A stretch of DNA of 64,000 nt from an uncultured Eubacteriales bacterium (lineage in GTDB: Bacteria; Bacillota; Clostridia; Oscillospirales; Acutalibacteraceae), in NCBI GenBank assembly GCA_964599835.1, contig CAZRHF010000001.1, forward strand, positions 14,556 through 78,555. The letters are read 5' to 3'. The stretch's first letter is position 1. Each line of letters begins with the position of its first letter. Shown here in pieces: positions 1 through 64,000 of this stretch. The position numbers were made by a program, and so were the translations under genes. The notes beneath the pieces are model-generated. The model saw only the letters and a list, made by a program, of their open reading frames with translations, was not told the DNA's origin and made no database searches.

Positions 1-1230
1 GCAGACCTCTGCGGCATACTCAGCTTCAAGAGCCTTACGGTCCTCACCTGCTTCAAGACGGTCTTTGTAAAGAAGCTGTACGGCGGTCATAGGCTCGAGA
101 GTTCCGATAACGGCATCAGACCAGGCGTAAACCATATCGGGAGCGGCGGCAGAAGAAACGAAGGCGATGTAGGCACCTGCGATAGCATTGCCGGTAACTA
201 CCGAGATCTTTGCGGTGGTTGCTTCACTGTATGCGCTGGTTAAACCAGATACGGCCTTGACTCCTCCTGCAAGATCGCAGGCTTCCTTAGCGAGAATTCC
301 CTTACAGTCGACCAGAGTCACAACGGGAATTGAGAAAGCATCACAGAAACGGACGAACTTTGCGGCTTTTTTAGCGGCATCGGAGCAGAAATATCCGTCA
401 GCAATCTCCGGGTCGGTAGACACTAAACCGACAGAAGCACCGTTTACACGTGCAAAGCCTGTTTTGATGCATTTACCGAACTCGGCAGAGAGCTCGAAAT
501 AGCTTCCTGCATCACAGAGAGAATCCACAGCGTTGCCACCTACAGGCGCGGCAGGCTCGGTGAAGAGCGGCTCAGAAAGATTATTGGATGGCAGATACTC
601 AAGAACGGATACGGCAAGCTCGATTGCTTCCTTATCGGTATCTGCGGTAAGAGCGGCGGTTCCGTTCTTAGCGGCAAGCTTAGCAGTGCCGAGTTCGGAA
701 TCTGCCGAAGCGAAAGCAGGAGCTGTTATGTAAAGCTCTGCGTCAGCGGTCATAATAACTACGTCGGCAAGAGAAGCAAGAACAGCGGCACTACCAATGC
801 AAGGACCTGCAACTATCGAGATCTGGGGAACGACTCCCGAAATGTTTCCTGCGGCTTTTATAAGAGAACCGTAGGCTTCTAAAGCAGCGGCACCTTCATC
901 AAGATGTGCGCCGACAGAGTCAAATACCGAAACTACAGGTGCGCCGGTCTTAGTAGCAAGCTCGTAAACATGAGAGATCTTAGCTGCCTGAACCTTACCC
1001 ATTGCGCCCTTATTTATATCAATGCTTTGTGCATAGGCGTAAACGGGCATTCCGTTAACCTCGCCGTATGCGGCAACTACCTCACACTCGGTTCCGTTAT
1101 TCTTAAGAAAACGGTCGATCTCGGTGTAGTTTCCGCCGTCGAAAAGCATTTCAAGACGTTTTCTTGCGTTCGAATCTGAGAGGGCATTTACCTCAGAAGC
1201 GAACTTGTTGTTAGATAGTGTATCGCTCAT
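1..1230 (-). CDS. acyl-CoA carboxyltransferase (methylmalonyl-CoA decarboxylase alpha / propionyl-CoA carboxylase beta family), 3' end beyond window
   Basis: Absent from the ORF track because it runs off the window. Minus-strand ATG at 1230-1228 with GGAGGT SD at 1241-1236. My translation (MSDTLSNNKFASEVNALSDSNARKRLEMLFDGGNYTEIDRF..GAPVVSVFDSVGAHLDEG..ISIVAGPCIGSAAVLASLADVVIM..EAEYAAEVC) stays open for all 410 codons down to nt 1. The pattern is carboxyl-transferase-domain-like. Plus-strand ORFs 188-1179 are its shadows. Confidence 0.8.
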   Translation of the reverse strand, partial: MSDTLSNNKFASEVNALSDSNARKRLEMLFDGGNYTEIDRFLKNNGTECEVVAAYGEVNGMPVYAYAQSIDINKGAMGKVQAAKISHVYELATKTGAPVVSVFDSVGAHLDEGAAALEAYGSLIKAAGNISGVVPQISIVAGPCIGSAAVLASLADVVIMTADAELYITAPAFASADSELGTAKLAAKNGTAALTADTDKEAIELAVSVLEYLPSNNLSEPLFTEPAAPVGGNAVDSLCDAGSYFELSAEFGKCIKTGFARVNGASVGLVSTDPEIADGYFCSDAAKKAAKFVRFCDAFSIPVVTLVDCKGILAKEACDLAGGVKAVSGLTSAYSEATTAKISVVTGNAIAGAYIAFVSSAAAPDMVYAWSDAVIGTLEPMTAVQLLYKDRLEAGEDRKALEAEYAAEVC

Positions 1231-1345
1231 AATGTACCTCCACTTGATAAAGAATGTCGATAAAACATCAATTTATCACCAGTTTAATATTATATCACCC
1301 GGTTAAATATTTAACAAGTATTTTTTTGTAAAAAGCAGGTTAAAT

Positions 1346-2092
1346 TTAAAAGTTTTGTTTCGACTGTGATACGCTCATAAGCCGTTTAAGCTCTTTTTCA
1401 TTAAGATCACGCCATTTTCCCTGTCCAAGCATACCGAGTTTTATCCCGGCGATTTCGGTTCGTTTAAGTCGTAAAACCTCAAGACCTACCTTTTCACACA
1501 TTTTTCTGATCTGTCTGTTTCGGCCTTCGTGAATTATGAAATTAAGAACGGTGCGGCCTTCCTTACGCTCGATAACAAAAACGTCGCAGGGCAAAGTAAG
1601 ACGCCCGTCGCCGTCGATATCGATTCCCGATGCAAGCCTGTCAATCTGGTCGTCGGAGACCGACCCGTCGACCGTAACGCGATAGGTCTTATTTACGTGA
1701 GAAGACGGGTGGGTAAGCTTATTGGAAAACTCACCGTCGTTGGTCATAAGCAGAAGCCCTTCAGAATTTCTGTCGAGGCGTCCTACCGGAAATACCTTCA
1801 CAGGTACATCCTTTACAAGCTCGGCAACACATTTCCTTCCCATTTCGTCACTCATGGTAGTAACGAAGCCACGGGGCTTATGAAGCATTATGTAGACCTT
1901 CTCTTTTACGGCAACTACCGTTTTTCCTCTGACGGTAACCTTGTCGCGGATAGGGTCTACCTTATCGCCGATCATTGCTACCCTGCCGTTTACCTTGACC
2001 TTCCCCTCTCCGATAAGATCTTCGGATTTGCGGCGGGATGCAATGCCGTTGTCTGCAAGGAATTTCTGCAGACGGATCCTGTTATCCTTCAT
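1346..2092 (-). CDS. rluB: 23S/16S rRNA pseudouridine synthase, RsuA/RluB family
   Basis: S4 domain at the N-terminus (RLQKFLADNGIASRRKSEDLI). Catalytic core HKPRGFVTT and VGRLDRNSEGLLL. The start overlaps the upstream stop (TAATG). Confidence 0.9.
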   Translation of the reverse strand: MKDNRIRLQKFLADNGIASRRKSEDLIGEGKVKVNGRVAMIGDKVDPIRDKVTVRGKTVVAVKEKVYIMLHKPRGFVTTMSDEMGRKCVAELVKDVPVKVFPVGRLDRNSEGLLLMTNDGEFSNKLTHPSSHVNKTYRVTVDGSVSDDQIDRLASGIDIDGDGRLTLPCDVFVIERKEGRTVLNFIIHEGRNRQIRKMCEKVGLEVLRLKRTEIAGIKLGMLGQGKWRDLNEKELKRLMSVSQSKQNF

Positions 2093-2481
2093 TACAGCTC
2101 GGTCTCTTCGATAACGGTTTTCTTTTCGAAGATCTCCTTTACCTTTTTGATAAGCTCTGGGGCCTGGTCGATAAGCTTTTCGACGGGAGTAAGATTAGCG
2201 TTAACCTGAAGCATTTTTACATTATCTCCGCAAATGCTGATAAAGGCAATAGGCGTAACCGTAACGCCTGCACCGCCGCCACCGCCGAAAACGGGATTGG
2301 GATTTTTGGAAGGAATATCCGAGCCGCCCGTTGCAAGACCGAAAGAGACCTTGGAAACGGGTATAAGGGTAACATCGTCAACCTTTAAAGGAGTTCCGAT
2401 AATAGTATCGGCATCTACCATTGCTTTAAGATTTTCCATAGTAACGTTCATTATTGCTTCTATGCTATGATTGTTTGCCAT
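2092..2481 (-). CDS. ytfJ: sporulation protein YtfJ/GerW family
   Basis: MENLKAMVDADTIIG..VSFGLATGGSD..GGGGGAGVTVTPIAFI is the typical GerW/YtfJ pattern. AGGAGA SD upstream. Confidence 0.85.
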   Translation of the reverse strand: MANNHSIEAIMNVTMENLKAMVDADTIIGTPLKVDDVTLIPVSKVSFGLATGGSDIPSKNPNPVFGGGGGAGVTVTPIAFISICGDNVKMLQVNANLTPVEKLIDQAPELIKKVKEIFEKKTVIEETEL

Positions 2482-3094
2482 TGGTTATATCTCCTAACTT
2501 AAGTTTTATAATTTCAAATGCCGTAGACAGCACAAAACCTAAAATATGAACAAGCCTTACTTTAACGGTACCGCTCAGCAAAAATTCCATTTGGGCGGAA
2601 GTAAAATCGGTTCTTACCGAAATTTCCTTGGGATCAAATTTCATTGCGGCATCGAGCACCGACACAATAGGATAGACCGCAGAACATATCTTGCCGTATA
2701 AAAGTGCGGTATTTGAGGCATCGTCGGTGGCAACAGTAAGTCTCAGGACAGCCCTTTTAAACCGTATGTGTCTAAGAAGATTTTTAAATCGGGAAAGAAC
2801 AATTTTAAGGTAATCGAATATTTCAACAATAAGCTCGCCCTTATGCTTTGACGCAGCGTAATCCTTAAGGGTTTCGGTTAAAGTCTTTTTGTCATTTTGT
2901 TTCTCTTTTTTCTTTTTACGTTTCTTTTTTTGCTTTGCGTTCTTATTATCACTGTTGAAGCTGAATATTCTGATAAAGAGATAACTGATCTTAAATACCG
3001 TTTTTTCTCCGATATAAAGGGATATTTTAAGGGATGAAAATAAAAGCAAAAGAATAAGCCCAAGGACAGAAAAAAGAATTATCCATCCTGTCAT
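2465..3094 (-). CDS. YtfI-like membrane protein (DUF2953-like)
   Basis: N-terminal TM helix followed by a Lys-rich linker (KKKRKKKKEKQ). It sits directly upstream of and overlaps ytfJ, as ytfI-ytfJ do in Bacillus. The family call is from memory. Confidence 0.6.
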   Translation of the reverse strand: MTGWIILFSVLGLILLLLFSSLKISLYIGEKTVFKISYLFIRIFSFNSDNKNAKQKKKRKKKKEKQNDKKTLTETLKDYAASKHKGELIVEIFDYLKIVLSRFKNLLRHIRFKRAVLRLTVATDDASNTALLYGKICSAVYPIVSVLDAAMKFDPKEISVRTDFTSAQMEFLLSGTVKVRLVHILGFVLSTAFEIIKLKLGDITNGKQS

Positions 3095-3141
3095 TTTATC
3101 ACCCCTGATATTGTTTCACAAAAAGTTATAAATATTATCGG

Positions 3142-3705
3142 TTAAATGTCGGGACGAACTTCAAGCTGCTCGGCCACGTCGGTTTCTCTCTGCTCGTTCT
3201 CGGGCAGAGGAGGAAGATCGGATAAAGATTCAAGAGAAAAGCATCTCAGGAAATTTTTAGTTGTGCCGTAAAGAAGAGGACGACCGGGAAGTTCAAGTCT
3301 GCCGCGCTCTTCGATAAGGTCCTTCTCAATAAGAGTAGCAACGACACCGGAGCAGTCGACTCCCCTCACCTGTTCTATAAACGCCTTTGTGATCGGCTGA
3401 TTGTATGCAACCACAGCCAATACCTCGAGAGCGGCGGGTGAAAGAGGGGCCTTACGCTTGATGTCGAAGGCGGCTTTTATATAGGGCGCATATTCCTTTC
3501 TGGTGGCGATCTGAACGTGATCGTCAAGTTTTATTATCTTAAAGCCAAGATCGGAGGAATCAACGTGCTCGCAAACCTCCGAAATAAGCTTTTCAGTCTC
3601 TTTCGGTGTTAGCTCGAACACCTCGCCCAGTCGGGAAAGAGCAATAGGCTCACCGGAGGAAAATATTACGGCTTCAGCCGCTTTTACAAGTTCTTTTCTA
3701 TCCAT
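3142..3705 (-). CDS. scpB: segregation and condensation protein B
   Basis: AAEAVIFSSGEPIALSRL..ALEVLAVVAYNQPITKAFIEQVRGVDCSGVVATL..GRPLLYGTT. Start moved to the MDRKEL Met. It follows scpA with a short overlap. Confidence 0.85.
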   Translation of the reverse strand: MDRKELVKAAEAVIFSSGEPIALSRLGEVFELTPKETEKLISEVCEHVDSSDLGFKIIKLDDHVQIATRKEYAPYIKAAFDIKRKAPLSPAALEVLAVVAYNQPITKAFIEQVRGVDCSGVVATLIEKDLIEERGRLELPGRPLLYGTTKNFLRCFSLESLSDLPPLPENEQRETDVAEQLEVRPDI

Positions 3706-4423
3706 TTTTCTTCTTTTTCTCCTTAATGAGCTCAATTTCCATATTTTCGTTATCTCCCGAAACTACGACTCGGTTGGCTTTGGTAAGCTCAAGTACGGCA
3801 AGGAAGGTTGCAACCAGCTCGGATCTGTCTTTAGCGCTTTTATAAAGATTCATAAGACGCTTTTTACCTCTTCCCCAAAGATTGCGCATAACGAAAATTA
3901 TTTTCGACGAAACTGAATAAATCTTTTTCGCAACTATTTTTGTAAAGGCCTTGGTCGGAACGGCAATACGCCTGTCCATTCGTCCCATGGCGGTAACGTA
4001 GGCGTTGTAAACATCGACACTTTCGTGTGTGAGGACGTAGGTTTTATCGACCTCAAAAGGCTCAGGAGGACGAACAAAGGTATCGAATCCGTCGGTCATG
4101 CCTGAAAGGGTCTCGGCAACCTTTTTGCAGACCTGGTATTCAAGAAGTTCCCCGGTAAGCTCCTGTTTAAGCTGTTCGACCTCCTCGTGTTTAGGCAAAA
4201 GACTTACGGTTTTGATGTAGAGAAGGCGTGACGCCATTTCAAGAAACTCGCTGGCAACGTCCATTTCTCTGTCCTGCATAAGCTTTATCTGCTCAAGATA
4301 CTGCTCTACAAGAAGGGATATCTTTATATCGTAAATATTAAGCTTGTTGCGTGCGATAAGTTGAAGAAGGAGATCCAAAGGGCCTTCAAACTCTTCGGTT
4401 TTGTAAAGAATAACGTTTTCCAT
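3698..4423 (-). CDS. scpA: segregation and condensation protein A
   Basis: FEGPLDLLLQLIARNKLNIYDIKISLLVEQYL is the ScpA N-terminal signature. Paired with scpB. Confidence 0.85.
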   Translation of the reverse strand: MENVILYKTEEFEGPLDLLLQLIARNKLNIYDIKISLLVEQYLEQIKLMQDREMDVASEFLEMASRLLYIKTVSLLPKHEEVEQLKQELTGELLEYQVCKKVAETLSGMTDGFDTFVRPPEPFEVDKTYVLTHESVDVYNAYVTAMGRMDRRIAVPTKAFTKIVAKKIYSVSSKIIFVMRNLWGRGKKRLMNLYKSAKDRSELVATFLAVLELTKANRVVVSGDNENMEIELIKEKKKKNG

Positions 4424-4430
4424 TTAATAC

Positions 4431-5201
4431 CTATCCGAAAATAAGATTTAGGGGGACAGAAACTACGTTTTCGAAGAAACCGCTGACGGCGTTTTGTGCC
4501 ATAGAAAGCGGTGTGTCGAGAACGTTGGTGGCGATCAGAACGATAAGGGCAAAATAGAGATACTGCTCATACTGGATCAGCTTATAATAAAGCCTGTCAG
4601 GCAGAACGGCAAAAAGCACCCTTGAGCCGTCGAGAGGAGGTATGGGAATAAGGTTGAATACCGCAAGAGAGATATTTATAAGGGCGATAAAACTGAAGAA
4701 ATACCAAAGATATTCGAAGACGACGTTTCCGCCGAAGTTTCCCGTCGCAAAATCGTAAGTGAAGGAAGCACTGTACAAGTACCCGAAAAGGCAATAAAAG
4801 AAGGTTGAAATGAAAGCGACCACGAGATTAGAAAGCGGTCCTGCAAACGCGGTTATCGCCATATCGAGCTTAGGACGCTTGAAAATATGCTGATTGACCT
4901 GTACGGGCTTGGCCCATCCGAAGCCGAAAACGAGAATACAGAGTGCGCCGATATAATCGATATGCGCGAAAGGATTTAAGGTAAGACGTCCTGCGTATTT
5001 CTGTGCTCTGTCGCCAAGCTTATAAGCGGCAAAGGCGTGGGCGAATTCGTGCACAGGCATAGTAAGAAAAATGACGGTTAAGGCAGAAATAATGTAAATA
5101 ATGGCCTGGGTAAGGCTTGCTTCTCCACCCATAAGTAAACTAATTAACAATTTAGATAGCTCCGTTTCGTTACAAAATACCCCTTTTATCACATTATACA
5201 C
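4431..5201 (-). CDS. site-2 protease family (peptidase M50) membrane metalloprotease
   Basis: HEFAHAFAA HExxH motif inside a TM helix. Multiple TM segments. NLIPIPPLDGS motif. The GTG start at 5201 is uncertain; an alternative Met lies at 5132. Confidence 0.75.
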   Translation of the reverse strand: MYNVIKGVFCNETELSKLLISLLMGGEASLTQAIIYIISALTVIFLTMPVHEFAHAFAAYKLGDRAQKYAGRLTLNPFAHIDYIGALCILVFGFGWAKPVQVNQHIFKRPKLDMAITAFAGPLSNLVVAFISTFFYCLFGYLYSASFTYDFATGNFGGNVVFEYLWYFFSFIALINISLAVFNLIPIPPLDGSRVLFAVLPDRLYYKLIQYEQYLYFALIVLIATNVLDTPLSMAQNAVSGFFENVVSVPLNLIFG

Positions 5202-5221
5202 AATCTTATCCTAAAAAACAA

Positions 5222-5245
5222 GAAAAATCAGGGAAAAACCCTGAT
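5222..5245 (-). terminator. rho-independent terminator after the amidase gene
   Basis: Stem ATCAGGG/CCCTGAT (5227-5233 / 5239-5245) followed on the minus strand by a T-run. Confidence 0.6.
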
Positions 5246-5968
5246 TTAAATTATAAAATTATTATTAACGTAACCCGTTAATCCCTGAAAACTGATTTTT
5301 GTCCAATCCCCTGCCCTGTTTATAACGTTCAGTATGCTCCCGTTCGGTGCTTTTCCGATTATTGAAGCGCCTATATACGGCTCACTTCTGATGTTAAGGT
5401 TTCCGCCGTTTGTTGAAACGGTAACCGTATTACTCATCGGAAATACGAAGGGTATTCCAAAATAATCCGTAAGAGACAAAACGAGATTCTGCGCTATTGC
5501 GTCAATATTGTTTCTTATCCAGTCTGCGTCTTCGGGATTATCGTGATATGCAACCTCAGCAAGAACTGCAGGTGCTCTGGTTCTGGTGACCTCTCCGAGA
5601 GTTGTCGTCGCGACCGTTTCTACCTCCGACGGATCGGGATAGATAGTTTTGAAATTATTTGCAAATATCTCAGCTGCACGACTGCCGTTATAGCTGTATG
5701 GATAATAATAGAATTCCGCACCCTGAGCTGTACCGTCACGGGAAGCATTGGAATGAAGAGCAAGATGGAAATCGTAATTTCCGCTGTTTGAAGCCCTGAT
5801 AGAGGATGCCGCCGTCATATCGGGCGTATTCCTTACAAAGCCTATTCCCGATGAATTGAGATACGGTATCATTGCATCGGCAACAAGATTCATATATTCC
5901 TCTTCGTTTCCTCCGCCGAAATAAGGATTAAACTCCTGCGTAGACGGACTTAAATATATAGTAGGCAT
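5246..5968 (-). CDS. N-acetylmuramoyl-L-alanine amidase (Amidase_3-like) with C-terminal SH3b domain
   Basis: IYLSPSTQEFN..FHLALHSNAS..AEVAYHDN amidase pattern. C-terminal NIRSEPYIGASIIGKAPNGSILNVI..WTKISFQGLTGYV is SH3b-like. No signal peptide is visible. Confidence 0.8.
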   Translation of the reverse strand: MPTIYLSPSTQEFNPYFGGGNEEEYMNLVADAMIPYLNSSGIGFVRNTPDMTAASSIRASNSGNYDFHLALHSNASRDGTAQGAEFYYYPYSYNGSRAAEIFANNFKTIYPDPSEVETVATTTLGEVTRTRAPAVLAEVAYHDNPEDADWIRNNIDAIAQNLVLSLTDYFGIPFVFPMSNTVTVSTNGGNLNIRSEPYIGASIIGKAPNGSILNVINRAGDWTKISFQGLTGYVNNNFII

Positions 5969-6016
5969 AATAAACCGACCTCCCGTATCATTATATGAAC
6001 GGAAGGCCGATAATGA

Positions 6017-6562
6017 TTATTTTTCTAAACCGAACTGTTTCGCTGCATCTGATACCAGATTAGAGAACCAACAATAAAGAACCTCTCCGAGCTCCTGATA
6101 TATCGGGTCACCGTCATGACCGCAGAGCATTGCAAAGGTTTGTCCTACCCGACGGTCGATATCACTGCCTCTTCTGAACGCGAGATAATAAAAGGTAAAG
6201 GCGCCCGTATCGGAGGTATGTCCGTATATTGAGCTATACTTTGACTTTACCGTATCGAGGAAGCTTTTTTGTGCTATACCCGCGACAGAATCGCTTAAAA
6301 GTGCAGATTCAAAGGTGGCGGTGACCGTAAAGGATAAAAGGAGTATACGCTGAACCAGCATTTCGGCATCGGCATCTTCAACCGCATCGGAATAGGCATT
6401 GGATGCTTCGTAAAACTTATCGGCAACAAATTCACCCAGCTTTTTGGCCGCAGTCACCTGAGCCTCAGGTAAAAGGTCATCTGAAACAGCACTTAGGTTA
6501 TTACGTTTTATTGAATCGGAGGGGCGGTTGCCTGCAATTTTTATGTCTTTATCGTCGAACAT
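6017..6562 (-). CDS. hypothetical protein
   Basis: Long ORF in the operon position after the TSCPD gene. ATG at 6562, one nt after the upstream stop. No motif recognised. Confidence 0.5.
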   Translation of the reverse strand: MFDDKDIKIAGNRPSDSIKRNNLSAVSDDLLPEAQVTAAKKLGEFVADKFYEASNAYSDAVEDADAEMLVQRILLLSFTVTATFESALLSDSVAGIAQKSFLDTVKSKYSSIYGHTSDTGAFTFYYLAFRRGSDIDRRVGQTFAMLCGHDGDPIYQELGEVLYCWFSNLVSDAAKQFGLEK

Positions 6563-6563
6563 T

Positions 6564-6824
6564 CTAATCACTCATTTCTGCTCTGAGATTTTTAAGAGCT
6601 ACGGCAAGCTGATCGGGACATGAGGTGTTTTTATGTCCGCAGGCTATACCTGAGAGCTTTTTTATGACGTCATCAGCCCTCATACCCTCTGCAAGGGCAG
6701 AAATTCCTTTTAAATTTCCGTTGCATCCGCCTGCGAAGCGTATATTTGAAACAATCCCGTCGTTTACTTCAAAGAATATAGCCGCCGAGCACGTCCCACT
6801 AGTTTTATATGAGTAGGTCATCAA
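6564..6824 (-). CDS. TIGR03905-family TSCPD-domain protein
   Basis: 86 aa. YKTSGTCSAAIFFEV..IRFAGGCNGNLKGISALAEGM..GHKNTSCPDQLA matches the small 4-Cys TSCPD family as I remember it. Confidence 0.75.
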   Translation of the reverse strand: MMTYSYKTSGTCSAAIFFEVNDGIVSNIRFAGGCNGNLKGISALAEGMRADDVIKKLSGIACGHKNTSCPDQLAVALKNLRAEMSD

Positions 6825-6834
6825 AATTATTCCT

Positions 6835-7899
6835 TTACTTGTACTTGAATTTATTGCTTCTTACGGGATGGCGAAGCTTGCGAAGAGCCTTTGCCTCTAT
6901 CTGGCGGATTCGTTCACGGGTAACGTTGAATTCGCTACCGACCTCTTCAAGTGTATGGCATCTGCCGTCGTAAAGTCCGAATCTGAGACGTATAACCGCC
7001 TCTTCTCTGGAGGTGAGGGTCTTAAGAACCGCGTCAATATCCTCATTTGTGATCGTTTTTAAAGCGGCTTCATCGGGTGCTAATGCGTCGTCATCCTTAA
7101 TAAAGTCCATAAGACGGGAATCCTCCTCGGGTCCGATGGGAGTTTCCATAGAAACGGGCTCCTGAGCGACACGCATAATTTCACGGATACGCTCGACGGG
7201 AAGGTTCATCTTTTCGGCAATAAGCTCTTCGCTGGGCTCGTAGCCGTTTTCGTGAAGAAGCTGACTCTGTACCTTCTTAAGACGGTTGATCGTTTCTACC
7301 ATGTGAACGGGAATTCTGATGGTACGGGCCTGATCGGCAATAGCTCGGGTAATGGCCTGACGGATCCACCACGTTGCGTAGGTTGAGAACTTAAAGCCCT
7401 TGGTATAATCAAACTTGTCTACAGCCTTTATAAGTCCGACGTTTCCTTCCTGAATAAGATCGAGGAAGTACATACCGCGTCCGACATACTTTTTAGCTAT
7501 ACTTACAACAAGACGGAGGTTAGCTTCGGTAAGACGCTGTTTTGCCTTTTCGTCGCCGTCGTTGATCTTTATGGCAAGCTCGATCTCCTCGTCGGAGCTG
7601 AGAAGAGGTACACGTCCGATCTCGCGGAGATAGACCTTAACCGGATCGTCAAGGGACATATTCTCGAGTGCAACATCATCGTCGATATTATCAACGTTCA
7701 TTTCCTCAAGCTTAAGCTCATCGTCGGTAGGCTCCTCATCAAAATCCAGATCGAGTATCGGAGGCTCTTCGAAAAGCTCGCCCAGTTCTTCGGGAGCAGG
7801 CTCAAGATCATCGAAGGAGACTTCAGTTTCCTCGATAGGATCTTTATACTCTATTTCGTTCTTTTCGGTTTCACTAACCTTTTTATTTTCCTTTTCCAT
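6835..7899 (-). CDS. rpoD: RNA polymerase primary sigma factor
   Basis: Acidic region 1. Region 2 [27 protein letters not shown]. Region 4 [28 protein letters not shown]. Start moved to MEKENKK, directly after the dnaG stop. Confidence 0.95.
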
Positions 7900-7900
7900 T

Positions 7901-9655
7901 CTAATTCCCCTTTTTATTTTCTGCGATCCTTCGCATCTGACTTGCCCAGTCATCGTTATCGGTAATGACGTCCTTCATACTTTTTTCAGACCTCAGTACC
8001 GAAATACAGTCAATTAAAACCGATTTCGGATGGTCACCTTCAAAGCCGGTATTAAGCAGTTTTGAAATGTATCCTGCTTCTCTCGGCGAAAAGCGATCTC
8101 CCAGATCGGAAATTGAAAAATATTCAGAGACCTTGAGTCTCTCAAAGACTTCTTTGTACACCCTTCGGTTAAGTCCTGTGACAAAGCTGTCTTCGGTAAG
8201 TTCTTTTGAAGCAAGATCGAACAGGTCGGGATGCTTCATAATTATGGAGAGTATCATCTCTTCTGCGGCTACGGCACGCTCGTTTCCGAAGCGTTCGGGA
8301 TTAATATCTTCCCGATCAAACCGCTGTTCGGTTATTTTTTTTGATTCTATCTTGCGCTTAGTGTTTTCTTTCGAGCGTTTAAGCTGCGCGATCTTGGTCT
8401 TCAAAGCCTCCTTGGAGACCTCGTAGTCTTTGGAAAGCTTTGAAAGATAATAATCAACGGCAATTGGATCGTTATTGGTCGAAAGTATCTCGACGGCGTT
8501 GTTGAGATATTTTATCTTGGCCTCCTGCGAGTCGGCATCGATATTATCGGCTGCTTTCAAAAGCTTATATGAGGTTTCGGGTACGGCGAGATCAATAAGC
8601 TTCTGAAAATCGGAGGGTTTGTTGTTTTTCAGGAATTCGTCTGGATCCTTTCCGACGGGAAGCCTTAACACCTTTACCGAAAGTCCGGTCCCGGAAAGTG
8701 TGTTAAAAGCTTTTGAAACAGCAGTTTCACCGGCAAGGTCTGAGTCAAAGCAGATAATAAGTTCCTTAGTATATCGGCTTATGATCTGTGCCTGCTCCTT
8801 GGTAAAGGCTGTTCCGAGAGGTGCAACCGTGTTTTTAAACCCGGCCTGGTGAAGCGCCACCGCATCGAAATTCCCTTCTACCAGAATAAGCTGTTCGGAA
8901 CAGTTGGCCTTCGCAAGATTTAGTGCAAAAAGATTGTCACTTTTGTTGTAAACCAGAGTATCCTTGGTATTAACGTATTTAGCAACAGTCTTGTCCTCGG
9001 TCCTTCTTCGTCCGCTGAAAGCGACAACGTTCCCACGGACATTTATAACCGGAAACATAGAACGGTCACGGAAACGGTCAAAGTAGGTGCCCTTATTGCT
9101 TTTGATTGCAACGTCGGCCTGGACCATATCCTCAAAGGAAAAACCTTTACTGCGAAGATGTTTAACGAGAGAATCCCAGTCTGCAAGAGCCACACCCAGA
9201 CCGAAGGTCTTTATAGTAGCGGGAGAAAGGCCTCTTGACAGATAATAATCCATCGCCCACTTACCCGCAGGCTTTGAGAGATTCGAATAATAAAACCTTG
9301 CGGTCTCGCGGTTGATCTCGTATATGGTATTTCTTAAATTATGAAGCGAATCGTCCTGAGTTCCTTCGACTACCGTAACTCCGCAACGCTCTGCCAAAAG
9401 CTTTACCGCATCGATATAATCGAGGTTTTCGATCAGCTTTGTAAACGTGAAGACGTCGCCGCCCACCTTACAGCCGAAGCAGTAAAAGGATCCGTTTTCG
9501 GGATATACAGTAAAGGACGGTGTTTTTTCACCGTGAAACGGACAAAGGCCGATCAGATTTTTACCTCTGCGTTTAAGGGTGATGTATGAGGAGATCACAC
9601 TTTCAAGATCGCTTTTATACTTTATTTCTTCTATAACCGACTGTGGGATCGCCAA
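7901..9655 (-). CDS. dnaG: DNA primase
   Basis: Zinc finger [48 protein letters not shown] start with AGAGGTGA SD. Confidence 0.95.
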
Positions 9656-9669
9656 ACAAGTTCACCTCT

Positions 9670-10668
9670 TTAAATTCCCCAGGATTTTGGTACGTATATA
9701 TTATTATATGTAAGTATTGCGAAATGATCGGTCATACCGGCGATATAATCGGTAACGGCGCGCTCGGTTCCCTCTTCGTTAGCGATGACAGAAAACTCTG
9801 CCGGCATTTTGTGAGGATTATTCATAAAATAGGTAAACAATCCTTCAATTATACCGTCGACCTTGGATTCTTCGGATTTTGCCTTTGGGTTTCGGTAAAC
9901 GTTATCAAACAGGAAGGTGTGTAGAGTTTCGAAGGCCTGCTCGATCTCCGGGGCCATCTTAGCCCTGTCGTCGGTATTTTCAATGACCGAGCGGACGAGG
10001 GTCGATATTCTGTCGCTTTTTGTCGTACCAAGGGCAAGTTTTATATCGAAAGGAATATCGTCTGAGTAAATTATATCTCCGCGAACTGCATCGTCGATAT
10101 CGTGATTTATGTAGGCGATCCGGTCGGAAAGTCGGACTATCTGACCTTCAAGAGTTTCAGGCCAGGAGCCCTTTGTGTGATTAAGTATTCCGTCAAGCAC
10201 CTCAAAGGTGAGATTAAGCCCCTTAAGATTCTTTTCAAGACGATCACAGACACGGACACTTTGCTCGTAATGAGTGAATCCAAACGAGGTAAGCTTATCA
10301 AGTGCTCTCTCCCCTGCGTGACCGAAGGGAGTATGTCCAAGATCGTGTCCCATTGCAATAGCCTCGGCAAGATCCTCGTTAAGACGAAGGGCTCTGGTAA
10401 TTGTGCGGGCTATCTGCGATACCTCAAGCGTATGGGTCATTCGTGTACGGTAATGGTCGGATTCTGGTGAAAGAAAAACTTGAGTTTTGTGCTTAAGACG
10501 GCGAAAGGATTTACTGTGAATAATGCGGTCACGGTCTCGTTGAAAATCGGTACGGATGTCATCCTTTGGCTCAGGTCTTTTTCTGCCCTTTGTGTCAGCC
10601 GAACAAAAGGCTTTCTCGGATAATATTTGCTTTTCGATCTGCTCGGTTGTTTCGCGAACGGTAATCAA
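9670..10668 (-). CDS. dGTP triphosphohydrolase-like HD-domain protein
   Basis: HSKSFRRLKHKTQVF..RTRMTHTLEVSQIAR..GHDLGHTPFGHAGE. TTG start with AGGGGTGA SD. Confidence 0.85.
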   Translation of the reverse strand: MITVRETTEQIEKQILSEKAFCSADTKGRKRPEPKDDIRTDFQRDRDRIIHSKSFRRLKHKTQVFLSPESDHYRTRMTHTLEVSQIARTITRALRLNEDLAEAIAMGHDLGHTPFGHAGERALDKLTSFGFTHYEQSVRVCDRLEKNLKGLNLTFEVLDGILNHTKGSWPETLEGQIVRLSDRIAYINHDIDDAVRGDIIYSDDIPFDIKLALGTTKSDRISTLVRSVIENTDDRAKMAPEIEQAFETLHTFLFDNVYRNPKAKSEESKVDGIIEGLFTYFMNNPHKMPAEFSVIANEEGTERAVTDYIAGMTDHFAILTYNNIYVPKSWGI

Positions 10669-10725
10669 TAAATCACCCCTTCGTATTATTATATAGACAA
10701 AAAAGCTTTTAAAACCTTTATTTTT

Positions 10726-11355
10726 TTAAAAAATTATTTGTTTTGTGTATTTTTCTCCCTTTTTCACGGCCGAAAGGGTGGAAAAGAACCTATCGGTCAG
10801 GGCGTTCAGGAATTCGGTTTCGCTTTCCTTAGCGACAGAAAACAATATTTTGACCCTATCCTCGAACAAGGTCTCCTCAACGTTTCCGCTGAATTCCTCT
10901 ATCAGCTTTTCGAGAGACTGATAATTTGAATAATCGCTCGTTACCTCAAAGCAGACTCCGGGCACCATAAGATATTTATTGGCAAGATCGAGAGTGTCCT
11001 TTGCCGCTTTCTGATAGGCCCGGACAAGGCCGCCGGTACCGAGAAGGATTCCGCCGAAATATCTTGTGACGACAACAGTTACATCTTTAAGTTCAAAGCC
11101 ATTAATAACGTCGAGGATGGGTTTACCGGCAGTTCCGTGCGGTTCTCCGTCATCGGAATATCTGGTTCGTCCTTCGGCATTCAGCACGTAGGCATAGCAG
11201 TTGTGTCTTGCGTCGCTGTGAAGGGAACGTATCTTATTAACGAAGGCGACCGCCTCTTCATCGGTAACAGTATGAGCAACGTAGCCGATAAAACGGGAAT
11301 GCTTTTCGGTGAACTGTGTCGTCGTTTCTTCAATTATAGTCTTATAGGTGTCCAA
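10726..11355 (-). CDS. YigZ/IMPACT family protein
   Basis: KHSRFIGYV..DARHNCYAYV..SDDGEPHGTAGKPIL..VVVTRYFGGILLGTGGLVRAY. The ORF-track start at 11400 lies inside the rpmE terminator hairpin, so I prefer the TTG at 11355. The start remains uncertain. Confidence 0.75.
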   Translation of the reverse strand: MDTYKTIIEETTTQFTEKHSRFIGYVAHTVTDEEAVAFVNKIRSLHSDARHNCYAYVLNAEGRTRYSDDGEPHGTAGKPILDVINGFELKDVTVVVTRYFGGILLGTGGLVRAYQKAAKDTLDLANKYLMVPGVCFEVTSDYSNYQSLEKLIEEFSGNVEETLFEDRVKILFSVAKESETEFLNALTDRFFSTLSAVKKGEKYTKQIIF

Positions 11356-11379
11356 GAATAATCCCACCAAACTTAAAAT

Positions 11380-11414
11380 ATAAAGAAAAACCGCAACCAC
11401 AAATGTGGTTGCGG
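11380..11414 (-). terminator. rho-independent terminator after rpmE
   Basis: 10-bp stem CCGCAACCAC/GTGGTTGCGG (11391-11400 / 11405-11414), followed on the minus strand by TTTTTCTTT. Confidence 0.7.
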
Positions 11415-11430
11415 CAGATAAATTTGCAGA

Positions 11431-11628
11431 TTAGAGACCGAAACGCTTATTGAATCTGTCGACGCGTCCGCCGGTATCAACGAGCTTCTGCTTTCCGGTG
11501 AAGAAGGGGTGACACTTCGAGCAAATGTCTAAGCGGATGTCCTTCTTGGTGGAGCAGGTTTCGAATTCTGCGCCGCAAGCACATCTGATAACTGTTTTTT
11601 CATAATTCGGGTGAATGCCCTGTTTCAT
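11431..11628 (-). CDS. rpmE: 50S ribosomal protein L31
   Basis: [37 protein letters not shown]. Start moved to MKQGIHP with AAGGAG SD. A likely TTGCAT-17-TATTAT promoter lies upstream. Confidence 0.95.
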
Positions 11629-11705
11629 GCATAAACACTCCTTTCTTTGCACATAAACTCTATAACGAATGATATAATATCATAACTGTCGGCAAAATGC
11701 AAGCA

Positions 11706-12314
11706 TTATTTTTTAAAATCAAAGAAATTTTTAATTTTTTCGAAAATTTCAACGGTTTTAAATTTGACCGTATACTTTTTACCTCCGTACGCGAGATCGG
11801 AAGACTTATCCGATAAGGTCGTATCGAGACTGTCCGAACAAGCACCTACGCAAACTCTGGGAAAAATTACACACCACCAGTTTTGTCCTTTACCCTCACC
11901 TATAGTAAAGACAGCAGTCTTGTAGCTTCCTGCCGGAAGGGTAAAATCATCATATTCTCTCGTTTCGAAAAATTCCTCACGGAATTCTAAAGAAACGCCG
12001 TAATCGTAACCGTTCTCAAGGACAGCATCTTTTGCCGCAGAAAGCAGACAATCAAGATTCTCCTGCGTTTCATCGACGGCAAGCTCGTAGCTGGTGCAAT
12101 CGGAATAAATATTCTTCGAAGCGGCCAGCACCGAATCTCTTATCTTAAGCTTAAGCGCTTGATCGGCATCAGAATCCGAATTTGCGAGTATCCTTATCCT
12201 TATTATATTATCGTACATTTCTTCGCAGGAATCGGCAAAACCTACCATAGAAAAAAGCATACAAAATATTAAAGCAGAAATCAGCGAAAGATCGAACAGT
12301 CTTTTTTTAGCCAT
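11706..12314 (-). CDS. spoIIR: stage II sporulation protein R
   Basis: Signal/anchor helix, then IRIRILANSDSDADQALKLKIRDSVL..GQNWWCVIFP. Start at MAKKRLF with AAGGAG SD. Confidence 0.8.
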   Translation of the reverse strand: MAKKRLFDLSLISALIFCMLFSMVGFADSCEEMYDNIIRIRILANSDSDADQALKLKIRDSVLAASKNIYSDCTSYELAVDETQENLDCLLSAAKDAVLENGYDYGVSLEFREEFFETREYDDFTLPAGSYKTAVFTIGEGKGQNWWCVIFPRVCVGACSDSLDTTLSDKSSDLAYGGKKYTVKFKTVEIFEKIKNFFDFKK

Positions 12315-12365
12315 AACAAAACTCCTTTTAATCTTTGAGTTAAGTTTTGACAAAAAAATCAGGCT

Positions 12366-13214
12366 TTAAACAAATAAAACGCCCTGCGGGACAGAACTGA
12401 CTGCGAAGGCTTCGATTCCTGCCGCCTTAAGATATGATTCGGCATTTTCCGCAGAAGCGGTATCGGAAAAGAGGGCACATACGGTAGGGCCCGATCCGCT
12501 AAGGAAGACCTTAAGGGGCGAAAGCGGAGCGATCGGAGCGGAAAGCTTTTCCATATCCCAGCAGGCTTCAAAAGAATTGAATATTCCGCTTGAAAAAAGC
12601 ACGGGATCGTCGGAAGCGAGCTTGCTTATGAATGTATCTATATCACCGTGACGGGCATTTTCCCGTTCGTCGAGAAGGTTATACATTGCACCGGTCGACT
12701 GTTTAAAATGTGTTTTAAACAGTACCATATTCACGCAAGCATCCCGAATCTTCGTAAGCCTTTCACCTATTCCCTGTGCCTTTACAGTTCCACCAACAAG
12801 AAAGAAAGGTACGTCGGCACCCAGTTTTGCCGCTATGGGTATAAGCTCTTCTGTAGAAAGATCTGCCTTAGTCGCTTCGTTCAAAAGCATAAGCACGGCG
12901 GCTGCGTCGCTGCTTCCTCCGCCAAGTCCTGCAGCAACAGGTATATTCTTAGTAATGAAGAGCCTTGCACCGCAGTCGATTTCAGTATACTCAAAGAAGC
13001 TCTTGCAGGCAAGATATGCAATATTGCTGTCTCCTGCAAGGGCTTTATCATTACAGCTCACGGCTATACCTGAGCCTACAAGTTCCAGAGAAACCTCATC
13101 GTAAAGACTCAGAGACTGCATTACCGTATTGATATCGTGATATCCGTCAGGGCGTTTAGCAACAATGTCGAGAAACAGATTGGTTTTAGCGAATGCACGC
13201 GCGGTATATATCAT
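12366..13214 (-). CDS. ispE: 4-diphosphocytidyl-2-C-methyl-D-erythritol kinase
   Basis: AFAKTNLFLDIV..RPDGYH..ITKNIPVAAGLGGGSSDAAAVL (GHMP kinase motif). Confidence 0.9.
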   Translation of the reverse strand: MIYTARAFAKTNLFLDIVAKRPDGYHDINTVMQSLSLYDEVSLELVGSGIAVSCNDKALAGDSNIAYLACKSFFEYTEIDCGARLFITKNIPVAAGLGGGSSDAAAVLMLLNEATKADLSTEELIPIAAKLGADVPFFLVGGTVKAQGIGERLTKIRDACVNMVLFKTHFKQSTGAMYNLLDERENARHGDIDTFISKLASDDPVLFSSGIFNSFEACWDMEKLSAPIAPLSPLKVFLSGSGPTVCALFSDTASAENAESYLKAAGIEAFAVSSVPQGVLFV

Positions 13215-13217
13215 TAA

Positions 13218-14390
13218 TTACTTGATTTCCTTTACAAATTCACCGATACGCTCTATAGCCGTTTTAATATGCTTAACGGAATAACAGTAGGAGGCTCGAA
13301 CAAAGCCCTCTCCTCCTCTGCCGAAGGCGGTTCCCGGAACGATCGCGATCTTTTTTGAATACAGAAGCTTTTCGCAAAATTCTTCGCTTGACATTCCGGT
13401 AGATTCGATAGACGGGAAGGCGTAGAAAGCGCCAAGCGGCTCACGGCAGGTAAGTCCGACACTGTTAAATCCGTCGACGATTATCCTTCTTCGCATATCG
13501 TATTCTTCAACCATTGCAGCAATATCGGCATCGCCGTTGCGAAGAGCTTCGATAGCGGCATACTGCGAAGTGCTGGGTGCACACATAATGGCAAACTGAT
13601 GGATCTTGGTGATCTGATCGAGTATTTCGGCCGGGCCGCAGGCATAACCCATTCTCCAGCCCGTCATTGAATATGCCTTTGAAAAACCGTTGACCGTAAC
13701 GGTGCGCTCCTTCATTCCATCGATAGAAGCGAAGGATGTGTGCGACTCACCGCCGAAGGTAAGCTCGGAATATATCTCGTCTGATACCACGATTATATTG
13801 GTATCCTTGATAACCTCAGCGATAGCCTCAAGATCATTCTTTCTCATAACTGCACCGGTGGGATTGCAGGGATACGGAAGGATCAAAATCTTGGTTTTAG
13901 GAGTTATTACTGCCTTCAGTTCTTCAGGGGTAATTCTGAATTCGTTTTCGGCCTTCGTTTCAATTATTACGGGAACTCCGCCTGCAAGTACAGTAATGGG
14001 CTCGTAGCAGACGTAGGATGGCTGAGGAATAATTACCTCGTCTCCGGGAGAAACAAGGGCGCGAACAGCACCGTCAATAGCCTCGCTCCCGCCTACGGTA
14101 ACGAGGATCTCTTTTTCAGGGTCGTAACTCACACCGTACTTTCGCAAATTGAGTTTTGCAATCTCTTCGCGAAGTGTGATAAGTCCGTGATTAGAGGTAT
14201 AGCGGGTCTTGCCATTTTCTAAAGATCGTATACCCTCACTTCTGATATGCCAAGGGGTAGGAAAATCAGGCTCTCCGACACCGAGGGATATAACGTCATC
14301 CATCTGCTCGGCAATATCGAAGAATTTTCTGATTCCCGAAGGCTTTATCCCAACAACCCGCTTATTTAAAACACTGTTGTAGTCGATCAA
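13218..14390 (-). CDS. PLP-dependent aminotransferase, class I/II
   Basis: ISLGVGEPDFPTP..YPCNPTG..NGFSKAYSMTGWRMGY (PLP-Lys motif). 4-nt overlap with the upstream Lrp gene. Confidence 0.9.
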   Translation of the reverse strand: MIDYNSVLNKRVVGIKPSGIRKFFDIAEQMDDVISLGVGEPDFPTPWHIRSEGIRSLENGKTRYTSNHGLITLREEIAKLNLRKYGVSYDPEKEILVTVGGSEAIDGAVRALVSPGDEVIIPQPSYVCYEPITVLAGGVPVIIETKAENEFRITPEELKAVITPKTKILILPYPCNPTGAVMRKNDLEAIAEVIKDTNIIVVSDEIYSELTFGGESHTSFASIDGMKERTVTVNGFSKAYSMTGWRMGYACGPAEILDQITKIHQFAIMCAPSTSQYAAIEALRNGDADIAAMVEEYDMRRRIIVDGFNSVGLTCREPLGAFYAFPSIESTGMSSEEFCEKLLYSKKIAIVPGTAFGRGGEGFVRASYCYSVKHIKTAIERIGEFVKEIK

Positions 14391-14869
14391 AGCGAGAGAG
14401 TCCCCCTATCGTCTTCGTCGTCTTCGCAAAGAATGACGTCAAGTTCTTTATATCTGCGAAGTATAAAGTGGGTAGCGGTAGATACGACTGCATCAATAGT
14501 AGAAAGCTCTTTTGCAACGAACATAGCAACCTGCTGGAAAGTCTTCGAACGCACCATTACGCAAAGATCATAACCGCCTGACATAAGGTAGACCGATTCG
14601 ACCTCGTCGTATTTCATAACGCGCTTGGCAATTTCTTCAAAGCCAAAATCGGCCTGAGGAGAAACCTTGAGCTCGATAAGTGCCGAAACTGCGGCGGTAT
14701 CTAATTTTTCCCAGTCGATTACGGTCTTATAACCACAGATAAGGCCTGCCGATTCAAGCTCGGCAATTTCTTTTTTAACGGTATTTTCGTCGCTTCCGAG
14801 CATAACCGCGAGGTCGGAAGCGTTGTATCTCGCATTTTTTCCGAGAAGCTTTAAAAGTTTAAGATTCAT
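14387..14869 (-). CDS. Lrp/AsnC family transcriptional regulator
   Basis: HTH_AsnC-like N-terminus (LLKLLGKNARYNASDLAVMLG..VKKEIAELE) plus a C-terminal AsnC_trans_reg-like domain. Confidence 0.85.
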   Translation of the reverse strand: MNLKLLKLLGKNARYNASDLAVMLGSDENTVKKEIAELESAGLICGYKTVIDWEKLDTAAVSALIELKVSPQADFGFEEIAKRVMKYDEVESVYLMSGGYDLCVMVRSKTFQQVAMFVAKELSTIDAVVSTATHFILRRYKELDVILCEDDEDDRGTLSL

Positions 14870-14929
14870 ATAAATCTACCTCCGTTTTTATTATCTTATC
14901 ATTTTTATCGCCATTATTCAAGAATTTCT

Positions 14930-14957
14930 TTGCAATTTTCTATATCTGTGTTATAAT
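14930..14957 (+). promoter_or_regulatory. sigma-A-like promoter for the ACT/UPF0210/PHP operon
   Basis: TTGCAA (14930-14935), 16-nt spacer, then TGtTATAAT (TATAAT at 14952-14957). Confidence 0.4.
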
Positions 14958-14988
14958 ATTAACAATATTTTTTATTTGAGGTGTCAAT

Positions 14989-15258
14989 ATGAGAGCAGTT
15001 GTTACCGTTGTCGGAAAGGACTCCGTAGGTATTCTTGCAAAAGTATCCGTAAAATGTGCCGAGTCCGATGTTAATATAAACGAGGTCACTCAGTCGGTTC
15101 TTGAAGATATTTTCTGTATGATAATGCTTTGCGATATTTCTAAAATGAACAAGCCCTTCGGTGAGTTTTCCGATGAAATGCAAAAGCTTGGCAGTGAGAT
15201 GGGTATGTCGGTTCACGTTATGCACGAGACCATCTTTAACTCTATGCACAGAATTTAA
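14989..15258 (+). CDS. ACT-domain protein (UPF0237-like)
   Basis: 89 aa. MRAVVTVVGKDSVGILAKVS..VNINEVTQSV. Sits immediately upstream of the UPF0210 gene, a conserved pairing. Confidence 0.8.
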   Translation: MRAVVTVVGKDSVGILAKVSVKCAESDVNINEVTQSVLEDIFCMIMLCDISKMNKPFGEFSDEMQKLGSEMGMSVHVMHETIFNSMHRI

Positions 15259-15268
15259 GGTGTAGGCT

Positions 15269-16627
15269 ATGATTAATACCCACGAAATACTTGAAACCAT
15301 AACCATGATCCAGGACGAGAACCTTGATATCCGTACCGTCACTATGGGTATATCGCTTCTCGACTGTATGGACGCAGATATCGATAAGGCTTGCGAAAAG
15401 GTATATAGCAAGATAGTTTCAACCGCACGGGATCTTGTTCCCGTATGCAAGCAGATCGAGACCGAGCTCGGAATTCCGATCATAAACAAAAGAATTTCGG
15501 TAACTCCTATCGGAATAATCGCTTCGGCCTGCAAGGATCAAAGCCCCGTTAAATTTGCTAAGACCCTTGAAAAAGCCGCATGCGAGGTTGGGGTCAACTT
15601 TATCGGCGGATATTCGGCCCTTGTTCAAAAGGGCTTTGCCGGAGCTGACGTCGCCCTTATCAACAGTATCCCCGAAGCCCTTGCCTGCACAGATCACGTT
15701 TGCGCATCGGTAAACATCGGCTCAACAAAGGCGGGTATCAATATGGATGCCGTTAAGATGATGGGAAAGATCGTTAAAGAATGTGCAGAGCTAACAAAGG
15801 ACCGTCAGTGTATAGGCGCCGCCAAGCTGGTAGTTTTTTGTAACGCTCCCGAGGATAACCCCTTTATGGCGGGTGCTTTCCACGGTGTCGGTGAGCCCGA
15901 CGTCGTAATTAACGTAGGCGTTTCGGGCCCCGGAGTTGTAAGAGCCGCTCTTGCCAAGTCCGAAGGTCTTGACCTTACCGGTGTCGCCGAGCTTATAAAG
16001 CGTACCGCATTCAAGATCACCAGGATGGGTCAGCTTGTTGCTCAGGAAGCCTCCAAGCGTCTCGGTTATCCCTTTGGTATCGTCGACCTTTCTCTTGCTC
16101 CTACCCCTGCCGTAGGCGATTCGGTTGCATACATACTTGAAGAGATAGGCCTTGAATGCTGCGGCTCCTGCGGTACTACAGCCGCCCTCGCAATGCTTAA
16201 CGATGCGGTTAAAAAGGGAGGCGTAATGGCCTCCTCCAGAGTAGGCGGTCTTTCGGGTGCGTTCATACCCGTAACCGAAGACGCAGGAATGATCCACGCC
16301 TCCACCATCGGCGCCCTTTCTATTGAAAAGCTCGAAGCAATGACGGCCGTCTGCTCGGTTGGACTCGATATGATAAATATTCCCGGTGACACGACGCCCG
16401 AAGTCATATCTGCACTTATTGCCGACGAGGCCGCAATCGGTATGGTCAATTCCAAGACTACCGCAGTTCGCGTTATACCCGCTATAGGGAAGGATGTCGG
16501 CGACACCCTCAACTTCGGCGGACTTTTAGGAGAAGGGCCCGTTATGAAAATTTCCGCCTACTCCCCCGCCAAATTTATTAACCGCGGCGGACAGATTCCC
16601 GCACCTATGCAAAGTCTTAAGAACTAA
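15269..16627 (+). CDS. UPF0210/DUF711 (PFL-like) protein of unknown function
   Basis: 452 aa. [55 protein letters not shown] is typical of the UPF0210 family as I remember it. Confidence 0.8.
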
Positions 16628-16648
16628 CCTGTTACGGAGGGAATGTGA

Positions 16649-17671
16649 ATGAGACATTCTTTTATCTCTAAAGAAACTAACCAGTTCCGTGCTAATCTCC
16701 ACTGTCACAGCACCTTGTCTGACGGTCATCTTACCCCTCAGGAACTCAAGGACGCGTATAAGAAAGAGGGATATTCGATACTGGCCATTACCGACCACGA
16801 GGTGCCTAAAAATCATTCGAATATGACAGAGCCCGACTTTCTTATGCTTACTGGATATGAAGCGTATATAAGAAACAACTCCGGCGGTTGGTACGATAAG
16901 TTTGCACCCGAGTTGCATTTGAATCTGTTTGCCAAGGATCCGGACAATGAATCGAGTGTTTGTTTTAACGACAAATACTGCAAGTATGTTAAAGATCCTG
17001 CTGTAAAAGAAGCATTTAAAAAGGTAGGCAGCAACCGCACAAGAGAATATACTGTAGAATATGTTAATGAATTTATACAAACTGCGATAGAAAGCGGCTA
17101 CCTGGTTTCCTACAATCACCCCGTATGGTCTCTGGAGACGGAAGAAAGAATTTTTTCCTACAAAAACTTTTTCAGCCTTGAGATCGACAATTACAGCTCC
17201 TGGCAGTTAAACGGGCTTGAATACTCCGGTGCTTTATACGACAAGCTTCTTTCCCGAGGCACACGCTGTTTTTGCCACGGCGGCGACGACAATCATAACG
17301 GACATCCTCTGAATGATGTGTATTCAGATTCTTTTGGAGCTTATACAATGATTCTGGCAGACAGCCTTACTTATTCGGCTGTTATACGGGCTATGGAGCA
17401 GGGAGAAATGTACTCCTCCACCGGTCCGCGTATCAATGAGCTTTATATAGACGAGGATATTATCCATATTGAAACTTCTCCCTCAAAAAGGATTATTATT
17501 TTTGACGGCGGAAAATCTCCCAAACGGTTGTTTGCAGATCACGGTGAAACAATAACCTCCGCTGATCTGAAGTTCGATCCAAAAGCAAAATTTTTCCGTG
17601 TTGCGGTAATCGACGAAAACGGAAAGATCGCCTCCAGCAGAGGCTATTTCCGCGACGAGTGGGAGTGTTGA
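16649..17671 (+). CDS. PHP-domain (polymerase/histidinol-phosphatase-like) metallohydrolase
   Basis: ANLHCHSTLSDGHLTPQEL..GYSILAITDHE N-terminal PHP motifs. GGAGGG SD. 21-nt gap to the upstream gene. Confidence 0.7.
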   Translation: MRHSFISKETNQFRANLHCHSTLSDGHLTPQELKDAYKKEGYSILAITDHEVPKNHSNMTEPDFLMLTGYEAYIRNNSGGWYDKFAPELHLNLFAKDPDNESSVCFNDKYCKYVKDPAVKEAFKKVGSNRTREYTVEYVNEFIQTAIESGYLVSYNHPVWSLETEERIFSYKNFFSLEIDNYSSWQLNGLEYSGALYDKLLSRGTRCFCHGGDDNHNGHPLNDVYSDSFGAYTMILADSLTYSAVIRAMEQGEMYSSTGPRINELYIDEDIIHIETSPSKRIIIFDGGKSPKRLFADHGETITSADLKFDPKAKFFRVAVIDENGKIASSRGYFRDEWEC

Positions 17672-17696
17672 GAGCGGATCAAATTCAGTTATACCT

Positions 17697-17732
17697 AAAA
17701 GCACGCTCAAATTTGAGCGTGCTTTTATAATA
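17697..17732 (+). terminator. rho-independent terminator after the PHP gene
   Basis: Perfect hairpin AAAAGCACGCTCAAA/TTTGAGCGTGCTTTT (17697-17726) followed by TTTTAT. Confidence 0.75.
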
Positions 17733-17873
17733 ACGAAGATTTTCTTTACGCTATGATTATTCTTTCCTATAACAAAATCAAGACATTTCGTTTACAACCA
17801 GTTAACAACAAAGCAGTTAAAATGTGTTAAAATTGGTAAAAATAAAATCGTAAACACTTTAAAGGAGTTATTT

Positions 17874-20855
17874 ATGCTTAAACTCACCAACATTGTAAAG
17901 GAATACGAAGCCGGCGACAGTAAGGTCGTTGCGCTTAAGGGTGTCGATCTTGAGTTTCGAAAAAACGAATTTGTTTCAATACTCGGCCATTCGGGATGCG
18001 GTAAGACAACGTTGCTTAATATTATCGGCGGTCTTGATCGTTATACCACCGGTGATCTTTCAATAAACGGAAGGTCCACCAAGGAGTTTAAGGCAAGAGA
18101 TTGGGATGCCTACCGGAATCATTCCATAGGCTTTGTTTTCCAGTCCTATAACCTTATTCCTCATCAGACGGTTCTTTCCAACGTTGAGCTCGCTCTTACC
18201 CTCTCGGGTGTATCTAAAGCCGAAAGACGCGCACGCGCAAAAGAGGCTCTCGAAAAGGTCGGTCTCGGCGATCAGCTTAAGAAGAAGCCAACTCAGATGT
18301 CGGGCGGACAAATGCAACGTGTTGCTATCGCACGTGCTCTTGTAAATGATCCCGAAATTCTCCTGGCGGATGAACCGACGGGTGCTCTCGATACCGAAAC
18401 CAGCAAGCAGATAATGGAGATACTCCGTGAGATATCCGAAAACAAGCTGGTTATTATGGTAACCCATAATCCCGAGCTTGCTGACGAATACTCTAACCGT
18501 ATTATTAAACTGGTTGACGGCAACGTAACCGCCGACTCCAATCCTTACGTTTCTGAGCCTGTTGTATCAGAAGATGACGAAGGCGGAAAAAAGAAAAAGG
18601 TTAAAAAGGCAAAGACCAAGAAGAGATCCATGTCCTTCCCCACCGCTCTTTCCCTTTCTCTTAATAATCTGATGACCAAAAAGGCCAGAACCATACTCAC
18701 CTCCTTTGCAGGAAGTATCGGCATAATCGGAATTGCGCTTATTCTTGCCCTGTCAAACGGCATTCAGCTTTATATCAATCAAGTACAGGAAGAGACCCTC
18801 TCGTCTTACCCCATCACCATAGAGGCCGAAAGCGTTGATATGTCTGCGATGATCACCACCCTTATGGGTAATAACGCATCCAAGACCGATCACGACCTTG
18901 ATAAGGTATATTCAAGCCCCGTTCTTAACGAGCTAATCAATTCTATGACCAGCGCCACCATTACCGAGAATAATCTTAAGCCCTTCAAGGAATATCTCGA
19001 TAATGCCGATACCGAGCTATCTTCCCTTATCTCGGCGCTTGATTATTCTTATGCTTTCGATTTTAACGTCTTTTTTAAAGACGCCGACGGTAAGATAGTA
19101 AGGTCTGACGCGATGTCTCTTATGCAGGAATCTATCGGTATGAATATGGATATGACCGGCGTAAACAATCTTTCGGCCGGTATGAACCGTATGGAAATTT
19201 ACGAAGAAATGCTTGCAGGTGAAAATGGAGCCCTTGTAAACGATCTCCTTTACGAGCAGTACGACGTAATAGCGGGAGATTGGCCCAAAGCCTATGATGA
19301 GATAGTTCTTGTTGTCAACGAAAACAACGAGGTAAGCGATTTTGCCCTGCTTGCTCTCGGACTCACCACAATGGAGGAAGCCAAGGAATCCTGGGATAAG
19401 ATCGAAGCAGGAGCTGAGCTTGATACCGCAATTAAAAGCTGGACCTACGACGAGATCCGCAGTATGACCTTCAGTCTTGTTCCCTCTTATCTTTATTACG
19501 CTTACGATAAAAACACCGATACCTATCACGATATAAGCACCAGCGACGCAGGTCTTGCTTATATGTATGATAACGGAATCAAGCTTAAGGTCAGCGGAAT
19601 TATCCGTCCGAACGAGGATGCCACCGCCACTATGCTTATGGGAACTATCGGCTATACCAAGGCACTTACCGATAAAATTATCGAACTTACCAATGAAAGC
19701 GATATTGCCAAGGCACAGCTGAGCGATTCTGAAACCGACGTAATCAGCGGTCTTCCCTTTGCATCTGCGGACGATAAAGAGCCAACCGATCTTGAAAAAG
19801 GCGCCGCATTCACCGAATATATCGGCACCCTCACCGACGCCGAAAAGGCTGAGCTTTACAAAGCTATCGCTTCCACTCCCGAACCTGAATTTGTTAAGCA
19901 AAGCGTAGATGCACAAATGCAGGGTATGGATCGCGAATATATTGAAACCGTTATGGTTGACGAATACGCCGCACAATCGGGAATCGATAAAGAGACTCTT
20001 CAGAGCTATCTTGCCGATATGTCCGACGAGGAACTTTACGCACAGATCGAGGTTATGCTTACCGAAGCCTTTACCGCCAGCTTTACCGAGCAGACACTGG
20101 CCCAGCTAAACGCACTTCCTGAGGCAGCTCTCTTAATGCAGTTTAACGGTTATTTTGCGCAGCTCGGCGAAGTAAGCGAGACAAATGCAGAAGATTACGC
20201 CGTCCTTTACGACGCCTATATGCCTCCCACACGCTCTGAAAGCAGTTATGAGGAAAACCTTTCTTTATTAGGTATAGTTTCGAAGGATTCACCTTCTGCA
20301 ATCAATATTTATGCTTCGACCTTTGAGGCTAAAGACAAAATTGCCGACGCTATAGAAGAATACAATTCTACCGTTTCGGAAGAAGACCGTATCACCTACA
20401 CCGACTACGTAGCGATGATGATGTCCTCGGTTACTATGATAATCAACGTAATCTCGTACGTACTCATTGCATTTGTCGCCATATCCCTTGTTGTTTCCTC
20501 AATTATGATAGGAATCATCACCTATATTTCGGTGCTTGAAAGAACAAAAGAGATCGGTATTCTGCGTGCTATCGGAGCTTCTAAGAAGGATATCTCCCGA
20601 GTCTTTAATGCCGAAACGCTTATCGTCGGCTTTGTGGCAGGAATGTTCGGAATAGGCATTACCCTTCTTCTTTGCTGGCCGGTAAACCTTATCATCAGAG
20701 GTCTTTCCGGAATTGAAAACATCGGCGCACAGCTACCTGTGACAGGTGCGATCGTTTTGGTTGTGATCAGTATGCTTCTCACCTTTATTGCAGGACTTAT
20801 CCCCTCGGGTATTGCCGCTAAAAAGGATCCTGTAGTTGCGCTGAGAAGCGAATAA
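17874..20855 (+). CDS. fused ABC transporter ATPase + FtsX-type permease (MacB architecture) with a roughly 550-aa extracytoplasmic domain
   Basis: Walker [10 protein letters not shown], signature [15 protein letters not shown], Walker B ILLADEPT. Lys-rich linker. TM1 at aa ~273-294. Long acidic soluble region to aa ~850. Three C-terminal TM helices with an FtsX-like ending ([10 protein letters not shown]). Confidence 0.9.
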
Positions 20856-20867
20856 TCGGAGGTACAG

Positions 20868-21281
20868 ATGAACTTTCGCTATAAGCTTGCACAGTTTTTC
20901 TACGGTAGATATCTTTCCTACGGAATAGATGCTTTAACCGTCATTCTTACGGTGTTCAGTTTAATAATCTCTATAGTAAACATTTTTGTTGGGAGCATAT
21001 TGCTCTATCTTTTTCAAACCGCTCTGCTCATATATATGATCTTCCGTTTGCTTTCCAAGAATATCGCCAAACGGCAGAAGGAAAACAAGGTTTTTGCCGA
21101 TTTCTTTGCAGAGATCAAAGCTTCAAAAAAACTGAAGGAGCGAATCAAAAGTGAGAGAAACACCCACGTTTACAAAAAGTGTCCGCACTGTAAAGTTGTT
21201 CTGAGATTGCCGAGGAAGCCCGGCGACCACACCGTTAAGTGTCCGCGTTGCGGCGACTCCTTTAAACTTAAAGTAAAATAA
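20868..21281 (+). CDS. membrane protein with C-terminal zinc ribbon
   Basis: Two TM helices, then CPHC-x17-CPRC (CPHCKVVLRLPRKPGDHTVKCPRCG). 12-nt gap after the ABC gene. Confidence 0.7.
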   Translation: MNFRYKLAQFFYGRYLSYGIDALTVILTVFSLIISIVNIFVGSILLYLFQTALLIYMIFRLLSKNIAKRQKENKVFADFFAEIKASKKLKERIKSERNTHVYKKCPHCKVVLRLPRKPGDHTVKCPRCGDSFKLKVK

Positions 21282-21283
21282 CA

Positions 21284-21314
21284 AAATCGACCCGACATCG
21301 GGTCGATTTTTGTT
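21284..21314 (+). terminator. rho-independent terminator
   Basis: 9-bp stem ATCGACCCG/CGGGTCGAT (21286-21307) followed by TTTTTGTTGTT. Confidence 0.75.
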
Positions 21315-21371
21315 GTTATTCAGAGCTTTTTGTGATACAATACATAGGATAAATTTGTTAGGAGCAATAAT

Positions 21372-22520
21372 ATGAATTATACCAAATGGGTAAACGGATG
21401 GGGACTCGGTGTCACCCACCCACCTTTAAATGAGGCACAATGGGCCAAGGATACAACCGTGCGGTACGTGCTTATAAACTCGCTTGATGCCGGTGCGGTA
21501 CGACTTAAATTTTCAAACCGTTTCGGTGATGAGGCGGCAGAACTGAGCGAAGTGACTGTCGCAATATCCGACGACGGAAAATGCAAGATCCTGCCCGACA
21601 CCACTGTTAACGTAACCTTTGACGGAAATAAAAGCGGTACCATTCCCCCTCACGGCGAGCTGATAAGCGATCCCGTCAGATTTGAGATAAAATCGGGACA
21701 AAAGCTTGCCGTAAGCATTTATTTCGAAAAATTCACCCAAATGAACACCGGCTTTACCTATGAAAACACCTATATGGTGCGTAGATTCATCGAAGGCAAC
21801 CACACCCATTCGGACGACCTCGACTTTTATAAAATGTCCTTCTCGGCCGCCTACAATTTCCTTTGGAGCGTAGATTTTTTGACATATCAAGACAGCTTTT
21901 CCATTGCCGCCTTCGGAGATTCTATAACCTCCCAGGAGTGGGTCGATATTCTTGCACATAGGCTGATAGAAAGCGGAAACGGCAGGCGCGCAATAGTACG
22001 ACGCGCCGTAAGCGGAAGCCGTCTCAGAGGCTGTTACCCCGCCTTATCCTATTTTCATTACGGAGAAGGCGGTATGACAAGATTTGTCCGCGAGGTTTCA
22101 CATGACGGAGTTGAGGGCGTAATAATCCTTCACGGAATCAATGACATCATTCATCCCGACGGAAAAAATCCGATGAGACCTATGAGCAATATGCCCACAC
22201 CCGAATCGCTTGCCGAAGGCGTCAGTGAGTATATCACTGCCGCAAAAAATTTAAATTTGCGCACCTATCTATGCACACTTCTCCCCTTTAAAAACTGGCG
22301 CACCTACGACGAAAACCGAAACGAAATACGCAATAGCTTTAACGAGTGGATACGCACACAACAGCTTACCGACGGATTTTTTGATTTTGACAAAGCCGTA
22401 CGGGATCCTGCCGACCCTGCGGCATTTTCACCCGAGTGTAACCGCGGCGATAATCTGCACGCAAGTGTAGAAGGCTACAGAAGAATGGCCGAAGCCATTG
22501 ATATGAACATATTTAAGTAA
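21372..22520 (+). CDS. SGNH/GDSL-family hydrolase with N-terminal beta-sandwich-like domain
   Basis: AAFGDSITS (GDS block I), HGINDI (block III), GDNLHAS (DxxH block V). Confidence 0.75.
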   Translation: MNYTKWVNGWGLGVTHPPLNEAQWAKDTTVRYVLINSLDAGAVRLKFSNRFGDEAAELSEVTVAISDDGKCKILPDTTVNVTFDGNKSGTIPPHGELISDPVRFEIKSGQKLAVSIYFEKFTQMNTGFTYENTYMVRRFIEGNHTHSDDLDFYKMSFSAAYNFLWSVDFLTYQDSFSIAAFGDSITSQEWVDILAHRLIESGNGRRAIVRRAVSGSRLRGCYPALSYFHYGEGGMTRFVREVSHDGVEGVIILHGINDIIHPDGKNPMRPMSNMPTPESLAEGVSEYITAAKNLNLRTYLCTLLPFKNWRTYDENRNEIRNSFNEWIRTQQLTDGFFDFDKAVRDPADPAAFSPECNRGDNLHASVEGYRRMAEAIDMNIFK

Positions 22521-22525
22521 AATGA

Positions 22526-22547
22526 AACCCCTTCATATGAAGGGGTT
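22526..22547. terminator. bidirectional terminator hairpin between convergent genes
   Basis: AACCCCTTCA-TA-TGAAGGGGTT with A/T runs on both sides. Confidence 0.7.
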
Positions 22548-22551
22548 ATTA

Positions 22552-22980
22552 TTAATCTTCTTTCTTCCTAAACACGATGACCTTACTGCAGGTATAGTTC
22601 AGAATAATGACGATGACGCTTGCAATAAGCTTTGCAACGAAACCTTCTATTCCGAAAAGAGATCCGGTAATGCCGAGATCAATAAACATTGCAGGAGCAA
22701 AAATATCGATTATCCCGGTTGCGGCACGCGAAGCTCCGAAAGAGACTGCCTCACGTATTACGGTTTTGGCACTTCGGCCTCTGCTTTGAAAGACGAAAAG
22801 CTTATTGGTAACGAAAGCAAAAATAACTGCAACAAGACAAGCAAATGCGTTACTGACCGTAATGTCAAGATGAAACAGTTCAACGCATAAGCAGTAGGTA
22901 AACCAGTTTGAGAATGTCGTTCCGCATCCGAAAAGAACGTAAAGCAGTCCTTCGCGGTGCCTCTTCAATAAGTCAATCAT
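22552..22980 (-). CDS. GtrA-family membrane protein
   Basis: About 140 aa with four TM helices. LLYVLFGCGTTFSNW..FVTNKLFVFQSR is the GtrA pattern. Start moved to MIDLLKRH with GAAGGA SD; the ORF-track extension overlaps the GT2 gene. Confidence 0.75.
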   Translation of the reverse strand: MIDLLKRHREGLLYVLFGCGTTFSNWFTYCLCVELFHLDITVSNAFACLVAVIFAFVTNKLFVFQSRGRSAKTVIREAVSFGASRAATGIIDIFAPAMFIDLGITGSLFGIEGFVAKLIASVIVIILNYTCSKVIVFRKKED

Positions 22981-23002
22981 AGTTGATCCTTCTAAAATAT
23001 GA

Positions 23003-23983
23003 TTAGCCAAACGGCATTGCAATGAATCCGAGTAGTGTCCCAAGCCCATAAGATAAATGAACGGCAAAAATGACAGCGGGTAAAAGCAGGAAAGACGTCA
23101 AAGATTTATTCGTTCCAAATCCTGCAAGAAAGATGAGCAAAGTCAGCAGGTATATTACCGAAATCAAAACAAGGGGTATTGCAAAGCCGAAAAGCATTAA
23201 AAAAACAGAAAATAATAACGCAAGCGTAAAGAAAAAGGGCACAAAATGAAAGACGGAAAAACAGTAAGGGGAGTGTTTAAGCGTCTTTGCAACCCAAAAG
23301 CCGTTTAAAAATTTTTGCTTAAGCATTAAAGAGAAGGTCCTTCTCACGTACTGATAGTAAACTATACCGGGAGAGTAGCAAAGGCGAAAGCCTGCCCTTC
23401 TTATTCGGTAGCACATATCGTTATCTTCGCTTCGGGGAAGCTTTTCGTTAAATTTACCTACCTTTTCAAAAACCTCCCGCCGGTACATTCCGCAAAACAA
23501 AGAACTGACGTACATAGGCTTGGAGCTTGTCCGATAAGGAGCAACACTGCTTCCGACAGGAGAATTCTCTGCTTCAAGCAAAAGCTTTCCGAAAAAGTCG
23601 TGACGGTCGGTTATACAGGGCCGTCGTCCTCCGACAGCTACCTCACCGCTTTCAAGCAACTGTGCGTTCTTGGAAATAAAGTCTTCAGGGATACGCGCGT
23701 GGGCGTCTATGCGTATCAGTGCGTCTCCGGTAAAACGGTCGATGGCGATGTTATGACCGCTTGGGATAAGCTTTTTTTCATTTGTGAAAAGCCTGCAGGT
23801 CAGAAATCCGTGGTTCTCAGCTGTGAAACGATTCATAATTTGGTAAGTTCCGTCGGTGGAACAACTGTCGATAAGAAGAATTTCGAGCTTATCGTGAGGA
23901 TAATCCTGACGGCAGATATCGCTTAAAAGGTCAGGTAAATATGCGGCTTCGTTATATGCAACAACAGCAATTGAAACGACCAT
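23003..23983 (-). CDS. family 2 glycosyltransferase with C-terminal TM helices (GtrB/CsbB-like polyprenyl-phosphate glycosyltransferase)
   Basis: SIAVVAYNEAAYLPDLL..ILLIDSCSTDGT..IRIDAHA..SEDNDMCYR. Hydrophobic C-terminal third. Confidence 0.85.
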   Translation of the reverse strand: MVVSIAVVAYNEAAYLPDLLSDICRQDYPHDKLEILLIDSCSTDGTYQIMNRFTAENHGFLTCRLFTNEKKLIPSGHNIAIDRFTGDALIRIDAHARIPEDFISKNAQLLESGEVAVGGRRPCITDRHDFFGKLLLEAENSPVGSSVAPYRTSSKPMYVSSLFCGMYRREVFEKVGKFNEKLPRSEDNDMCYRIRRAGFRLCYSPGIVYYQYVRRTFSLMLKQKFLNGFWVAKTLKHSPYCFSVFHFVPFFFTLALLFSVFLMLFGFAIPLVLISVIYLLTLLIFLAGFGTNKSLTSFLLLPAVIFAVHLSYGLGTLLGFIAMPFG

Positions 23984-24060
23984 AAATTAAACTTTACACT
24001 CTTTCATATAGTATTATAACACACTTTAATAAAAGTTTAAAGAAATTTTTTATTATTTGT

Positions 24061-24089
24061 TTGACATCGGGAGAAATACGGGGTAAAAT
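24061..24089 (+). promoter_or_regulatory. sigma-A-like promoter
   Basis: TTGACA (24061-24066), 17-nt spacer, TAAAAT (24084-24089). Lies 24 nt upstream of the GGAGG SD / ATG at 24113. Confidence 0.45.
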
Positions 24090-24112
24090 CAATAAAATCG
24101 GAGGTAATAAAT

Positions 24113-24583
24113 ATGTCTATTGAAAAGGTAAGAGATTACTTTAAATCATTTGGAATTGACGATAGAATTATGGAATTCAGCGTCTCGAGCGCAACCGTCG
24201 CGCTTGCCGCAGAGGCCCTCGGGTGTGAGCCAGCGCGCATTGCAAAAACGCTTTCATTTATCGTCGGAAACGGATGTATTCTTGTCGTAGCTGCAGGCGA
24301 TGCCAAGATCGACAATCAAAAGTTCAAAGCCTTCTTCGGCACCAAAGCTAAAATGCCTGCTCCCGACGCGGTAGAGGAGTTTTGCGGACACGCTGTCGGC
24401 GGTGTTTGTCCCTTTGCAGTAAAAGAAGGCGTCAAGGTTTATCTCGACGTTTCTCTTAACAGGTTTGAAACCGTCTTCCCTGCGTGCGGAAGCAGTAACA
24501 GCGCAATAGAGCTCACCATTGACGAAATTAAAAAGTATGCAAACTCTGACGAAACGGTTGATGTCTGTAAAGATTGGGTATAA
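24113..24583 (+). CDS. YbaK/EbsC-family aminoacyl-tRNA editing (deacylase) domain protein
   Basis: 156 aa. AKTLSFIV..AAGDAKIDNQKFK..GHAVGGVCPF is YbaK/ProX-like. Confidence 0.7.
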   Translation: MSIEKVRDYFKSFGIDDRIMEFSVSSATVALAAEALGCEPARIAKTLSFIVGNGCILVVAAGDAKIDNQKFKAFFGTKAKMPAPDAVEEFCGHAVGGVCPFAVKEGVKVYLDVSLNRFETVFPACGSSNSAIELTIDEIKKYANSDETVDVCKDWV

Positions 24584-24588
24584 AAATA

Positions 24589-24616
24589 CGGCTGTCTCAC
24601 TTAGTGTGAGACAGCC
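24589..24616. terminator. bidirectional terminator hairpin
   Basis: 12-bp stem CGGCTGTCTCAC/GTGAGACAGCCG with loop TTAG, between convergent genes. Confidence 0.75.
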
Positions 24617-24625
24617 GCTTATATT

Positions 24626-26113
24626 TTATTCCTCTTCTTCCCTTGCTCTTCCGTAAAGCTTTGTATTCTCGGCAACTATTTCGGCAAGCCAGTCATTGAT
24701 ACAACCTGCATTTATTCTCCATTGCCAGTTTCCTCCTACCGTTGAAGGAACGTTGATTCTTGCTTTAGAGTCAAGACCGATAATGTCCTGCATAGTCAGT
24801 ATACACATATCGCCGACCGAAGAAAGAGCTGAACGCATCATAGCCCAATTAAAGCCCTCGTTATCGTCTACATGGAGGTATTTCCTTGCAATACTTACTT
24901 CCTCCGCCGACGCACTTTCGGTCCAGCCGATAATAGTATCGTTATCGTGGGTTCCCGTATAGACCACGCAGTTGCTTACGTAATTATGGGGCAGATAGCC
25001 ACTGCTACAGCTTTCGTCGAAGGCAAACTGTATTACCTTCATTCCGGGATAGCCTGATTTTTTAAGCATCTTATGAACCTCAGGAGTCAGAAAACCCAGA
25101 TCCTCTGCAATAATTGGAAGATCATCCCCAAATGCCTTTTTGAACTCGTTGAACAGAGCCATATTCGGTCCCTTCATCCATTTACCCTTTCTTGCAGTTT
25201 TCTCTCCGTAGGGAATGGCGTAAAAGGATTCGAAACCGCGAAAATGATCGATTCGCACCATATCGTAAAGTTTAAGGGCAAAGCCAAGTCTTTTCTTCCA
25301 CCAGGTATAACCGTCCTTTTTCATACGAGGCCAATCATAAAGAGGATTCCCCCATAGCTGACCGTCTTCCGAAAAGGCATCCGGAGGACAACCTGCCACG
25401 TCGGTGGGCTTGAGGTCTTTATCTAAAATAAACTGCGACGGCTCCGACCATACGTCGGCAGAATCGTAGGCAACGTATATAGGAATATCGCCGATTATAC
25501 CTATTCCCTGTTCATTTGCATACGTTTTAAGCTTTGACCACTGCTGACCGAATTTAAACTGAACGAAACGGTAGAACTCGATATTGTCTATTTCTTTTAA
25601 CCTGATCTCTTCAATAACTGCAGGCTCTCTGAAGCGAAGTTCGTCCTCCCACTCATCCCAAGCGCGGTCATCGTGAAGATTTTTAAGGCACATAAAAAGG
25701 CAGTATTCGTCCAGCCAGTATGCATTCTCATCACAAAAGGTTTTATATTCCTTGTCGGGTCTGAACCTTGAAAAAGCGACTCTGAGCATTCTAAGACGGT
25801 TTTCGTAAAGCTTACCGTAGTCTATTGACGAGGCGTCGTTTCCGAAATCAAAAGAACTGAATTCCTCCGAAGTCAGAAGCTCCTCTTCAATCAAAAGCTC
25901 GGGATCGATAAAATAAGGATTGCCCGCATAGGCCGAAAAGGACTGATAGGGCGAATCGCCGTAGTTGGTTGGGTTTAATGGCAGTATCTGCCACCAGGAC
26001 TGTTTTGAAGCCTTTAAAAAATCTACAAATCGGTAGGCCTCTTTACCGAATGTGCCTATTCCTCCTGCCGAGGGCAGAGAAAACACAGGCATTAATATTC
26101 CGCAGGTACGCAT
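24626..26113 (-). CDS. malQ: 4-alpha-glucanotransferase (amylomaltase, GH77)
   Basis: GILMPVFSLPS..GIGTFG..WQILPLNPT..SPYQSFSAYAGNPYFID..RIDHFRGF..GTHDNDT. Confidence 0.9.
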   Translation of the reverse strand: MRTCGILMPVFSLPSAGGIGTFGKEAYRFVDFLKASKQSWWQILPLNPTNYGDSPYQSFSAYAGNPYFIDPELLIEEELLTSEEFSSFDFGNDASSIDYGKLYENRLRMLRVAFSRFRPDKEYKTFCDENAYWLDEYCLFMCLKNLHDDRAWDEWEDELRFREPAVIEEIRLKEIDNIEFYRFVQFKFGQQWSKLKTYANEQGIGIIGDIPIYVAYDSADVWSEPSQFILDKDLKPTDVAGCPPDAFSEDGQLWGNPLYDWPRMKKDGYTWWKKRLGFALKLYDMVRIDHFRGFESFYAIPYGEKTARKGKWMKGPNMALFNEFKKAFGDDLPIIAEDLGFLTPEVHKMLKKSGYPGMKVIQFAFDESCSSGYLPHNYVSNCVVYTGTHDNDTIIGWTESASAEEVSIARKYLHVDDNEGFNWAMMRSALSSVGDMCILTMQDIIGLDSKARINVPSTVGGNWQWRINAGCINDWLAEIVAENTKLYGRAREEEE

Positions 26114-26145
26114 AATTTACTCCGATCTTTGTAATATAGGCGCCG

Positions 26146-26982
26146 TCAACCCTTGACTGCACCCGAAAGCACACCTTTTATTATATGCTTTTGACAAAAA
26201 AAGTAAATAGAAATTATCGGAATAAGGCATAAAATTATTAACGCCATAGTTGCTCCGTAGTCGATTTGACCGTAACTGCCCTGCAGATACTGTATCTGAA
26301 TGGGAATAGTTCTGTATTCGCGCTTATCAAGAACAAGATAAGGAAGCAGATAATCGTTCCATACCCACATAATTTCAAGGATAGCTACCGAAATATAGGT
26401 AGATTTCATTATTGGGGCAACTACCTTGAAAAATATCTGTAAAGTATTACAGCCATCGATGGTGGCCGCCTCCTCTATCTCCAGCGGTATGCTTCTGATA
26501 AACCCGCTGAAAAGGAATACCGCAAGACCTGCTCCAAAGCCGAGATAGACCACCGGAATGGTAAAGGGAGTATCAAGAGAAAGCTTGTCGGCAGTTTTAG
26601 AAAGGGTAAACATTACCATCTGAAAAGGAACTACCATAGAGAAAATGCAAAAGTAGTAGAGGGTTCTGCAAAAAATACTGTCTACTCGGTTTATATACCA
26701 GGCCGCCATCGAGGTACAAAGCAGAATAAGTCCGACCGAGAGGATAGTTATTATAAAGCTGTAAAGAATCGCAAGATAAAAGGGATAGTTTCCCTGAAAG
26801 ATACCTTTTAAATAGTTTTCGAGCCCTGCAAAGCTTTGAATATCCGGCAGAGAAAACAGAGAGGTCTTGATTGAATCGTTGGTTTTAAAGGAATTAATTA
26901 AAACTATAACAACAGGAAGTACCCACACAGTGGATATGAGGGTAAAAAACACACTTGAAAACGCCTTTGAAAACCTTCTCAT
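26146..26982 (-). CDS. carbohydrate ABC transporter permease (MalG-like)
   Basis: Six TM helices with an EAA loop (IEEAATIDGCNTLQIFFKVVAPI). Confidence 0.9.
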   Translation of the reverse strand: MRRFSKAFSSVFFTLISTVWVLPVVIVLINSFKTNDSIKTSLFSLPDIQSFAGLENYLKGIFQGNYPFYLAILYSFIITILSVGLILLCTSMAAWYINRVDSIFCRTLYYFCIFSMVVPFQMVMFTLSKTADKLSLDTPFTIPVVYLGFGAGLAVFLFSGFIRSIPLEIEEAATIDGCNTLQIFFKVVAPIMKSTYISVAILEIMWVWNDYLLPYLVLDKREYRTIPIQIQYLQGSYGQIDYGATMALIILCLIPIISIYFFCQKHIIKGVLSGAVKG

Positions 26983-27869
26983 TGCTGTACCTCCTTACTT
27001 CGGGTAAAGTAGAGCTGAGAAAGAGCGATAACCACAACGACGATAAAGAATATTACCGCCTTCGCCTGCCCGACACCCATATTCGTTGCACTCTCGTAAA
27101 ATGAATTATAAATATTCAGGGCAAGCATTTCGGTTTCGTTATTCGGTCTTCCAGCAGTAAGCGCAAGGTTCTGATCGAAAAGTTTAAACCCGTTGGTAAG
27201 AGTAAGAAAGGTGCAAATAGTTATTGAAGGCATTACCGAAGGTATTGTTATATGCCTTAAAAGCTGACGGGAATTTGCGCCGTCGATTTTTGCGGCCTCG
27301 GTATATTCGGTAGGAACGTTTTGCAATCCTGCAATGTAGATTATCATCATATACCCGATCTGTTGCCAGCTTACAAGTATTATAAGCCCTATAAAACCGT
27401 ATTTTGCCTCAAGAGCGAGGGCTGAACCGAAATATTTGATTATAACCGCATCGAGAATGATCTTCCACAAATAGCCTAATACGATTCCGCCAATGAGATT
27501 CGGCATAAAAAATACCGTTCTGAATAGGTTGGAGCCCCTTATCTTTCTTGTAAAAGCATAGGCCAGCAAAAAAGCTATTATATTTATTACGACAAGAGAA
27601 ACTACGGTAAATGCAACGGTAAACCAAAAAGAATATATAAAGGTTCCGTCCTTTATTGCCTTCATATAGTTTTCAAATCCTACGTAGGTTGTTTTTCCAA
27701 GTGTCCTGAACCTGAAAAACGAAAGATATATACCCCAAATAAAGGGCCACACAAAACCGATAACAAAAGCCGCTACGGTGGGAAGCAGAAAGAAGGGTGC
27801 ATACCTTTTAATTGCTCTGCGCTGACTCTTATTAACTACTGCAGAAGGATTGCCTGCGTTATTCTTCAC
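26979..27869 (-). CDS. carbohydrate ABC transporter permease (MalF-like)
   Basis: EAA loop YTEAAKIDGANSRQLLRHITIP. 4-nt overlap with the downstream permease. Confidence 0.9.
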   Translation of the reverse strand: MKNNAGNPSAVVNKSQRRAIKRYAPFFLLPTVAAFVIGFVWPFIWGIYLSFFRFRTLGKTTYVGFENYMKAIKDGTFIYSFWFTVAFTVVSLVVINIIAFLLAYAFTRKIRGSNLFRTVFFMPNLIGGIVLGYLWKIILDAVIIKYFGSALALEAKYGFIGLIILVSWQQIGYMMIIYIAGLQNVPTEYTEAAKIDGANSRQLLRHITIPSVMPSITICTFLTLTNGFKLFDQNLALTAGRPNNETEMLALNIYNSFYESATNMGVGQAKAVIFFIVVVVIALSQLYFTRSKEVQQ

Positions 27870-27937
27870 CCTCTGATTCCTCCTTGAACAATGCTTTGTT
27901 TTTTAATATTCCGGACACGCAAGGCGCCCGGAAACAA

Positions 27938-29212
27938 CTAATTTTTAGAAGCGTTATAATGCTTTTTCCATCCGTCAACAAATGCTTTTTCAACCGCATC
28001 CCACTTGCCTTTTCCCGCTGAGTAAGCCGCAAGAGCATCTACGAGATCGTTTCTCCAGACGTCTACGTTAGGCGTTACGGAGAACTCCCAGGTAATAGGA
28101 TCATAACCCTTGTCAATATAGTCGGTCATTATTTCGGTAAGCAGGTTATCGACTGACTTCGCCTTTTTAAAGGGAGAAACAAAGCCCATATCCTCGGCTA
28201 AAGCTCTTGTACCCTCTTCACTCGTAGCGACCCATTTAAGAAATTTAAGGGTAGCGTCTATATCCTTATCATCTGCTTCGGAATTGACCGCCCAATAATT
28301 CTCGGTTCCGCTGCAAAGCCCCTGTTTTTCGTCGTTAACGCCGAAAAATATAGGCAAAAATCCGATATTTTCTTTGCCTATCGATTTAACGTTATCATAT
28401 TCCCAGGTTCCGTTCTGATAAAACACTGCCTTTTCCGCCTTGAATTCTGCCGCCGCATCATTCTGATCCGAAGTGATCGTATTTTTATCTACCGTTGAAT
28501 TATTTATATAAAGATCCCAGACCTCTTTAAAATTATCAAGATAGGTTCCCTTAACGCTTGATGGCTGTCCCTCAACACCGTCATCAGCAAATTCATAGTA
28601 GAGCGGAAGATTGGCGAGATGCCCGGAAAATCTCCAGCTGGAAGCAGATCCCAATCCCGATGAGGTAAAGGCAGAAAATCCAAGCTCTTCCTTTCTTCTT
28701 GTAATGCTTTCGGCAACCTCTTTAAGCTTTTTAAATGAGGTAATATCCTCTATTTTATAGCCTGCTTTTTCAAGCAGTTTTTTATTCGTAATAAGACCAT
28801 AGGCTTCATAAACGTATGCAACGGCATAAACCTTTCCGTCGTCTTTCAGGGTGAATTCATCGGAGATAAGCTCTTTTACAATATCACTGTCGGTAAGATC
28901 AAGGCAGTAATCCTTCCAGGACTCAAGGCCTACCGCACCGTTCACCTGAAACAGAGTAGGCGGATCGTCCTTGTCGATCTCAGCAATAAGAGTCTGCTCG
29001 TAGGTACCGGATGCGGCGGTAACTACCTTGACCTCAACTCCGGTATCCGCTGTATATTTCTTTGCAAGCTTCTGCCAGGCACCGTCCTGCTCAGGCTTAA
29101 AATTCAGGAAATATACCCTTCCCTGCCTTGTTTCATCCGTTTTTGCGCCGCAACCGGCAAACAGGCTGATAATTGTGATGAGCGTTAGAATTAGCGCTAT
29201 TATTCTTTTCAT
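27938..29212 (-). CDS. sugar ABC transporter substrate-binding lipoprotein
   Basis: Lipobox LFAGCGAK. Size and composition are typical of family-1 sugar SBPs. First gene of the SBP-permease-permease-malQ string. Confidence 0.85.
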   Translation of the reverse strand: MKRIIALILTLITIISLFAGCGAKTDETRQGRVYFLNFKPEQDGAWQKLAKKYTADTGVEVKVVTAASGTYEQTLIAEIDKDDPPTLFQVNGAVGLESWKDYCLDLTDSDIVKELISDEFTLKDDGKVYAVAYVYEAYGLITNKKLLEKAGYKIEDITSFKKLKEVAESITRRKEELGFSAFTSSGLGSASSWRFSGHLANLPLYYEFADDGVEGQPSSVKGTYLDNFKEVWDLYINNSTVDKNTITSDQNDAAAEFKAEKAVFYQNGTWEYDNVKSIGKENIGFLPIFFGVNDEKQGLCSGTENYWAVNSEADDKDIDATLKFLKWVATSEEGTRALAEDMGFVSPFKKAKSVDNLLTEIMTDYIDKGYDPITWEFSVTPNVDVWRNDLVDALAAYSAGKGKWDAVEKAFVDGWKKHYNASKN

Positions 29213-29281
29213 ATTTTCCTCCGTATTTAATTTAGTAAAATATGCCCTATCGCATATTTCTGAAATTAGTATGTGCAGGAA

Positions 29282-29321
29282 AATAAAAAAACAACCCGAA
29301 GAATTAAAAAATTCTTCGGGT
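29282..29321 (-). terminator. rho-independent terminator after the oxidoreductase gene
   Basis: 12-bp stem ACCCGAAGAATT/AATTCTTCGGGT, followed on the minus strand by TGTTTTTTTATTT. Confidence 0.75.
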
Positions 29322-29336
29322 CTAAAAACATTTAAA

Positions 29337-30608
29337 TTACTTAAGAGAACTTATGTACTCGTCTACATCTACAACAACATTCTCTGCTCTTGACTTTTCA
29401 GCCGCAAAAACAACCAAGTGATTGTAGCAGGATTCGTCAATGGTCGGAACGGCATTACCACCGTATTCACCGATGAGATAAGAGTAAAGGGTTCTTACTA
29501 TGCCTGCATCTCCGCCGCCGTGACCGCCTGCGATTCCGTCAACACCGCTATAAGGAATCTCTTCCTCCTGTCTTGTTTCAAAGTTGAACACCTTAATGGG
29601 ATTATTACCGTCAATCGCGGCGCGAACCTCTCCCTCGGTGCCCATAATATGAATGAAGCGACCGCCCTTATTAAAAGCATTCATCGAGAAGGTTACGGTA
29701 ATATCGTCCTCGAAAAGCATATTAACGACCTGATGATCAACCACATCGTTATCACACTTATAAACACACTTTCCGTATAACGTTTCACGGAGAGCCTTCT
29801 CAACCATCTCGTCAGACGCATTTGCTTCGCGGGTAGCGGCTCCGCGGAACCAACCGTTATCCTTATCGTCAAGATAAAGCTTAACCGAGTTATAAGGGCA
29901 GGTATCGGCAACGGGGCAACCGTCAATGCAACGTTCGGGAGCCCCATCGGGAGCATTTTTTTCGGTAAAATAAGAAAGGGTTCCGAAAGACTGAACCTTA
30001 ACGCATTTTTTACCGAGAAGCCACTGAAGGATATCTATATCGTGGCAAGACTTCTGAAGAAGCATTACAGAGCTACGCTCAGAATTGCCCCAGTTACCTC
30101 TTACAAAGCTATGAGACTGATGCACGTTACCAACACATTCCTCGTGATTTATAGCCATAACCTTGCCGAGCTTGCCCGAGTCGATGATCTCTTTAAGATG
30201 ATTAAATACCTGAGTATAACGAAGAACTGTACAAATAACCACGCGAACACCGTTTTTCTTTGCGTTCTCGGTAAGCTTGATACATTCTTCCGGAGTAGGA
30301 GTGATGGGTTTTTCAAGAAGAAGATCGTATTTAAGATCAATAGCCATCATCGCAGGCTCAAAATGATCCCGGTCCATAGTAGCTACTATTGCAAGATCGG
30401 CAATCTTTCCGAGAGCGAGAAGAGGCTTATAATCGGTAAAGCACATTTCTTCGGGAATATTATGACGCTTTCTGATCTTCTCACGACGGCTGTCGATAGG
30501 CTCAGCAACGGCAATAACCTCAAACTTGTCGGGCATATCAGCCATGTAGCTCGTATAACAGTCTCCGCGGCCGCCTGCACCAATGAGTATAACCTTGATC
30601 TTTTTCAT
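29337..30608 (-). CDS. Gfo/Idh/MocA-family NAD(P)-dependent oxidoreductase
   Basis: Rossmann start KVILIGAGGRGDCY..EKP motif (LLEKPITPT). Long C-terminal alpha/beta domain. Confidence 0.85.
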   Translation of the reverse strand: MKKIKVILIGAGGRGDCYTSYMADMPDKFEVIAVAEPIDSRREKIRKRHNIPEEMCFTDYKPLLALGKIADLAIVATMDRDHFEPAMMAIDLKYDLLLEKPITPTPEECIKLTENAKKNGVRVVICTVLRYTQVFNHLKEIIDSGKLGKVMAINHEECVGNVHQSHSFVRGNWGNSERSSVMLLQKSCHDIDILQWLLGKKCVKVQSFGTLSYFTEKNAPDGAPERCIDGCPVADTCPYNSVKLYLDDKDNGWFRGAATREANASDEMVEKALRETLYGKCVYKCDNDVVDHQVVNMLFEDDITVTFSMNAFNKGGRFIHIMGTEGEVRAAIDGNNPIKVFNFETRQEEEIPYSGVDGIAGGHGGGDAGIVRTLYSYLIGEYGGNAVPTIDESCYNHLVVFAAEKSRAENVVVDVDEYISSLK

Positions 30609-30718
30609 AAAAATTCTCCTTTACATTTTGTAGAATTCTGTTATTATTATAGCAGACGAAAATTATAAATCAATATAATTTTAAGCCAAAAATATATAAT
30701 TTTAGTTCAGGAGAAATT

Positions 30719-31555
30719 ATGATTTGGAAATCTTACGGTATAAACGAACTTGTAAAAATCGATTCTATGTATTCCCTGTCCACGCCGATTTACGATTTCG
30801 GCTATAATTTCGCAGGTGAAACTCATAACTTTTGGGAATGTGTTTATGTAAAAAGCGGCTCTATCGAAGTTTCAGCCGACGATAGAATACTTCGTTTAGA
30901 GAAAGGCCAGATTATTTTTCATAAACCTTTGGAGCTACATAAGTTTTACGTTGATTCTGCCGACGGTACCGAGCTTCTTATATTTTCATACGACCTTGTC
31001 GGGGATATTCAGCAAAGTCTTACCGACCGCGCCTTTACGCTTAACGATAAGCAATCTGAATTCATTAGAGGTATTGAGGAATGTATTGATGCCCAAACCG
31101 ACTCTAATGCATTGTACACGAGAAGATACATTGAGCTTTTCGAAAAAGTTCCAAGTCTTTCGCAAAAAATCGTTTCATATCTTCAGCTGTTGTTTTTGTC
31201 ATTGGCAGAGAACGGTTGTCAAAGCGAACAGATACTCTCCGGAGAAGCAAAGCTTTTCAGAAAAGCAATAAACTATATGAATGACGCGATTTCAAGCGGA
31301 ATTTCCGTAAATGAGCTTGCCGAAAAATTAAATATCAGTACGTCTACCCTAAAAAGGCTGTTTGATAAATACGCAGGTATGTCGGTACATAAATATTTTA
31401 CCGCAATTAAAATTAAAACCGCTACCTCTCTGCTTTCTTCGGGGCTCAGCGTGGGGACGGTAGCAGAGCGTCTCGGTTTTAGCAGCAGCGCTTATTTTTC
31501 TGCGGTTTATAAACGTGAAACGGGTAACGTACCTTCATCAATAAATAAAGAGTAA
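30719..31555 (+). CDS. AraC-family transcriptional regulator (cupin sensor + HTH)
   Basis: N-terminal cupin-like region. C-terminal dual HTH (VNELAEKLNISTSTLKRLF..VGTVAERLGFSSSAYFSAVYKRETG). Divergent from the oxidoreductase. Confidence 0.85.
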   Translation: MIWKSYGINELVKIDSMYSLSTPIYDFGYNFAGETHNFWECVYVKSGSIEVSADDRILRLEKGQIIFHKPLELHKFYVDSADGTELLIFSYDLVGDIQQSLTDRAFTLNDKQSEFIRGIEECIDAQTDSNALYTRRYIELFEKVPSLSQKIVSYLQLLFLSLAENGCQSEQILSGEAKLFRKAINYMNDAISSGISVNELAEKLNISTSTLKRLFDKYAGMSVHKYFTAIKIKTATSLLSSGLSVGTVAERLGFSSSAYFSAVYKRETGNVPSSINKE

Positions 31556-31558
31556 AAG

Positions 31559-31590
31559 GCGCAGTATATATCGTCCGATATATACTGCGC
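31559..31590. terminator. bidirectional terminator hairpin
   Basis: 12-bp stem GCGCAGTATATA/TATATACTGCGC between convergent genes. Confidence 0.7.
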
Positions 31591-31594
31591 ATAT

Positions 31595-33274
31595 TTATTC
31601 AGGAAGAATTACTAACGACTGAAATCCCAGCTCAGCGTAACGGTCCGCACAGAGGCGCTTTTCATAGCTTATGCATTTACCCGAATAGGGATCGTTAAAA
31701 TAGTAGTTTTCTTCATCATAACCAACAAGCAACATACAATGCTCATTGCCCGGCCAGGTGAATCTTGTACCATCTTCAAGATACCACGTATTTTGCGGAT
31801 TGGTCTCCAGCATACCGATGGTTGCCCAAACAAGAACGGGGACATCATTATCAATATATACCGAACACAAAGCGCTGAGCTTCGTACCGGTGGTGTTCGC
31901 AACCCTTCCTTCGGCACCAAAATAATTTTTAAGCGCCCCTTCTATTACCGGAGCCATACAACCGAAGGAAGCCGCCGTCTTTGGGTCTCCTATGAAATAC
32001 TCCTTTGGATCGGGCCCATATTTTTTACCGTCGGCATAGTAAAAGCTTCGATTTTTTGGAAGATATTCTTCTACAAAGCTTGTAACCGTTATATTTTCAC
32101 CGAAATATTTAAGCGCCATTACCGCACTTACCGACTCGCATCCGGTAGGAAATTCGGGAAACTGATGAATCAAAGGAACGTTTTTGATCAGTTTATCGGA
32201 ATAGGCTGTATTTGCTGCTGGAGTTTCGAAACGCTCTGAAGATTGGATCGGGGCATCCGTATCGCTGAATTTAAAGCTTTTTGCTTCTTTATTTTCGGTA
32301 GTGCAGACATAAAGCTCATTGCTATTCCCCTCACCTGCAACCACAACAAAGTTTCCGTCCTCCATATAAACCAGATCTTTTACCGGAGCTTCTGTTTCGA
32401 CGGTCGCATAGGTACCGCTTATCAGATCGTAGCTTTTTATCTGATCACTCTTATCCTTTGAAACGCAGGTTGCAAGATAATTACCGCCCACACCAACGAT
32501 AGTTTCATCAACAGAAGTAACCGAAATGTATTTGATAAGAACAGGATCGGTAAAGGTTACGGCCATTCCGTAATCGGTATAGCCGGCACAAACGCTGTCG
32601 CTGAACTTGGTAAGCCGTTTGTCGGTGATAAGACTTCTGCACTGAGTATCAGTAAGGAAAATAAGCTCGCCGTCCACAGACCTGAGATAGTATCCTTCAT
32701 CATTGGATCCGATAAATTCGTTGCAAAAGAACCCTGTATCTATAAGTCTTGCTTCACCGCTCTCGACCGACGCAATATAAACGTTTCCATCCTTCATAGT
32801 GGTGAAAGCGAGTTGTTTGCCATCATTACTGAGGCCGCAGGCAGAAGACCAGGCATCATCCGACGTAAAGGTTTTTGATAACATCTCTTTGCCATCGTTA
32901 CCGTAAAGCTTAAGAGTCTTAGCCAATTGATCTATTACGTAAAACCCATCATTTGTCATACCCGTCATCCAGCTACCTTCGCCGATATCGGTTTTTGAAA
33001 TGGTCTTTCTCTCTTCTATATCGTAGAGCATGACTTCCAGCGAATATGTATCAAGACCCGGTGCTATAAGATCGATCTTCAAAATTCCGTTTTGCTCTTC
33101 GAGAGTCACAAGTTCTGCTTCGAATTCGTCCTCATCAAAGATCAGGTCGATATTGTCGGAGGGAGTATCTGAACAAGATCCGTCTTCGCGGGGATTAAGA
33201 AAAACAAACGAAACTATCAGTGCCGAAACGATCAGAACTGCAATTAACGGTATTGTGATCTTTATCTTTTTCAT
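31595..33274 (-). CDS. membrane-anchored protein with C-terminal C39-like (YvpB-type) cysteine peptidase domain
   Basis: N-terminal TM anchor and a repetitive beta-rich middle region. C-terminal QFPEFPTGCESVSAVMALKYFG (catalytic Cys context) and GNEHCMLLVGYD (His). Confidence 0.7.
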   Translation of the reverse strand: MKKIKITIPLIAVLIVSALIVSFVFLNPREDGSCSDTPSDNIDLIFDEDEFEAELVTLEEQNGILKIDLIAPGLDTYSLEVMLYDIEERKTISKTDIGEGSWMTGMTNDGFYVIDQLAKTLKLYGNDGKEMLSKTFTSDDAWSSACGLSNDGKQLAFTTMKDGNVYIASVESGEARLIDTGFFCNEFIGSNDEGYYLRSVDGELIFLTDTQCRSLITDKRLTKFSDSVCAGYTDYGMAVTFTDPVLIKYISVTSVDETIVGVGGNYLATCVSKDKSDQIKSYDLISGTYATVETEAPVKDLVYMEDGNFVVVAGEGNSNELYVCTTENKEAKSFKFSDTDAPIQSSERFETPAANTAYSDKLIKNVPLIHQFPEFPTGCESVSAVMALKYFGENITVTSFVEEYLPKNRSFYYADGKKYGPDPKEYFIGDPKTAASFGCMAPVIEGALKNYFGAEGRVANTTGTKLSALCSVYIDNDVPVLVWATIGMLETNPQNTWYLEDGTRFTWPGNEHCMLLVGYDEENYYFNDPYSGKCISYEKRLCADRYAELGFQSLVILPE

Positions 33275-33286
33275 ATACGGCTCCTA

Positions 33287-34207
33287 TCAGGGTTTACAGC
33301 TACCGCAGGGTGAATAGCCGTCTGCAATAAGGTCGTCTCTGCTTCCTGAATATTCCTGTTTATTATACTCCTTCATATCCTTAACACTATCACAATCGGG
33401 ATAGTGGAATTTTTTGGAATTCGTGTTTAAAACATAGTCAGCTTCACCCTCAGAAGACGTCTGAGAAGAAGACGGCGCAGAAGTTATTTCTTCTCCGCTT
33501 AGCGCGCTTTGACCCGTAAGATAATCTATAGTTATGCCCGGCTGAATGTTATATACAAATACATTGAAGCAGATCCCGTCTCCCTCATCCTCAACCGAAT
33601 AAGCCTCCATCTGAACCCCTTTGGCAACGAGGTTCTTGCCCTCAAATACGGGGGTTACGCGGTAAAGAACATGGTTTTCAGTTACTCTCACATAATCCGC
33701 AACCATATTTTCAAAGGGAAGCATGCCCTCGACGTTAAAATATCTTGTTCCGGTTATAAGATTTTTCTCATTAGCATTTTCGCCCGTAAGCTGAAATCCG
33801 ATAAGGTGACAACGGTTATAAAGATATTTTCCGTCGACAATATCATATTTTGCAGTTACCCATCCGCTGGGCTTTATCTGACCGATACCTTCCCTGTCCT
33901 CAGTCGGCATAATATCAACGCCGATACAAGACAGAGCAACACCGCATCGACCAAGCTCGTCAAGCTCGGAATAGGTTTCAAAGGATTCTGTTACCGGCTC
34001 ATCCTCGGAAAATTCAGGAACATTATCGGAAAGAACTATGTATGTTTCACCGCTATAGTCGGGTATCCCGTCGGAGGTTACTCCCGACTGAATGACCGAA
34101 GAGCTCCCTTGTTTATCGTTTGATCCGGAAGTTTCCGAACAGGCGGTAAACAGCAGGCTTACCGAAAGCAATATTGCAATAAGCAGGCTAAAATTTCTGA
34201 CTTTCAT
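33287..34207 (-). CDS. secreted lipoprotein DNA/RNA non-specific endonuclease (EndA/NucM-like) with C-terminal Cys-rich zinc motif
   Basis: Lipobox LFTACSE. Core YNRCHLIGFQLTGENANEKNLITGTRYFNV..MLPFE. C-terminal KFHYPDCDSV..GYSPCGSCKP. Confidence 0.8.
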   Translation of the reverse strand: MKVRNFSLLIAILLSVSLLFTACSETSGSNDKQGSSSVIQSGVTSDGIPDYSGETYIVLSDNVPEFSEDEPVTESFETYSELDELGRCGVALSCIGVDIMPTEDREGIGQIKPSGWVTAKYDIVDGKYLYNRCHLIGFQLTGENANEKNLITGTRYFNVEGMLPFENMVADYVRVTENHVLYRVTPVFEGKNLVAKGVQMEAYSVEDEGDGICFNVFVYNIQPGITIDYLTGQSALSGEEITSAPSSSQTSSEGEADYVLNTNSKKFHYPDCDSVKDMKEYNKQEYSGSRDDLIADGYSPCGSCKP

Positions 34208-34608
34208 AGCTCATATACCTCTTTCGTGATCTTATCGTGCGAATTGCCTTTAAAGCTAAAAACACTTTTCGGGCTTTTTCCGTCAAGTACAGTTTGGTCA
34301 AAATACTTATCGGCGGGATAACGGCGATTCCATTTATAAATAATTACCTTATTTATTTTTGATTTAACGCTGCCAACGTCAATATTTTCAACAAAACAAA
34401 AGGCATCCTCTTTGATATCTTCAATGCTTTCTGTTATTATAGTTTTTTCGGAAAAACCATTAAACAGAGCGGCCGAAAAAGGCGAAATATATAACATATT
34501 TTCCCCTACTGTTCTGACAATATCTTCGGTTACTGCTTTATCGCGGCTTTGACGTCGTCCACCGAAAAGTATTCCGAAATTATCGTCGACACAAACAATA
34601 ATATTCAT
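34204..34608 (-). CDS. small cytoplasmic DHFR-fold-like protein, function unknown
   Basis: MNIIVCVDDNFGILFGGRRQSRDK resembles DHFR/RibD_C-like starts. Its TGA overlaps the nuclease ATG (ATGA). Start taken at MNIIV. Confidence 0.5.
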   Translation of the reverse strand: MNIIVCVDDNFGILFGGRRQSRDKAVTEDIVRTVGENMLYISPFSAALFNGFSEKTIITESIEDIKEDAFCFVENIDVGSVKSKINKVIIYKWNRRYPADKYFDQTVLDGKSPKSVFSFKGNSHDKITKEVYEL

Positions 34609-34648
34609 CGTTTCCCCTCCTTGTTTATATTCTATCACACTTCATCCT

Positions 34649-34696
34649 AAAAATAAAGAAGAACACGACATTTACATAAAATAAAGTCGTGTTCTT
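34649..34696 (-). terminator. probable terminator ending the 11-gene catabolic operon
   Basis: 11-bp stem AAGAACACGAC/GTCGTGTTCTT (34659-34669 / 34686-34696). The loop is large (16 nt) and a T-rich tract follows on the minus strand. Confidence 0.5.
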
Positions 34697-34700
34697 TCGG

Positions 34701-36071
34701 TTATACGATTATTCCGTAGTCTGCGTAGTCGAATATGCGTGCATTTTTGTCAGCGTTTATGGCGATAACGGTACCTGCGCGTTCCATTCCTACAATATGG
34801 TGAACGGCTCCGCTGACACCGATGGCAATATAAACGGGAGGCGCTACTGTTTTACCGGTGAGACCTACCTGAGATGCATAAGGCATAAAGCCGTTATCCA
34901 CAAGCTTACGTGTCGAAACTAATTCGGCGTCAAGTTTTTCTGCAAAAGCAGTAACCTTATCAATTTCATTTCTGACACCGTATCCTGCCGCTACAACAAT
35001 ATCCTTTAGTCCGCTTTGAAGAGTGCGGACGGTGGCCATAGCGGGACGCGTTGTGCTTTTTATTGCGGCAATAACGCTTCCCGATAAAGCAGGGCGTATC
35101 ATTATAAGCTCGTTGTTGTTAACCTCAAGAGCCGTACAATCGGCACAAAGGCCAAGCGAAAGGCGGGCGGCCACACGGGCAGACATTCTTTTTGAAAGAC
35201 TGTCGCTCTCCCAAAGCACCGCGTCGGGAGCACCTTCAGAAATAATCTTCGAAAGTAAAGCATCGTCGTCGGAGGGCTCGATAACAGTTATCTTATCAGC
35301 AACACCTTCGGCAAATGAGCGCGGAGATTCACCGATTATATAAACTTCTTTAAGTTTTTCAGACGATTCATTTCTGAGCGAAGAAACAGTATTCTTAGAT
35401 TTTGAAATTCCTTCTATTATGACAGCGTCAAGCTCGCAAAGTGAAATGAATTTACATTTTCTTCTGCCTGATTTATTTTCACTGCTTCGAAGAACTCTTG
35501 TGGGAGAACCGACAAGCCCGCATCTGGATATGTCGGCACCTATATCATCGGCAGAAAGAATCTCAACCTCGCCCAGTTTTGAGCGCAGTCCGGGAAGCCT
35601 TAAAGAATTGATTCGCTCGACCGTTATAAGTGCGGGAAGGCTTTTCATAACCGTTCCTTCGTCTCTTGTTATACATCTGATGCCGTCAGCGTACGATTCT
35701 ATACTCATTACGTTGGTTATAAGATCCATAGCACTAAACACCGAAAGCATCGGACCAACCTGACCTGTATCGCCTACCAAAGTCTGTCTTCCGCATATAA
35801 CAAGGTCTGGTGAAAGCTTTTCAATCGCTAATGACAAAGCATAAGCCGTTGCAAGCGTATCGGCACCTGCAAAAGCTTTATCACTCAGAAGTACGGCTTT
35901 TTTTGCGCCAAGCCGCGTAAGCCTTAGCAGGAGCTCCTTAGCAGACAGCGGCCCCATAGAAAGAAGGGTTATATCTGAAGCATCAAGCCTAAGCGCCGCC
36001 TCATAAGCACAGGCATCGAAGGGATTTATCTCTCCGTCAAGACCCTGCCTGATACAAACAACTATCTTCAT
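34701..36071 (-). CDS. single-chain electron transfer flavoprotein (EtfB-like N-terminal half fused to EtfA-like C-terminal half)
   Basis: N-terminal MKIVVCIRQ..INPFDACAYEAALRL..ADTLATAYALS..LVICGRQTLVGDTGQVGPMLS is ETF-beta-like. C-terminal PPVYIAIGVSGAVHHIVGMERAGTVIAINAD matches the ETF-alpha signature. Start moved to MKIVVC at 36071; the ORF-track start at 36215 overlaps the kinase gene. Confidence 0.85.
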   Translation of the reverse strand: MKIVVCIRQGLDGEINPFDACAYEAALRLDASDITLLSMGPLSAKELLLRLTRLGAKKAVLLSDKAFAGADTLATAYALSLAIEKLSPDLVICGRQTLVGDTGQVGPMLSVFSAMDLITNVMSIESYADGIRCITRDEGTVMKSLPALITVERINSLRLPGLRSKLGEVEILSADDIGADISRCGLVGSPTRVLRSSENKSGRRKCKFISLCELDAVIIEGISKSKNTVSSLRNESSEKLKEVYIIGESPRSFAEGVADKITVIEPSDDDALLSKIISEGAPDAVLWESDSLSKRMSARVAARLSLGLCADCTALEVNNNELIMIRPALSGSVIAAIKSTTRPAMATVRTLQSGLKDIVVAAGYGVRNEIDKVTAFAEKLDAELVSTRKLVDNGFMPYASQVGLTGKTVAPPVYIAIGVSGAVHHIVGMERAGTVIAINADKNARIFDYADYGIIV

Positions 36072-36072
36072 A

Positions 36073-37542
36073 TCAGCGCTCCTTGTAGATAGGCGCAAGG
36101 GCATCGTGAATTTTTTTATATTCCTCAAAAACAGCGCTGTATTTTGCAGTATTCTCGGAATTGGGATAAACGGTATCCTTGACCTTAACGCAAAGCTCTG
36201 CGGCAGTTTTCGCATCCTTAAACACGCCTACGGCAATACCTGCAAGCATGGCCGAGCCGAAAGACGAATCGGAGCTTTCGGTAATTCTCAGAGGAATACC
36301 TAAAACATCGGCAGTAATACCGCTCCAGAGTTTACCTTTAGCGCCGCCGCCGATTAGTGTTGCGGTTTTGTCGTAGGAAACACCGAGACCGTCTAAATAT
36401 CGTTTGCTGTCGAGGAGTGAAAGAGACACGCCTTCCAGTACGGCACGGGTAAAATGCGCCTTGGTATGGGTGGCGCGAATACCGACAAAGCTTCCGCACA
36501 GCATCGGGTCTGCATACGGTGTAAGCTCGCCGTTCAGATAAGGATGGAACATAAGCCCGTCAGAGCCTACATCAATATCCATTGCCTTTGCGTCAAGATC
36601 TTTATACTCTCCTCCGAAGGTATCACGATACCAGCGGTAAGAAGATGCCGCCGCTTTGGTAGCGGTTCCGGGATACCAAAGGCCAGGAGCTACGTGGGAA
36701 TAGTTGACGAGATGTCTGTCAGGATAAGGTTTGTCGGTTATAACACAAATTCTGCCTGCGGTAGCAAGCTTTACGGTAACGTTGCCCTTTTCTACCGCTC
36801 CCGAGGCAAACACCTCCATAACGGTATCGGTAGTGCCGCAAATTACTGGAGTATCCTCTGCAAGTCCGGTTTCGGTGGCGGCTTTTTCGGTAATGCTTCC
36901 GATAATATCGGTGGGAGCTTTAATGGGTGGCAGTACGGAAGAATCTATTCCCGCAAGCCCGCAAAGCTTATCGTCCCATCTCATATCGTTACAGTTAAAG
37001 AGCATACTGCCCTGCGCTTCAATATAGTCGGTGCAAAAAACGCCTGTTAGATAATGTCTTATATAATCTTTTTCAAAGAAAATATATCTTATCTTTGAAA
37101 AGATTTCAGGTTCGTTTTCTTTTAGCCATACAAGCTGAGGCAGGGTCCATATCGTGTCGGGCTTATGATAAGTTTTTTCGAAAATTTCGTCTCCGAATTT
37201 TTCTCTTAAAAGATCAGCCTGTTTGCGGCTTCTTGTATCGGTCCAGTGGATAGCGTTTCTAAGCGGTTTAAACTGCGCGTCGCACACAAGGGAGGTATGA
37301 GTAGCAGAATCGACCGCAACGGCGGCGATTTCCTTTGGTGAAATTTTGCTGTTTTCAAGTATTGCTTTGCAGTTTTTGATTAAGGCAGATATCCAGTCGG
37401 CAGAATCCTGCTCGCATGCACCTTTTTCCACGTAAAGAGTTGGATATTCTACTGTGTTTTCGGCAATTATATTACCTTCTTCGGAAAGTAACGTTGCCTT
37501 TGAGGCGCCGCCGCCAAAATCAATTCCAAGCAGATATTTCAT
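36073..37542 (-). CDS. FGGY-family carbohydrate kinase (xylulokinase-like)
   Basis: YLLGIDFGGGASKATLL..WTDTR..GGGAKGKLW. 489 aa. Confidence 0.9.
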   Translation of the reverse strand: MKYLLGIDFGGGASKATLLSEEGNIIAENTVEYPTLYVEKGACEQDSADWISALIKNCKAILENSKISPKEIAAVAVDSATHTSLVCDAQFKPLRNAIHWTDTRSRKQADLLREKFGDEIFEKTYHKPDTIWTLPQLVWLKENEPEIFSKIRYIFFEKDYIRHYLTGVFCTDYIEAQGSMLFNCNDMRWDDKLCGLAGIDSSVLPPIKAPTDIIGSITEKAATETGLAEDTPVICGTTDTVMEVFASGAVEKGNVTVKLATAGRICVITDKPYPDRHLVNYSHVAPGLWYPGTATKAAASSYRWYRDTFGGEYKDLDAKAMDIDVGSDGLMFHPYLNGELTPYADPMLCGSFVGIRATHTKAHFTRAVLEGVSLSLLDSKRYLDGLGVSYDKTATLIGGGAKGKLWSGITADVLGIPLRITESSDSSFGSAMLAGIAVGVFKDAKTAAELCVKVKDTVYPNSENTAKYSAVFEEYKKIHDALAPIYKER

Positions 37543-37567
37543 AACTTACTCCATTTAAATATTTAAA

Positions 37568-38596
37568 CTATAAGGGAATACACATCACAAGACTTAAGGT
37601 TCCGCAGAAATTAAGTTCTCCGCTGTCGGCACCTATAAAGAAACTGCTTCCTTTTGAAAGGGAGACGGTTTCATTGTCACAGCTAAGCGTTCCTTCGCCG
37701 TCAATAACAACACATACGGCATAGGAATCGCCAAGATCGGTAATATAATTTTCCGAAACATTCAGTCTTTTCATCGAAAACTTATCGGTAAGATCGCTTC
37801 CGACTACGATATTTAAGGTATTGTCTTCCGATTTTGCAACTCTTAAATACTTACTCTTGGTTTCCTCTGCCGAGAAGCATTCATAAGTAAAACAGTCAAA
37901 CATTTTCTCAAAACCAAGACCGCCGTGAAGCTTTTGCTCGGCTAAAATAACGCCCGAAGGAGTTTTCCTTTCCGGGATGACCATAAGATCGCTGGGCTCC
38001 TGAAGCTCGATCATAAAACAGCCTGCGCCGATGGCATGCGGCACTCCCCCATCAACAAACCAGAGATCTCCCGCTCTTACGGGAAATTTATGGAGGCAGG
38101 AAAGCATACCGTTTATATCCTGAGCATCAAAAAGCTTCTTCCAATGCTCTTTGGTGATGCCCTCCTTAAATCCGAGATAAACGCAGGCATCTTTCTCTGT
38201 ATCAAGAATATACCAGCACTCGGTTTTGCCGAAGGGAGAATCAAAATGTTCTTTTGCAAATTCAATAGTAGGGTGGCACTGAATAACAAGCCGTTCTGCC
38301 GAATCGAGAAGTTTCACAAGAATTGACTGCTTGCCGCCGTGTTTTTCTGAGAGTCGTTTACCAAGAAGCTTTTCGGGAGCTTTTTCCAAAAGCTCTTTAA
38401 AATAGCTTCCATTCTCTAAAACGCTGAGACCCTCGTTTGGGACAGGCTTGTCGGGGTTAAAAGCAACGGCGGTAGACGCAAGCCATTCTTCAGGATATCT
38501 TCCGTCGGTTGGGTTTTCCTTTCCCATAAAACGGTCGATCCTTTTACCTCCGTAATAAGCCCGTCTGACGCGGTTTTCTTTAAACTTTAGAACCAT
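37568..38596 (-). CDS. type I phosphomannose-isomerase-like cupin
   Basis: LVIQCHP, GKTECWYIL and GGVPHAIGAG motifs of Bacillus-type class I PMI. Confidence 0.8.
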   Translation of the reverse strand: MVLKFKENRVRRAYYGGKRIDRFMGKENPTDGRYPEEWLASTAVAFNPDKPVPNEGLSVLENGSYFKELLEKAPEKLLGKRLSEKHGGKQSILVKLLDSAERLVIQCHPTIEFAKEHFDSPFGKTECWYILDTEKDACVYLGFKEGITKEHWKKLFDAQDINGMLSCLHKFPVRAGDLWFVDGGVPHAIGAGCFMIELQEPSDLMVIPERKTPSGVILAEQKLHGGLGFEKMFDCFTYECFSAEETKSKYLRVAKSEDNTLNIVVGSDLTDKFSMKRLNVSENYITDLGDSYAVCVVIDGEGTLSCDNETVSLSKGSSFFIGADSGELNFCGTLSLVMCIPL

Positions 38597-38610
38597 AAAA
38601 ACCTCCGGGG

Positions 38611-39261
38611 TCAGTATTTAATCTCGATGTTGTCGCCATATACTCCGGGAACGACTCCTCTATCAATGAGAGGTGTGTTATCAATATGGGCAATTATCCA
38701 CTTGTTTTTCCTAAAAAGCAGTTTATCTTCGTGAATATTATCAAGCGGTATGTTTGTACCCTTTGGAAGAGCAACCACACAACCAAATCCTTTACTTGAT
38801 ACCTCAATAGGACAAAAATGCAGGCTGGTTGCATAGACCTCTATAGCCTCTCCCTTTTTAACGTAAAAGGCTTTGGCTGATGCGGAACTGATCTTACCGT
38901 CAATAATTTCATAGGTATGGGCAAGAATTAAAAGCAAATCGGTTACGGCAATATTAATTTCGCTTGAGGTATGCCATTCGAAGGCATTAAGCTTATTTGA
39001 ATGACCGTAACAATAACCCGTCTGGGTCTCCATCTCGCCAAAATAATCTTCTTTGAAGCGTTTGGAAATTTCAAGCTTTTCAAAAGAATCTACAGATGCC
39101 TCATAAAGGCTGCCGTTTTCGGGGAGAATTTTCTCTTCGGCAACCTTTACGATTTCATTTGTATTAATACTAAGCTTTCGGCCGTAGGAGGCAAACTCCG
39201 GACTATCGACCGAATAAATTTCTATTTGCGGATTAATCTCACGCAGTTTTTCTATATTCAT
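38611..39261 (-). CDS. DUF4867-like protein (putative sugar isomerase)
   Basis: 216 aa in a tight operon position. The family assignment is from memory of similar Firmicute proteins and needs an HMM check. Confidence 0.55.
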   Translation of the reverse strand: MNIEKLREINPQIEIYSVDSPEFASYGRKLSINTNEIVKVAEEKILPENGSLYEASVDSFEKLEISKRFKEDYFGEMETQTGYCYGHSNKLNAFEWHTSSEINIAVTDLLLILAHTYEIIDGKISSASAKAFYVKKGEAIEVYATSLHFCPIEVSSKGFGCVVALPKGTNIPLDNIHEDKLLFRKNKWIIAHIDNTPLIDRGVVPGVYGDNIEIKY

Positions 39262-39264
39262 AGC

Positions 39265-40113
39265 TTAAATCACGGTAATTGTGTGAGAAAAGACAAAGGT
39301 ATCGGCAGGTTTAAGAGCGGTGATACCTTCCTTTTCGGTTATATCATAACTGCTGCCGGGAACATCGGGAATACCGTTCCAGGGCTCTAGGCACATATAA
39401 CCTGCTCCGTGCTTATGCCAGAGAAGGAAATAGGGTGCGCCTTGGAAATCGACCCTTATGGCTCTGCCGGTCTTGCGGTTTCTGAGGGTTGCGGCGCTGA
39501 AATCAATATCCTTAAAGGGCAGTGCATCCAGAATAAAGTACTTGTCGTAGAGAGGAAGCACCTTAGAATCCTTAATAATGGGATATGAGGTTTTCGCAAG
39601 GATATTTCCATACAGATTATGGGCGTTTAAGGTCTGCTCGCTGTCGAAAATAACGTCATAATCCTCAATTCCTTCGGGGGTCGCATACGCCTCGTGTGCA
39701 CCGACGTTGAAATACATGGTATCGACCGACTTATTATCAACCTTATAATCAATCTTTACGGCCTTTCCGCTTAGAGTATATATTACTCTGAACTCAAAGT
39801 CAAAGGGATATGATACCTTGGTTTCATCGGAAGATTTAAGAAGGAAGGTTACAGAATCATCGGTTACTTTCTCCACTTCAAACAAAGAAAATTTAGCAAA
39901 TCCGTGTTTTGTAAGGGTGTATTCCTTGCCGTTTAAGGTATATTTATCGTCCTTGAGACCACCGCATATAGGAAACATTATGGGGGCGGTACCCGACCAT
40001 ATTTCAGGCTTGCCCTCCCACATATATTCGGTATTATCGCAAACGATGCTTCTGAGCTCTGCACCAAGCTCGTTTATCTTTACGGTCAGTTCGGAATTCT
40101 TAATGGTTACCAT
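39265..40113 (-). CDS. aldose 1-epimerase (mutarotase) family protein
   Basis: LTVKINELGAELRSI..EYMW..WSGTAPIMFPICG..HGFA..LWH..CLEPW pattern. Start moved to MVTIKN. Confidence 0.8.
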   Translation of the reverse strand: MVTIKNSELTVKINELGAELRSIVCDNTEYMWEGKPEIWSGTAPIMFPICGGLKDDKYTLNGKEYTLTKHGFAKFSLFEVEKVTDDSVTFLLKSSDETKVSYPFDFEFRVIYTLSGKAVKIDYKVDNKSVDTMYFNVGAHEAYATPEGIEDYDVIFDSEQTLNAHNLYGNILAKTSYPIIKDSKVLPLYDKYFILDALPFKDIDFSAATLRNRKTGRAIRVDFQGAPYFLLWHKHGAGYMCLEPWNGIPDVPGSSYDITEKEGITALKPADTFVFSHTITVI

Positions 40114-40130
40114 AGCTATTCCTCCGTGAA

Positions 40131-40919
40131 TTACTCTACCCAAGCGTGCTCGGGGTCGTTACTGCGGTTAAAGCCCTGATAATCTCCTGCCATAAGCCAG
40201 AGGAAATAGGTCTTATAACCGGGGGTAGAAACGGTAGAGTGATAACCGTAAGGGAATTCTACAAGCTCGTCATTTTTAACTCTGTAGGCCTCATCAAGCT
40301 CACCGTCAGCGGTGTAAAGGCACTGTACTGCAAAGCCCTGTTTAGGGTCAAAGAGGAAATAATATATTTCTTCTGCGATACACTCGGTAGGCATATTATC
40401 CTCGTCGTGCTTATGGGGAGGAAATCCCGCCCAGTTGCCTTCGGTGCAGTAGGCTTCGCCGATAGTAAGTATCTTAGCATTGGAGTTTCCGTCGATGATA
40501 AAGCTGGTCTCACGTTCAAAAGGCTGTCTTCCGAGGAGCTTTAAAACAACGTGATCTTCCCTTAGTACCTGAGGTTCGGTCTTTTCTGAAACAGGGGTTG
40601 CACAAACAGCAATTTTGATATGATCGAGAGCTTCAATATTAAGCTTCTGCTCACGGGGCATATAGAAGCTTTCAGCCTTACGGTTCTCGAAAACGTTCAT
40701 TCGGTTACCGATGTCTTCCCATTTTTCACCGTTAACATTAACGTTACAGTGACCTTCGAGCATTATAAAAGCTGTCTCCTTATTCTCGGTATAAAAGTCG
40801 AGATTCTGTCCTGCTTCAAGCTCGATTATTCCGAATTCGAGCTTTTTAAGACTGCACTCCCCTATTTTGCAGATAGGAGTATATCCGTTTGTAGGCTTAT
40901 ATGCTTTTTTAAAGTTCAT
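40131..40919 (-). CDS. iolB: 5-deoxy-glucuronate isomerase family (IolB-type cupin)
   Basis: EGNWAGFPPHKHDEDNMPTE..EEIYYF..DPKQGFAVQ..YTADGELDEAY..FPYGYHS..YFLWLMAG..NDPEHAWV closely tracks the B. subtilis IolB C-terminal half as I remember it. Confidence 0.85.
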   Translation of the reverse strand: MNFKKAYKPTNGYTPICKIGECSLKKLEFGIIELEAGQNLDFYTENKETAFIMLEGHCNVNVNGEKWEDIGNRMNVFENRKAESFYMPREQKLNIEALDHIKIAVCATPVSEKTEPQVLREDHVVLKLLGRQPFERETSFIIDGNSNAKILTIGEAYCTEGNWAGFPPHKHDEDNMPTECIAEEIYYFLFDPKQGFAVQCLYTADGELDEAYRVKNDELVEFPYGYHSTVSTPGYKTYFLWLMAGDYQGFNRSNDPEHAWVE

Positions 40920-41820
40920 ATCCGTTCTCCTTTAAATATTCTTTAACTCTGTCAAAAGAGGGCACGCTTTCTCTGGCGCCTATTCCCATGCATTTGATGG
41001 CAGAAACCGCACTTGCAAAATGACAGCATTTATAAAGGTCAAAACCTTTAATGATTCCTGCGGCAAAGGCTCCGTGGAATACGTCTCCCGAGCCGTTGGA
41101 GTCAACTACATCGGCAGGATAGATAGGATAGCTCACAGTATTCCTCCCGTCATAAAAGATTCCGCCTTTTTTACCCTGCGTAATGACCACTACTTCGGGA
41201 GAATAGGTTTCAAAAAGCTTTTTTGCTGCTTCTTCTGCGGTTTTAGCTCCGGTATGCTTTAAGGCAAATTCCTCGGAAGGAATCATAATATCGGTTTCGG
41301 TAAGCAGACGTTCAACGCCATCGTAAAGTCCTCCGCAGTCGTAAAGCACCTTAATGCCGTTTTTACGGGCGAGCTTTGCGGCCTCTACTGCGGCATCCAT
41401 CTCATTTCCGTCAACCATAAGAAGCTCGGCAGAAAGGATAGCCTGCTTTTGCTTTTCGCTAAGCTTCAAGGGCGGAAGGTCTCCCTTATCAAAAACACAG
41501 GTGCGGCTTGCGGTATCTCCGCTGAGCCAGATGACCGAAGTGAAAGAACGGTAGCCGTCCATCACTTCGATATTGTCGGTATTTACACCGTATTTTGCAA
41601 AGTCATTTTTGAGGATCTGTCCTGCGCTGTCGGAAGAAAGAACTCCGACGTAGCCTACGTCTTCGCCTAGCTTAGAGGCGGCTACAAGTCCTGTGGCAAC
41701 GGGGCCTCCGCCCGCCTGCTTGCTGGAGAGCGCACGCATTTTTGTGTCCTCGTCGGGATAACGCGGAACGCTGATAAGGGTGTCCATAACACAGGCACCA
41801 ATACCTATAATTTTACACAT
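40909..41820 (-). CDS. PfkB/ribokinase-family sugar(-acid) kinase
   Basis: GIGACVMD..GGGPVATGLVAASKLG..VVDSNGSGDVFHGAFA (the DxNGAGD-type motif). Confidence 0.85.
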   Translation of the reverse strand: MCKIIGIGACVMDTLISVPRYPDEDTKMRALSSKQAGGGPVATGLVAASKLGEDVGYVGVLSSDSAGQILKNDFAKYGVNTDNIEVMDGYRSFTSVIWLSGDTASRTCVFDKGDLPPLKLSEKQKQAILSAELLMVDGNEMDAAVEAAKLARKNGIKVLYDCGGLYDGVERLLTETDIMIPSEEFALKHTGAKTAEEAAKKLFETYSPEVVVITQGKKGGIFYDGRNTVSYPIYPADVVDSNGSGDVFHGAFAAGIIKGFDLYKCCHFASAVSAIKCMGIGARESVPSFDRVKEYLKENGYEL

Positions 41821-41821
41821 A

Positions 41822-42664
41822 TTATTTTGCCTTTCCGTCGGCTCCGACCAGTTTTATCTTATCTAAGGCCATCTTTTTAACCGTTTCGATGGGCTTTTTC
41901 ATAAAGATATCTACTGCAATACTGCGGGCAGGATCTTCAAGGGTTTCTTTTGTACCATCAGCAAATGCACAGCAAACATCGGTGCCGATATTCATCTTAC
42001 GAACACCTGCGGCGATAGCGGCCTTAACCTGATCGTCGGGAATGCCCGAGCCACCGTGAAGCACAAGAGGAATTCCTCCGGTTGCCTCGCGGATAGCTTT
42101 AACGCGCTCAATATCCAGCTTCGGGGGCTTTTTATAATGACCGTGCGCGTTTCCTATGAGGACGGCAAGACAGGTTACACCTGTTTCTTTTACGAATTTT
42201 GCGGCCTCTGCAGGGTCGGTAAACTCGTCCATAGCGTCGTCGTTTACGCTACCTACGTGACCTATCTCGCCCTCAACGCCCACACCGATAGCATTGCAGG
42301 TCTCTACAATGTGCTTTGTGAGCTCAATATTCTTTTCAAGGGGATGAACCGAGCCGTCGAGCATTATTCCCGTAGCACCCCAGCGAAGGGCACGGGTGAC
42401 CTCCCACTCAGAAGGGCCGTGGTCAAGATGGAAACAAACGGGAACACTTGCCTTCTGTGCGGCGGCAACAACTACGGGGCAAAGATAGTATCCGACCTCT
42501 TCGTTTAAAAGACGGGGATAGACCTGAATAATAACGGGGGCCTTCGCTTCCTCGGCGGCGGCAATAACACCCATAACTGTTTCGATATTATATACGTTAA
42601 AGGCAGGAATACAGTAGTTTCCTTCCTCTGCCATACCGATGACGGTTTGTAAATTAACTAACAT
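41822..42664 (-). CDS. class II (metal-dependent) ketose-bisphosphate aldolase family (FBA/tagatose-BP/IolJ-like)
   Basis: IPAFNVYN..APVIIQV..HLDHG..EGEIGHVG..GNAHG..LVLHGGSG. Confidence 0.85.
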   Translation of the reverse strand: MLVNLQTVIGMAEEGNYCIPAFNVYNIETVMGVIAAAEEAKAPVIIQVYPRLLNEEVGYYLCPVVVAAAQKASVPVCFHLDHGPSEWEVTRALRWGATGIMLDGSVHPLEKNIELTKHIVETCNAIGVGVEGEIGHVGSVNDDAMDEFTDPAEAAKFVKETGVTCLAVLIGNAHGHYKKPPKLDIERVKAIREATGGIPLVLHGGSGIPDDQVKAAIAAGVRKMNIGTDVCCAFADGTKETLEDPARSIAVDIFMKKPIETVKKMALDKIKLVGADGKAK

Positions 42665-42676
42665 ATTCCCTACTCC

Positions 42677-43762
42677 TTATCCGAGAATGAGATCTTCGAG
42701 AGAGAGTATCTCAACGTCACTCTGCTCTACGGCCTTAAGCGCCACATATTCGCCTACGCAGGCGGTGACGATGGTCTTTGCGCCAACGCTGGTTGCGTTG
42801 AAGATCCTTCGTTTGGAAACGAGTTTAATGACCTCCGGCATATACTGAGCCATAAGGATATTGCCTGCCCAAACGGTTTCGGCGCGGTTAAGATGAAGCT
42901 CACCGATATTTGCGAATGCAGAAACTACGGTTCTGATCTCTTCGGTTTCTTCAAGGTCGCGGGAAAGCTGATAAGGATCCTGGATAGCAACGGTCTTATC
43001 GCTCTTTGTGGCTGTAAGCTTACCGGTATTTAAGGCATCGGCAAGATATGCGGTATAGGTTACTACCTTTGCGGATGTCTCGATTCCGTATTCTTTATAA
43101 AGCTGTTTGATAGTTTTGGCATCATTAGGATCGTAAACGATCACAGTCTTATACTGTGAGAAAACCTCTGCGGCAGACTGCATCATTTCTTTGGTCTCGT
43201 TCGCAGCTCCGATAAGGAAATCGAGCTGAGCACCGCTGGCGGGCTCGTCAGCTAAGAGGGTGAAGTCTATACCGGTGTTTTCTATAACTTTTATCGCCTT
43301 AACTGCCTGCTCGCAGGCCATAAAGCGTGCATCAACTCCAAGATATAAAAGAGTATCGGTCTTGGCGGTATGTGTTTCTATAGAAGCCTTTAAGGTATCG
43401 CAGAGCTCTGTTTTGCCGTAAGCATTTCCGTTTTCAAGACAGTTATCAAGTAAAACGTTTATGTAGGAAGGAAGCTTATCTTCGAGGGCGGCCTGCAGAC
43501 GGGTCTCCTTGGTGAACATTACGGGATCCCAACCTGTTACACAGTCGTGAACGCAGGCGCCGCAGGTGCAACATTCATAAATGTTGTCCATAATTTCCGA
43601 AAGGTCAATAGCCTCACGGTTAACAAGTGAAATTCCGAGAGCGCGGGCGCGGGCGGTATTTCTTTCCTGACCTGTAGCGTTTCCGACAGGGCAAATATGG
43701 TGACACATCCAGCAGAAACGACAAGCGTCAACGTGCTGTTTGCATTTTTCTGACATAATCAT
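42677..43762 (-). CDS. (Fe-S)-binding protein with 2x[4Fe-4S] ferredoxin-type N-terminus and a GlpC/GlcF-like body with degenerate CCG motifs
   Basis: CRFCWMCHHICP and CCTCGACVHDC give two CX2CX2CX3C motifs. The C-terminal two-thirds has no CCG pairs. Confidence 0.8.
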   Translation of the reverse strand: MIMSEKCKQHVDACRFCWMCHHICPVGNATGQERNTARARALGISLVNREAIDLSEIMDNIYECCTCGACVHDCVTGWDPVMFTKETRLQAALEDKLPSYINVLLDNCLENGNAYGKTELCDTLKASIETHTAKTDTLLYLGVDARFMACEQAVKAIKVIENTGIDFTLLADEPASGAQLDFLIGAANETKEMMQSAAEVFSQYKTVIVYDPNDAKTIKQLYKEYGIETSAKVVTYTAYLADALNTGKLTATKSDKTVAIQDPYQLSRDLEETEEIRTVVSAFANIGELHLNRAETVWAGNILMAQYMPEVIKLVSKRRIFNATSVGAKTIVTACVGEYVALKAVEQSDVEILSLEDLILG

Positions 43763-43785
43763 AGTAATTTTACCTCCTCTTAGAA

Positions 43786-45222
43786 TTAAAGACCGAGCTT
43801 AAACGGATTCATAATTCCGTTGGGGTCGAGCTGTTTCTTAAGTCCTTCAAACACCTGCATCGCAGGGCCGTACTGTTCCTTCATAAGGCGGCCGAGCTTG
43901 ATTCCGACGCCGTGATGATCGTTTACAACTGCGCCGTGAGCAAGGGCCGCGCGAACACCGCAGGTCCAGATTGCCTGATGAAGGCGAAGTGCCTCAACGG
44001 GATCTTCGGGAACGTCTTTACCTTCAACGATAAAGCGGTCGTAGATCATAGAGCCCCATTCATACCAATGAGAAAAGTGTGCAATAAACTTAGCCTGGGG
44101 GAAGTTGGTTTCAATGGCTTCCTTCATCGCCCAGTAGATCTTTTCGATCTTATCGTAAGGAGCAATGGTATCCATAGTACCGAACATCTGGGGAATGTCC
44201 ATCATGTGACCGGGATAGAAGAAGGTGATCTTCTCCTTCCACCACTTTTCACCGTACTCGCTTCCAAGGTCTTCTGCGCCGTATTTTGCAAAAGTAGAGA
44301 GAAGTATCTTCTCCTCGACCTCAACGAGCTCCTTACAGCCTTCAATAGCCACGTTCATAAATGCACCCTTGCGCTCAACGCCGACTATCTTCTTAATGAG
44401 AGAAGAGGTTTCGGCTTCGTCATAAAGACGCATAACAGAAGGCTTGAATTTCTGTAAAAGCTCGCGGGAGGCCTGGAAAGCACCGTGCATATCCTGGAAG
44501 AGAAAGCCACGGAAACGACGTTCCTCAGGCTGGTCGAAAATTCTGATCTGTGCCTTGGTGATAACACCTAAGGTCCCTTCGGAACCGATGAATATCTGGT
44601 TAAGGTCGGGACCTGCGGCGTGCTTGGGAGCAGATGCGGTATTGATGATGTCACCGTTAGGCAGAACGACCTCCATCTGAAGCACCATATCGTCGATCTT
44701 TCCGTATTTGGTGGAGCAGACACCTATACCTCTGTGGGCAAGGAAGCCGCCGACGGTAGAGCAGGTGAGCGAAGAAGGATAGTGCATGGTCGCCTTTCCA
44801 ACCTCGTTTGCGGCCCATTCGATATGCTTATAAATAGCACCCGTACCACACTCAATATACATACCCTCGGTATTTACCTCGTAGATCTGATTCATACGCT
44901 TGGTATCGAGTATGATACCGCCGCATACGGGAATTGCGCCGCCTTGTGTTCCGCCGCCTGCGCCCCAGGTAGTTACAGGGAGCTTATAGTAGTTAGCGAT
45001 CTTCAGCACCTTAGAAACTTCTGTAGCATCCTTAGGACAAACAACGATATCTGCCTCGGGCATACGGCATCCGCGGTCGGCCCACATACGGGAGAGCCAG
45101 TAATAGTCTACGCTGTGGGTAACCTTGTCGATAGCGCGGGTAGAGCAGTTTTCCACTCCTACGGCGTCCTCAATTTCGGTGAGGATCATTGAAAACAAAA
45201 ATTCGTTCATCTGGATCTGCAT
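43786..45222 (-). CDS. FAD-binding (VAO/PCMH family, FAD_binding_4) dehydrogenase
   Basis: LPVTTWGAGGGTQGGAIP..GGIILD..TVGGFLA..GPDLNQIFIGSEGTLGVIT. C-terminal AHFSHWYEWGSMIYDRF. AAGGAGA SD. Confidence 0.85.
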   Translation of the reverse strand: MQIQMNEFLFSMILTEIEDAVGVENCSTRAIDKVTHSVDYYWLSRMWADRGCRMPEADIVVCPKDATEVSKVLKIANYYKLPVTTWGAGGGTQGGAIPVCGGIILDTKRMNQIYEVNTEGMYIECGTGAIYKHIEWAANEVGKATMHYPSSLTCSTVGGFLAHRGIGVCSTKYGKIDDMVLQMEVVLPNGDIINTASAPKHAAGPDLNQIFIGSEGTLGVITKAQIRIFDQPEERRFRGFLFQDMHGAFQASRELLQKFKPSVMRLYDEAETSSLIKKIVGVERKGAFMNVAIEGCKELVEVEEKILLSTFAKYGAEDLGSEYGEKWWKEKITFFYPGHMMDIPQMFGTMDTIAPYDKIEKIYWAMKEAIETNFPQAKFIAHFSHWYEWGSMIYDRFIVEGKDVPEDPVEALRLHQAIWTCGVRAALAHGAVVNDHHGVGIKLGRLMKEQYGPAMQVFEGLKKQLDPNGIMNPFKLGL

Positions 45223-45236
45223 TTCTTTTTTCTCCT

Positions 45237-46649
45237 TTATTTTATACTTTTATCAACCTTAAGGTTGGGAAAATACTTGCAAAATTCTTCAATTTCTTTG
45301 CGGTAGTCCCCTTCTATCTCAACAAAGTGATGAATATATGGACCGTCAATAAGTCGGTCTTCAACGGCCTGCAGGTTACTAAATTCGCCCCATATATAAG
45401 TTCCGTGAGTCTGAGGACCATCGGTGGTATTGCAGACAAGAGGCAGTATCATATAGTTGCCGCTTTCCTGATCCATTCGGGCAACAGTATAGGTGCCGTC
45501 CTTGCCTCTGAACCATTCACGCTGATTAACAAGACGTGCGGTGCTGTCGATTCCGCTTTCGGCCTTCTGTGAAAGCGGGAAGGGTCCGCAATGCCAAAGA
45601 AGCTCAGCATTCTTATTTTCCGGATGACGCACGGTGAATTCTCCGAATAAGGGCTTGCCCTCACCCATAGTTGCACATTTAAGAAGGGACATTGTGATAG
45701 CGCAGTGAATATCACTTTCACAGGAGACCATATATCCCATATCGTTAAGCATTCCGTAAACCGCACAGGGTGCAAGACCGTCGAACATAACCGGAGTTGC
45801 CGTCCAGCACTCGGCCGACATAACATCGAGATCGAATTCCTCAAATATGTGCTTATATGTTGCGGCAAGGGTTGCCATTGAGTTTATGTATTTCGGTGTA
45901 AGCTCATCAAGTTTGAAATTACTAAGGAAATATTTTTCATATTCGGCAATTTCATCAGCATAAAGTTCCTTAGCGGCATTAAAGCGCTGCTGAACCATAG
46001 CGAAGTTTATAGCGATAATGCGAATTCCGAACTTCTCCATAAGCTCGCCTTCGTTGGAAATTACCGAAAAGAAGGGCTGCGGACGTGCACCAAGCTGTCC
46101 GATACGCATTCCTTTGAAGTTTTTAACCATACAGACTACGCGAACGAAAGAGTCAAAGCCTTCGGCAAATTCTTCGGATTCTACCCTACAGCAAGGAAGG
46201 TGTGAAAAGGGAATGTGATAACGTTGCATCTGACGGGAAAGTCCGAAAAGACCGCACTGCGAGTCGGTAGGACGCATTCCGTCAACATAGTACTCATCAT
46301 CAAGAGGGGCCCACAAAAGAACGGGCTTCCCGAGAGCCATAGCAATATCAGCGGCAGCTTCCTCGTTTCCGAAGTTACAGTTGATAATAAATACGGCGTC
46401 GACCTTTTCGTCTTTGAAGCGTTCAACGACCTCTTTAGCAGAAGCATCGTCAAAAACCAGATCTTCGATGCCGATACCTTTATTGTCGACAAACTCTACC
46501 TTGTCAGAGCTGAAATTCTTCTCAATGTATTCGGTAAAGCGTTTTCCGCGTTGCTCAGCCGAATACCAAGTAAGGAAGGTTCCTCGCGGACGGTCGGTAG
46601 TGTTTCTTCGCATAGCGACAAGTCCGATCTTAACTTTATAATCAAACAT
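45237..46649 (-). CDS. L-fucose/L-arabinose isomerase-family protein (uncharacterised subgroup)
   Basis: KIGLVAMRR..AVFIINCNFGNEEAA..LLWAP..PTDSQCGLFG. The C-terminal half has a Fucose_iso_C-like layout. Start taken at MFDYKV with AGGGGA SD. Confidence 0.7.
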   Translation of the reverse strand: MFDYKVKIGLVAMRRNTTDRPRGTFLTWYSAEQRGKRFTEYIEKNFSSDKVEFVDNKGIGIEDLVFDDASAKEVVERFKDEKVDAVFIINCNFGNEEAAADIAMALGKPVLLWAPLDDEYYVDGMRPTDSQCGLFGLSRQMQRYHIPFSHLPCCRVESEEFAEGFDSFVRVVCMVKNFKGMRIGQLGARPQPFFSVISNEGELMEKFGIRIIAINFAMVQQRFNAAKELYADEIAEYEKYFLSNFKLDELTPKYINSMATLAATYKHIFEEFDLDVMSAECWTATPVMFDGLAPCAVYGMLNDMGYMVSCESDIHCAITMSLLKCATMGEGKPLFGEFTVRHPENKNAELLWHCGPFPLSQKAESGIDSTARLVNQREWFRGKDGTYTVARMDQESGNYMILPLVCNTTDGPQTHGTYIWGEFSNLQAVEDRLIDGPYIHHFVEIEGDYRKEIEEFCKYFPNLKVDKSIK

Positions 46650-46685
46650 AACAAGTCCCCTATCAGACAAAATTTTTACATTACA

Positions 46686-46714
46686 ATGATACAAAAATCC
46701 GGAACATATTTCAA
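46686..46714 (-). promoter_or_regulatory. sigma-A-like promoter of the 11-gene operon
   Basis: On the minus strand: TTGAAA (46714-46709), 17-nt spacer, TATCAT (46691-46686). Lies about 35 nt upstream of the ATG at 46649. Confidence 0.45.
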
Positions 46715-46741
46715 TGGTTTTTGAAAATAAATTTTAAAATA

Positions 46742-46770
46742 TTGACTTTTTTTCTTAAAAAAGCTAAAAT
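46742..46770 (+). promoter_or_regulatory. sigma-A-like promoter of the RpiR regulator gene
   Basis: TTGACT (46742-46747), 17-nt spacer, TAAAAT (46765-46770). Confidence 0.5.
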
Positions 46771-46771
46771 A

Positions 46772-46790
46772 AATGAAAATAATTTTCATT
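46772..46790. promoter_or_regulatory. perfect 19-bp palindrome, candidate operator
   Basis: AATGAAAAT-A-ATTTTCATT (9+1+9, all nine pairs complementary) starts 2 nt after the -10 box. A related imperfect copy, TGAAAATAAATTTTAA, lies at 46722-46737. Confidence 0.45.
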
Positions 46791-46802
46791 TGGAGGTATC
46801 AA

Positions 46803-47642
46803 ATGGAAACCGTTACCCAAAAAATCAGAACTTTATATAAAGAAATGGGCCCCGCAGAAAAAAAGATAGCCGACTTTGTCGTCGGAAACCTTAACGATAT
46901 AATGGCGACCTCAATAAGCGAATTATCCGAGCTTTGCGGCTGCGGTGATGCAACGGTGGTCCGTTTTTCGAGACGCCTGGGCTTCGAGGGATACCAGGCA
47001 TTAAAGATCGCTATTGCAGGAGACCTCGGTTCCGCATCGGCCATCAGCTCCGAAATTGAGAAAAGCGATTCCTGCTTTGAGATCTTTTCTAAAAGAATGA
47101 ACGACATAGCCTTAACACTGAGCAATACCCAATCGGTGCTTGATGCACAGGCTCTCGAAAACGCCGCAAAAATTATTATGAAAGCAAAAAGAATTGTTGT
47201 TTTCGGCCTCGGAAATTCGGCCGCGATAGCCTCGGATGCCGCACACAAATTTTTAAGACTGGGACTTAACGCCCAAGCCTGCACGGACAACCATTTGCAG
47301 GCGATCATTGCCTCACATATCGACCGCCAGAGCGTTGCAATAGCAATATCACACTCCGGAGCTTCAAAAGATATCGTAGAAGCGCTCAGGCTTTCAAAAA
47401 TCGGAGGTGCAACTACAATAGCTATTACCAATTTCGGCACCTCCCCCATCGTTGAAGCCGCCGATTTTTGCCTTTTTACCAAGGCCGAGGAAACCCGACA
47501 CTCTATTCTCGCCATGAGTTCCCGAATAGCACAGCTTGCTATTTTCGATGCAATATACACCTACATAGTCGTTAACGCAGACAAGGCCTCAATGCAGGCA
47601 ATCTACAATACAGAATTGGCACTTCAGAACAAGAAATATTAA
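46803..47642 (+). CDS. MurR/RpiR-family transcriptional regulator (HTH + SIS domain)
   Basis: GPAEKKIADFVVGN..ISELSELCGCGDATVVRFSRRLGFEGYQALK. SIS region VFGLGNSAAIASDA..ISHSGASKD. Start at METVTQ with GGAGG SD. Confidence 0.85.
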   Translation: METVTQKIRTLYKEMGPAEKKIADFVVGNLNDIMATSISELSELCGCGDATVVRFSRRLGFEGYQALKIAIAGDLGSASAISSEIEKSDSCFEIFSKRMNDIALTLSNTQSVLDAQALENAAKIIMKAKRIVVFGLGNSAAIASDAAHKFLRLGLNAQACTDNHLQAIIASHIDRQSVAIAISHSGASKDIVEALRLSKIGGATTIAITNFGTSPIVEAADFCLFTKAEETRHSILAMSSRIAQLAIFDAIYTYIVVNADKASMQAIYNTELALQNKKY

Positions 47643-47645
47643 AAA

Positions 47646-47670
47646 AGACGTAACGCCCTGCGTTACGTCT
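47646..47670. terminator. bidirectional terminator hairpin
   Basis: 10-bp stem AGACGTAACG/CGTTACGTCT with A-run and T-run flanks, between convergent genes. Confidence 0.75.
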
Positions 47671-47672
47671 TT

Positions 47673-48719
47673 CTATTCTTCTATGATCTCTTCAAATCCG
47701 TCGGTATAAAATATTTCATACTTATCGGTGATCCACATCGCATGAACACCGTCAATGCCTTCAACAAGCTTTTTGCCTTCGTCATAAGACATATTAAAAA
47801 GTGCAGTCGAAAGCGCATCGGCAAGACCGCTATCGTCACACACCACCGACACCGAGGTAAAATCAAACTTAGGCATAAGCGTCTCGGGATCGATTATATG
47901 GTGATAATGCTTTCCGTCAACCGTGTAATACCGCTGATACGATCCTGAGGTAACGAAAACCTGATCGGAAAGTCCAACGATCATTACGTAACCGGTCTCG
48001 CTTTCGGGGTCGGGATCAACTACCGAAGCCGTCCACTTTGAGCCGTCGGGTTTTGTTCCCAAGGTTCTTATATTTCCGCCTATATTAAGGGTATATGAGG
48101 TTATTCCCTTTTCCTTCAGATCTGCGGCGACTCTCTCGGTTGCATAGCCCTTCGCTATTGCACCCACGTCCAGCGACATTTCGGCATCACGCAAAAATAC
48201 GGTGCTGTTTTCGCGGTCTATTACGATCTTGGAAATATCGGTATATGCGGAGGCCTCAAGCAGTTTATCCTTAGGAGGAAGACGGGCGTTTTCGGGGTCG
48301 TCAATTCCCCATGTGCGATAGTCGTGCCAAATGGATAGGACACTTCCCATCGCAACGTTGGTTTTACCGTCGGTGATCTCATACAGTCTTATACATTCGT
48401 CAAGCAGATCAATTATTCGTTTATCGACCTTAACGGGCTTGTTTCCTGCGTTCTTGTTTACGGTGCAGAGATTATTGATCCCCGCATAGGTTTTGTAAAT
48501 ATCGTAAAGCTTGTGATATTCCGACAGCTCTTTCTCGATGAATTCGGCATTTACATTGAATTCTTCCTTGCTTGATTCAAAGCCAACTACAGTTGAAACC
48601 GTATCGAAATAATCGAGATAGGTCTCGGTGAATTTTTGCTTCTCCTGCACTGATCTGCAGGAAGAAAACACTACTATTAAACTGCAGATAAGAGCAAGTG
48701 AAACAAATCTTTTTGTCAT
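47673..48719 (-). CDS. apbE: FAD:protein FMN transferase (ApbE family) lipoprotein
   Basis: Lipobox VFSSCRS. YLDYFDT..VAMGSVL..DVGAIAKGYA..NIGGNI..VTSGSYQRY..HHIIDP. Start moved to MTKRFVS with GGAGAA SD, downstream of the neighbouring terminator. Confidence 0.85.
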   Translation of the reverse strand: MTKRFVSLALICSLIVVFSSCRSVQEKQKFTETYLDYFDTVSTVVGFESSKEEFNVNAEFIEKELSEYHKLYDIYKTYAGINNLCTVNKNAGNKPVKVDKRIIDLLDECIRLYEITDGKTNVAMGSVLSIWHDYRTWGIDDPENARLPPKDKLLEASAYTDISKIVIDRENSTVFLRDAEMSLDVGAIAKGYATERVAADLKEKGITSYTLNIGGNIRTLGTKPDGSKWTASVVDPDPESETGYVMIVGLSDQVFVTSGSYQRYYTVDGKHYHHIIDPETLMPKFDFTSVSVVCDDSGLADALSTALFNMSYDEGKKLVEGIDGVHAMWITDKYEIFYTDGFEEIIEE

Positions 48720-48736
48720 AAAACGTTCTCCGTTTT

Positions 48737-48768
48737 GCAAAAAAAGAGGGGACGTAAAATCCCCTCTT
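48737..48768 (-). terminator. rho-independent terminator after the tandem-domain lipoprotein gene
   Basis: Stem AAGAGGGGA/TCCCCTCTT, followed on the minus strand by TTTTTTTGC. Confidence 0.7.
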
Positions 48769-48779
48769 TAAGCGGTTAT

Positions 48780-49787
48780 TTACTGAGCGTTGGACATAGC
48801 CTGAGCCATAACTGCCTGATAAGCACCAATCTGAATGGTAACAGACGCGGAAAGGTCAGCGTCGGTAGGACGTTCGTCCTCGGTCTTGATGGCCTTGATC
48901 TCGTCGGCAGTCTTACCTACAACGTAATCGGTGAGAGCCTTGCCCTGAACGTACCACTCACCTACGCAGTTTTCAGCGTATGCGAGCATACCGTAATCTT
49001 CCTTAAGATTTCTTTTGGTGTCGGAATAAGACTTATCGGCAACCTTTCCTTCATTGTCGATCTGAACTTCGGGCTGAAGCTCGTCGAGAAGAGCGGAAAT
49101 TACCTTACCTTCAGCATCGGTAACAACAGCAGCAACGGTAGCGGTTAACTTGACGGTTGCGTTGGTCTCCTTGTCGGCATTATAGTCGGAAGAGGAAGAA
49201 AGGTCGTTATCTACATCAAGACCAAGCTTAAAGCCTTCAGCGGCGGTAAAGGACTTGGCCTGTGCATCTTCACAAGCAGCAACGATAGCGGCATTGAAAT
49301 CACCTACAGCCACGGTGCATACAGCGCTGAGATCAGCGTCGGCAGGAGCTCCGGTATCGCTGAGAGTGAGTGCTTTTACGTCTTCGACCGTCTTACCGAT
49401 CATTTTATCGGCGTATGCGTCGGCCTGCTCATACCACTCTTTGCCTATTCCGGAGACGCCCTTCATAGAATAGTTGTCCTTAAGCTCCTTCTTAGTGAGA
49501 AGGCTTACGGAATCAAGATCCAAAACCTTACCGTCAGCAACAGAGACCTTGGTCTGTGCAGCGTCGAGGTCAACGGCCACGATCTTTCCGTCTTTATCAA
49601 GAACAACTGCGGCGTAAGTGGCTTCTATATTGGCATAGGCATCTTTATCTTCGGTCTTATCAGCCGAGGCATCCAAAGATACGACAACACCCATACCAAC
49701 CTTATATTCGGCAGTTTTTTCTCCTCCGCAGGCTGCGAGAGAAAGAACCATTGCGAGGGCGAGTATCAATGCAAATATCTTTTTCAT
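48780..49787 (-). CDS. lipoprotein made of two tandem FMN_bind-like domains
   Basis: Lipobox LSLAACGG. The two ~150-aa halves share YK[VL]G[ML], AT.AAVV.D..GK[IV], LK[DE][DN]Y[SG]M, G[KE]EWY.Q, GKT..[DE][IV]KA[LI] and [AT]DADLSA. Confidence 0.7.
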   Translation of the reverse strand: MKKIFALILALAMVLSLAACGGEKTAEYKVGMGVVVSLDASADKTEDKDAYANIEATYAAVVLDKDGKIVAVDLDAAQTKVSVADGKVLDLDSVSLLTKKELKDNYSMKGVSGIGKEWYEQADAYADKMIGKTVEDVKALTLSDTGAPADADLSAVCTVAVGDFNAAIVAACEDAQAKSFTAAEGFKLGLDVDNDLSSSSDYNADKETNATVKLTATVAAVVTDAEGKVISALLDELQPEVQIDNEGKVADKSYSDTKRNLKEDYGMLAYAENCVGEWYVQGKALTDYVVGKTADEIKAIKTEDERPTDADLSASVTIQIGAYQAVMAQAMSNAQ

Positions 49788-49897
49788 AATTTTTACCCCT
49801 TTGTATTAAACTTTGAAGACTTCAGTCCTCTTTGACTATATTCTACACTATCCTGCTATATAGGTCAAGGAATTTTTAGCTGTTTGTAAAAAAAGCA

Positions 49898-51316
49898 TCA
49901 ATCTGCTGTCATTACCTTTATCATATTAGTATTTCCTGACATATTGATAGGCGCACCGCCGACTATAACAACGGTGTCTCCCTTCTTTACGACATCGATC
50001 TGCTTGGCGCAGTCGAGAGCGTGAAGGAAAAGCTTTTCCGTGTTTTCCTGACAAAGGGCTAAAACAGGATGAACGCCCCAGGAAAGAGACAGCTGATGAT
50101 AGGTTTTGATCTCAGGAGTAGAGGCCACGATAGGCTCGGTAGGACGGAATTTAGAAAGCCTTCTGGCAGCGTGTCCGGATTTGGTAAGTGCGATTATTGC
50201 CTGTGCGCCCAGATCTCTTGCAGTAGTGCAGGCGGCGTCACAAATAGCATTTGCAGTATCCATTTCCTTTACAAATCTTCTATCGGTAAACATATTCATA
50301 CTGATAGCATCACTTTCGGCCTGGCGGACTATCTTTGACATTACCTCAACGACCCTGGCAGGATGGTCGCCCATAGCCGTCTCACCCGAAAGCATAACCG
50401 CACTCGTACCGTCGAAAACCGCGTTTGCAACGTCGGTTATCTCGGCTCTTGTCGGGTTATAGGAATGAATCATAGACTCCAGCATCTGGGTAGCGGTAAT
50501 AACGATCTTACCCGAACCGTAGCAGGTTTTAATGAAACGCTTCTGCAGTCCGGGAAGCTTTTCATATTCGACCTCAACGCCCATATCGCCTCTGGCAACC
50601 ATAATTCCGTCGGACTCTTCAAGAATCTCTGCGAAATTGGTTACACCTTCACTGTTTTCTATCTTGGAAATGATTTTAATATTATGACCGCCGTGATAGT
50701 TTAAAAACTTTCTCAGGTCGATCACGTCCTGTCTGTTTCTTACAAATGAAGCGGCAATATAATCTACGTCGTTTTCTACAGCAAAAAGCACGTCGGCCTT
50801 ATCAACTTCGGACAGATAGGGCACGTCGAGATGAACTCCCGGAACATTTATACTCTTGCGGTCTTTGAGAATGCCGCCTACCAAAACCTTACAAACGATC
50901 TCAGTGCCGACAATATCCGAAACCTCAAGCACGAGGCTTCCATCGTCTATCTTTATTATATTGCCGGACGAAACCTTTTTATTCAGAGAAGGATAGGTAG
51001 TGCTTACAAATTCAGAGTTGCCGAGCTTGTCCTCGGCTATAAACTTAAAGGTCTGTCCTTCCCTAAGCTCAGCTTTTCCGCCGTCGAGAAGCTTAGTTCG
51101 GATCTCAGGTCCTTTCGTATCCAACAATACAGCCGCAGGCAGAGCTAACCTATCGCGGACGCTACGGAATAATTCAATGGTTTTTTTGTGATTTTCGTGG
51201 GTGCCATGGGAAAAATTCAGACGGGCAACGTTCATACCGCTCCTGAAAAGCTGTTCGATCATTTCCTCGTTTTCACTGGCAGGTCCAAGTGTACATATGA
51301 TTTTGGTTTTTCTCAT
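49898..51316 (-). CDS. pyk: pyruvate kinase
   Basis: MRKTKIICTLGPAS..MNVARLNFSHG..LLDTKGPEIR..IMVARGDMGVE..ATQMLESM. Start moved to the ATG at 51316. Confidence 0.95.
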   Translation of the reverse strand: MRKTKIICTLGPASENEEMIEQLFRSGMNVARLNFSHGTHENHKKTIELFRSVRDRLALPAAVLLDTKGPEIRTKLLDGGKAELREGQTFKFIAEDKLGNSEFVSTTYPSLNKKVSSGNIIKIDDGSLVLEVSDIVGTEIVCKVLVGGILKDRKSINVPGVHLDVPYLSEVDKADVLFAVENDVDYIAASFVRNRQDVIDLRKFLNYHGGHNIKIISKIENSEGVTNFAEILEESDGIMVARGDMGVEVEYEKLPGLQKRFIKTCYGSGKIVITATQMLESMIHSYNPTRAEITDVANAVFDGTSAVMLSGETAMGDHPARVVEVMSKIVRQAESDAISMNMFTDRRFVKEMDTANAICDAACTTARDLGAQAIIALTKSGHAARRLSKFRPTEPIVASTPEIKTYHQLSLSWGVHPVLALCQENTEKLFLHALDCAKQIDVVKKGDTVVIVGGAPINMSGNTNMIKVMTAD

Positions 51317-51477
51317 TTCGACCAATTCTCCCCGATTGTGAAATTGTTTCGTATATGATAATACAATAATGTTGTGAATTGTTCAAGTAAAATTTTTGTT
51401 AAGTAAAAATTTGTTGACTTATCTTTAATATAGTTTTATATTATTTATAAGATTTTAAACATAAAGGAGACATTATT

Positions 51478-52662
51478 TTGGTTAATCAAAAAAATTACGG
51501 TCTCGGTACCGCACGTTCGGCGATACGGGAATTATTTGAATACGGAAAAAAGCAAGCCGCTGCTGTCGGCGCAGATAACGTCTTTGATTTCAGTCTCGGC
51601 AACCCCAGCACTCCTGCGCCTAAAGCAGTAGACGAGGCGATCGCCGATATTGTAAAAAACTGTGATCCTATTGCAGTTCACGGATATACCAGTGCTCCCG
51701 GTAGCTTAGAAACCCGAAGTGCAATTGCAAACTCAATAAACCGCCGTTTCGGCATAAACGCAACTCCTGATGAAATCTATATTACCTGCGGAGCCGCCGC
51801 CGCTCTTTGCTGTACCCTTTCGGCTCTTACCTTCTCATCCGACGCAGAGATCATCGCTGTCGCACCCTTCTTTCCCGAATACAGAGTATTTACCGAGGGA
51901 GCAGGCGCAAAGTTCAAGGTCGTTGAGGCCGATACCGTAGGCTTCCAGATAAATTTTGAAAAGCTTGGAGAGGCTATCACCGAAAATACCGCAGGTATTA
52001 TTATCAACTCTCCCAATAATCCTTCGGGCGTTGTTTATTCGGAAGATACTATTAAAAAGCTTTCCGACCTTCTCGTACGCAAGTCGATGGAGATCGGTCA
52101 TCCCGTATATATTATCTGTGACGAGCCCTACAGGGAGCTTGTGTACGGTGATATAGAGGTTCCTTACGTTCCTAAATACTACGACAATACCGTGGTTTGC
52201 TATTCCTACAGTAAATCTCTTTCACTTCCGGGAGAACGCATCGGATACATTTACGTGCCTTCCTGCTGTGAGGATGCAAAGTCGGTTTATGCCGCCGCCG
52301 CAGGAGCAGGACGTGCTATGGGATACGTTTGCGCCCCCTCGCTTTTACAGCTTGTTATCGCCCGCTGTATCGACGTTCAGCCCGATCTGTCCGACTATGA
52401 GGTAAACCGCAAACTTCTGCTTGATAATCTCACCTCTTACGGATATGAGTGTGCTGCACCCGACGGAGCATTTTATCTGTTTTTAAAGGCCCCGAACGGT
52501 GATGGAAACGCATTTTCGGAGATGGCAAAGAAAAAGAACCTACTTGTCGTTCCGGGTGAGAGCTTCGGCTGTAAAGACTATGTTCGAATTTCATACTGTG
52601 TTGCAACAAAAACGGTTGAAGGGGCACTTCCCTACTTTAAGGAGTTAATCGAAGAATGTTAG
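51478..52662 (+). CDS. PLP-dependent aminotransferase, class I/II (AspC-like)
   Basis: FSLGNPSTPAP..INSPNNPSG..YSYSKSLSLPGERIGY. TTG start with AAGGAGA SD. Confidence 0.9.
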   Translation: MVNQKNYGLGTARSAIRELFEYGKKQAAAVGADNVFDFSLGNPSTPAPKAVDEAIADIVKNCDPIAVHGYTSAPGSLETRSAIANSINRRFGINATPDEIYITCGAAAALCCTLSALTFSSDAEIIAVAPFFPEYRVFTEGAGAKFKVVEADTVGFQINFEKLGEAITENTAGIIINSPNNPSGVVYSEDTIKKLSDLLVRKSMEIGHPVYIICDEPYRELVYGDIEVPYVPKYYDNTVVCYSYSKSLSLPGERIGYIYVPSCCEDAKSVYAAAAGAGRAMGYVCAPSLLQLVIARCIDVQPDLSDYEVNRKLLLDNLTSYGYECAAPDGAFYLFLKAPNGDGNAFSEMAKKKNLLVVPGESFGCKDYVRISYCVATKTVEGALPYFKELIEEC

Positions 52663-53204
52663 TTTTAGCCTCCGCCTCACCGAGACGCAAAGAGCTTATC
52701 TCTCTTATTTCCAAAGAGGTTAAAATTTATCCTGCCGACGTAGACGAAAGCTTTGGAACCGAAATTCCTGCCGAAAGCGTTCCCGAAATGCTGGCGGTTC
52801 GAAAAGCGAAGGCTGTTTCGGAAATTTTTCCCGAAGACACTGTTATTGGCTCTGACACTTCGGTCATAGTCGACGGTGAAATACTCGGAAAGCCTGTTGA
52901 TAGCGACGATGCAAAAAGGATGCTCAATATGCTTTCGGGAAAAACGCACAAGGTAATAACGGGATGTGCGATCTTCAAAAAGGAACGTTCTTTAAGCTTT
53001 TCCGAAACCACCGAGGTGACCTTCTATCCTCTCACAGACAAAGAAATAGACGACTATATTGCAACGAATGAGCCAAATGATAAAGCAGGAGCTTACGGCA
53101 TACAGGGCTACGGTTCTCTGCTTATAAAAGGTATAAACGGTGACTATTTTAACGTTGTAGGACTTCCGGTCTCTAAGCTTAATAAAACTTTAAAAATGAT
53201 ATAA
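52656..53204 (+). CDS. maf: Maf-like nucleoside triphosphate pyrophosphatase
   Basis: LVLASASPRRKELI..VIGSDTSV..ILGKP..KAGAYGIQG. Confidence 0.85.
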   Translation: MLVLASASPRRKELISLISKEVKIYPADVDESFGTEIPAESVPEMLAVRKAKAVSEIFPEDTVIGSDTSVIVDGEILGKPVDSDDAKRMLNMLSGKTHKVITGCAIFKKERSLSFSETTEVTFYPLTDKEIDDYIATNEPNDKAGAYGIQGYGSLLIKGINGDYFNVVGLPVSKLNKTLKMI

Positions 53205-53236
53205 AAAACTGCCGTGCTTTTTTGCACGGCAGTTTT
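53205..53236. terminator. bidirectional terminator hairpin
   Basis: 13-bp stem AAAACTGCCGTGC/GCACGGCAGTTTT with loop TTTTTT. Confidence 0.8.
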
Positions 53237-53251
53237 TGTTGTTATTATTGA

Positions 53252-54880
53252 TTATCCAAGTTTCTGCTTGGCGGTTGTAAACTTGATTACGAAGAGAGTT
53301 GCTAATGTCAGCACGATTCCAACCGTAATGGATATCCAGGGATTCTGAACAAAGCCTGCAACAATAAAGGTGACGAAGGCGATTGCCGCTACGGTTATTG
53401 CGTAAGGCAACTGGGTTGAAACATGGTTAATGTGGTCGCAACGTGCACCTGCTGAGGACATAATGGTAGTATCGGAAATGGGAGAGCAGTGGTCGCCGCA
53501 TACAGCACCTGCAAGACATGCAGACATACCGATAATACCAAGCTCGGTTCCTGCGGGGAAGATGCTTAAAACGATGGGAATAAGGATTCCGAAGGTTCCC
53601 CAGGAAGTACCGGTAGCAAAGGAAATAAGGCAAGCTACAACGAATACGATAGCGGGCAGGAAATTCTGAAGACCAGCAGCACCTGCAAGAGCACTCTGAA
53701 CGAAGGCGTCAGAATCGAGCATAGTGGTCATATTCTTAAGAGAGGTTGCCATAGTGAGGATGAGTATTGCAGGAACCATAGCAATAAAGCCCTTGGGAAT
53801 ACATTCCATAGCCTGTTTGAAGGTTACAAGGCGACGCGCTACAAAATAGATGATTACAAAGACAAGAGCAATAAGTCCGCCCCAGGGAAGTGCAACGGTA
53901 GCGTCGGTGTTAGAGAATGCGTCGATAAAGTTCAAAGAAGAGTCGTAATTTGCAGAGTTGAATACCCACTCTTCGCCCATGCAACGACCTACGTAAGGAA
54001 GTGCGATGAAGCAGATAGCAATAAGAACGACTATAGGAATTATAAGGTCAATAACGCGACCCTTGTCGGTTGCGGGCTTTTCGTCGTCCTGAGCCTCATG
54101 CTCTACGCCGGAGGTGAAAAGGTCGCCTTTGGAAGCGTTGAACTCATGCAGCTTCATCGGACCGTAGTCAAACTTCATAAGGGTGATGGCGATAATGAAC
54201 ACAAAAGTAAGAAGCGAATAGAAGTTATAAGGTATAGCCTGACAGAAGAGAACGATTCCGTTGGTTCCCTCGGGAGCAAACTCGGAAACGGCTGCTGCCC
54301 AGGAAGACATGGGAGCTATCATACAGACGGGTGCGGCGGTTGCGTCGATAAGGTAAGAAAGCTTTGCACGGGACATTCTTACATTATCGGTTACGGGACG
54401 CATAACGGCACCGACGGTCAGACAGTTGAAATAGTCGTCAATGAAGATAAGCACGCCAAAAATAAAGGTAGCGATCGAAGCACCGATCTTTCCTTTAACG
54501 TGCTTTGATGCCCAACGACCGAAAGCGGCAGAACCGCCTGCCTTATTGATAAGGGCAACTATTATTCCGAGAACTACCAAGAATACAAATATGCCGGCAG
54601 TACCGGAAACAGCAGAAATAAGCCCGTCGCTGATAACCGAGTCTACCGCATGTATGGGATTAAACTTGGAATACAACAGACCTCCTGCGACAATTCCGAC
54701 AAAAAGCGAAGAGTAGGCCTCTTTAGTGATGAGTGCAAGCCCGATAGCGATTACGGGCGGGAACAGAGACCATAACGTTCCTACGGGATCATTGATCGGA
54801 CCGGTGAATGCGCAAAGAACGCCGAAACCAACCACAACGGCAATTATGATTATTTTCGGTAAAAGCTTCTTTACTGTCAT
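53252..54880 (-). CDS. NhaC-family membrane transporter (candidate lysine transporter)
   Basis: About 12 TM helices with an NhaC-like pattern. True start is MTVKKLL at 54880 with AGGAGG SD. The ORF-track extension to 55042 runs through the riboswitch. Confidence 0.85.
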   Translation of the reverse strand: MTVKKLLPKIIIIAVVVGFGVLCAFTGPINDPVGTLWSLFPPVIAIGLALITKEAYSSLFVGIVAGGLLYSKFNPIHAVDSVISDGLISAVSGTAGIFVFLVVLGIIVALINKAGGSAAFGRWASKHVKGKIGASIATFIFGVLIFIDDYFNCLTVGAVMRPVTDNVRMSRAKLSYLIDATAAPVCMIAPMSSWAAAVSEFAPEGTNGIVLFCQAIPYNFYSLLTFVFIIAITLMKFDYGPMKLHEFNASKGDLFTSGVEHEAQDDEKPATDKGRVIDLIIPIVVLIAICFIALPYVGRCMGEEWVFNSANYDSSLNFIDAFSNTDATVALPWGGLIALVFVIIYFVARRLVTFKQAMECIPKGFIAMVPAILILTMATSLKNMTTMLDSDAFVQSALAGAAGLQNFLPAIVFVVACLISFATGTSWGTFGILIPIVLSIFPAGTELGIIGMSACLAGAVCGDHCSPISDTTIMSSAGARCDHINHVSTQLPYAITVAAIAFVTFIVAGFVQNPWISITVGIVLTLATLFVIKFTTAKQKLG

Positions 54881-54892
54881 AATTTTACCTCC

Positions 54893-55097
54893 TAAAAAAA
54901 ATAACCACGGACGCATCCGTGGATAATTAAAAGAATCATCGGATAGCGCAACACATAAGTGACAGTTTATTACATATTCTGTAATAACCCAGCGGCAGAC
55001 TATCGGTAATTTATCTACTGCTTCGGCGAAAACTCCTTTCATCTGCAGGGTTACCGCCCTTTACGCAAATTACTGATAATTTTCGCAACCTCTATCT
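54893..55097 (-). promoter_or_regulatory. lysine riboswitch (L-box) with intrinsic terminator expression platform
   Basis: The minus strand reads AGATAGAGGTTGCGAAA..GAAAGGAG..TTCGCCGAAGCAG..GCTGGGTT..AACTGTCAC..GCGCTATC. These match the conserved L-box blocks of B. subtilis lysC (GATAGAGGTGCGAA, GTCGCCGAAGCA, CTGG, CTGTCA). It is followed by hairpin CCACGGATGCGTCCGTGG (54922-54905) + TTATTTTTTTT abutting the SD. Confidence 0.85.
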
Positions 55098-55105
55098 TTT
55101 TTTAA

Positions 55106-55134
55106 ATATTAACATATTATGAACTTTATGTCAA
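55106..55134 (-). promoter_or_regulatory. sigma-A promoter driving the riboswitch-nhaC transcript
   Basis: On the minus strand: TTGACA (55134-55129), 17-nt spacer, TAATAT (55111-55106). Confidence 0.6.
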
Positions 55135-55144
55135 CATAATTTTC

Positions 55145-55176
55145 GACAAAAAAACACCCGGCAGTACCGGGTGTTT
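55145..55176 (-). terminator. rho-independent terminator after clpC
   Basis: Stem ACACCCGG/CCGGGTGT (55154-55161 / 55167-55174), followed on the minus strand by TTTTTTTGTCG. Confidence 0.8.
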
Positions 55177-55180
55177 TGTA

Positions 55181-57625
55181 TTACATTTTTTCTGTAATAT
55201 AAGTGCCGTCTTTATACAGGAACCTGATCCTGTCTCCTTTTTTGATCTCACCTTCAAGAAGCTTCTCGCTCAAGGTGTCCTCGACATTGCTTTGGATAGC
55301 GCGTCTGAGGGGACGTGCACCGTATATCGGATCAAAGCCTACCTCGGCCGCCTGAACAGCTACAGAGTTGTCAAATTCCACCTCAATACCGAGGTCGTAA
55401 ATGCGCTTGGAAAGTCCGCGGAGCATATTCTCAGCGATCTTCAGTATCTCTTCCTTGGAAAGCTTATGAAAAACGATAATGTCGTCAAGACGGTTCAGAA
55501 ACTCAGGGCGGAATTCCTTTTTAAGCTCTGCCGTAACCAGCTCTTTTATCTGCTTTTCGTCTTTTTCGGTATCGTCGGTACCGCCGAAGCCTAAAGAGGT
55601 CTTCTTTTCGGTTATAAGGCGAGCGCCGATATTAGAGGTCATAATAATTACGGTATTCTTAAAGTTGACGTTACGGCCCTGAGAATCGGTTAAGATTCCA
55701 TCATCCAGGATCTGAAGGAGCATATTGAATACGTCAGGGTGAGCCTTCTCTATCTCATCGAACAGAACTACCGAATAGGGATTTCTTCTGACCTTTTCGG
55801 TGAGTTGTCCTCCCTCCTCAAATCCGACGTAACCGGGAGGCGAACCGATAAGCTTCGAAACGGTATGCTTTTCCATATATTCTGACATATCGAGGCGTAT
55901 CATCGCGTTTTCGCTACCGAACATCGCTTCCGCCAAGGCTTTGCAAAGCTCGGTCTTACCGACACCTGTAGGTCCTAAGAATATAAACGAACCGATGGGG
56001 CGTTTGGGGTCTTTCAGTCCTACCCTTCCCCTTCTTATGGCTTTGGAAACGGCGGTAACGGCTTCCTCCTGACCGATAAGTCTTGCGTGAAGCACATCCT
56101 CCATTTTAAGAAGACGCTCGCTTTCCTCCTTTGTAAGCTGAGACACGGGAACACCGGTCCATCCCGATACGATATCGGCTATCTCGTCAGGTGTTACCGA
56201 ACCTACTGCGACGGAAGATGCGATCTTCTTTTCGTCGGAAAGCTTTTTAAGCTCGTCGGAAAGTTTTTTCTCTTCGTCCCTCAGCTTTGCGGCAGTTTCA
56301 AAATCCTGTGCTTTGATGGCAGTATCCTTTTCATCTCCTGCTTTTTTCAGTTTTTCCTCAAGTTCCTTTACTTCAGGAGAAACTTTAGCAGTACGTATTC
56401 GAATGCGGGAGCCTGCTTCATCTATGAGATCGATGGCCTTATCGGGAAGGTAACGATCGGTGATATAGCGTGAAGAAAGGGTTACGGCGGCCTCTATTGC
56501 TTCATCGGTAATAACCACGTTATGATGCGCCTCGTATTTATCTTTAATTCCCTTAAGAATAAGAATAGCATCGGAAACCGACGGTTCATCTACCGTGACG
56601 GGCTGGAATCTGCGCTCTAATGCGGCATCTTTTTCGATGTTTTTACGATATTCGGAAATGGTTGTAGCCCCAATTACCTGTAGATCACCGCGAGCAAGTG
56701 CCGGTTTTAATATATTTGCAGCATCGGTAGCGCCTTCAGCAGAGCCTGTGCCTATAAGGGTATGCACCTCGTCGATAAAAAGTATAACGTCTTCGTTTCC
56801 CGTAACCTCGTCTATTATCGCCTTGATACGTTCCTCGAAATCGCCTCGGTATTTAGTACCTGCGACCATTCCGGTAAGATCCAGCGAAATAATTCTTTTA
56901 CCGTTTAGTATATCAGGTGCCTCTCCCGATGCAATTTTAAGAGCAAGACCCTCGGCAATGGCGGTCTTACCAACGCCGGGTTCGCCGATTAGGCAGGGAT
57001 TATTCTTGGTTCTGCGGCAGAGTATCTGGACGACACGTTCTATCTCTTCACTTCTTCCGATAACGGGGTCTATCTTTCCTTCCTTAGCCTCTTTCGTCAG
57101 GTCGTGACCGAATTTTTCGAGATTAGGGGTCTTTTTATCCTTCGACGTATTGTCGTTTTTGTCCGAACTTCCGGCAGTTTCGCCCGATCCCGAGAGATTT
57201 ACCGTTTCTTCGGTAAGGGATGCTATGTCGACACCAAGCTCGTTTAAAAATCTTATGGCATAGTTATCGCCGTCGCTTAGTATGCCAACAAGGATATGCT
57301 CGGTTCCTACAAGGGATTTGTTATTCTTTTTGGCAAATTTCACTGCGGTTTCAAGTACTCTTTTGGCTCTCGGAGTGAAATAATCGGGAGAGAGATTTGA
57401 AGGATTTCCACTGCCTATGGTATCTTCGATCAGTTCCTCAATGCTATCGGCGCTCACTCCCCTTTTATTCAGCACGGTCGCGGCAACACCGCTACCGACC
57501 TTTAAAAGTCCAAGTAGAAGATGTTCGCTTCCGACGTAGGTATGACCGAAGTATTCTGCCGAACTGACTGCAAAATTCAAAGCTTCATTCGCTTTTGCCG
57601 TAAATGAATTGAAAGAGTATTTCAT
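55181..57625 (-). CDS. clpC: ATP-dependent Clp protease ATP-binding subunit ClpC
   Basis: Two Clp_N repeats. AAA-1 GEPGVGKTA. UVR-like linker (FETAAKLRDEEKKL). AAA-2 GPTGVGKTE. 814 aa. Last gene of the ctsR operon. Confidence 0.95.
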   Translation of the reverse strand: MKYSFNSFTAKANEALNFAVSSAEYFGHTYVGSEHLLLGLLKVGSGVAATVLNKRGVSADSIEELIEDTIGSGNPSNLSPDYFTPRAKRVLETAVKFAKKNNKSLVGTEHILVGILSDGDNYAIRFLNELGVDIASLTEETVNLSGSGETAGSSDKNDNTSKDKKTPNLEKFGHDLTKEAKEGKIDPVIGRSEEIERVVQILCRRTKNNPCLIGEPGVGKTAIAEGLALKIASGEAPDILNGKRIISLDLTGMVAGTKYRGDFEERIKAIIDEVTGNEDVILFIDEVHTLIGTGSAEGATDAANILKPALARGDLQVIGATTISEYRKNIEKDAALERRFQPVTVDEPSVSDAILILKGIKDKYEAHHNVVITDEAIEAAVTLSSRYITDRYLPDKAIDLIDEAGSRIRIRTAKVSPEVKELEEKLKKAGDEKDTAIKAQDFETAAKLRDEEKKLSDELKKLSDEKKIASSVAVGSVTPDEIADIVSGWTGVPVSQLTKEESERLLKMEDVLHARLIGQEEAVTAVSKAIRRGRVGLKDPKRPIGSFIFLGPTGVGKTELCKALAEAMFGSENAMIRLDMSEYMEKHTVSKLIGSPPGYVGFEEGGQLTEKVRRNPYSVVLFDEIEKAHPDVFNMLLQILDDGILTDSQGRNVNFKNTVIIMTSNIGARLITEKKTSLGFGGTDDTEKDEKQIKELVTAELKKEFRPEFLNRLDDIIVFHKLSKEEILKIAENMLRGLSKRIYDLGIEVEFDNSVAVQAAEVGFDPIYGARPLRRAIQSNVEDTLSEKLLEGEIKKGDRIRFLYKDGTYITEKM

Positions 57626-57633
57626 TATTTACC

Positions 57634-58644
57634 TCACATTAGTATCTCCCGTATCATACGGGCTCTTGTCTCGTCCCTTTCGGCCGGACCGACAAGAGAG
57701 TATTTTTTAGAAATAGTCGCGGGCTGAGCCTCAATAAGAAGCTCTATCGGACGAAGGGCCGACTCCTCCATTATTCCCTCGTCTACTCCGAGTTTAATCA
57801 TAGAAATAAGCTTCATAAGCTCGTCGCAGGACATAAGTCTTGCATATTTGAGGGTTCCGAAGGCACGGTATACCGCATCCTCAAGATCAAGCTGGGCTAT
57901 CTGACTGCGGCTTTGCTTCTCACGATCAACTATCTGATCCGCAATAGCCTTAAGATTCTCTATTGCATTCTTCTCGCTTATTCCAAGGGTTATCTGATTT
58001 GAGATCTGATATAAGCTTGCAGAAGCCTTGCTTCCCTCTCCGTACATTCCGCGCACCGTGAGGCCGATCTTTCCGGCAGCATCGGAAATGGTATTTATAT
58101 CGCCTTTGTTTTCGCTCACGGGAAGATGAAGCATAACCGACGCTCTCAGTCCTGTGCCTATATTCGTAGGACATTCAGTAAGATAGCCGAGTCTTCCATC
58201 GTAGGCAAAATCCAGTTTTTCATTCATAAGAGTATCTATCTCATCTGCAACTCTGTAAGCCTCATCTACCGAGTCACCCGGCAGTAAGACCTGGATACGG
58301 ATGTGATCTTCTTCGCCGATCATTACGCATATTCTCTCGTCGTCAGATATTGCTACCGCCCTGCCGCCGCAGTTTTTAGCGAAATCGGGGCTGATTATAT
58401 GGCGTTCAACCATTGCGGAAACCTCGGTTTCGGGAACAGAATCCATTTCGATATATTTAAGTTTATATTTGCCTGCCGCAGATATGCCTTCAACCGCTGT
58501 TTTTATGCGCTTTTTAAGCACCGAAAGCATTTCTGCATTCATTCTCCGGGGAAAAGGCAGGTCCTTTAGATTACGCGCAAGGCGCACTCTGGAGCTTATT
58601 ATTACGCCTTTTTGCGCAATATCGTCTCTATACCAATAAGACAT
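57634..58644 (-). CDS. mcsB: protein arginine kinase
   Basis: ATP:guanido phosphotransferase core ISSRVRLARN..CPTNIGTGLRASVMLHLP. Confidence 0.9.
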   Translation of the reverse strand: MSYWYRDDIAQKGVIISSRVRLARNLKDLPFPRRMNAEMLSVLKKRIKTAVEGISAAGKYKLKYIEMDSVPETEVSAMVERHIISPDFAKNCGGRAVAISDDERICVMIGEEDHIRIQVLLPGDSVDEAYRVADEIDTLMNEKLDFAYDGRLGYLTECPTNIGTGLRASVMLHLPVSENKGDINTISDAAGKIGLTVRGMYGEGSKASASLYQISNQITLGISEKNAIENLKAIADQIVDREKQSRSQIAQLDLEDAVYRAFGTLKYARLMSCDELMKLISMIKLGVDEGIMEESALRPIELLIEAQPATISKKYSLVGPAERDETRARMIREILM

Positions 58645-59135
58645 TATTCTTTTCCCTCCAGTCTTTTGATCTCATCACGCACAAGGGCGGCTTCCTCGTA
58701 TTTTTCAGCCGCAACAAGAGCAGCAAGCTTCGTTTTAAGCTCCGCAACGGTATTAGGTTTTTTCTTGATTATCAGCTGATTGTTTCCGGGGCTTTTTCCG
58801 GCGTGCTGAACACTGCCGTGAAGTCTCTTAAGATAGGGTAAGAGTTCCTCGCCGAATTCGTTATAGCAGGAAGCACAGCCGACCTTGCCCGTTTCGGCAA
58901 TATCGGCAAAGGTAGCACCGCAACAGCCGCACCGCCTTCCGGTGACAGTCGAATCCGATTTTATGGATTGTCCGAGCATCGAAGCAAGTATTCCTGATAT
59001 GGAGCCTCCTACAAAACCGTTATACCCTGCCTTTGCCGCACAGTATCCGCAAAGATTAAGCTCGGTAATTTTTCCGTTTACGGCGGTTTTTATATGGGTA
59101 GTTGCAGTATTCTTTCCGCATTTTTCACATAACAT
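58644..59135 (-). CDS. mcsA: McsA (UvrB/C-motif zinc-finger activator of McsB)
   Basis: CEKCGK..CGYC and CGCCG..CASCY zinc motifs. C-terminal UVR motif KYEEAALVRDEIKRL. Confidence 0.85.
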   Translation of the reverse strand: MLCEKCGKNTATTHIKTAVNGKITELNLCGYCAAKAGYNGFVGGSISGILASMLGQSIKSDSTVTGRRCGCCGATFADIAETGKVGCASCYNEFGEELLPYLKRLHGSVQHAGKSPGNNQLIIKKKPNTVAELKTKLAALVAAEKYEEAALVRDEIKRLEGKE

Positions 59136-59147
59136 AAGGTTTACCTC

Positions 59148-59600
59148 CTAAATTTGGGTCAAAAGCATCTGTTTAAGGGTCGCCGCCCTTAGAAACTCTC
59201 TGTATTCCTGTGGGAGGCAGGACATTGACGAATTCGAGATTGCGGCAGACATCAGTTTAGCCGTCTCGGGCGAAATAAGCGAAGCCTGACTGCAATTTTC
59301 AATAATAATTCTTGCGTCTAAGGGGTCAAGAGAGCTTCCTATAGAGTTTATTATATGCATAATAGCCGAAGAACGATTCAGTTTAATGCGTGAAATACGG
59401 ATGTAACCGCCACCTCCCCGCCTGCTTTCGATTATATACCCCCGTTCGGGTGTAAAACGAGAGGATATCACGTAATTGATCTGACTTGGGGCACAACCGA
59501 AGATTCCGGCAAGCTCGTTTCTTTGGATCTCGGCCATATTTTCATCCGATTCATCTATAAGCTCTAATATTCGGGCCGCTATCAAATCGCTCATTCTCAT
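59148..59600 (-). CDS. ctsR: class III stress gene repressor CtsR
   Basis: MSDLIAARILELI..EIQRNELAGIFGCAPSQINYVISSRFT..GYIIESRRGGGGYIRI. Confidence 0.9.
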   Translation of the reverse strand: MRMSDLIAARILELIDESDENMAEIQRNELAGIFGCAPSQINYVISSRFTPERGYIIESRRGGGGYIRISRIKLNRSSAIMHIINSIGSSLDPLDARIIIENCSQASLISPETAKLMSAAISNSSMSCLPQEYREFLRAATLKQMLLTQI

Positions 59601-59620
59601 AAAATCACGCCTTTCGGTAA

Positions 59621-59638
59621 TTTGACTTTGCCTGACCT
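59621..59638 (-). promoter_or_regulatory. CtsR operator (heptad direct repeat) downstream of the ctsR -10 box
   Basis: The minus strand reads AGGTCAGG-CAA-AGTCAAA. The consensus is A/GGTCAAA-NAN-A/GGTCAAA. Confidence 0.7.
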
Positions 59639-59658
59639 TTAATTATATTATATACAAA

Positions 59659-59675
59659 AGTCAGGGAAAGTCAAT
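59659..59675 (+). promoter_or_regulatory. second CtsR-box-like repeat in opposite orientation, overlapping the ctsR -35 region
   Basis: The plus strand reads AGTCAGG-GAA-AGTCAAT. The minus-strand TTGACT (-35) lies within it, and TATAAT follows 16 nt downstream. Confidence 0.5.
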
Positions 59676-59774
59676 AGCCAAATTGTAAACAGTTTTTTAA
59701 CTGAATTTTTTGTGTCACACCGCTTGGTTTTTACATAGTATGTCTTGTAAACAATGAAAGGAGGGCACGAAAAT

Positions 59775-59918
59775 ATGTGCGGTTTCTCAAATAATTGTTC
59801 CTGGATCCTTATCATAATCCTCTTACTCATCTGCTGTGGAGGACAGGGCGGTCTCACCTCCAGCAATAACGGCGGCGGTTGCGGCTGTGGTTGCGACAAT
59901 AACTGCGGTTGTTGCTAA
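59775..59918 (+). CDS. 47-aa Cys/Gly-rich tiny membrane protein (YjcZ-like small sporulation protein?)
   Basis: Below the ORF-track size cutoff. AAAGGAGGG SD lies 9 nt before the ATG. The translation is MCGFSNNCSWILIIILLLICCGGQGGLTSSNNGGGCGCGCDNNCGCC, ending in a TAATAA double stop, then a strong hairpin. Confidence 0.6.
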   Translation: MCGFSNNCSWILIIILLLICCGGQGGLTSSNNGGGCGCGCDNNCGCC

Positions 59919-59928
59919 TAAAAGAAAA

Positions 59929-59951
59929 CCCGAGGACTTAAAGTCCTCGGG
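59929..59951. terminator. bidirectional terminator shared by the micro-ORF and ftsZ
   Basis: 10-bp stem CCCGAGGACT/AGTCCTCGGG with loop TAA. T-rich tracts follow on both strands. Confidence 0.8.
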
Positions 59952-59970
59952 TAAAATTTGTTTTGGGGAA

Positions 59971-61041
59971 TTATTTATTGAAGATGCTGAGAACGTCAAC
60001 ATAATCGCCGTCTTCAGTATCGTTTGCGGTGCCGGAAATAATAGACTCGATAGCGGGATTGCTTGCTTCCTTCTTCTTCTCATCGCCGAGACCAGTTGCA
60101 ACAACAATAACGCGGATGGTGTCTTCAAGGGTATCGTCGAGACGTGCACCCCAGATGATAGTTGCGTCAGGATGAGCTTTTTCGTGGATAATGTTGGAAG
60201 CGATCTCAACCTCTTCAAGTCCGATATCCTCAGAACCGGTGATGGAAACGATAACGCCGCGGGCATTTTCCATAGAGGTCTCGATGAGGGGGCTGGAGAT
60301 AGCGGCATTTGCAGCCTGCTCTGCCTTATCGCGACCGGTAGCAACACCAACGCCCATATGTGCGTAGCCTGCATCCTTCATAATGGTAGTAACGTCGGCA
60401 AAGTCAAGGTTAACGAGGGCGGTAACGTTGATGAGCTCGGAGATAGACTGAACGCCCTGATGGAGAACATCGTCGGCAATGTTGAAAGCATTTTTGAAGG
60501 TGATCTTCTCTTCGCTTACGAACTTAAGACGCTCGTTGGGGATGATAACAAGACTGTCTACCTGATCGGAAAGACGGGCAATACCCTCTTCAGCCTGAGT
60601 CATACGGCTCTTTCCTTCGAAAGCGAAAGGCTTGGTAACGATACCAACAGTAAGTATGCCAAGTTCTTTAGCGATCTGAGCAACTACGGGAGCAGCTCCG
60701 GTTCCGGTTCCGCCACCCATACCTGCGGTCAAGAATATCATATCGGCGTCACGGATAGCGGCGGCGATTTCATCCTTGGATTCTTCGGCGGCGGCACGTC
60801 CTTTTTCAGGGTTTGCACCTGCACCCTTGCCGGCGGTAGTCTTGTCACCGATTTGAATTTTGGTATTTGCCTTTGAGTTATATAAAGCAGCCTTATCGGT
60901 ATTGATTGCAACGAACTCAACGTTGCGGATGCCTGCGTCGACCATTCGGTTAACAGCGTTTCCACCGCCGCCGCCGACACCTACTACCTTAATAATCTGT
61001 GCTACTTCGTTTTCGAATTCGCTAGTCATACTGAATGCCAT
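59971..61041 (-). CDS. ftsZ: cell division GTPase FtsZ
   Basis: [36 protein letters not shown] (tubulin signature)..NLDFADV. Confidence 0.97.
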
Positions 61042-61149
61042 TTTTTATTCCTCCACTATATTTAATCTTCCATAACAGCGCAATAACACTTATACAAATA
61101 GTATAATAACATACCTATTACAAAATTTCAACTAAAATTTATATAAAAT

Positions 61150-61953
61150 TTAATTTTCATATTCAGCTATAGATTGGGGCCTGAATCTGGGGGTATCATT
61201 CTCGGGAGTCCAGGTGCTGAGGTCAAAAACTCCGGTCACATCATTCGGTAACTTGGGAAGCCCGCTCGACAGATAAGCAAGCTTTTCTTCAAAATAGCTT
61301 ACCGAGCCGAACTTTACGATTATTCTGTCCTCAATCTTCACATAAGAATCGAATTGATCTGAAATATTCACAAAATTTACCGTAAACATATCTGACTCGA
61401 TCAGCTCGGTATATTCTTCGAAAAGTTCAGTTTCCCGCTCACTTTCAAAGGAAATCTTTTCGCCGGCCGTAAGTGAGGTGGATTTCGGAACTGTTACGGA
61501 AATAAGCTCTTCGGATACTGCGCCGTAATAACCCTTAAGCACCTTTCCCGAAAGGTCTGCCGAATAGTATTTGCTTCCGTTATAGATACAAAGCTCTTCC
61601 TTCGTTTCCTCAACGGTTATCTTAAGGGTCGACGGGAACTTTCGGGTAGTTTTGACCGAAGAAATAAAGGGAAGCTTCGACTGTAGAGAAGACGACACTT
61701 TTTCACCTGAAACCCGTATGAGATTATCGCCTGCTTCAACACCGCTTACCGAAATCACCTCTTCATCGCTATACGTGAGATTTCCGTCTATTTCTATCCT
61801 TTCGATTTTAAAAAGGACCGTCAGGGACAGAATGCAGAATACGGCAATCATCAGCATAACCACCGAGGTTACGACGATCGCCGCAGATTTCTTCTTTTTT
61901 TTATTTTTTTGCGGTACCGAGCCTTTATACTGTTCCTTTGTCAATTTTATCAT
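61150..61953 (-). CDS. ftsQ: cell division protein FtsQ/DivIB (POTRA domain)
   Basis: Lys-rich N-terminus, single TM helix, then FKIERIEIDGNLTYSDEEV (POTRA). Position between murA and ftsZ. Confidence 0.8.
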   Translation of the reverse strand: MIKLTKEQYKGSVPQKNKKKKKSAAIVVTSVVMLMIAVFCILSLTVLFKIERIEIDGNLTYSDEEVISVSGVEAGDNLIRVSGEKVSSSLQSKLPFISSVKTTRKFPSTLKITVEETKEELCIYNGSKYYSADLSGKVLKGYYGAVSEELISVTVPKSTSLTAGEKISFESERETELFEEYTELIESDMFTVNFVNISDQFDSYVKIEDRIIVKFGSVSYFEEKLAYLSSGLPKLPNDVTGVFDLSTWTPENDTPRFRPQSIAEYEN

Positions 61954-63203
61954 TCCTTTACGATTCGTGCGTTAAGTCCCGAGAGCACTTTCTCAATCGC
62001 CTCGTAGCCTCTTTCAATATGATGAATATCGGTAATTACGCTGTCACCTTCGGCCGCAAGTGCGGCTATGACCGCGGCAGCACCGCCTCTTAGATCGGTA
62101 CATTTAAGCTTTGTTCCGTAAAGAGAGGGGCGGCCTTCGATTATCGCAACCCGTCCGAAAACCTTTATATCGGCACCCAGACGTCTGAGCTCGCCTATAT
62201 AATTAAAACGGTTATCAAATATCGTCTCAACAAAAACCGATGTTCCCTCGGCCTTCGTAAGTGCCGCCACAAGAAGCGGGCCTGCATCGGTCGGAAAGCC
62301 CGGATAGACGGTTGAGCGCATCGTGCTTATTCTGTTCAGTCTCCTATCGGACTTTATCATTATTTCATTTTCACCTATATTTACGGTACAGCCAAGTTCA
62401 CGAAAGGCAGAGTTTACGGAAAGCATGTGAGCAGGCTCAACACCGGATATACAAAGCTCTCCGCCGGTCACTGCGGCCGCAGACATATAGGTAGCGGCGG
62501 CAATTCTGTCGGGTATAACTGTATGCTCAAGAGATTCGAGTCTATCAACCCCGATTATCTCAATTCTGTCGGTTCCTGCGCCGTATACCCTGCCGCCTGC
62601 TTTGTTAATATAAGCCGCCAGATCGGAGATCTCGGGCTCCTTCGCGGCGTTATTGATTATCACCCTGCCGCCTGAAACGCAGGAAGCCAAAATAATATTC
62701 TCGGTGGCTCCTACGCTGGGAAAATTAAGCGTAAGTTCTGAAAAGACCTTGGGTTTACATCTTTTACAGGTTATATAACCATCGTTCTCTTCGACCGAAT
62801 AGCCAAGTTCCTCTATCGCTTTAAGATGAAGATCAATAGGACGCGGACCCAGCTCGCAACCTCCCGGTGCAGTAATGGTTGCACATCCGTTGCGGGCAAG
62901 CATAGCACCCAAAAAAACTATGGAAGAACGCATCTCGTGCATAAGCGATTCCGACACGTTATTCCCTTCGGCAAAAAGAGCATCTACCGTGACGGTATTG
63001 TTCTCGAAACGGCATTTGCAACCAAGCGATGAAAGTATCTTAACGGCGGCACGAACGTCCGAAAGATCGGGACAGTTATGTAATACGGTCGTTCCCTTAA
63101 CGATAAGCGAGGCCGCAAGGATCGGTAGTGCGCTGTTTTTTGCGCCCTGTATCCTTAATTTTCCGAATACCGGTACGGAGCCGCGTATATATAGATTTGA
63201 CAT
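61950..63203 (-). CDS. murA: UDP-N-acetylglucosamine 1-carboxyvinyltransferase
   Basis: LRIQGAKNSALPILAASL..PGGCELGPRPIDLH (active-site Cys retained)..TDLRGGAA. Confidence 0.95.
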   Translation of the reverse strand: MSNLYIRGSVPVFGKLRIQGAKNSALPILAASLIVKGTTVLHNCPDLSDVRAAVKILSSLGCKCRFENNTVTVDALFAEGNNVSESLMHEMRSSIVFLGAMLARNGCATITAPGGCELGPRPIDLHLKAIEELGYSVEENDGYITCKRCKPKVFSELTLNFPSVGATENIILASCVSGGRVIINNAAKEPEISDLAAYINKAGGRVYGAGTDRIEIIGVDRLESLEHTVIPDRIAAATYMSAAAVTGGELCISGVEPAHMLSVNSAFRELGCTVNIGENEIMIKSDRRLNRISTMRSTVYPGFPTDAGPLLVAALTKAEGTSVFVETIFDNRFNYIGELRRLGADIKVFGRVAIIEGRPSLYGTKLKCTDLRGGAAAVIAALAAEGDSVITDIHHIERGYEAIEKVLSGLNARIVKE

Positions 63204-63268
63204 TCTAACACCCTTTCGTATGAAAAGAAAAAAGCGAACGCTTTACTATTTCATACTATGTAAGGGTA

Positions 63269-64000
63269 TTATTTTTGTGCATAGAGTTCTTTTACAATTC
63301 TGTAAATTCGCTCGTTAGAGTCAGCTATCGCGCCTTCCTTGGCTTTTTTGCCCATCTCATATGCAACCTCTGGGTTCGAAAGAAGTTCTTCGACCGTTTT
63401 AATAAGAAGTTCTTCTGTAAGATCTTTTTCCTCAATTACAGTTGCAGCGCCCCTGTTTTTAAGGGTCATAGCGTTATGATATTGATGGTTTTCGGCAACA
63501 TAGGGAGAAGGAATGAGAATAGAAGCCTTTCCGCAAACCGAAAGTTCACTTAGAGTTATGGCTCCTGCACGGCATATAACGAGATCGGCCGCCGCCATAC
63601 AAATATCCATATCATCGATATATTCCCTGAGCTTTATCTCGTCGGAAAGCTTACCTGCCGTTTCGGACACGGTATTCTTCATATCCTCAAAGCCTGCCCG
63701 TCCTGCGGCATGAATATGGTAATACTTTCCCGAATTATTGTAGTATTTTATGAGGCCTGCAACCGCATCGTTTATCGGCTTGGCTCCAAGGCTTCCGCCA
63801 AAGGAAAGAATCAACGGACGCGAATCAAGCCCGAGTTTTTTTCTCGCAACTGCCCTGTCGGCTTCCAGGAGTTCTTTCCTCACTGGGTTTCCTACGTTAT
63901 CGGGTTCCCTGTTAAGCTTCATAAATTTTCTTGCTTCGGGCATTGCAAGCATTATTCTATCGACATCGGGTGAAAGTGCCTTGGTGGTAAGACCGGGAAA
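63269..64000 (-). CDS. murG: undecaprenyldiphospho-muramoylpentapeptide beta-N-acetylglucosaminyltransferase, 5' end beyond window
   Basis: GGSLGA..ICRAGAITLSE..PSPYVAENHQYHNA. The frame stays open upstream of the ORF-track Met (FPGLTTKALSPDVDRI MLAMPEA) to nt 64000. Confidence 0.9.
   Translation of the reverse strand, partial: FPGLTTKALSPDVDRIMLAMPEARKFMKLNREPDNVGNPVRKELLEADRAVARKKLGLDSRPLILSFGGSLGAKPINDAVAGLIKYYNNSGKYYHIHAAGRAGFEDMKNTVSETAGKLSDEIKLREYIDDMDICMAAADLVICRAGAITLSELSVCGKASILIPSPYVAENHQYHNAMTLKNRGAATVIEEKDLTEELLIKTVEELLSNPEVAYEMGKKAKEGAIADSNERIYRIVKELYAQK

Follow-up and report, generated by a model that had tools for sequence, protein, structure and literature searches.

What does an 11-gene operon encode when it combines sugar isomerases, two sugar kinases and an aldolase with a flavoprotein, an Fe-S protein and an ETF, but corresponds to no established pathway? 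We addressed this question for a cluster in a 64,000-nucleotide stretch of Clostridia DNA (here called the window), in which a first-pass annotation, made from the sequence alone, had described eleven closely spaced genes, an upstream promoter, a hairpin terminator after the last gene and a divergent RpiR regulator. That description was confirmed, the promoter as a promoter-like sequence. The accompanying interpretation, a composite route without a known counterpart in which several aldose-ketose isomerases feed two kinase steps and one aldolase cleavage, with a flavin/Fe-S/ETF-linked redox step, was borne out only in part.

Operon architecture and family assignments

Open-reading-frame analysis gave eleven minus-strand genes, here called G1 to G11, separated by 14, 23, 12, 1, –11, 17, 3, 14, 25, and 1 nt, exactly as in the first-pass annotation. 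The promoter-like site matched the consensus at 10 of 12 positions (TTGAAA, 17 nt, TATCAT) and lay in a 123-nt intergenic region shared with the divergent regulator gene. A consensus scan missed the terminator because its loop is long, but folding of positions 34640-34705 gave a hairpin of –20.4 kcal/mol (z = –4.98) followed by a T-run, CTTTATTTTT. Internal promoter-like and terminator-like hits were only modestly more frequent than in shuffled sequences.

Features of the operon and its flanks, with the number of related Oscillospirales loci (of 59 spanning G2 to G11) that carry each gene
Feature	Coordinates	Strand	Assignment	Loci (of 59)
Terminator	34649..34696	-	Intrinsic terminator after the last gene	
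G11	34701..36071	-	Single-chain EtfB-EtfA fusion; proposed lineage-specific electron carrier for G2/G3	59
G10	36073..37542	-	FGGY kinase, XylB-like; proposed first committed step	59
G9	37568..38596	-	Type I PMI-like cupin (rare accessory)	4
G8	38611..39261	-	DUF4867 cupin (accessory)	28
G7	39265..40113	-	Aldose 1-epimerase (accessory)	19
G6	40131..40919	-	IolB-type cupin aldose-ketose isomerase	59
G5	40909..41820	-	PfkB-family sugar kinase of the ribokinase/YihV/IolC branch	58
G4	41822..42664	-	Class II ketose-(bis)phosphate aldolase	57
G3	42677..43762	-	Fe-S partner: N-terminal 2x[4Fe-4S] ferredoxin motifs plus cysteine-poor HdrD/GlpC-like (degenerate CCG) domain	59
G2	43786..45222	-	VAO-fold flavoenzyme with alkyl-DHAP-synthase-like active site; proposed dehydrogenase of the kinase product	59
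G1	45237..46649	-	Divergent AraA/FucI-fold aldose-ketose isomerase, 470 aa (frequent but dispensable)	43
Promoter-like site	46686..46714	-	Upstream of the first gene	
Regulator	46773..47642	+	RpiR/MurR-family (HTH_6 + SIS)	

Profile searches supported most of the original family names. G4 matched PF01116 (2.6e-87) and passed the cbbA subfamily cut-off (250 versus 216 bits) but reached no FBA, GatY, or KbaY equivalog, and its best PDB hit was YdjI (200 bits), followed by KbaY and AgaY. G5 matched PF00294 (1.5e-43), but its scores against ribokinase (132 bits), IolC (99.5 bits), and the 1-PFK (FruK/LacC) subfamily (52 bits) were all below cut-off; its best PDB hit was the sulfofructose kinase YihV (121 bits, compared to 84 for ribokinase). 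G6 matched the KduI/IolB family (PF04962, 5.6e-71) and was the only protein to reach an equivalog (TIGR04378 IolB, 226 bits against a cut-off of 205; KduI, only 24 bits), with the IolB-like structure 2qjv as a PDB hit. G7 matched PF01263 (2.4e-28), and G8 matched PF16161 (2.8e-66) and PDB 9gyy (1.8e-51), a family with no assigned activity (PMC11968277). G9 matched PF21621 and PF20511 but fell below the manA cut-off (91.6 versus 116 bits), and G10 (PF00370 and PF02782) fell narrowly below that for XylB (376.9 versus 380.25 bits). G11 contained two PF01012 domains and one PF00766 domain, and its best PDB hits were bifurcating-type ETFs (LctB, 114 bits; LctC, 107 bits), compared to 37-40 bits for human and Paracoccus ETF-beta. 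G3 matched Fer4_8 and Fer4_17, with weak hits to TfrB, LdhH, GlpC, and DsrK.

G1 had no Pfam hit and only a weak match to the sulfoquinovose isomerase SftI (102 bits against a cut-off of 700). An AlphaFold model (pLDDT 65, pTM 0.67) matched L-arabinose isomerase (TM 0.72) and then L-fucose isomerase in a Foldseek search, and E311, E337, H353, and H441 were invariant among close homologues. Thus, the original label of FucI-family isomerase is right at the superfamily level only.

The flavoenzyme has an alkyl-DHAP-synthase-like active site

One revision concerns G2, which had been called a VAO-type FAD dehydrogenase. G2 matched PF01565 and PF02913, but its best PDB sequence hits were structures of alkyl-DHAP synthase (ADPS; 2uuu/4bby), an ether-lipid enzyme, ahead of D-lactate dehydrogenase. 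In an alignment, ADPS Arg419, Tyr578, and the His-His loop were conserved, whereas LDHD has EHGIG at the last position and G2 lacks the Glu found there. R265, Y267, H382, S384, H385, Y394, H436, and H437 were invariant across phyla, including the ADPS residues that act on the glycerone-phosphate moiety. An AlphaFold model of G2 (pLDDT 85.6) had AGPS as its top Foldseek hit (TM 0.85). Hence, G2 is not a GlcD/lactate-type 2-hydroxyacid dehydrogenase and resembles ADPS rather than any known sugar enzyme.

A conserved core recurs within and beyond Oscillospirales

Relatives of G3 occur in 342 GTDB species genomes, and the best 80 loci are all from Acutalibacteraceae/Oscillospiraceae MAGs from ruminant and other herbivore guts. 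The cluster is one conserved operon: the order G1-G2-G3-G4-G5-G6-(accessories)-G10-(accessories)-G11 recurs in 80+ independent loci and is not a chance arrangement. Whether the redox genes always accompany the IolB/PfkB/aldolase genes had been posed as a test, and the answer was positive: in all 59 Oscillospirales loci spanning the region, G2, G3, and G11 co-occurred with G6, with G5 and G4 missing from only one and two loci, respectively. The strict core is therefore G2, G3, G4, G5, G6, G10, and G11, exactly the set needed for the linear model proposed below, and the original picture of several isomerases feeding two kinases mixes core and accessory genes, as G7, G8, and G9 are dispensable and G1 is absent from about a quarter of loci. 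Median identity of G2 across loci was 93%. The first-pass annotation had also reported no transporter, which holds for this window, but 18 related loci carry an AEC-family transporter inside the operon, often in place of G9. An RpiR gene adjoins the operon in about 29 related loci, an AraC-type regulator takes this position in 23, and DeoR, AraC, XylR, or LacI regulators are found in other phyla.

The same module without ETF occurs in Spirochaetota, Verrucomicrobiae, Bacteroidetes, Bacillota, and further large genomes, where orthologues are 48-57% (G2), 36-46% (G10), 34-47% (G4), 33-37% (G5), and 31-40% (G6) identical to the window proteins. In Spirochaetota and three other genomes, these genes form the operon PfkB, FucI-like, IolB, FGGY, VAO, partner, aldolase. 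In nine distant contexts, the FGGY kinase gene was adjacent to the flavoenzyme-partner pair in eight and in the same gene cluster in the ninth (L088), and the partner was always next to G2. None of the nine contained an ETF gene; ETF is a lineage-specific electron outlet and not part of the universal module. In Verrucomicrobiae and in a 3.5-Mb genome, a fructose-6-phosphate aldolase (FSA; TIGR00875, 261 and 309 bits against a cut-off of 246) stands in for PfkB plus aldolase. Minimal triads of FGGY kinase, flavoenzyme, and partner sit beside sugar/polyol-type transporters in a Bacillota MAG (with a CUT2-type ABC system) and on a Mesorhizobium plasmid (with LacI and an ABC system).

A tentative catabolic model

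Our best explanation is that the operon encodes an uncharacterized, widely conserved route for catabolism of a sugar or sugar alcohol, with a three-protein unit of G10, G2, and G3 as its invariant heart. In this model, G10 would phosphorylate a terminal hydroxyl of a polyol or closely related sugar, G2 would oxidize the phospho-polyol by two electrons to an aldose or ketose phosphate, G6 would isomerize this product to a ketose phosphate with a free C1 hydroxyl, G5 would phosphorylate C1, and G4 would split the bisphosphate into DHAP and a second triose (or short aldose) phosphate. Electrons would leave the flavin through the [4Fe-4S] clusters of G3 and, in these quinone-poor fermenters, pass to G11, which most resembles the ETFs of lactate-dehydrogenase-type complexes that handle couples near –190 mV. 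G1, G7, G8, and G9 would bring in the corresponding free aldoses, NagA and a NagB-like protein in sister loci would bring in N-acetyl-hexosamine phosphates, and the RpiR-type protein would act as the controlling phosphosugar sensor. Operon anatomy, family memberships, the ADPS-like signature, and co-occurrence patterns come directly from our analysis, but the enzyme activities, the order of steps, the direction of electron flow, and the substrate class are inferred from sequence and gene context, and we hold the model only tentatively. A hexitol such as galactitol, with a tagatose-6-phosphate-like hub, is our leading guess for the substrate, although nothing here demonstrates it.

Multiple observations are consistent with this model. 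First, FSA substitution is the expected swap if the intermediate is a ketose phosphorylated at its far end. Second, the nearest characterized relatives of G5 (YihV, IolC, ribose-1-P kinase) and G4 (YdjI, KbaY, FBA) all act on ketoses with a distal anionic group. Third, the ADPS residues that act on the glycerone-phosphate moiety are invariant in the flavoenzyme, G3 resembles GlpC, the Fe-S subunit of anaerobic glycerol-3-phosphate dehydrogenase, and G11 is closest to LctBC. Finally, the DHAP/glycerol-3-P and aldehyde/primary-alcohol couples lie near –190 to –200 mV, too high for easy NAD+ reduction, which is why catabolic enzymes for such couples are flavin-linked.

Other evidence is harder to reconcile with the model. 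ADPS itself is not a dehydrogenase, and its conserved residues promote enolization and covalent flavin-N5 chemistry at a carbon next to a ketone, which fits a ketol phosphate substrate better than a polyol phosphate. Known polyol-phosphate dehydrogenases (GatD, MtlD, SrlD) are NAD-linked and give the ketose phosphate directly, leaving the need for a flavoenzyme plus an isomerase unexplained. With tagatose 6-phosphate as the hub, FSA replacement in other phyla is stereochemically awkward, because FSA and transaldolases use D-threo donors, and with fructose 6-phosphate as the hub, no dedicated PfkB and aldolase would be needed. The score of G5 against the sugar-phosphate kinase subfamily FruK/LacC was also poor. 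Moreover, an alignment showed that cluster motifs of the partner are partly lost in some lineages, with one Fe-S cluster lost in some proteins and CCG cysteines kept only in L088, and the Mesorhizobium partner keeps just one cysteine of the N-terminal cluster motif in a very weak alignment. Electron transfer through the partner is therefore not universal. By comparison, reading G4, G5, and G6 as a lower inositol pathway is weak, as G5 is far below the IolC cut-off of 300 bits and FSA substitution points to a ketose phosphate rather than a deoxy-uronate.

Comparison with known systems

As the first-pass annotation had held, no known pathway matches: our literature searches found no characterized pathway with this gene set. 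The proposed logic, an FGGY kinase followed by a flavin dehydrogenase, is that of the glycerol (GlpK/GlpD) and erythritol (EryA/EryB) pathways. A reduced form of the module is present in the uncharacterized ygc cluster of E. coli K-12, where YgcU is 30% identical to G2, carries the same RLYD / ..Y / HHHG motifs, and is encoded with the FGGY kinase YgcE, the ETF YgcQR, the FixCX-like YgcNO, and a GlpP-like antiterminator. GlpP senses glycerol 3-phosphate, and this arrangement supports both an oxidative, ETF-linked role for the flavoenzyme and a phospho-polyol-type effector.

Organization of the operon and identities of its proteins

The observation made in the first-pass annotation, a tightly packed operon of eleven consecutive genes beside a divergent RpiR gene, is correct, whereas its interpretation is only partly supported by the analyses described here. 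The intergenic gaps in the ORF table are 14, 23, 12, 1, -11, 17, 3, 14, 25, and 1 nt, as originally reported. The last gene starts at an internal ATG rather than at the upstream ATG of a longer 504-aa ORF, consistent with a gene call of the same length (456 aa) in a homologous locus. The region shared with the divergent RpiR gene holds a promoter-like TTGAAA-17-TATCAT element and a plausible ribosome-binding site. The last gene is followed by a hairpin of -20.4 kcal/mol (z = -5 against shuffles) and a T-run. A consensus promoter/terminator scan missed this terminator because its loop is long and otherwise added little, as its counts were only modestly above those of shuffled sequences. An Rfam search found no riboswitch or leader in the operon.

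Profile searches against Pfam and NCBIfam confirmed most of the initial family assignments. G6 is an IolB-type protein (TIGR04378, 226.4 bits; cut-off 205) and is the only member that reaches an equivalog model. G5 is a PfkB kinase that scores 132 bits with the ribokinase model, its best, but only 99.5 bits with the IolC model (TIGR04382; cut-off 300) and 52.3 bits with the 1-PFK subfamily model (TIGR03168; cut-off 216); its closest solved relative is the sulfofructose kinase YihV. G4 is a class II aldolase that passes a subfamily cut-off only, scores 221-242 bits with tagatose-bisphosphate aldolase models (cut-offs 383-444), and is closest among solved proteins to YdjI, then KbaY and AgaY. 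G7 is an aldose 1-epimerase, G8 a DUF4867 protein, G9 a PMI-like cupin, and G10 an FGGY kinase that falls just short of the XylB model (376.9 bits; cut-off 380.25). G8 is homologous to the crystallized SqvB/SftX protein (1.8e-51), a family that still has no assigned activity (PMC11968277); an exact search with the G8 protein returned a single 2.9-kb Logan contig. G1 had no Pfam hit and no match in a PDB sequence search, and reached only 101.7 bits with the sulfoquinovose isomerase SftI model (NF048012; cut-off 700). An AlphaFold model of only moderate confidence (pLDDT 65) places G1 in the three-domain L-arabinose/L-fucose isomerase fold, with Foldseek TM scores of 0.72 to AraA and 0.61-0.64 to FucI at 13-16% identity. 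Residues E311, E337, H353, and H441 of G1, putative counterparts of the Mn2+/catalytic Glu-Glu-His-His set of that superfamily, are invariant in a comparison restricted to close homologues.

G11 is a single-chain EtfB-EtfA fusion (PF01012 x2 and PF00766) whose closest solved relatives are the ETFs of the lactate dehydrogenase and caffeyl-CoA reductase complexes. It scored 113.6 bits with LctB, 95.7 bits with CarD, and 103 bits with A. fermentans EtfB, but only 37-40 bits with human and Paracoccus EtfB, and thus is closest to known bifurcating (group 2) ETFs. In this 456-aa chain, the region between the EtfB part (to about residue 210) and the FAD domain (357-430) is much shorter than a normal EtfA N-domain.

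Other features lie near the operon. A 335-aa lipoprotein with an internal repeat and no Pfam or NCBIfam hit is followed by an ApbE-family flavin transferase (PF02424, 2.8e-68); this pair, which could be a flavinylated extracytoplasmic protein, directly adjoins the RpiR gene but is syntenic only in the closest relatives (loci L082 and L083). Three genes lie downstream of the operon terminator and encode a 144-aa protein with no family hit, a secreted DNA/RNA non-specific endonuclease (PF13930), and a 559-aa membrane-anchored Peptidase_C39-like protein, the first two of which are also syntenic in related loci L003-L005 and L082. A separate sugar locus encodes a solute-binding protein (SBP_bac_8), a 423-aa GFO_IDH_MocA oxidoreductase, and a divergent AraC regulator; GFO_IDH_MocA genes also accompany the module in three distant contexts (L087, L089, and L091, described below). 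Finally, a full-length lysine riboswitch (RF00168, 98 bits) overlaps the start of a long ORF that a syntenic locus annotates as an Na_H_antiporter (NhaC-type) membrane protein, and probably marks a lysine-regulated transporter whose true start codon lies further downstream.

Coordinates of the operon, neighboring features, and features of related loci. L-numbers denote loci containing related modules.
Sequence	Coordinates	Strand	Feature
Window	34701-46649	-	Eleven-gene operon (G1-G11)
Window	43786-45222	-	G2, ADPS-like VAO flavoenzyme
Window	36071	-	ATG start of the last gene (G11)
Window	46773-47642		RpiR regulator gene, divergent from the operon
Window	47673-49787	-	Lipoprotein and ApbE-family flavin transferase
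Window	31595-34638	-	Three genes downstream of the operon terminator
Window	27938-31555		Separate sugar locus (SBP_bac_8, GFO_IDH_MocA, AraC)
Window	54936-55102	-	Lysine riboswitch
Window	53252-55042		Long ORF overlapped by the riboswitch
L087	5677-6531		NagB/6-phosphogluconolactonase-fold protein
L089	15275-15988		NagB/6-phosphogluconolactonase-fold protein
L096	15023-17518		DUF1537-type kinase and PdxA-family dehydrogenase
L048; L042	2188-3564; 12894-14111		GH30 glycosidase; PF12831 FAD-dependent oxidoreductase (single-locus insertions)

The flavoenzyme resembles alkyl-DHAP synthase

G2 has the VAO fold (PF01565, 2e-34; PF02913, 4.6e-19), but its best solved relatives are alkyl-DHAP synthases (ADPS/AGPS), ahead of D-lactate dehydrogenase. 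We aligned G2 with the ADPS entries 2uuu and 4bby and with the mutant entries 4bca (Y578F) and 4bc7 (R419H), which mark the catalytic positions. R265, Y394, and H436/H437 of G2 align with Arg419, Tyr578, and His616/617 of ADPS, in the G2 sequences SVMRLYD, WGSMIYDRF, and DHHGVG, respectively, and these residues are invariant in 27 family members from several phyla. By contrast, mouse LDHD has EHGIG at the last site, where the Glu is a metal ligand, and G2 scores only 186.8 bits with the glcD model (TIGR00387; cut-off 567.9). We initially considered a GlcD-type lactate/glycolate dehydrogenase but rejected this assignment based upon the residue-level alignment. A confident structural model of G2 (pLDDT 85.6) has AGPS as its top match (TM 0.85), and JGI annotates relatives as 'alkyldihydroxyacetonephosphate synthase'. 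G3, which is always adjacent to G2, has two ferredoxin-type cluster motifs and a cysteine-poor HdrD/GlpC-like domain.

Conservation of the gene set

The Fe-S protein G3 has relatives in 342 GTDB species genomes, and the best 80 loci are all Acutalibacteraceae/Oscillospiraceae MAGs, mostly from ruminants and other herbivores. Gene maps show the same order almost everywhere. Among the 59 loci that span G2 to G11, G2, G3, G6, G10, and G11 are present in 59, G5 in 58, G4 in 57, G1 in 43, G8 in 28, G7 in 19, and G9 in 4. Regulators vary (RpiR in about 29 loci, AraC in 23), and recurrent inserts include an AEC-family transporter (18 loci) and NagA plus a NagB-like protein (11 and 9 loci). Two single-locus insertions inside the operon, a GH30 glycosidase between the Fe-S and aldolase genes and a PF12831 FAD-dependent oxidoreductase between PfkB and IolB, are possible clues to the natural glycoside source. 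Across related loci L002-L085, G2 is far more conserved than its operon neighbors, with a median identity of 93% (range 85-98%) compared to 63-85% for the others (75% for G3 and 63% for G11). Horizontal transfer would homogenize all genes equally and thus does not explain this difference, making strong constraint on this one protein likely.

A profile of distant G2 relatives led to contexts in other phyla whose neighboring genes carried Pfam labels. None of these contexts has an ETF. A divergent NagB/6-phosphogluconolactonase-fold protein recurs next to the FGGY kinase in unrelated phyla, lying between the FGGY and ETF genes in the Oscillospirales loci L012, L013, L016, L022, L037, L060, L074, and L084 and also occurring in L087 and L089. 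Its partner varies (NagA in Oscillospirales, an Amidohydro_2 protein in L087, and a polysaccharide deacetylase in L089), and it could be a deaminase entry point or a phospho-lactonase. In L096, a DUF1537-type four-carbon acid-sugar kinase and a PdxA-family dehydrogenase lie next to the minimal triad, hinting at C4 sugar-acid or tetritol chemistry in that organism.

Gene sets associated with G2 relatives in distant contexts.
Locus	Source	Gene set
L090	Spirochaetota	DeoR, PfkB, FucI-like, IolB, FGGY, VAO, Fe-S, class II aldolase
L087, L091, L093	Three other genomes	Same seven-gene set
L089	Verrucomicrobiae	Fructose-6-phosphate aldolase in place of PfkB and aldolase
L092	3.5-Mb genome	Fructose-6-phosphate aldolase in place of PfkB and aldolase
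L086	Bacteroidetes	FGGY, VAO, Fe-S, PfkB, aldolase; two GH29 and a canonical FucI nearby
L088	Bacillota	RpiR, VAO, CCG protein, aldolase, GldA-type dehydrogenase, TRAP transporter, IolB, FGGY
L096	Bacillota MAG	Minimal triad (FGGY, VAO, partner) beside a CUT2-type ABC system
L094	Mesorhizobium plasmid	Minimal triad beside LacI and an ABC system

The module is not a curiosity of one genome. The flavoenzyme family comprises about 1,000 clusters at 50% identity with E below 1e-30, and the gene set recurs in Spirochaetota, Verrucomicrobiae, Bacteroidetes, Bacillota, and Alphaproteobacteria. NCBI and JGI records annotate its parts piecemeal, as FAD-binding oxidoreductase, (Fe-S)-binding protein, hypothetical protein, xylulokinase or, in JGI, alkyl-DHAP synthase, and metabolic reconstructions of gut and rumen communities probably miss the pathway or count it as ether-lipid synthesis. 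Literature searches for the gene combination, for IolB/IolC/IolJ variants in anaerobes, for ADPS homologues in sugar clusters, and for the E. coli ygc genes, whose short names also matched unrelated words, returned no characterized pathway. Solving the function would provide a carbon source and a pathway name for a common gut function, a catabolic role for bacterial ADPS-like flavoenzymes, a handle on ten E. coli K-12 y-genes, and possibly a new example of ETF-coupled substrate oxidation in fermenters.

A proposed pathway and its alternatives

The data show that the kinase, flavoenzyme, and partner form the invariant unit, that IolB nearly always accompanies them, that PfkB plus the class II aldolase can be exchanged for a fructose-6-phosphate aldolase (FSA), that ETF is an outlet specific to the fermenters and, independently, to E. 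coli, and that G1, G7, G8, and G9 are optional. The catalytic activities, the order of steps, and the substrate are inferred. In the linear route that we tentatively favor, a polyol or related sugar would be phosphorylated by G10, the product would be oxidized by G2, with electrons passing to G3 and then to ETF, G6 would isomerize the result to a ketose phosphate of unresolved identity, G5 would phosphorylate this species at C1, and G4 would cleave it. First, the exchange of PfkB plus aldolase for FSA is expected for a ketose phosphorylated at its far end, with parallels in PFK plus FBA versus transaldolase acting on sedoheptulose 7-phosphate and in sulfo-EMP versus sulfo-TAL. Second, the use of a kinase followed by a flavin dehydrogenase copies the logic of glycerol and erythritol catabolism, in which the redox couples lie near -190 mV and the steps are flavin-linked for this reason, which would also explain why a fermenter would use an LctBC-like ETF. 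Third, the strict core equals the gene set that this route needs, and we prefer it on this basis to the fragment-salvage model discussed below, which needs G1. Several points argue against the linear route, however: the ADPS signature fits a ketol phosphate better than a polyol phosphate, established polyol-phosphate dehydrogenases are NAD-linked, and some partner proteins have lost Fe-S ligands. Galactitol is only a lead as a substrate, based upon its fermentation by a cultured member of the Acutalibacteraceae (PMC6675982). MurNAc/D-lactate, N-glycolyl sugars, Amadori products, 4-O-methyl-glucuronate demethylation, heptitols via sedoheptulose 7-phosphate, and a phospho-lactone route in which the NagB-like accessory acts as a lactonase were set aside as not pursued or not supported by gene content.

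Although we consider it unlikely, we keep a substantial probability on a rival 'blocked-C6' route with salvage of the C3 fragment. In this model, a 6-deoxy or 6-substituted hexose would be isomerized by G1, phosphorylated at C1 by G5, and cleaved by G4 (or by an FSA/transaldolase in other phyla) to DHAP plus a lactaldehyde-type fragment; G6 would isomerize the fragment to the ketol (acetol), G10 would phosphorylate the ketol, and the ADPS-like flavoenzyme would convert X-CH2-CO-CH2-OP into DHAP using covalent flavin-N5 chemistry, with two electrons passed to G3 and ETF, so that the hexose would yield two DHAP. The kinase product in this model has exactly the skeleton of the ADPS substrate, rationalizing the invariant Arg, Tyr, and His-His residues. 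The upper half mirrors the sulfo-EMP/sulfo-TAL duality, as G5 is related to sulfofructose kinase, the G1 family hits SftI (102 bits here and 291 bits in L092), DUF4867 is the SftX family, and FSA replaces PfkB plus aldolase in two lineages, where IolB, FGGY, VAO, and partner persist although the upper half changes. Moreover, the Bacteroidetes locus has two GH29 fucosidases and a canonical FucI, and one Bacillota locus (L088) has a GldA-type propanediol/glycerol dehydrogenase. By contrast, the entry isomerase G1 is missing from 16 of 59 otherwise complete loci. We also estimate from standard free energies that water-dependent hydroxylation of a methyl ketone lies near -50 to +30 mV, and ETF-linked NAD+ reduction could not accept those electrons in a fermenter. 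G10 is XylB-like, which is not expected for a C3 ketol kinase; PF01116 aldolases and FSA give 3S products, making L-fuculose and L-rhamnulose phosphates unlikely substrates; and the minimal triads sit beside sugar/polyol-type ABC transporters.

If this rival were correct, which is possible but doubtful on present evidence, the G2 family would be a previously unrecognized class of flavoenzyme that uses ADPS-type chemistry on small glycerone-phosphate analogues and replaces X (H, sulfonate, or another group) by hydroxyl. Bacteria from many phyla could then turn the 'unusable' C4-C6 fragment of 6-deoxy or 6-substituted hexoses into a second DHAP, and the cryptic E. coli ygc cluster would be the same device.

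Less likely still is the inositol/uronate reading that stems from the first-pass annotation, which had likened the IolB, PfkB, and class II aldolase trio to the lower half of Bacillus myo-inositol catabolism. Here, IolB, an IolC-like kinase, and an IolJ-like aldolase would act on 5-deoxy-glucuronate or another hexuronate to give DHAP plus malonate or tartronate semialdehyde, and a GlcD-type 2-hydroxyacid dehydrogenase/ETF module would handle an acid product or precursor. In its favor, G6 passes the IolB cut-off, YdjI, the best solved relative of G4, is reported in work from the Raushel laboratory to cleave keto-uronate 1-phosphates, anion-type transporters accompany the module (AEC in 18 loci and TRAP DctPQM in L088), an IolO-like 5-keto-L-gluconate epimerase homologue (204 bits) lies in L086, and nearby GH4, GH2, GH30, and GH67-like genes could release uronates. 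However, G5 is far below the IolC cut-off, no iolG, iolE, iolD, or iolA was found among the recurrent neighbors of 84 related loci or in the window flanks examined, G2 is ADPS-like and lacks the Glu of the EHGxG motif, the universally conserved FGGY kinase is left without a role, FSA replacement is not expected for a uronate, and there is no aldehyde dehydrogenase or reductase for the semialdehyde.

A new sulfoglycolysis variant, in which sulfoquinovose would be isomerized, phosphorylated at C1, and cleaved to DHAP plus sulfolactaldehyde, with the fragment then isomerized, phosphorylated, and desulfonated by the ADPS-like enzyme, is very unlikely despite the resemblance of G1 to SftI, G5 to YihV, and G8 to SftX, the presence of a mutarotase, the abundance of sulfoquinovose in forage and the status of Acutalibacteraceae as the main carriers of sulfoquinovosidase in rumen genomes (PMC13219744), and the inference that sulfite would be a plausible leaving group in ADPS-type chemistry, because no sulfoquinovosidase, sulfonate or sulfite exporter, or sulfolactaldehyde reductase/dehydrogenase appears among the recurrent neighbors in 84 Oscillospirales loci or in the Pfam-annotated ORFs (not every flanking ORF) of the 9 distant contexts, G1 is far below the SftI cut-off, G7 and G8 are accessories, rumen sulfoquinovose degraders identified so far use the transketolase route, and a hydrolytic desulfonation would not need Fe-S and ETF.

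Comparison with known systems

The operon does not fully satisfy the defining features of the inositol, tagatose-6-phosphate, sulfoglycolysis, or GlcD families. It shares three protein families with the Bacillus lower myo-inositol pathway (IolB, IolC, and IolJ), but G5 is not an IolC orthologue, upper-pathway genes and IolA are lacking among the recurrent neighbors and in the window flanks examined, and in other phyla the trio is tied to FGGY and the flavoenzyme instead and can be replaced in part by FSA. Neither the LacC/FruK-type kinase nor the GatY/KbaY aldolase models of the tagatose-6-phosphate pathway (LacABCD/GatYZ) are reached, although functional analogy is not excluded. Sulfo-EMP and sulfo-TAL sulfoglycolysis use the same step sequence, an isomerase and then a C1 kinase of the PfkB family plus an aldolase or, alternatively, a transaldolase/FSA-type enzyme, and share the DUF4867 accessory protein, but no sulfoquinovosidase, sulfonate exporter, or sulfolactaldehyde enzyme was found among the recurrent neighbors or the annotated ORFs, and the SftI model is far from reached. 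In the lactate dehydrogenase-ETF complex LctBCD of Acetobacterium woodii (PDB 7qh2), a VAO-fold dehydrogenase passes electrons to a bifurcating-type ETF whose LctB and LctC subunits are the best solved relatives of G11, but G2 is not a LctD/GlcD-type enzyme, G11 is a single fused chain with a short EtfA N-domain, and a separate Fe-S protein is present.

ADPS is the best sequence and structure match for G2. However, G2 is shorter (478 aa compared to 584-658), sits among sugar kinases, isomerases, and an aldolase rather than lipid genes, with a sugar-catabolism context in every locus, and is always paired with an Fe-S or CCG-type partner and, here, with ETF. These associations imply net redox chemistry, in contrast to the redox-neutral acyl-to-alkyl exchange of ADPS, although this activity of G2 is inferred from context alone.

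The E. coli K-12 ygc cluster (ygcN-O-P-Q-R-S-U-W, yqcE, and ygcE), for which we found no functional paper, contains a more distant analogue of the module. YgcU is an ADPS-like VAO flavoenzyme that is 30% identical to G2 over the full length, has the same Arg/Tyr/His-His motifs, and is encoded with the FGGY kinase YgcE, the ETF YgcQR, FixCX-like YgcNO, a GlpP-like antiterminator, and sugar-type transporters. By contrast with the operon studied here, E. coli has separate ETF subunits plus a FixC/FixX-like ETF:quinone outlet and an SDR, has no GlpC-like partner, IolB, PfkB, or aldolase, and YgcE is only 23% identical to G10. Glycerol (GlpK plus GlpABC/GlpD) and erythritol (EryA plus EryB) catabolism share the use of an FGGY kinase followed by a flavin-linked dehydrogenase acting on the phospho-polyol, with isomerases following in the erythritol route, and G3 weakly resembles GlpC, but those dehydrogenases have the DAO/GlpD fold rather than the VAO/ADPS fold, and these pathways lack the PfkB/aldolase lower half. 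We conclude that this is a catabolic sugar operon that contains what is probably a new enzyme function and whose taxonomic spread makes it well worth attention, with the uncharacterized E. coli ygc cluster as its closest relative as a system and the GlpK/GlpD and EryA/EryB pathways as its closest relatives in logic.
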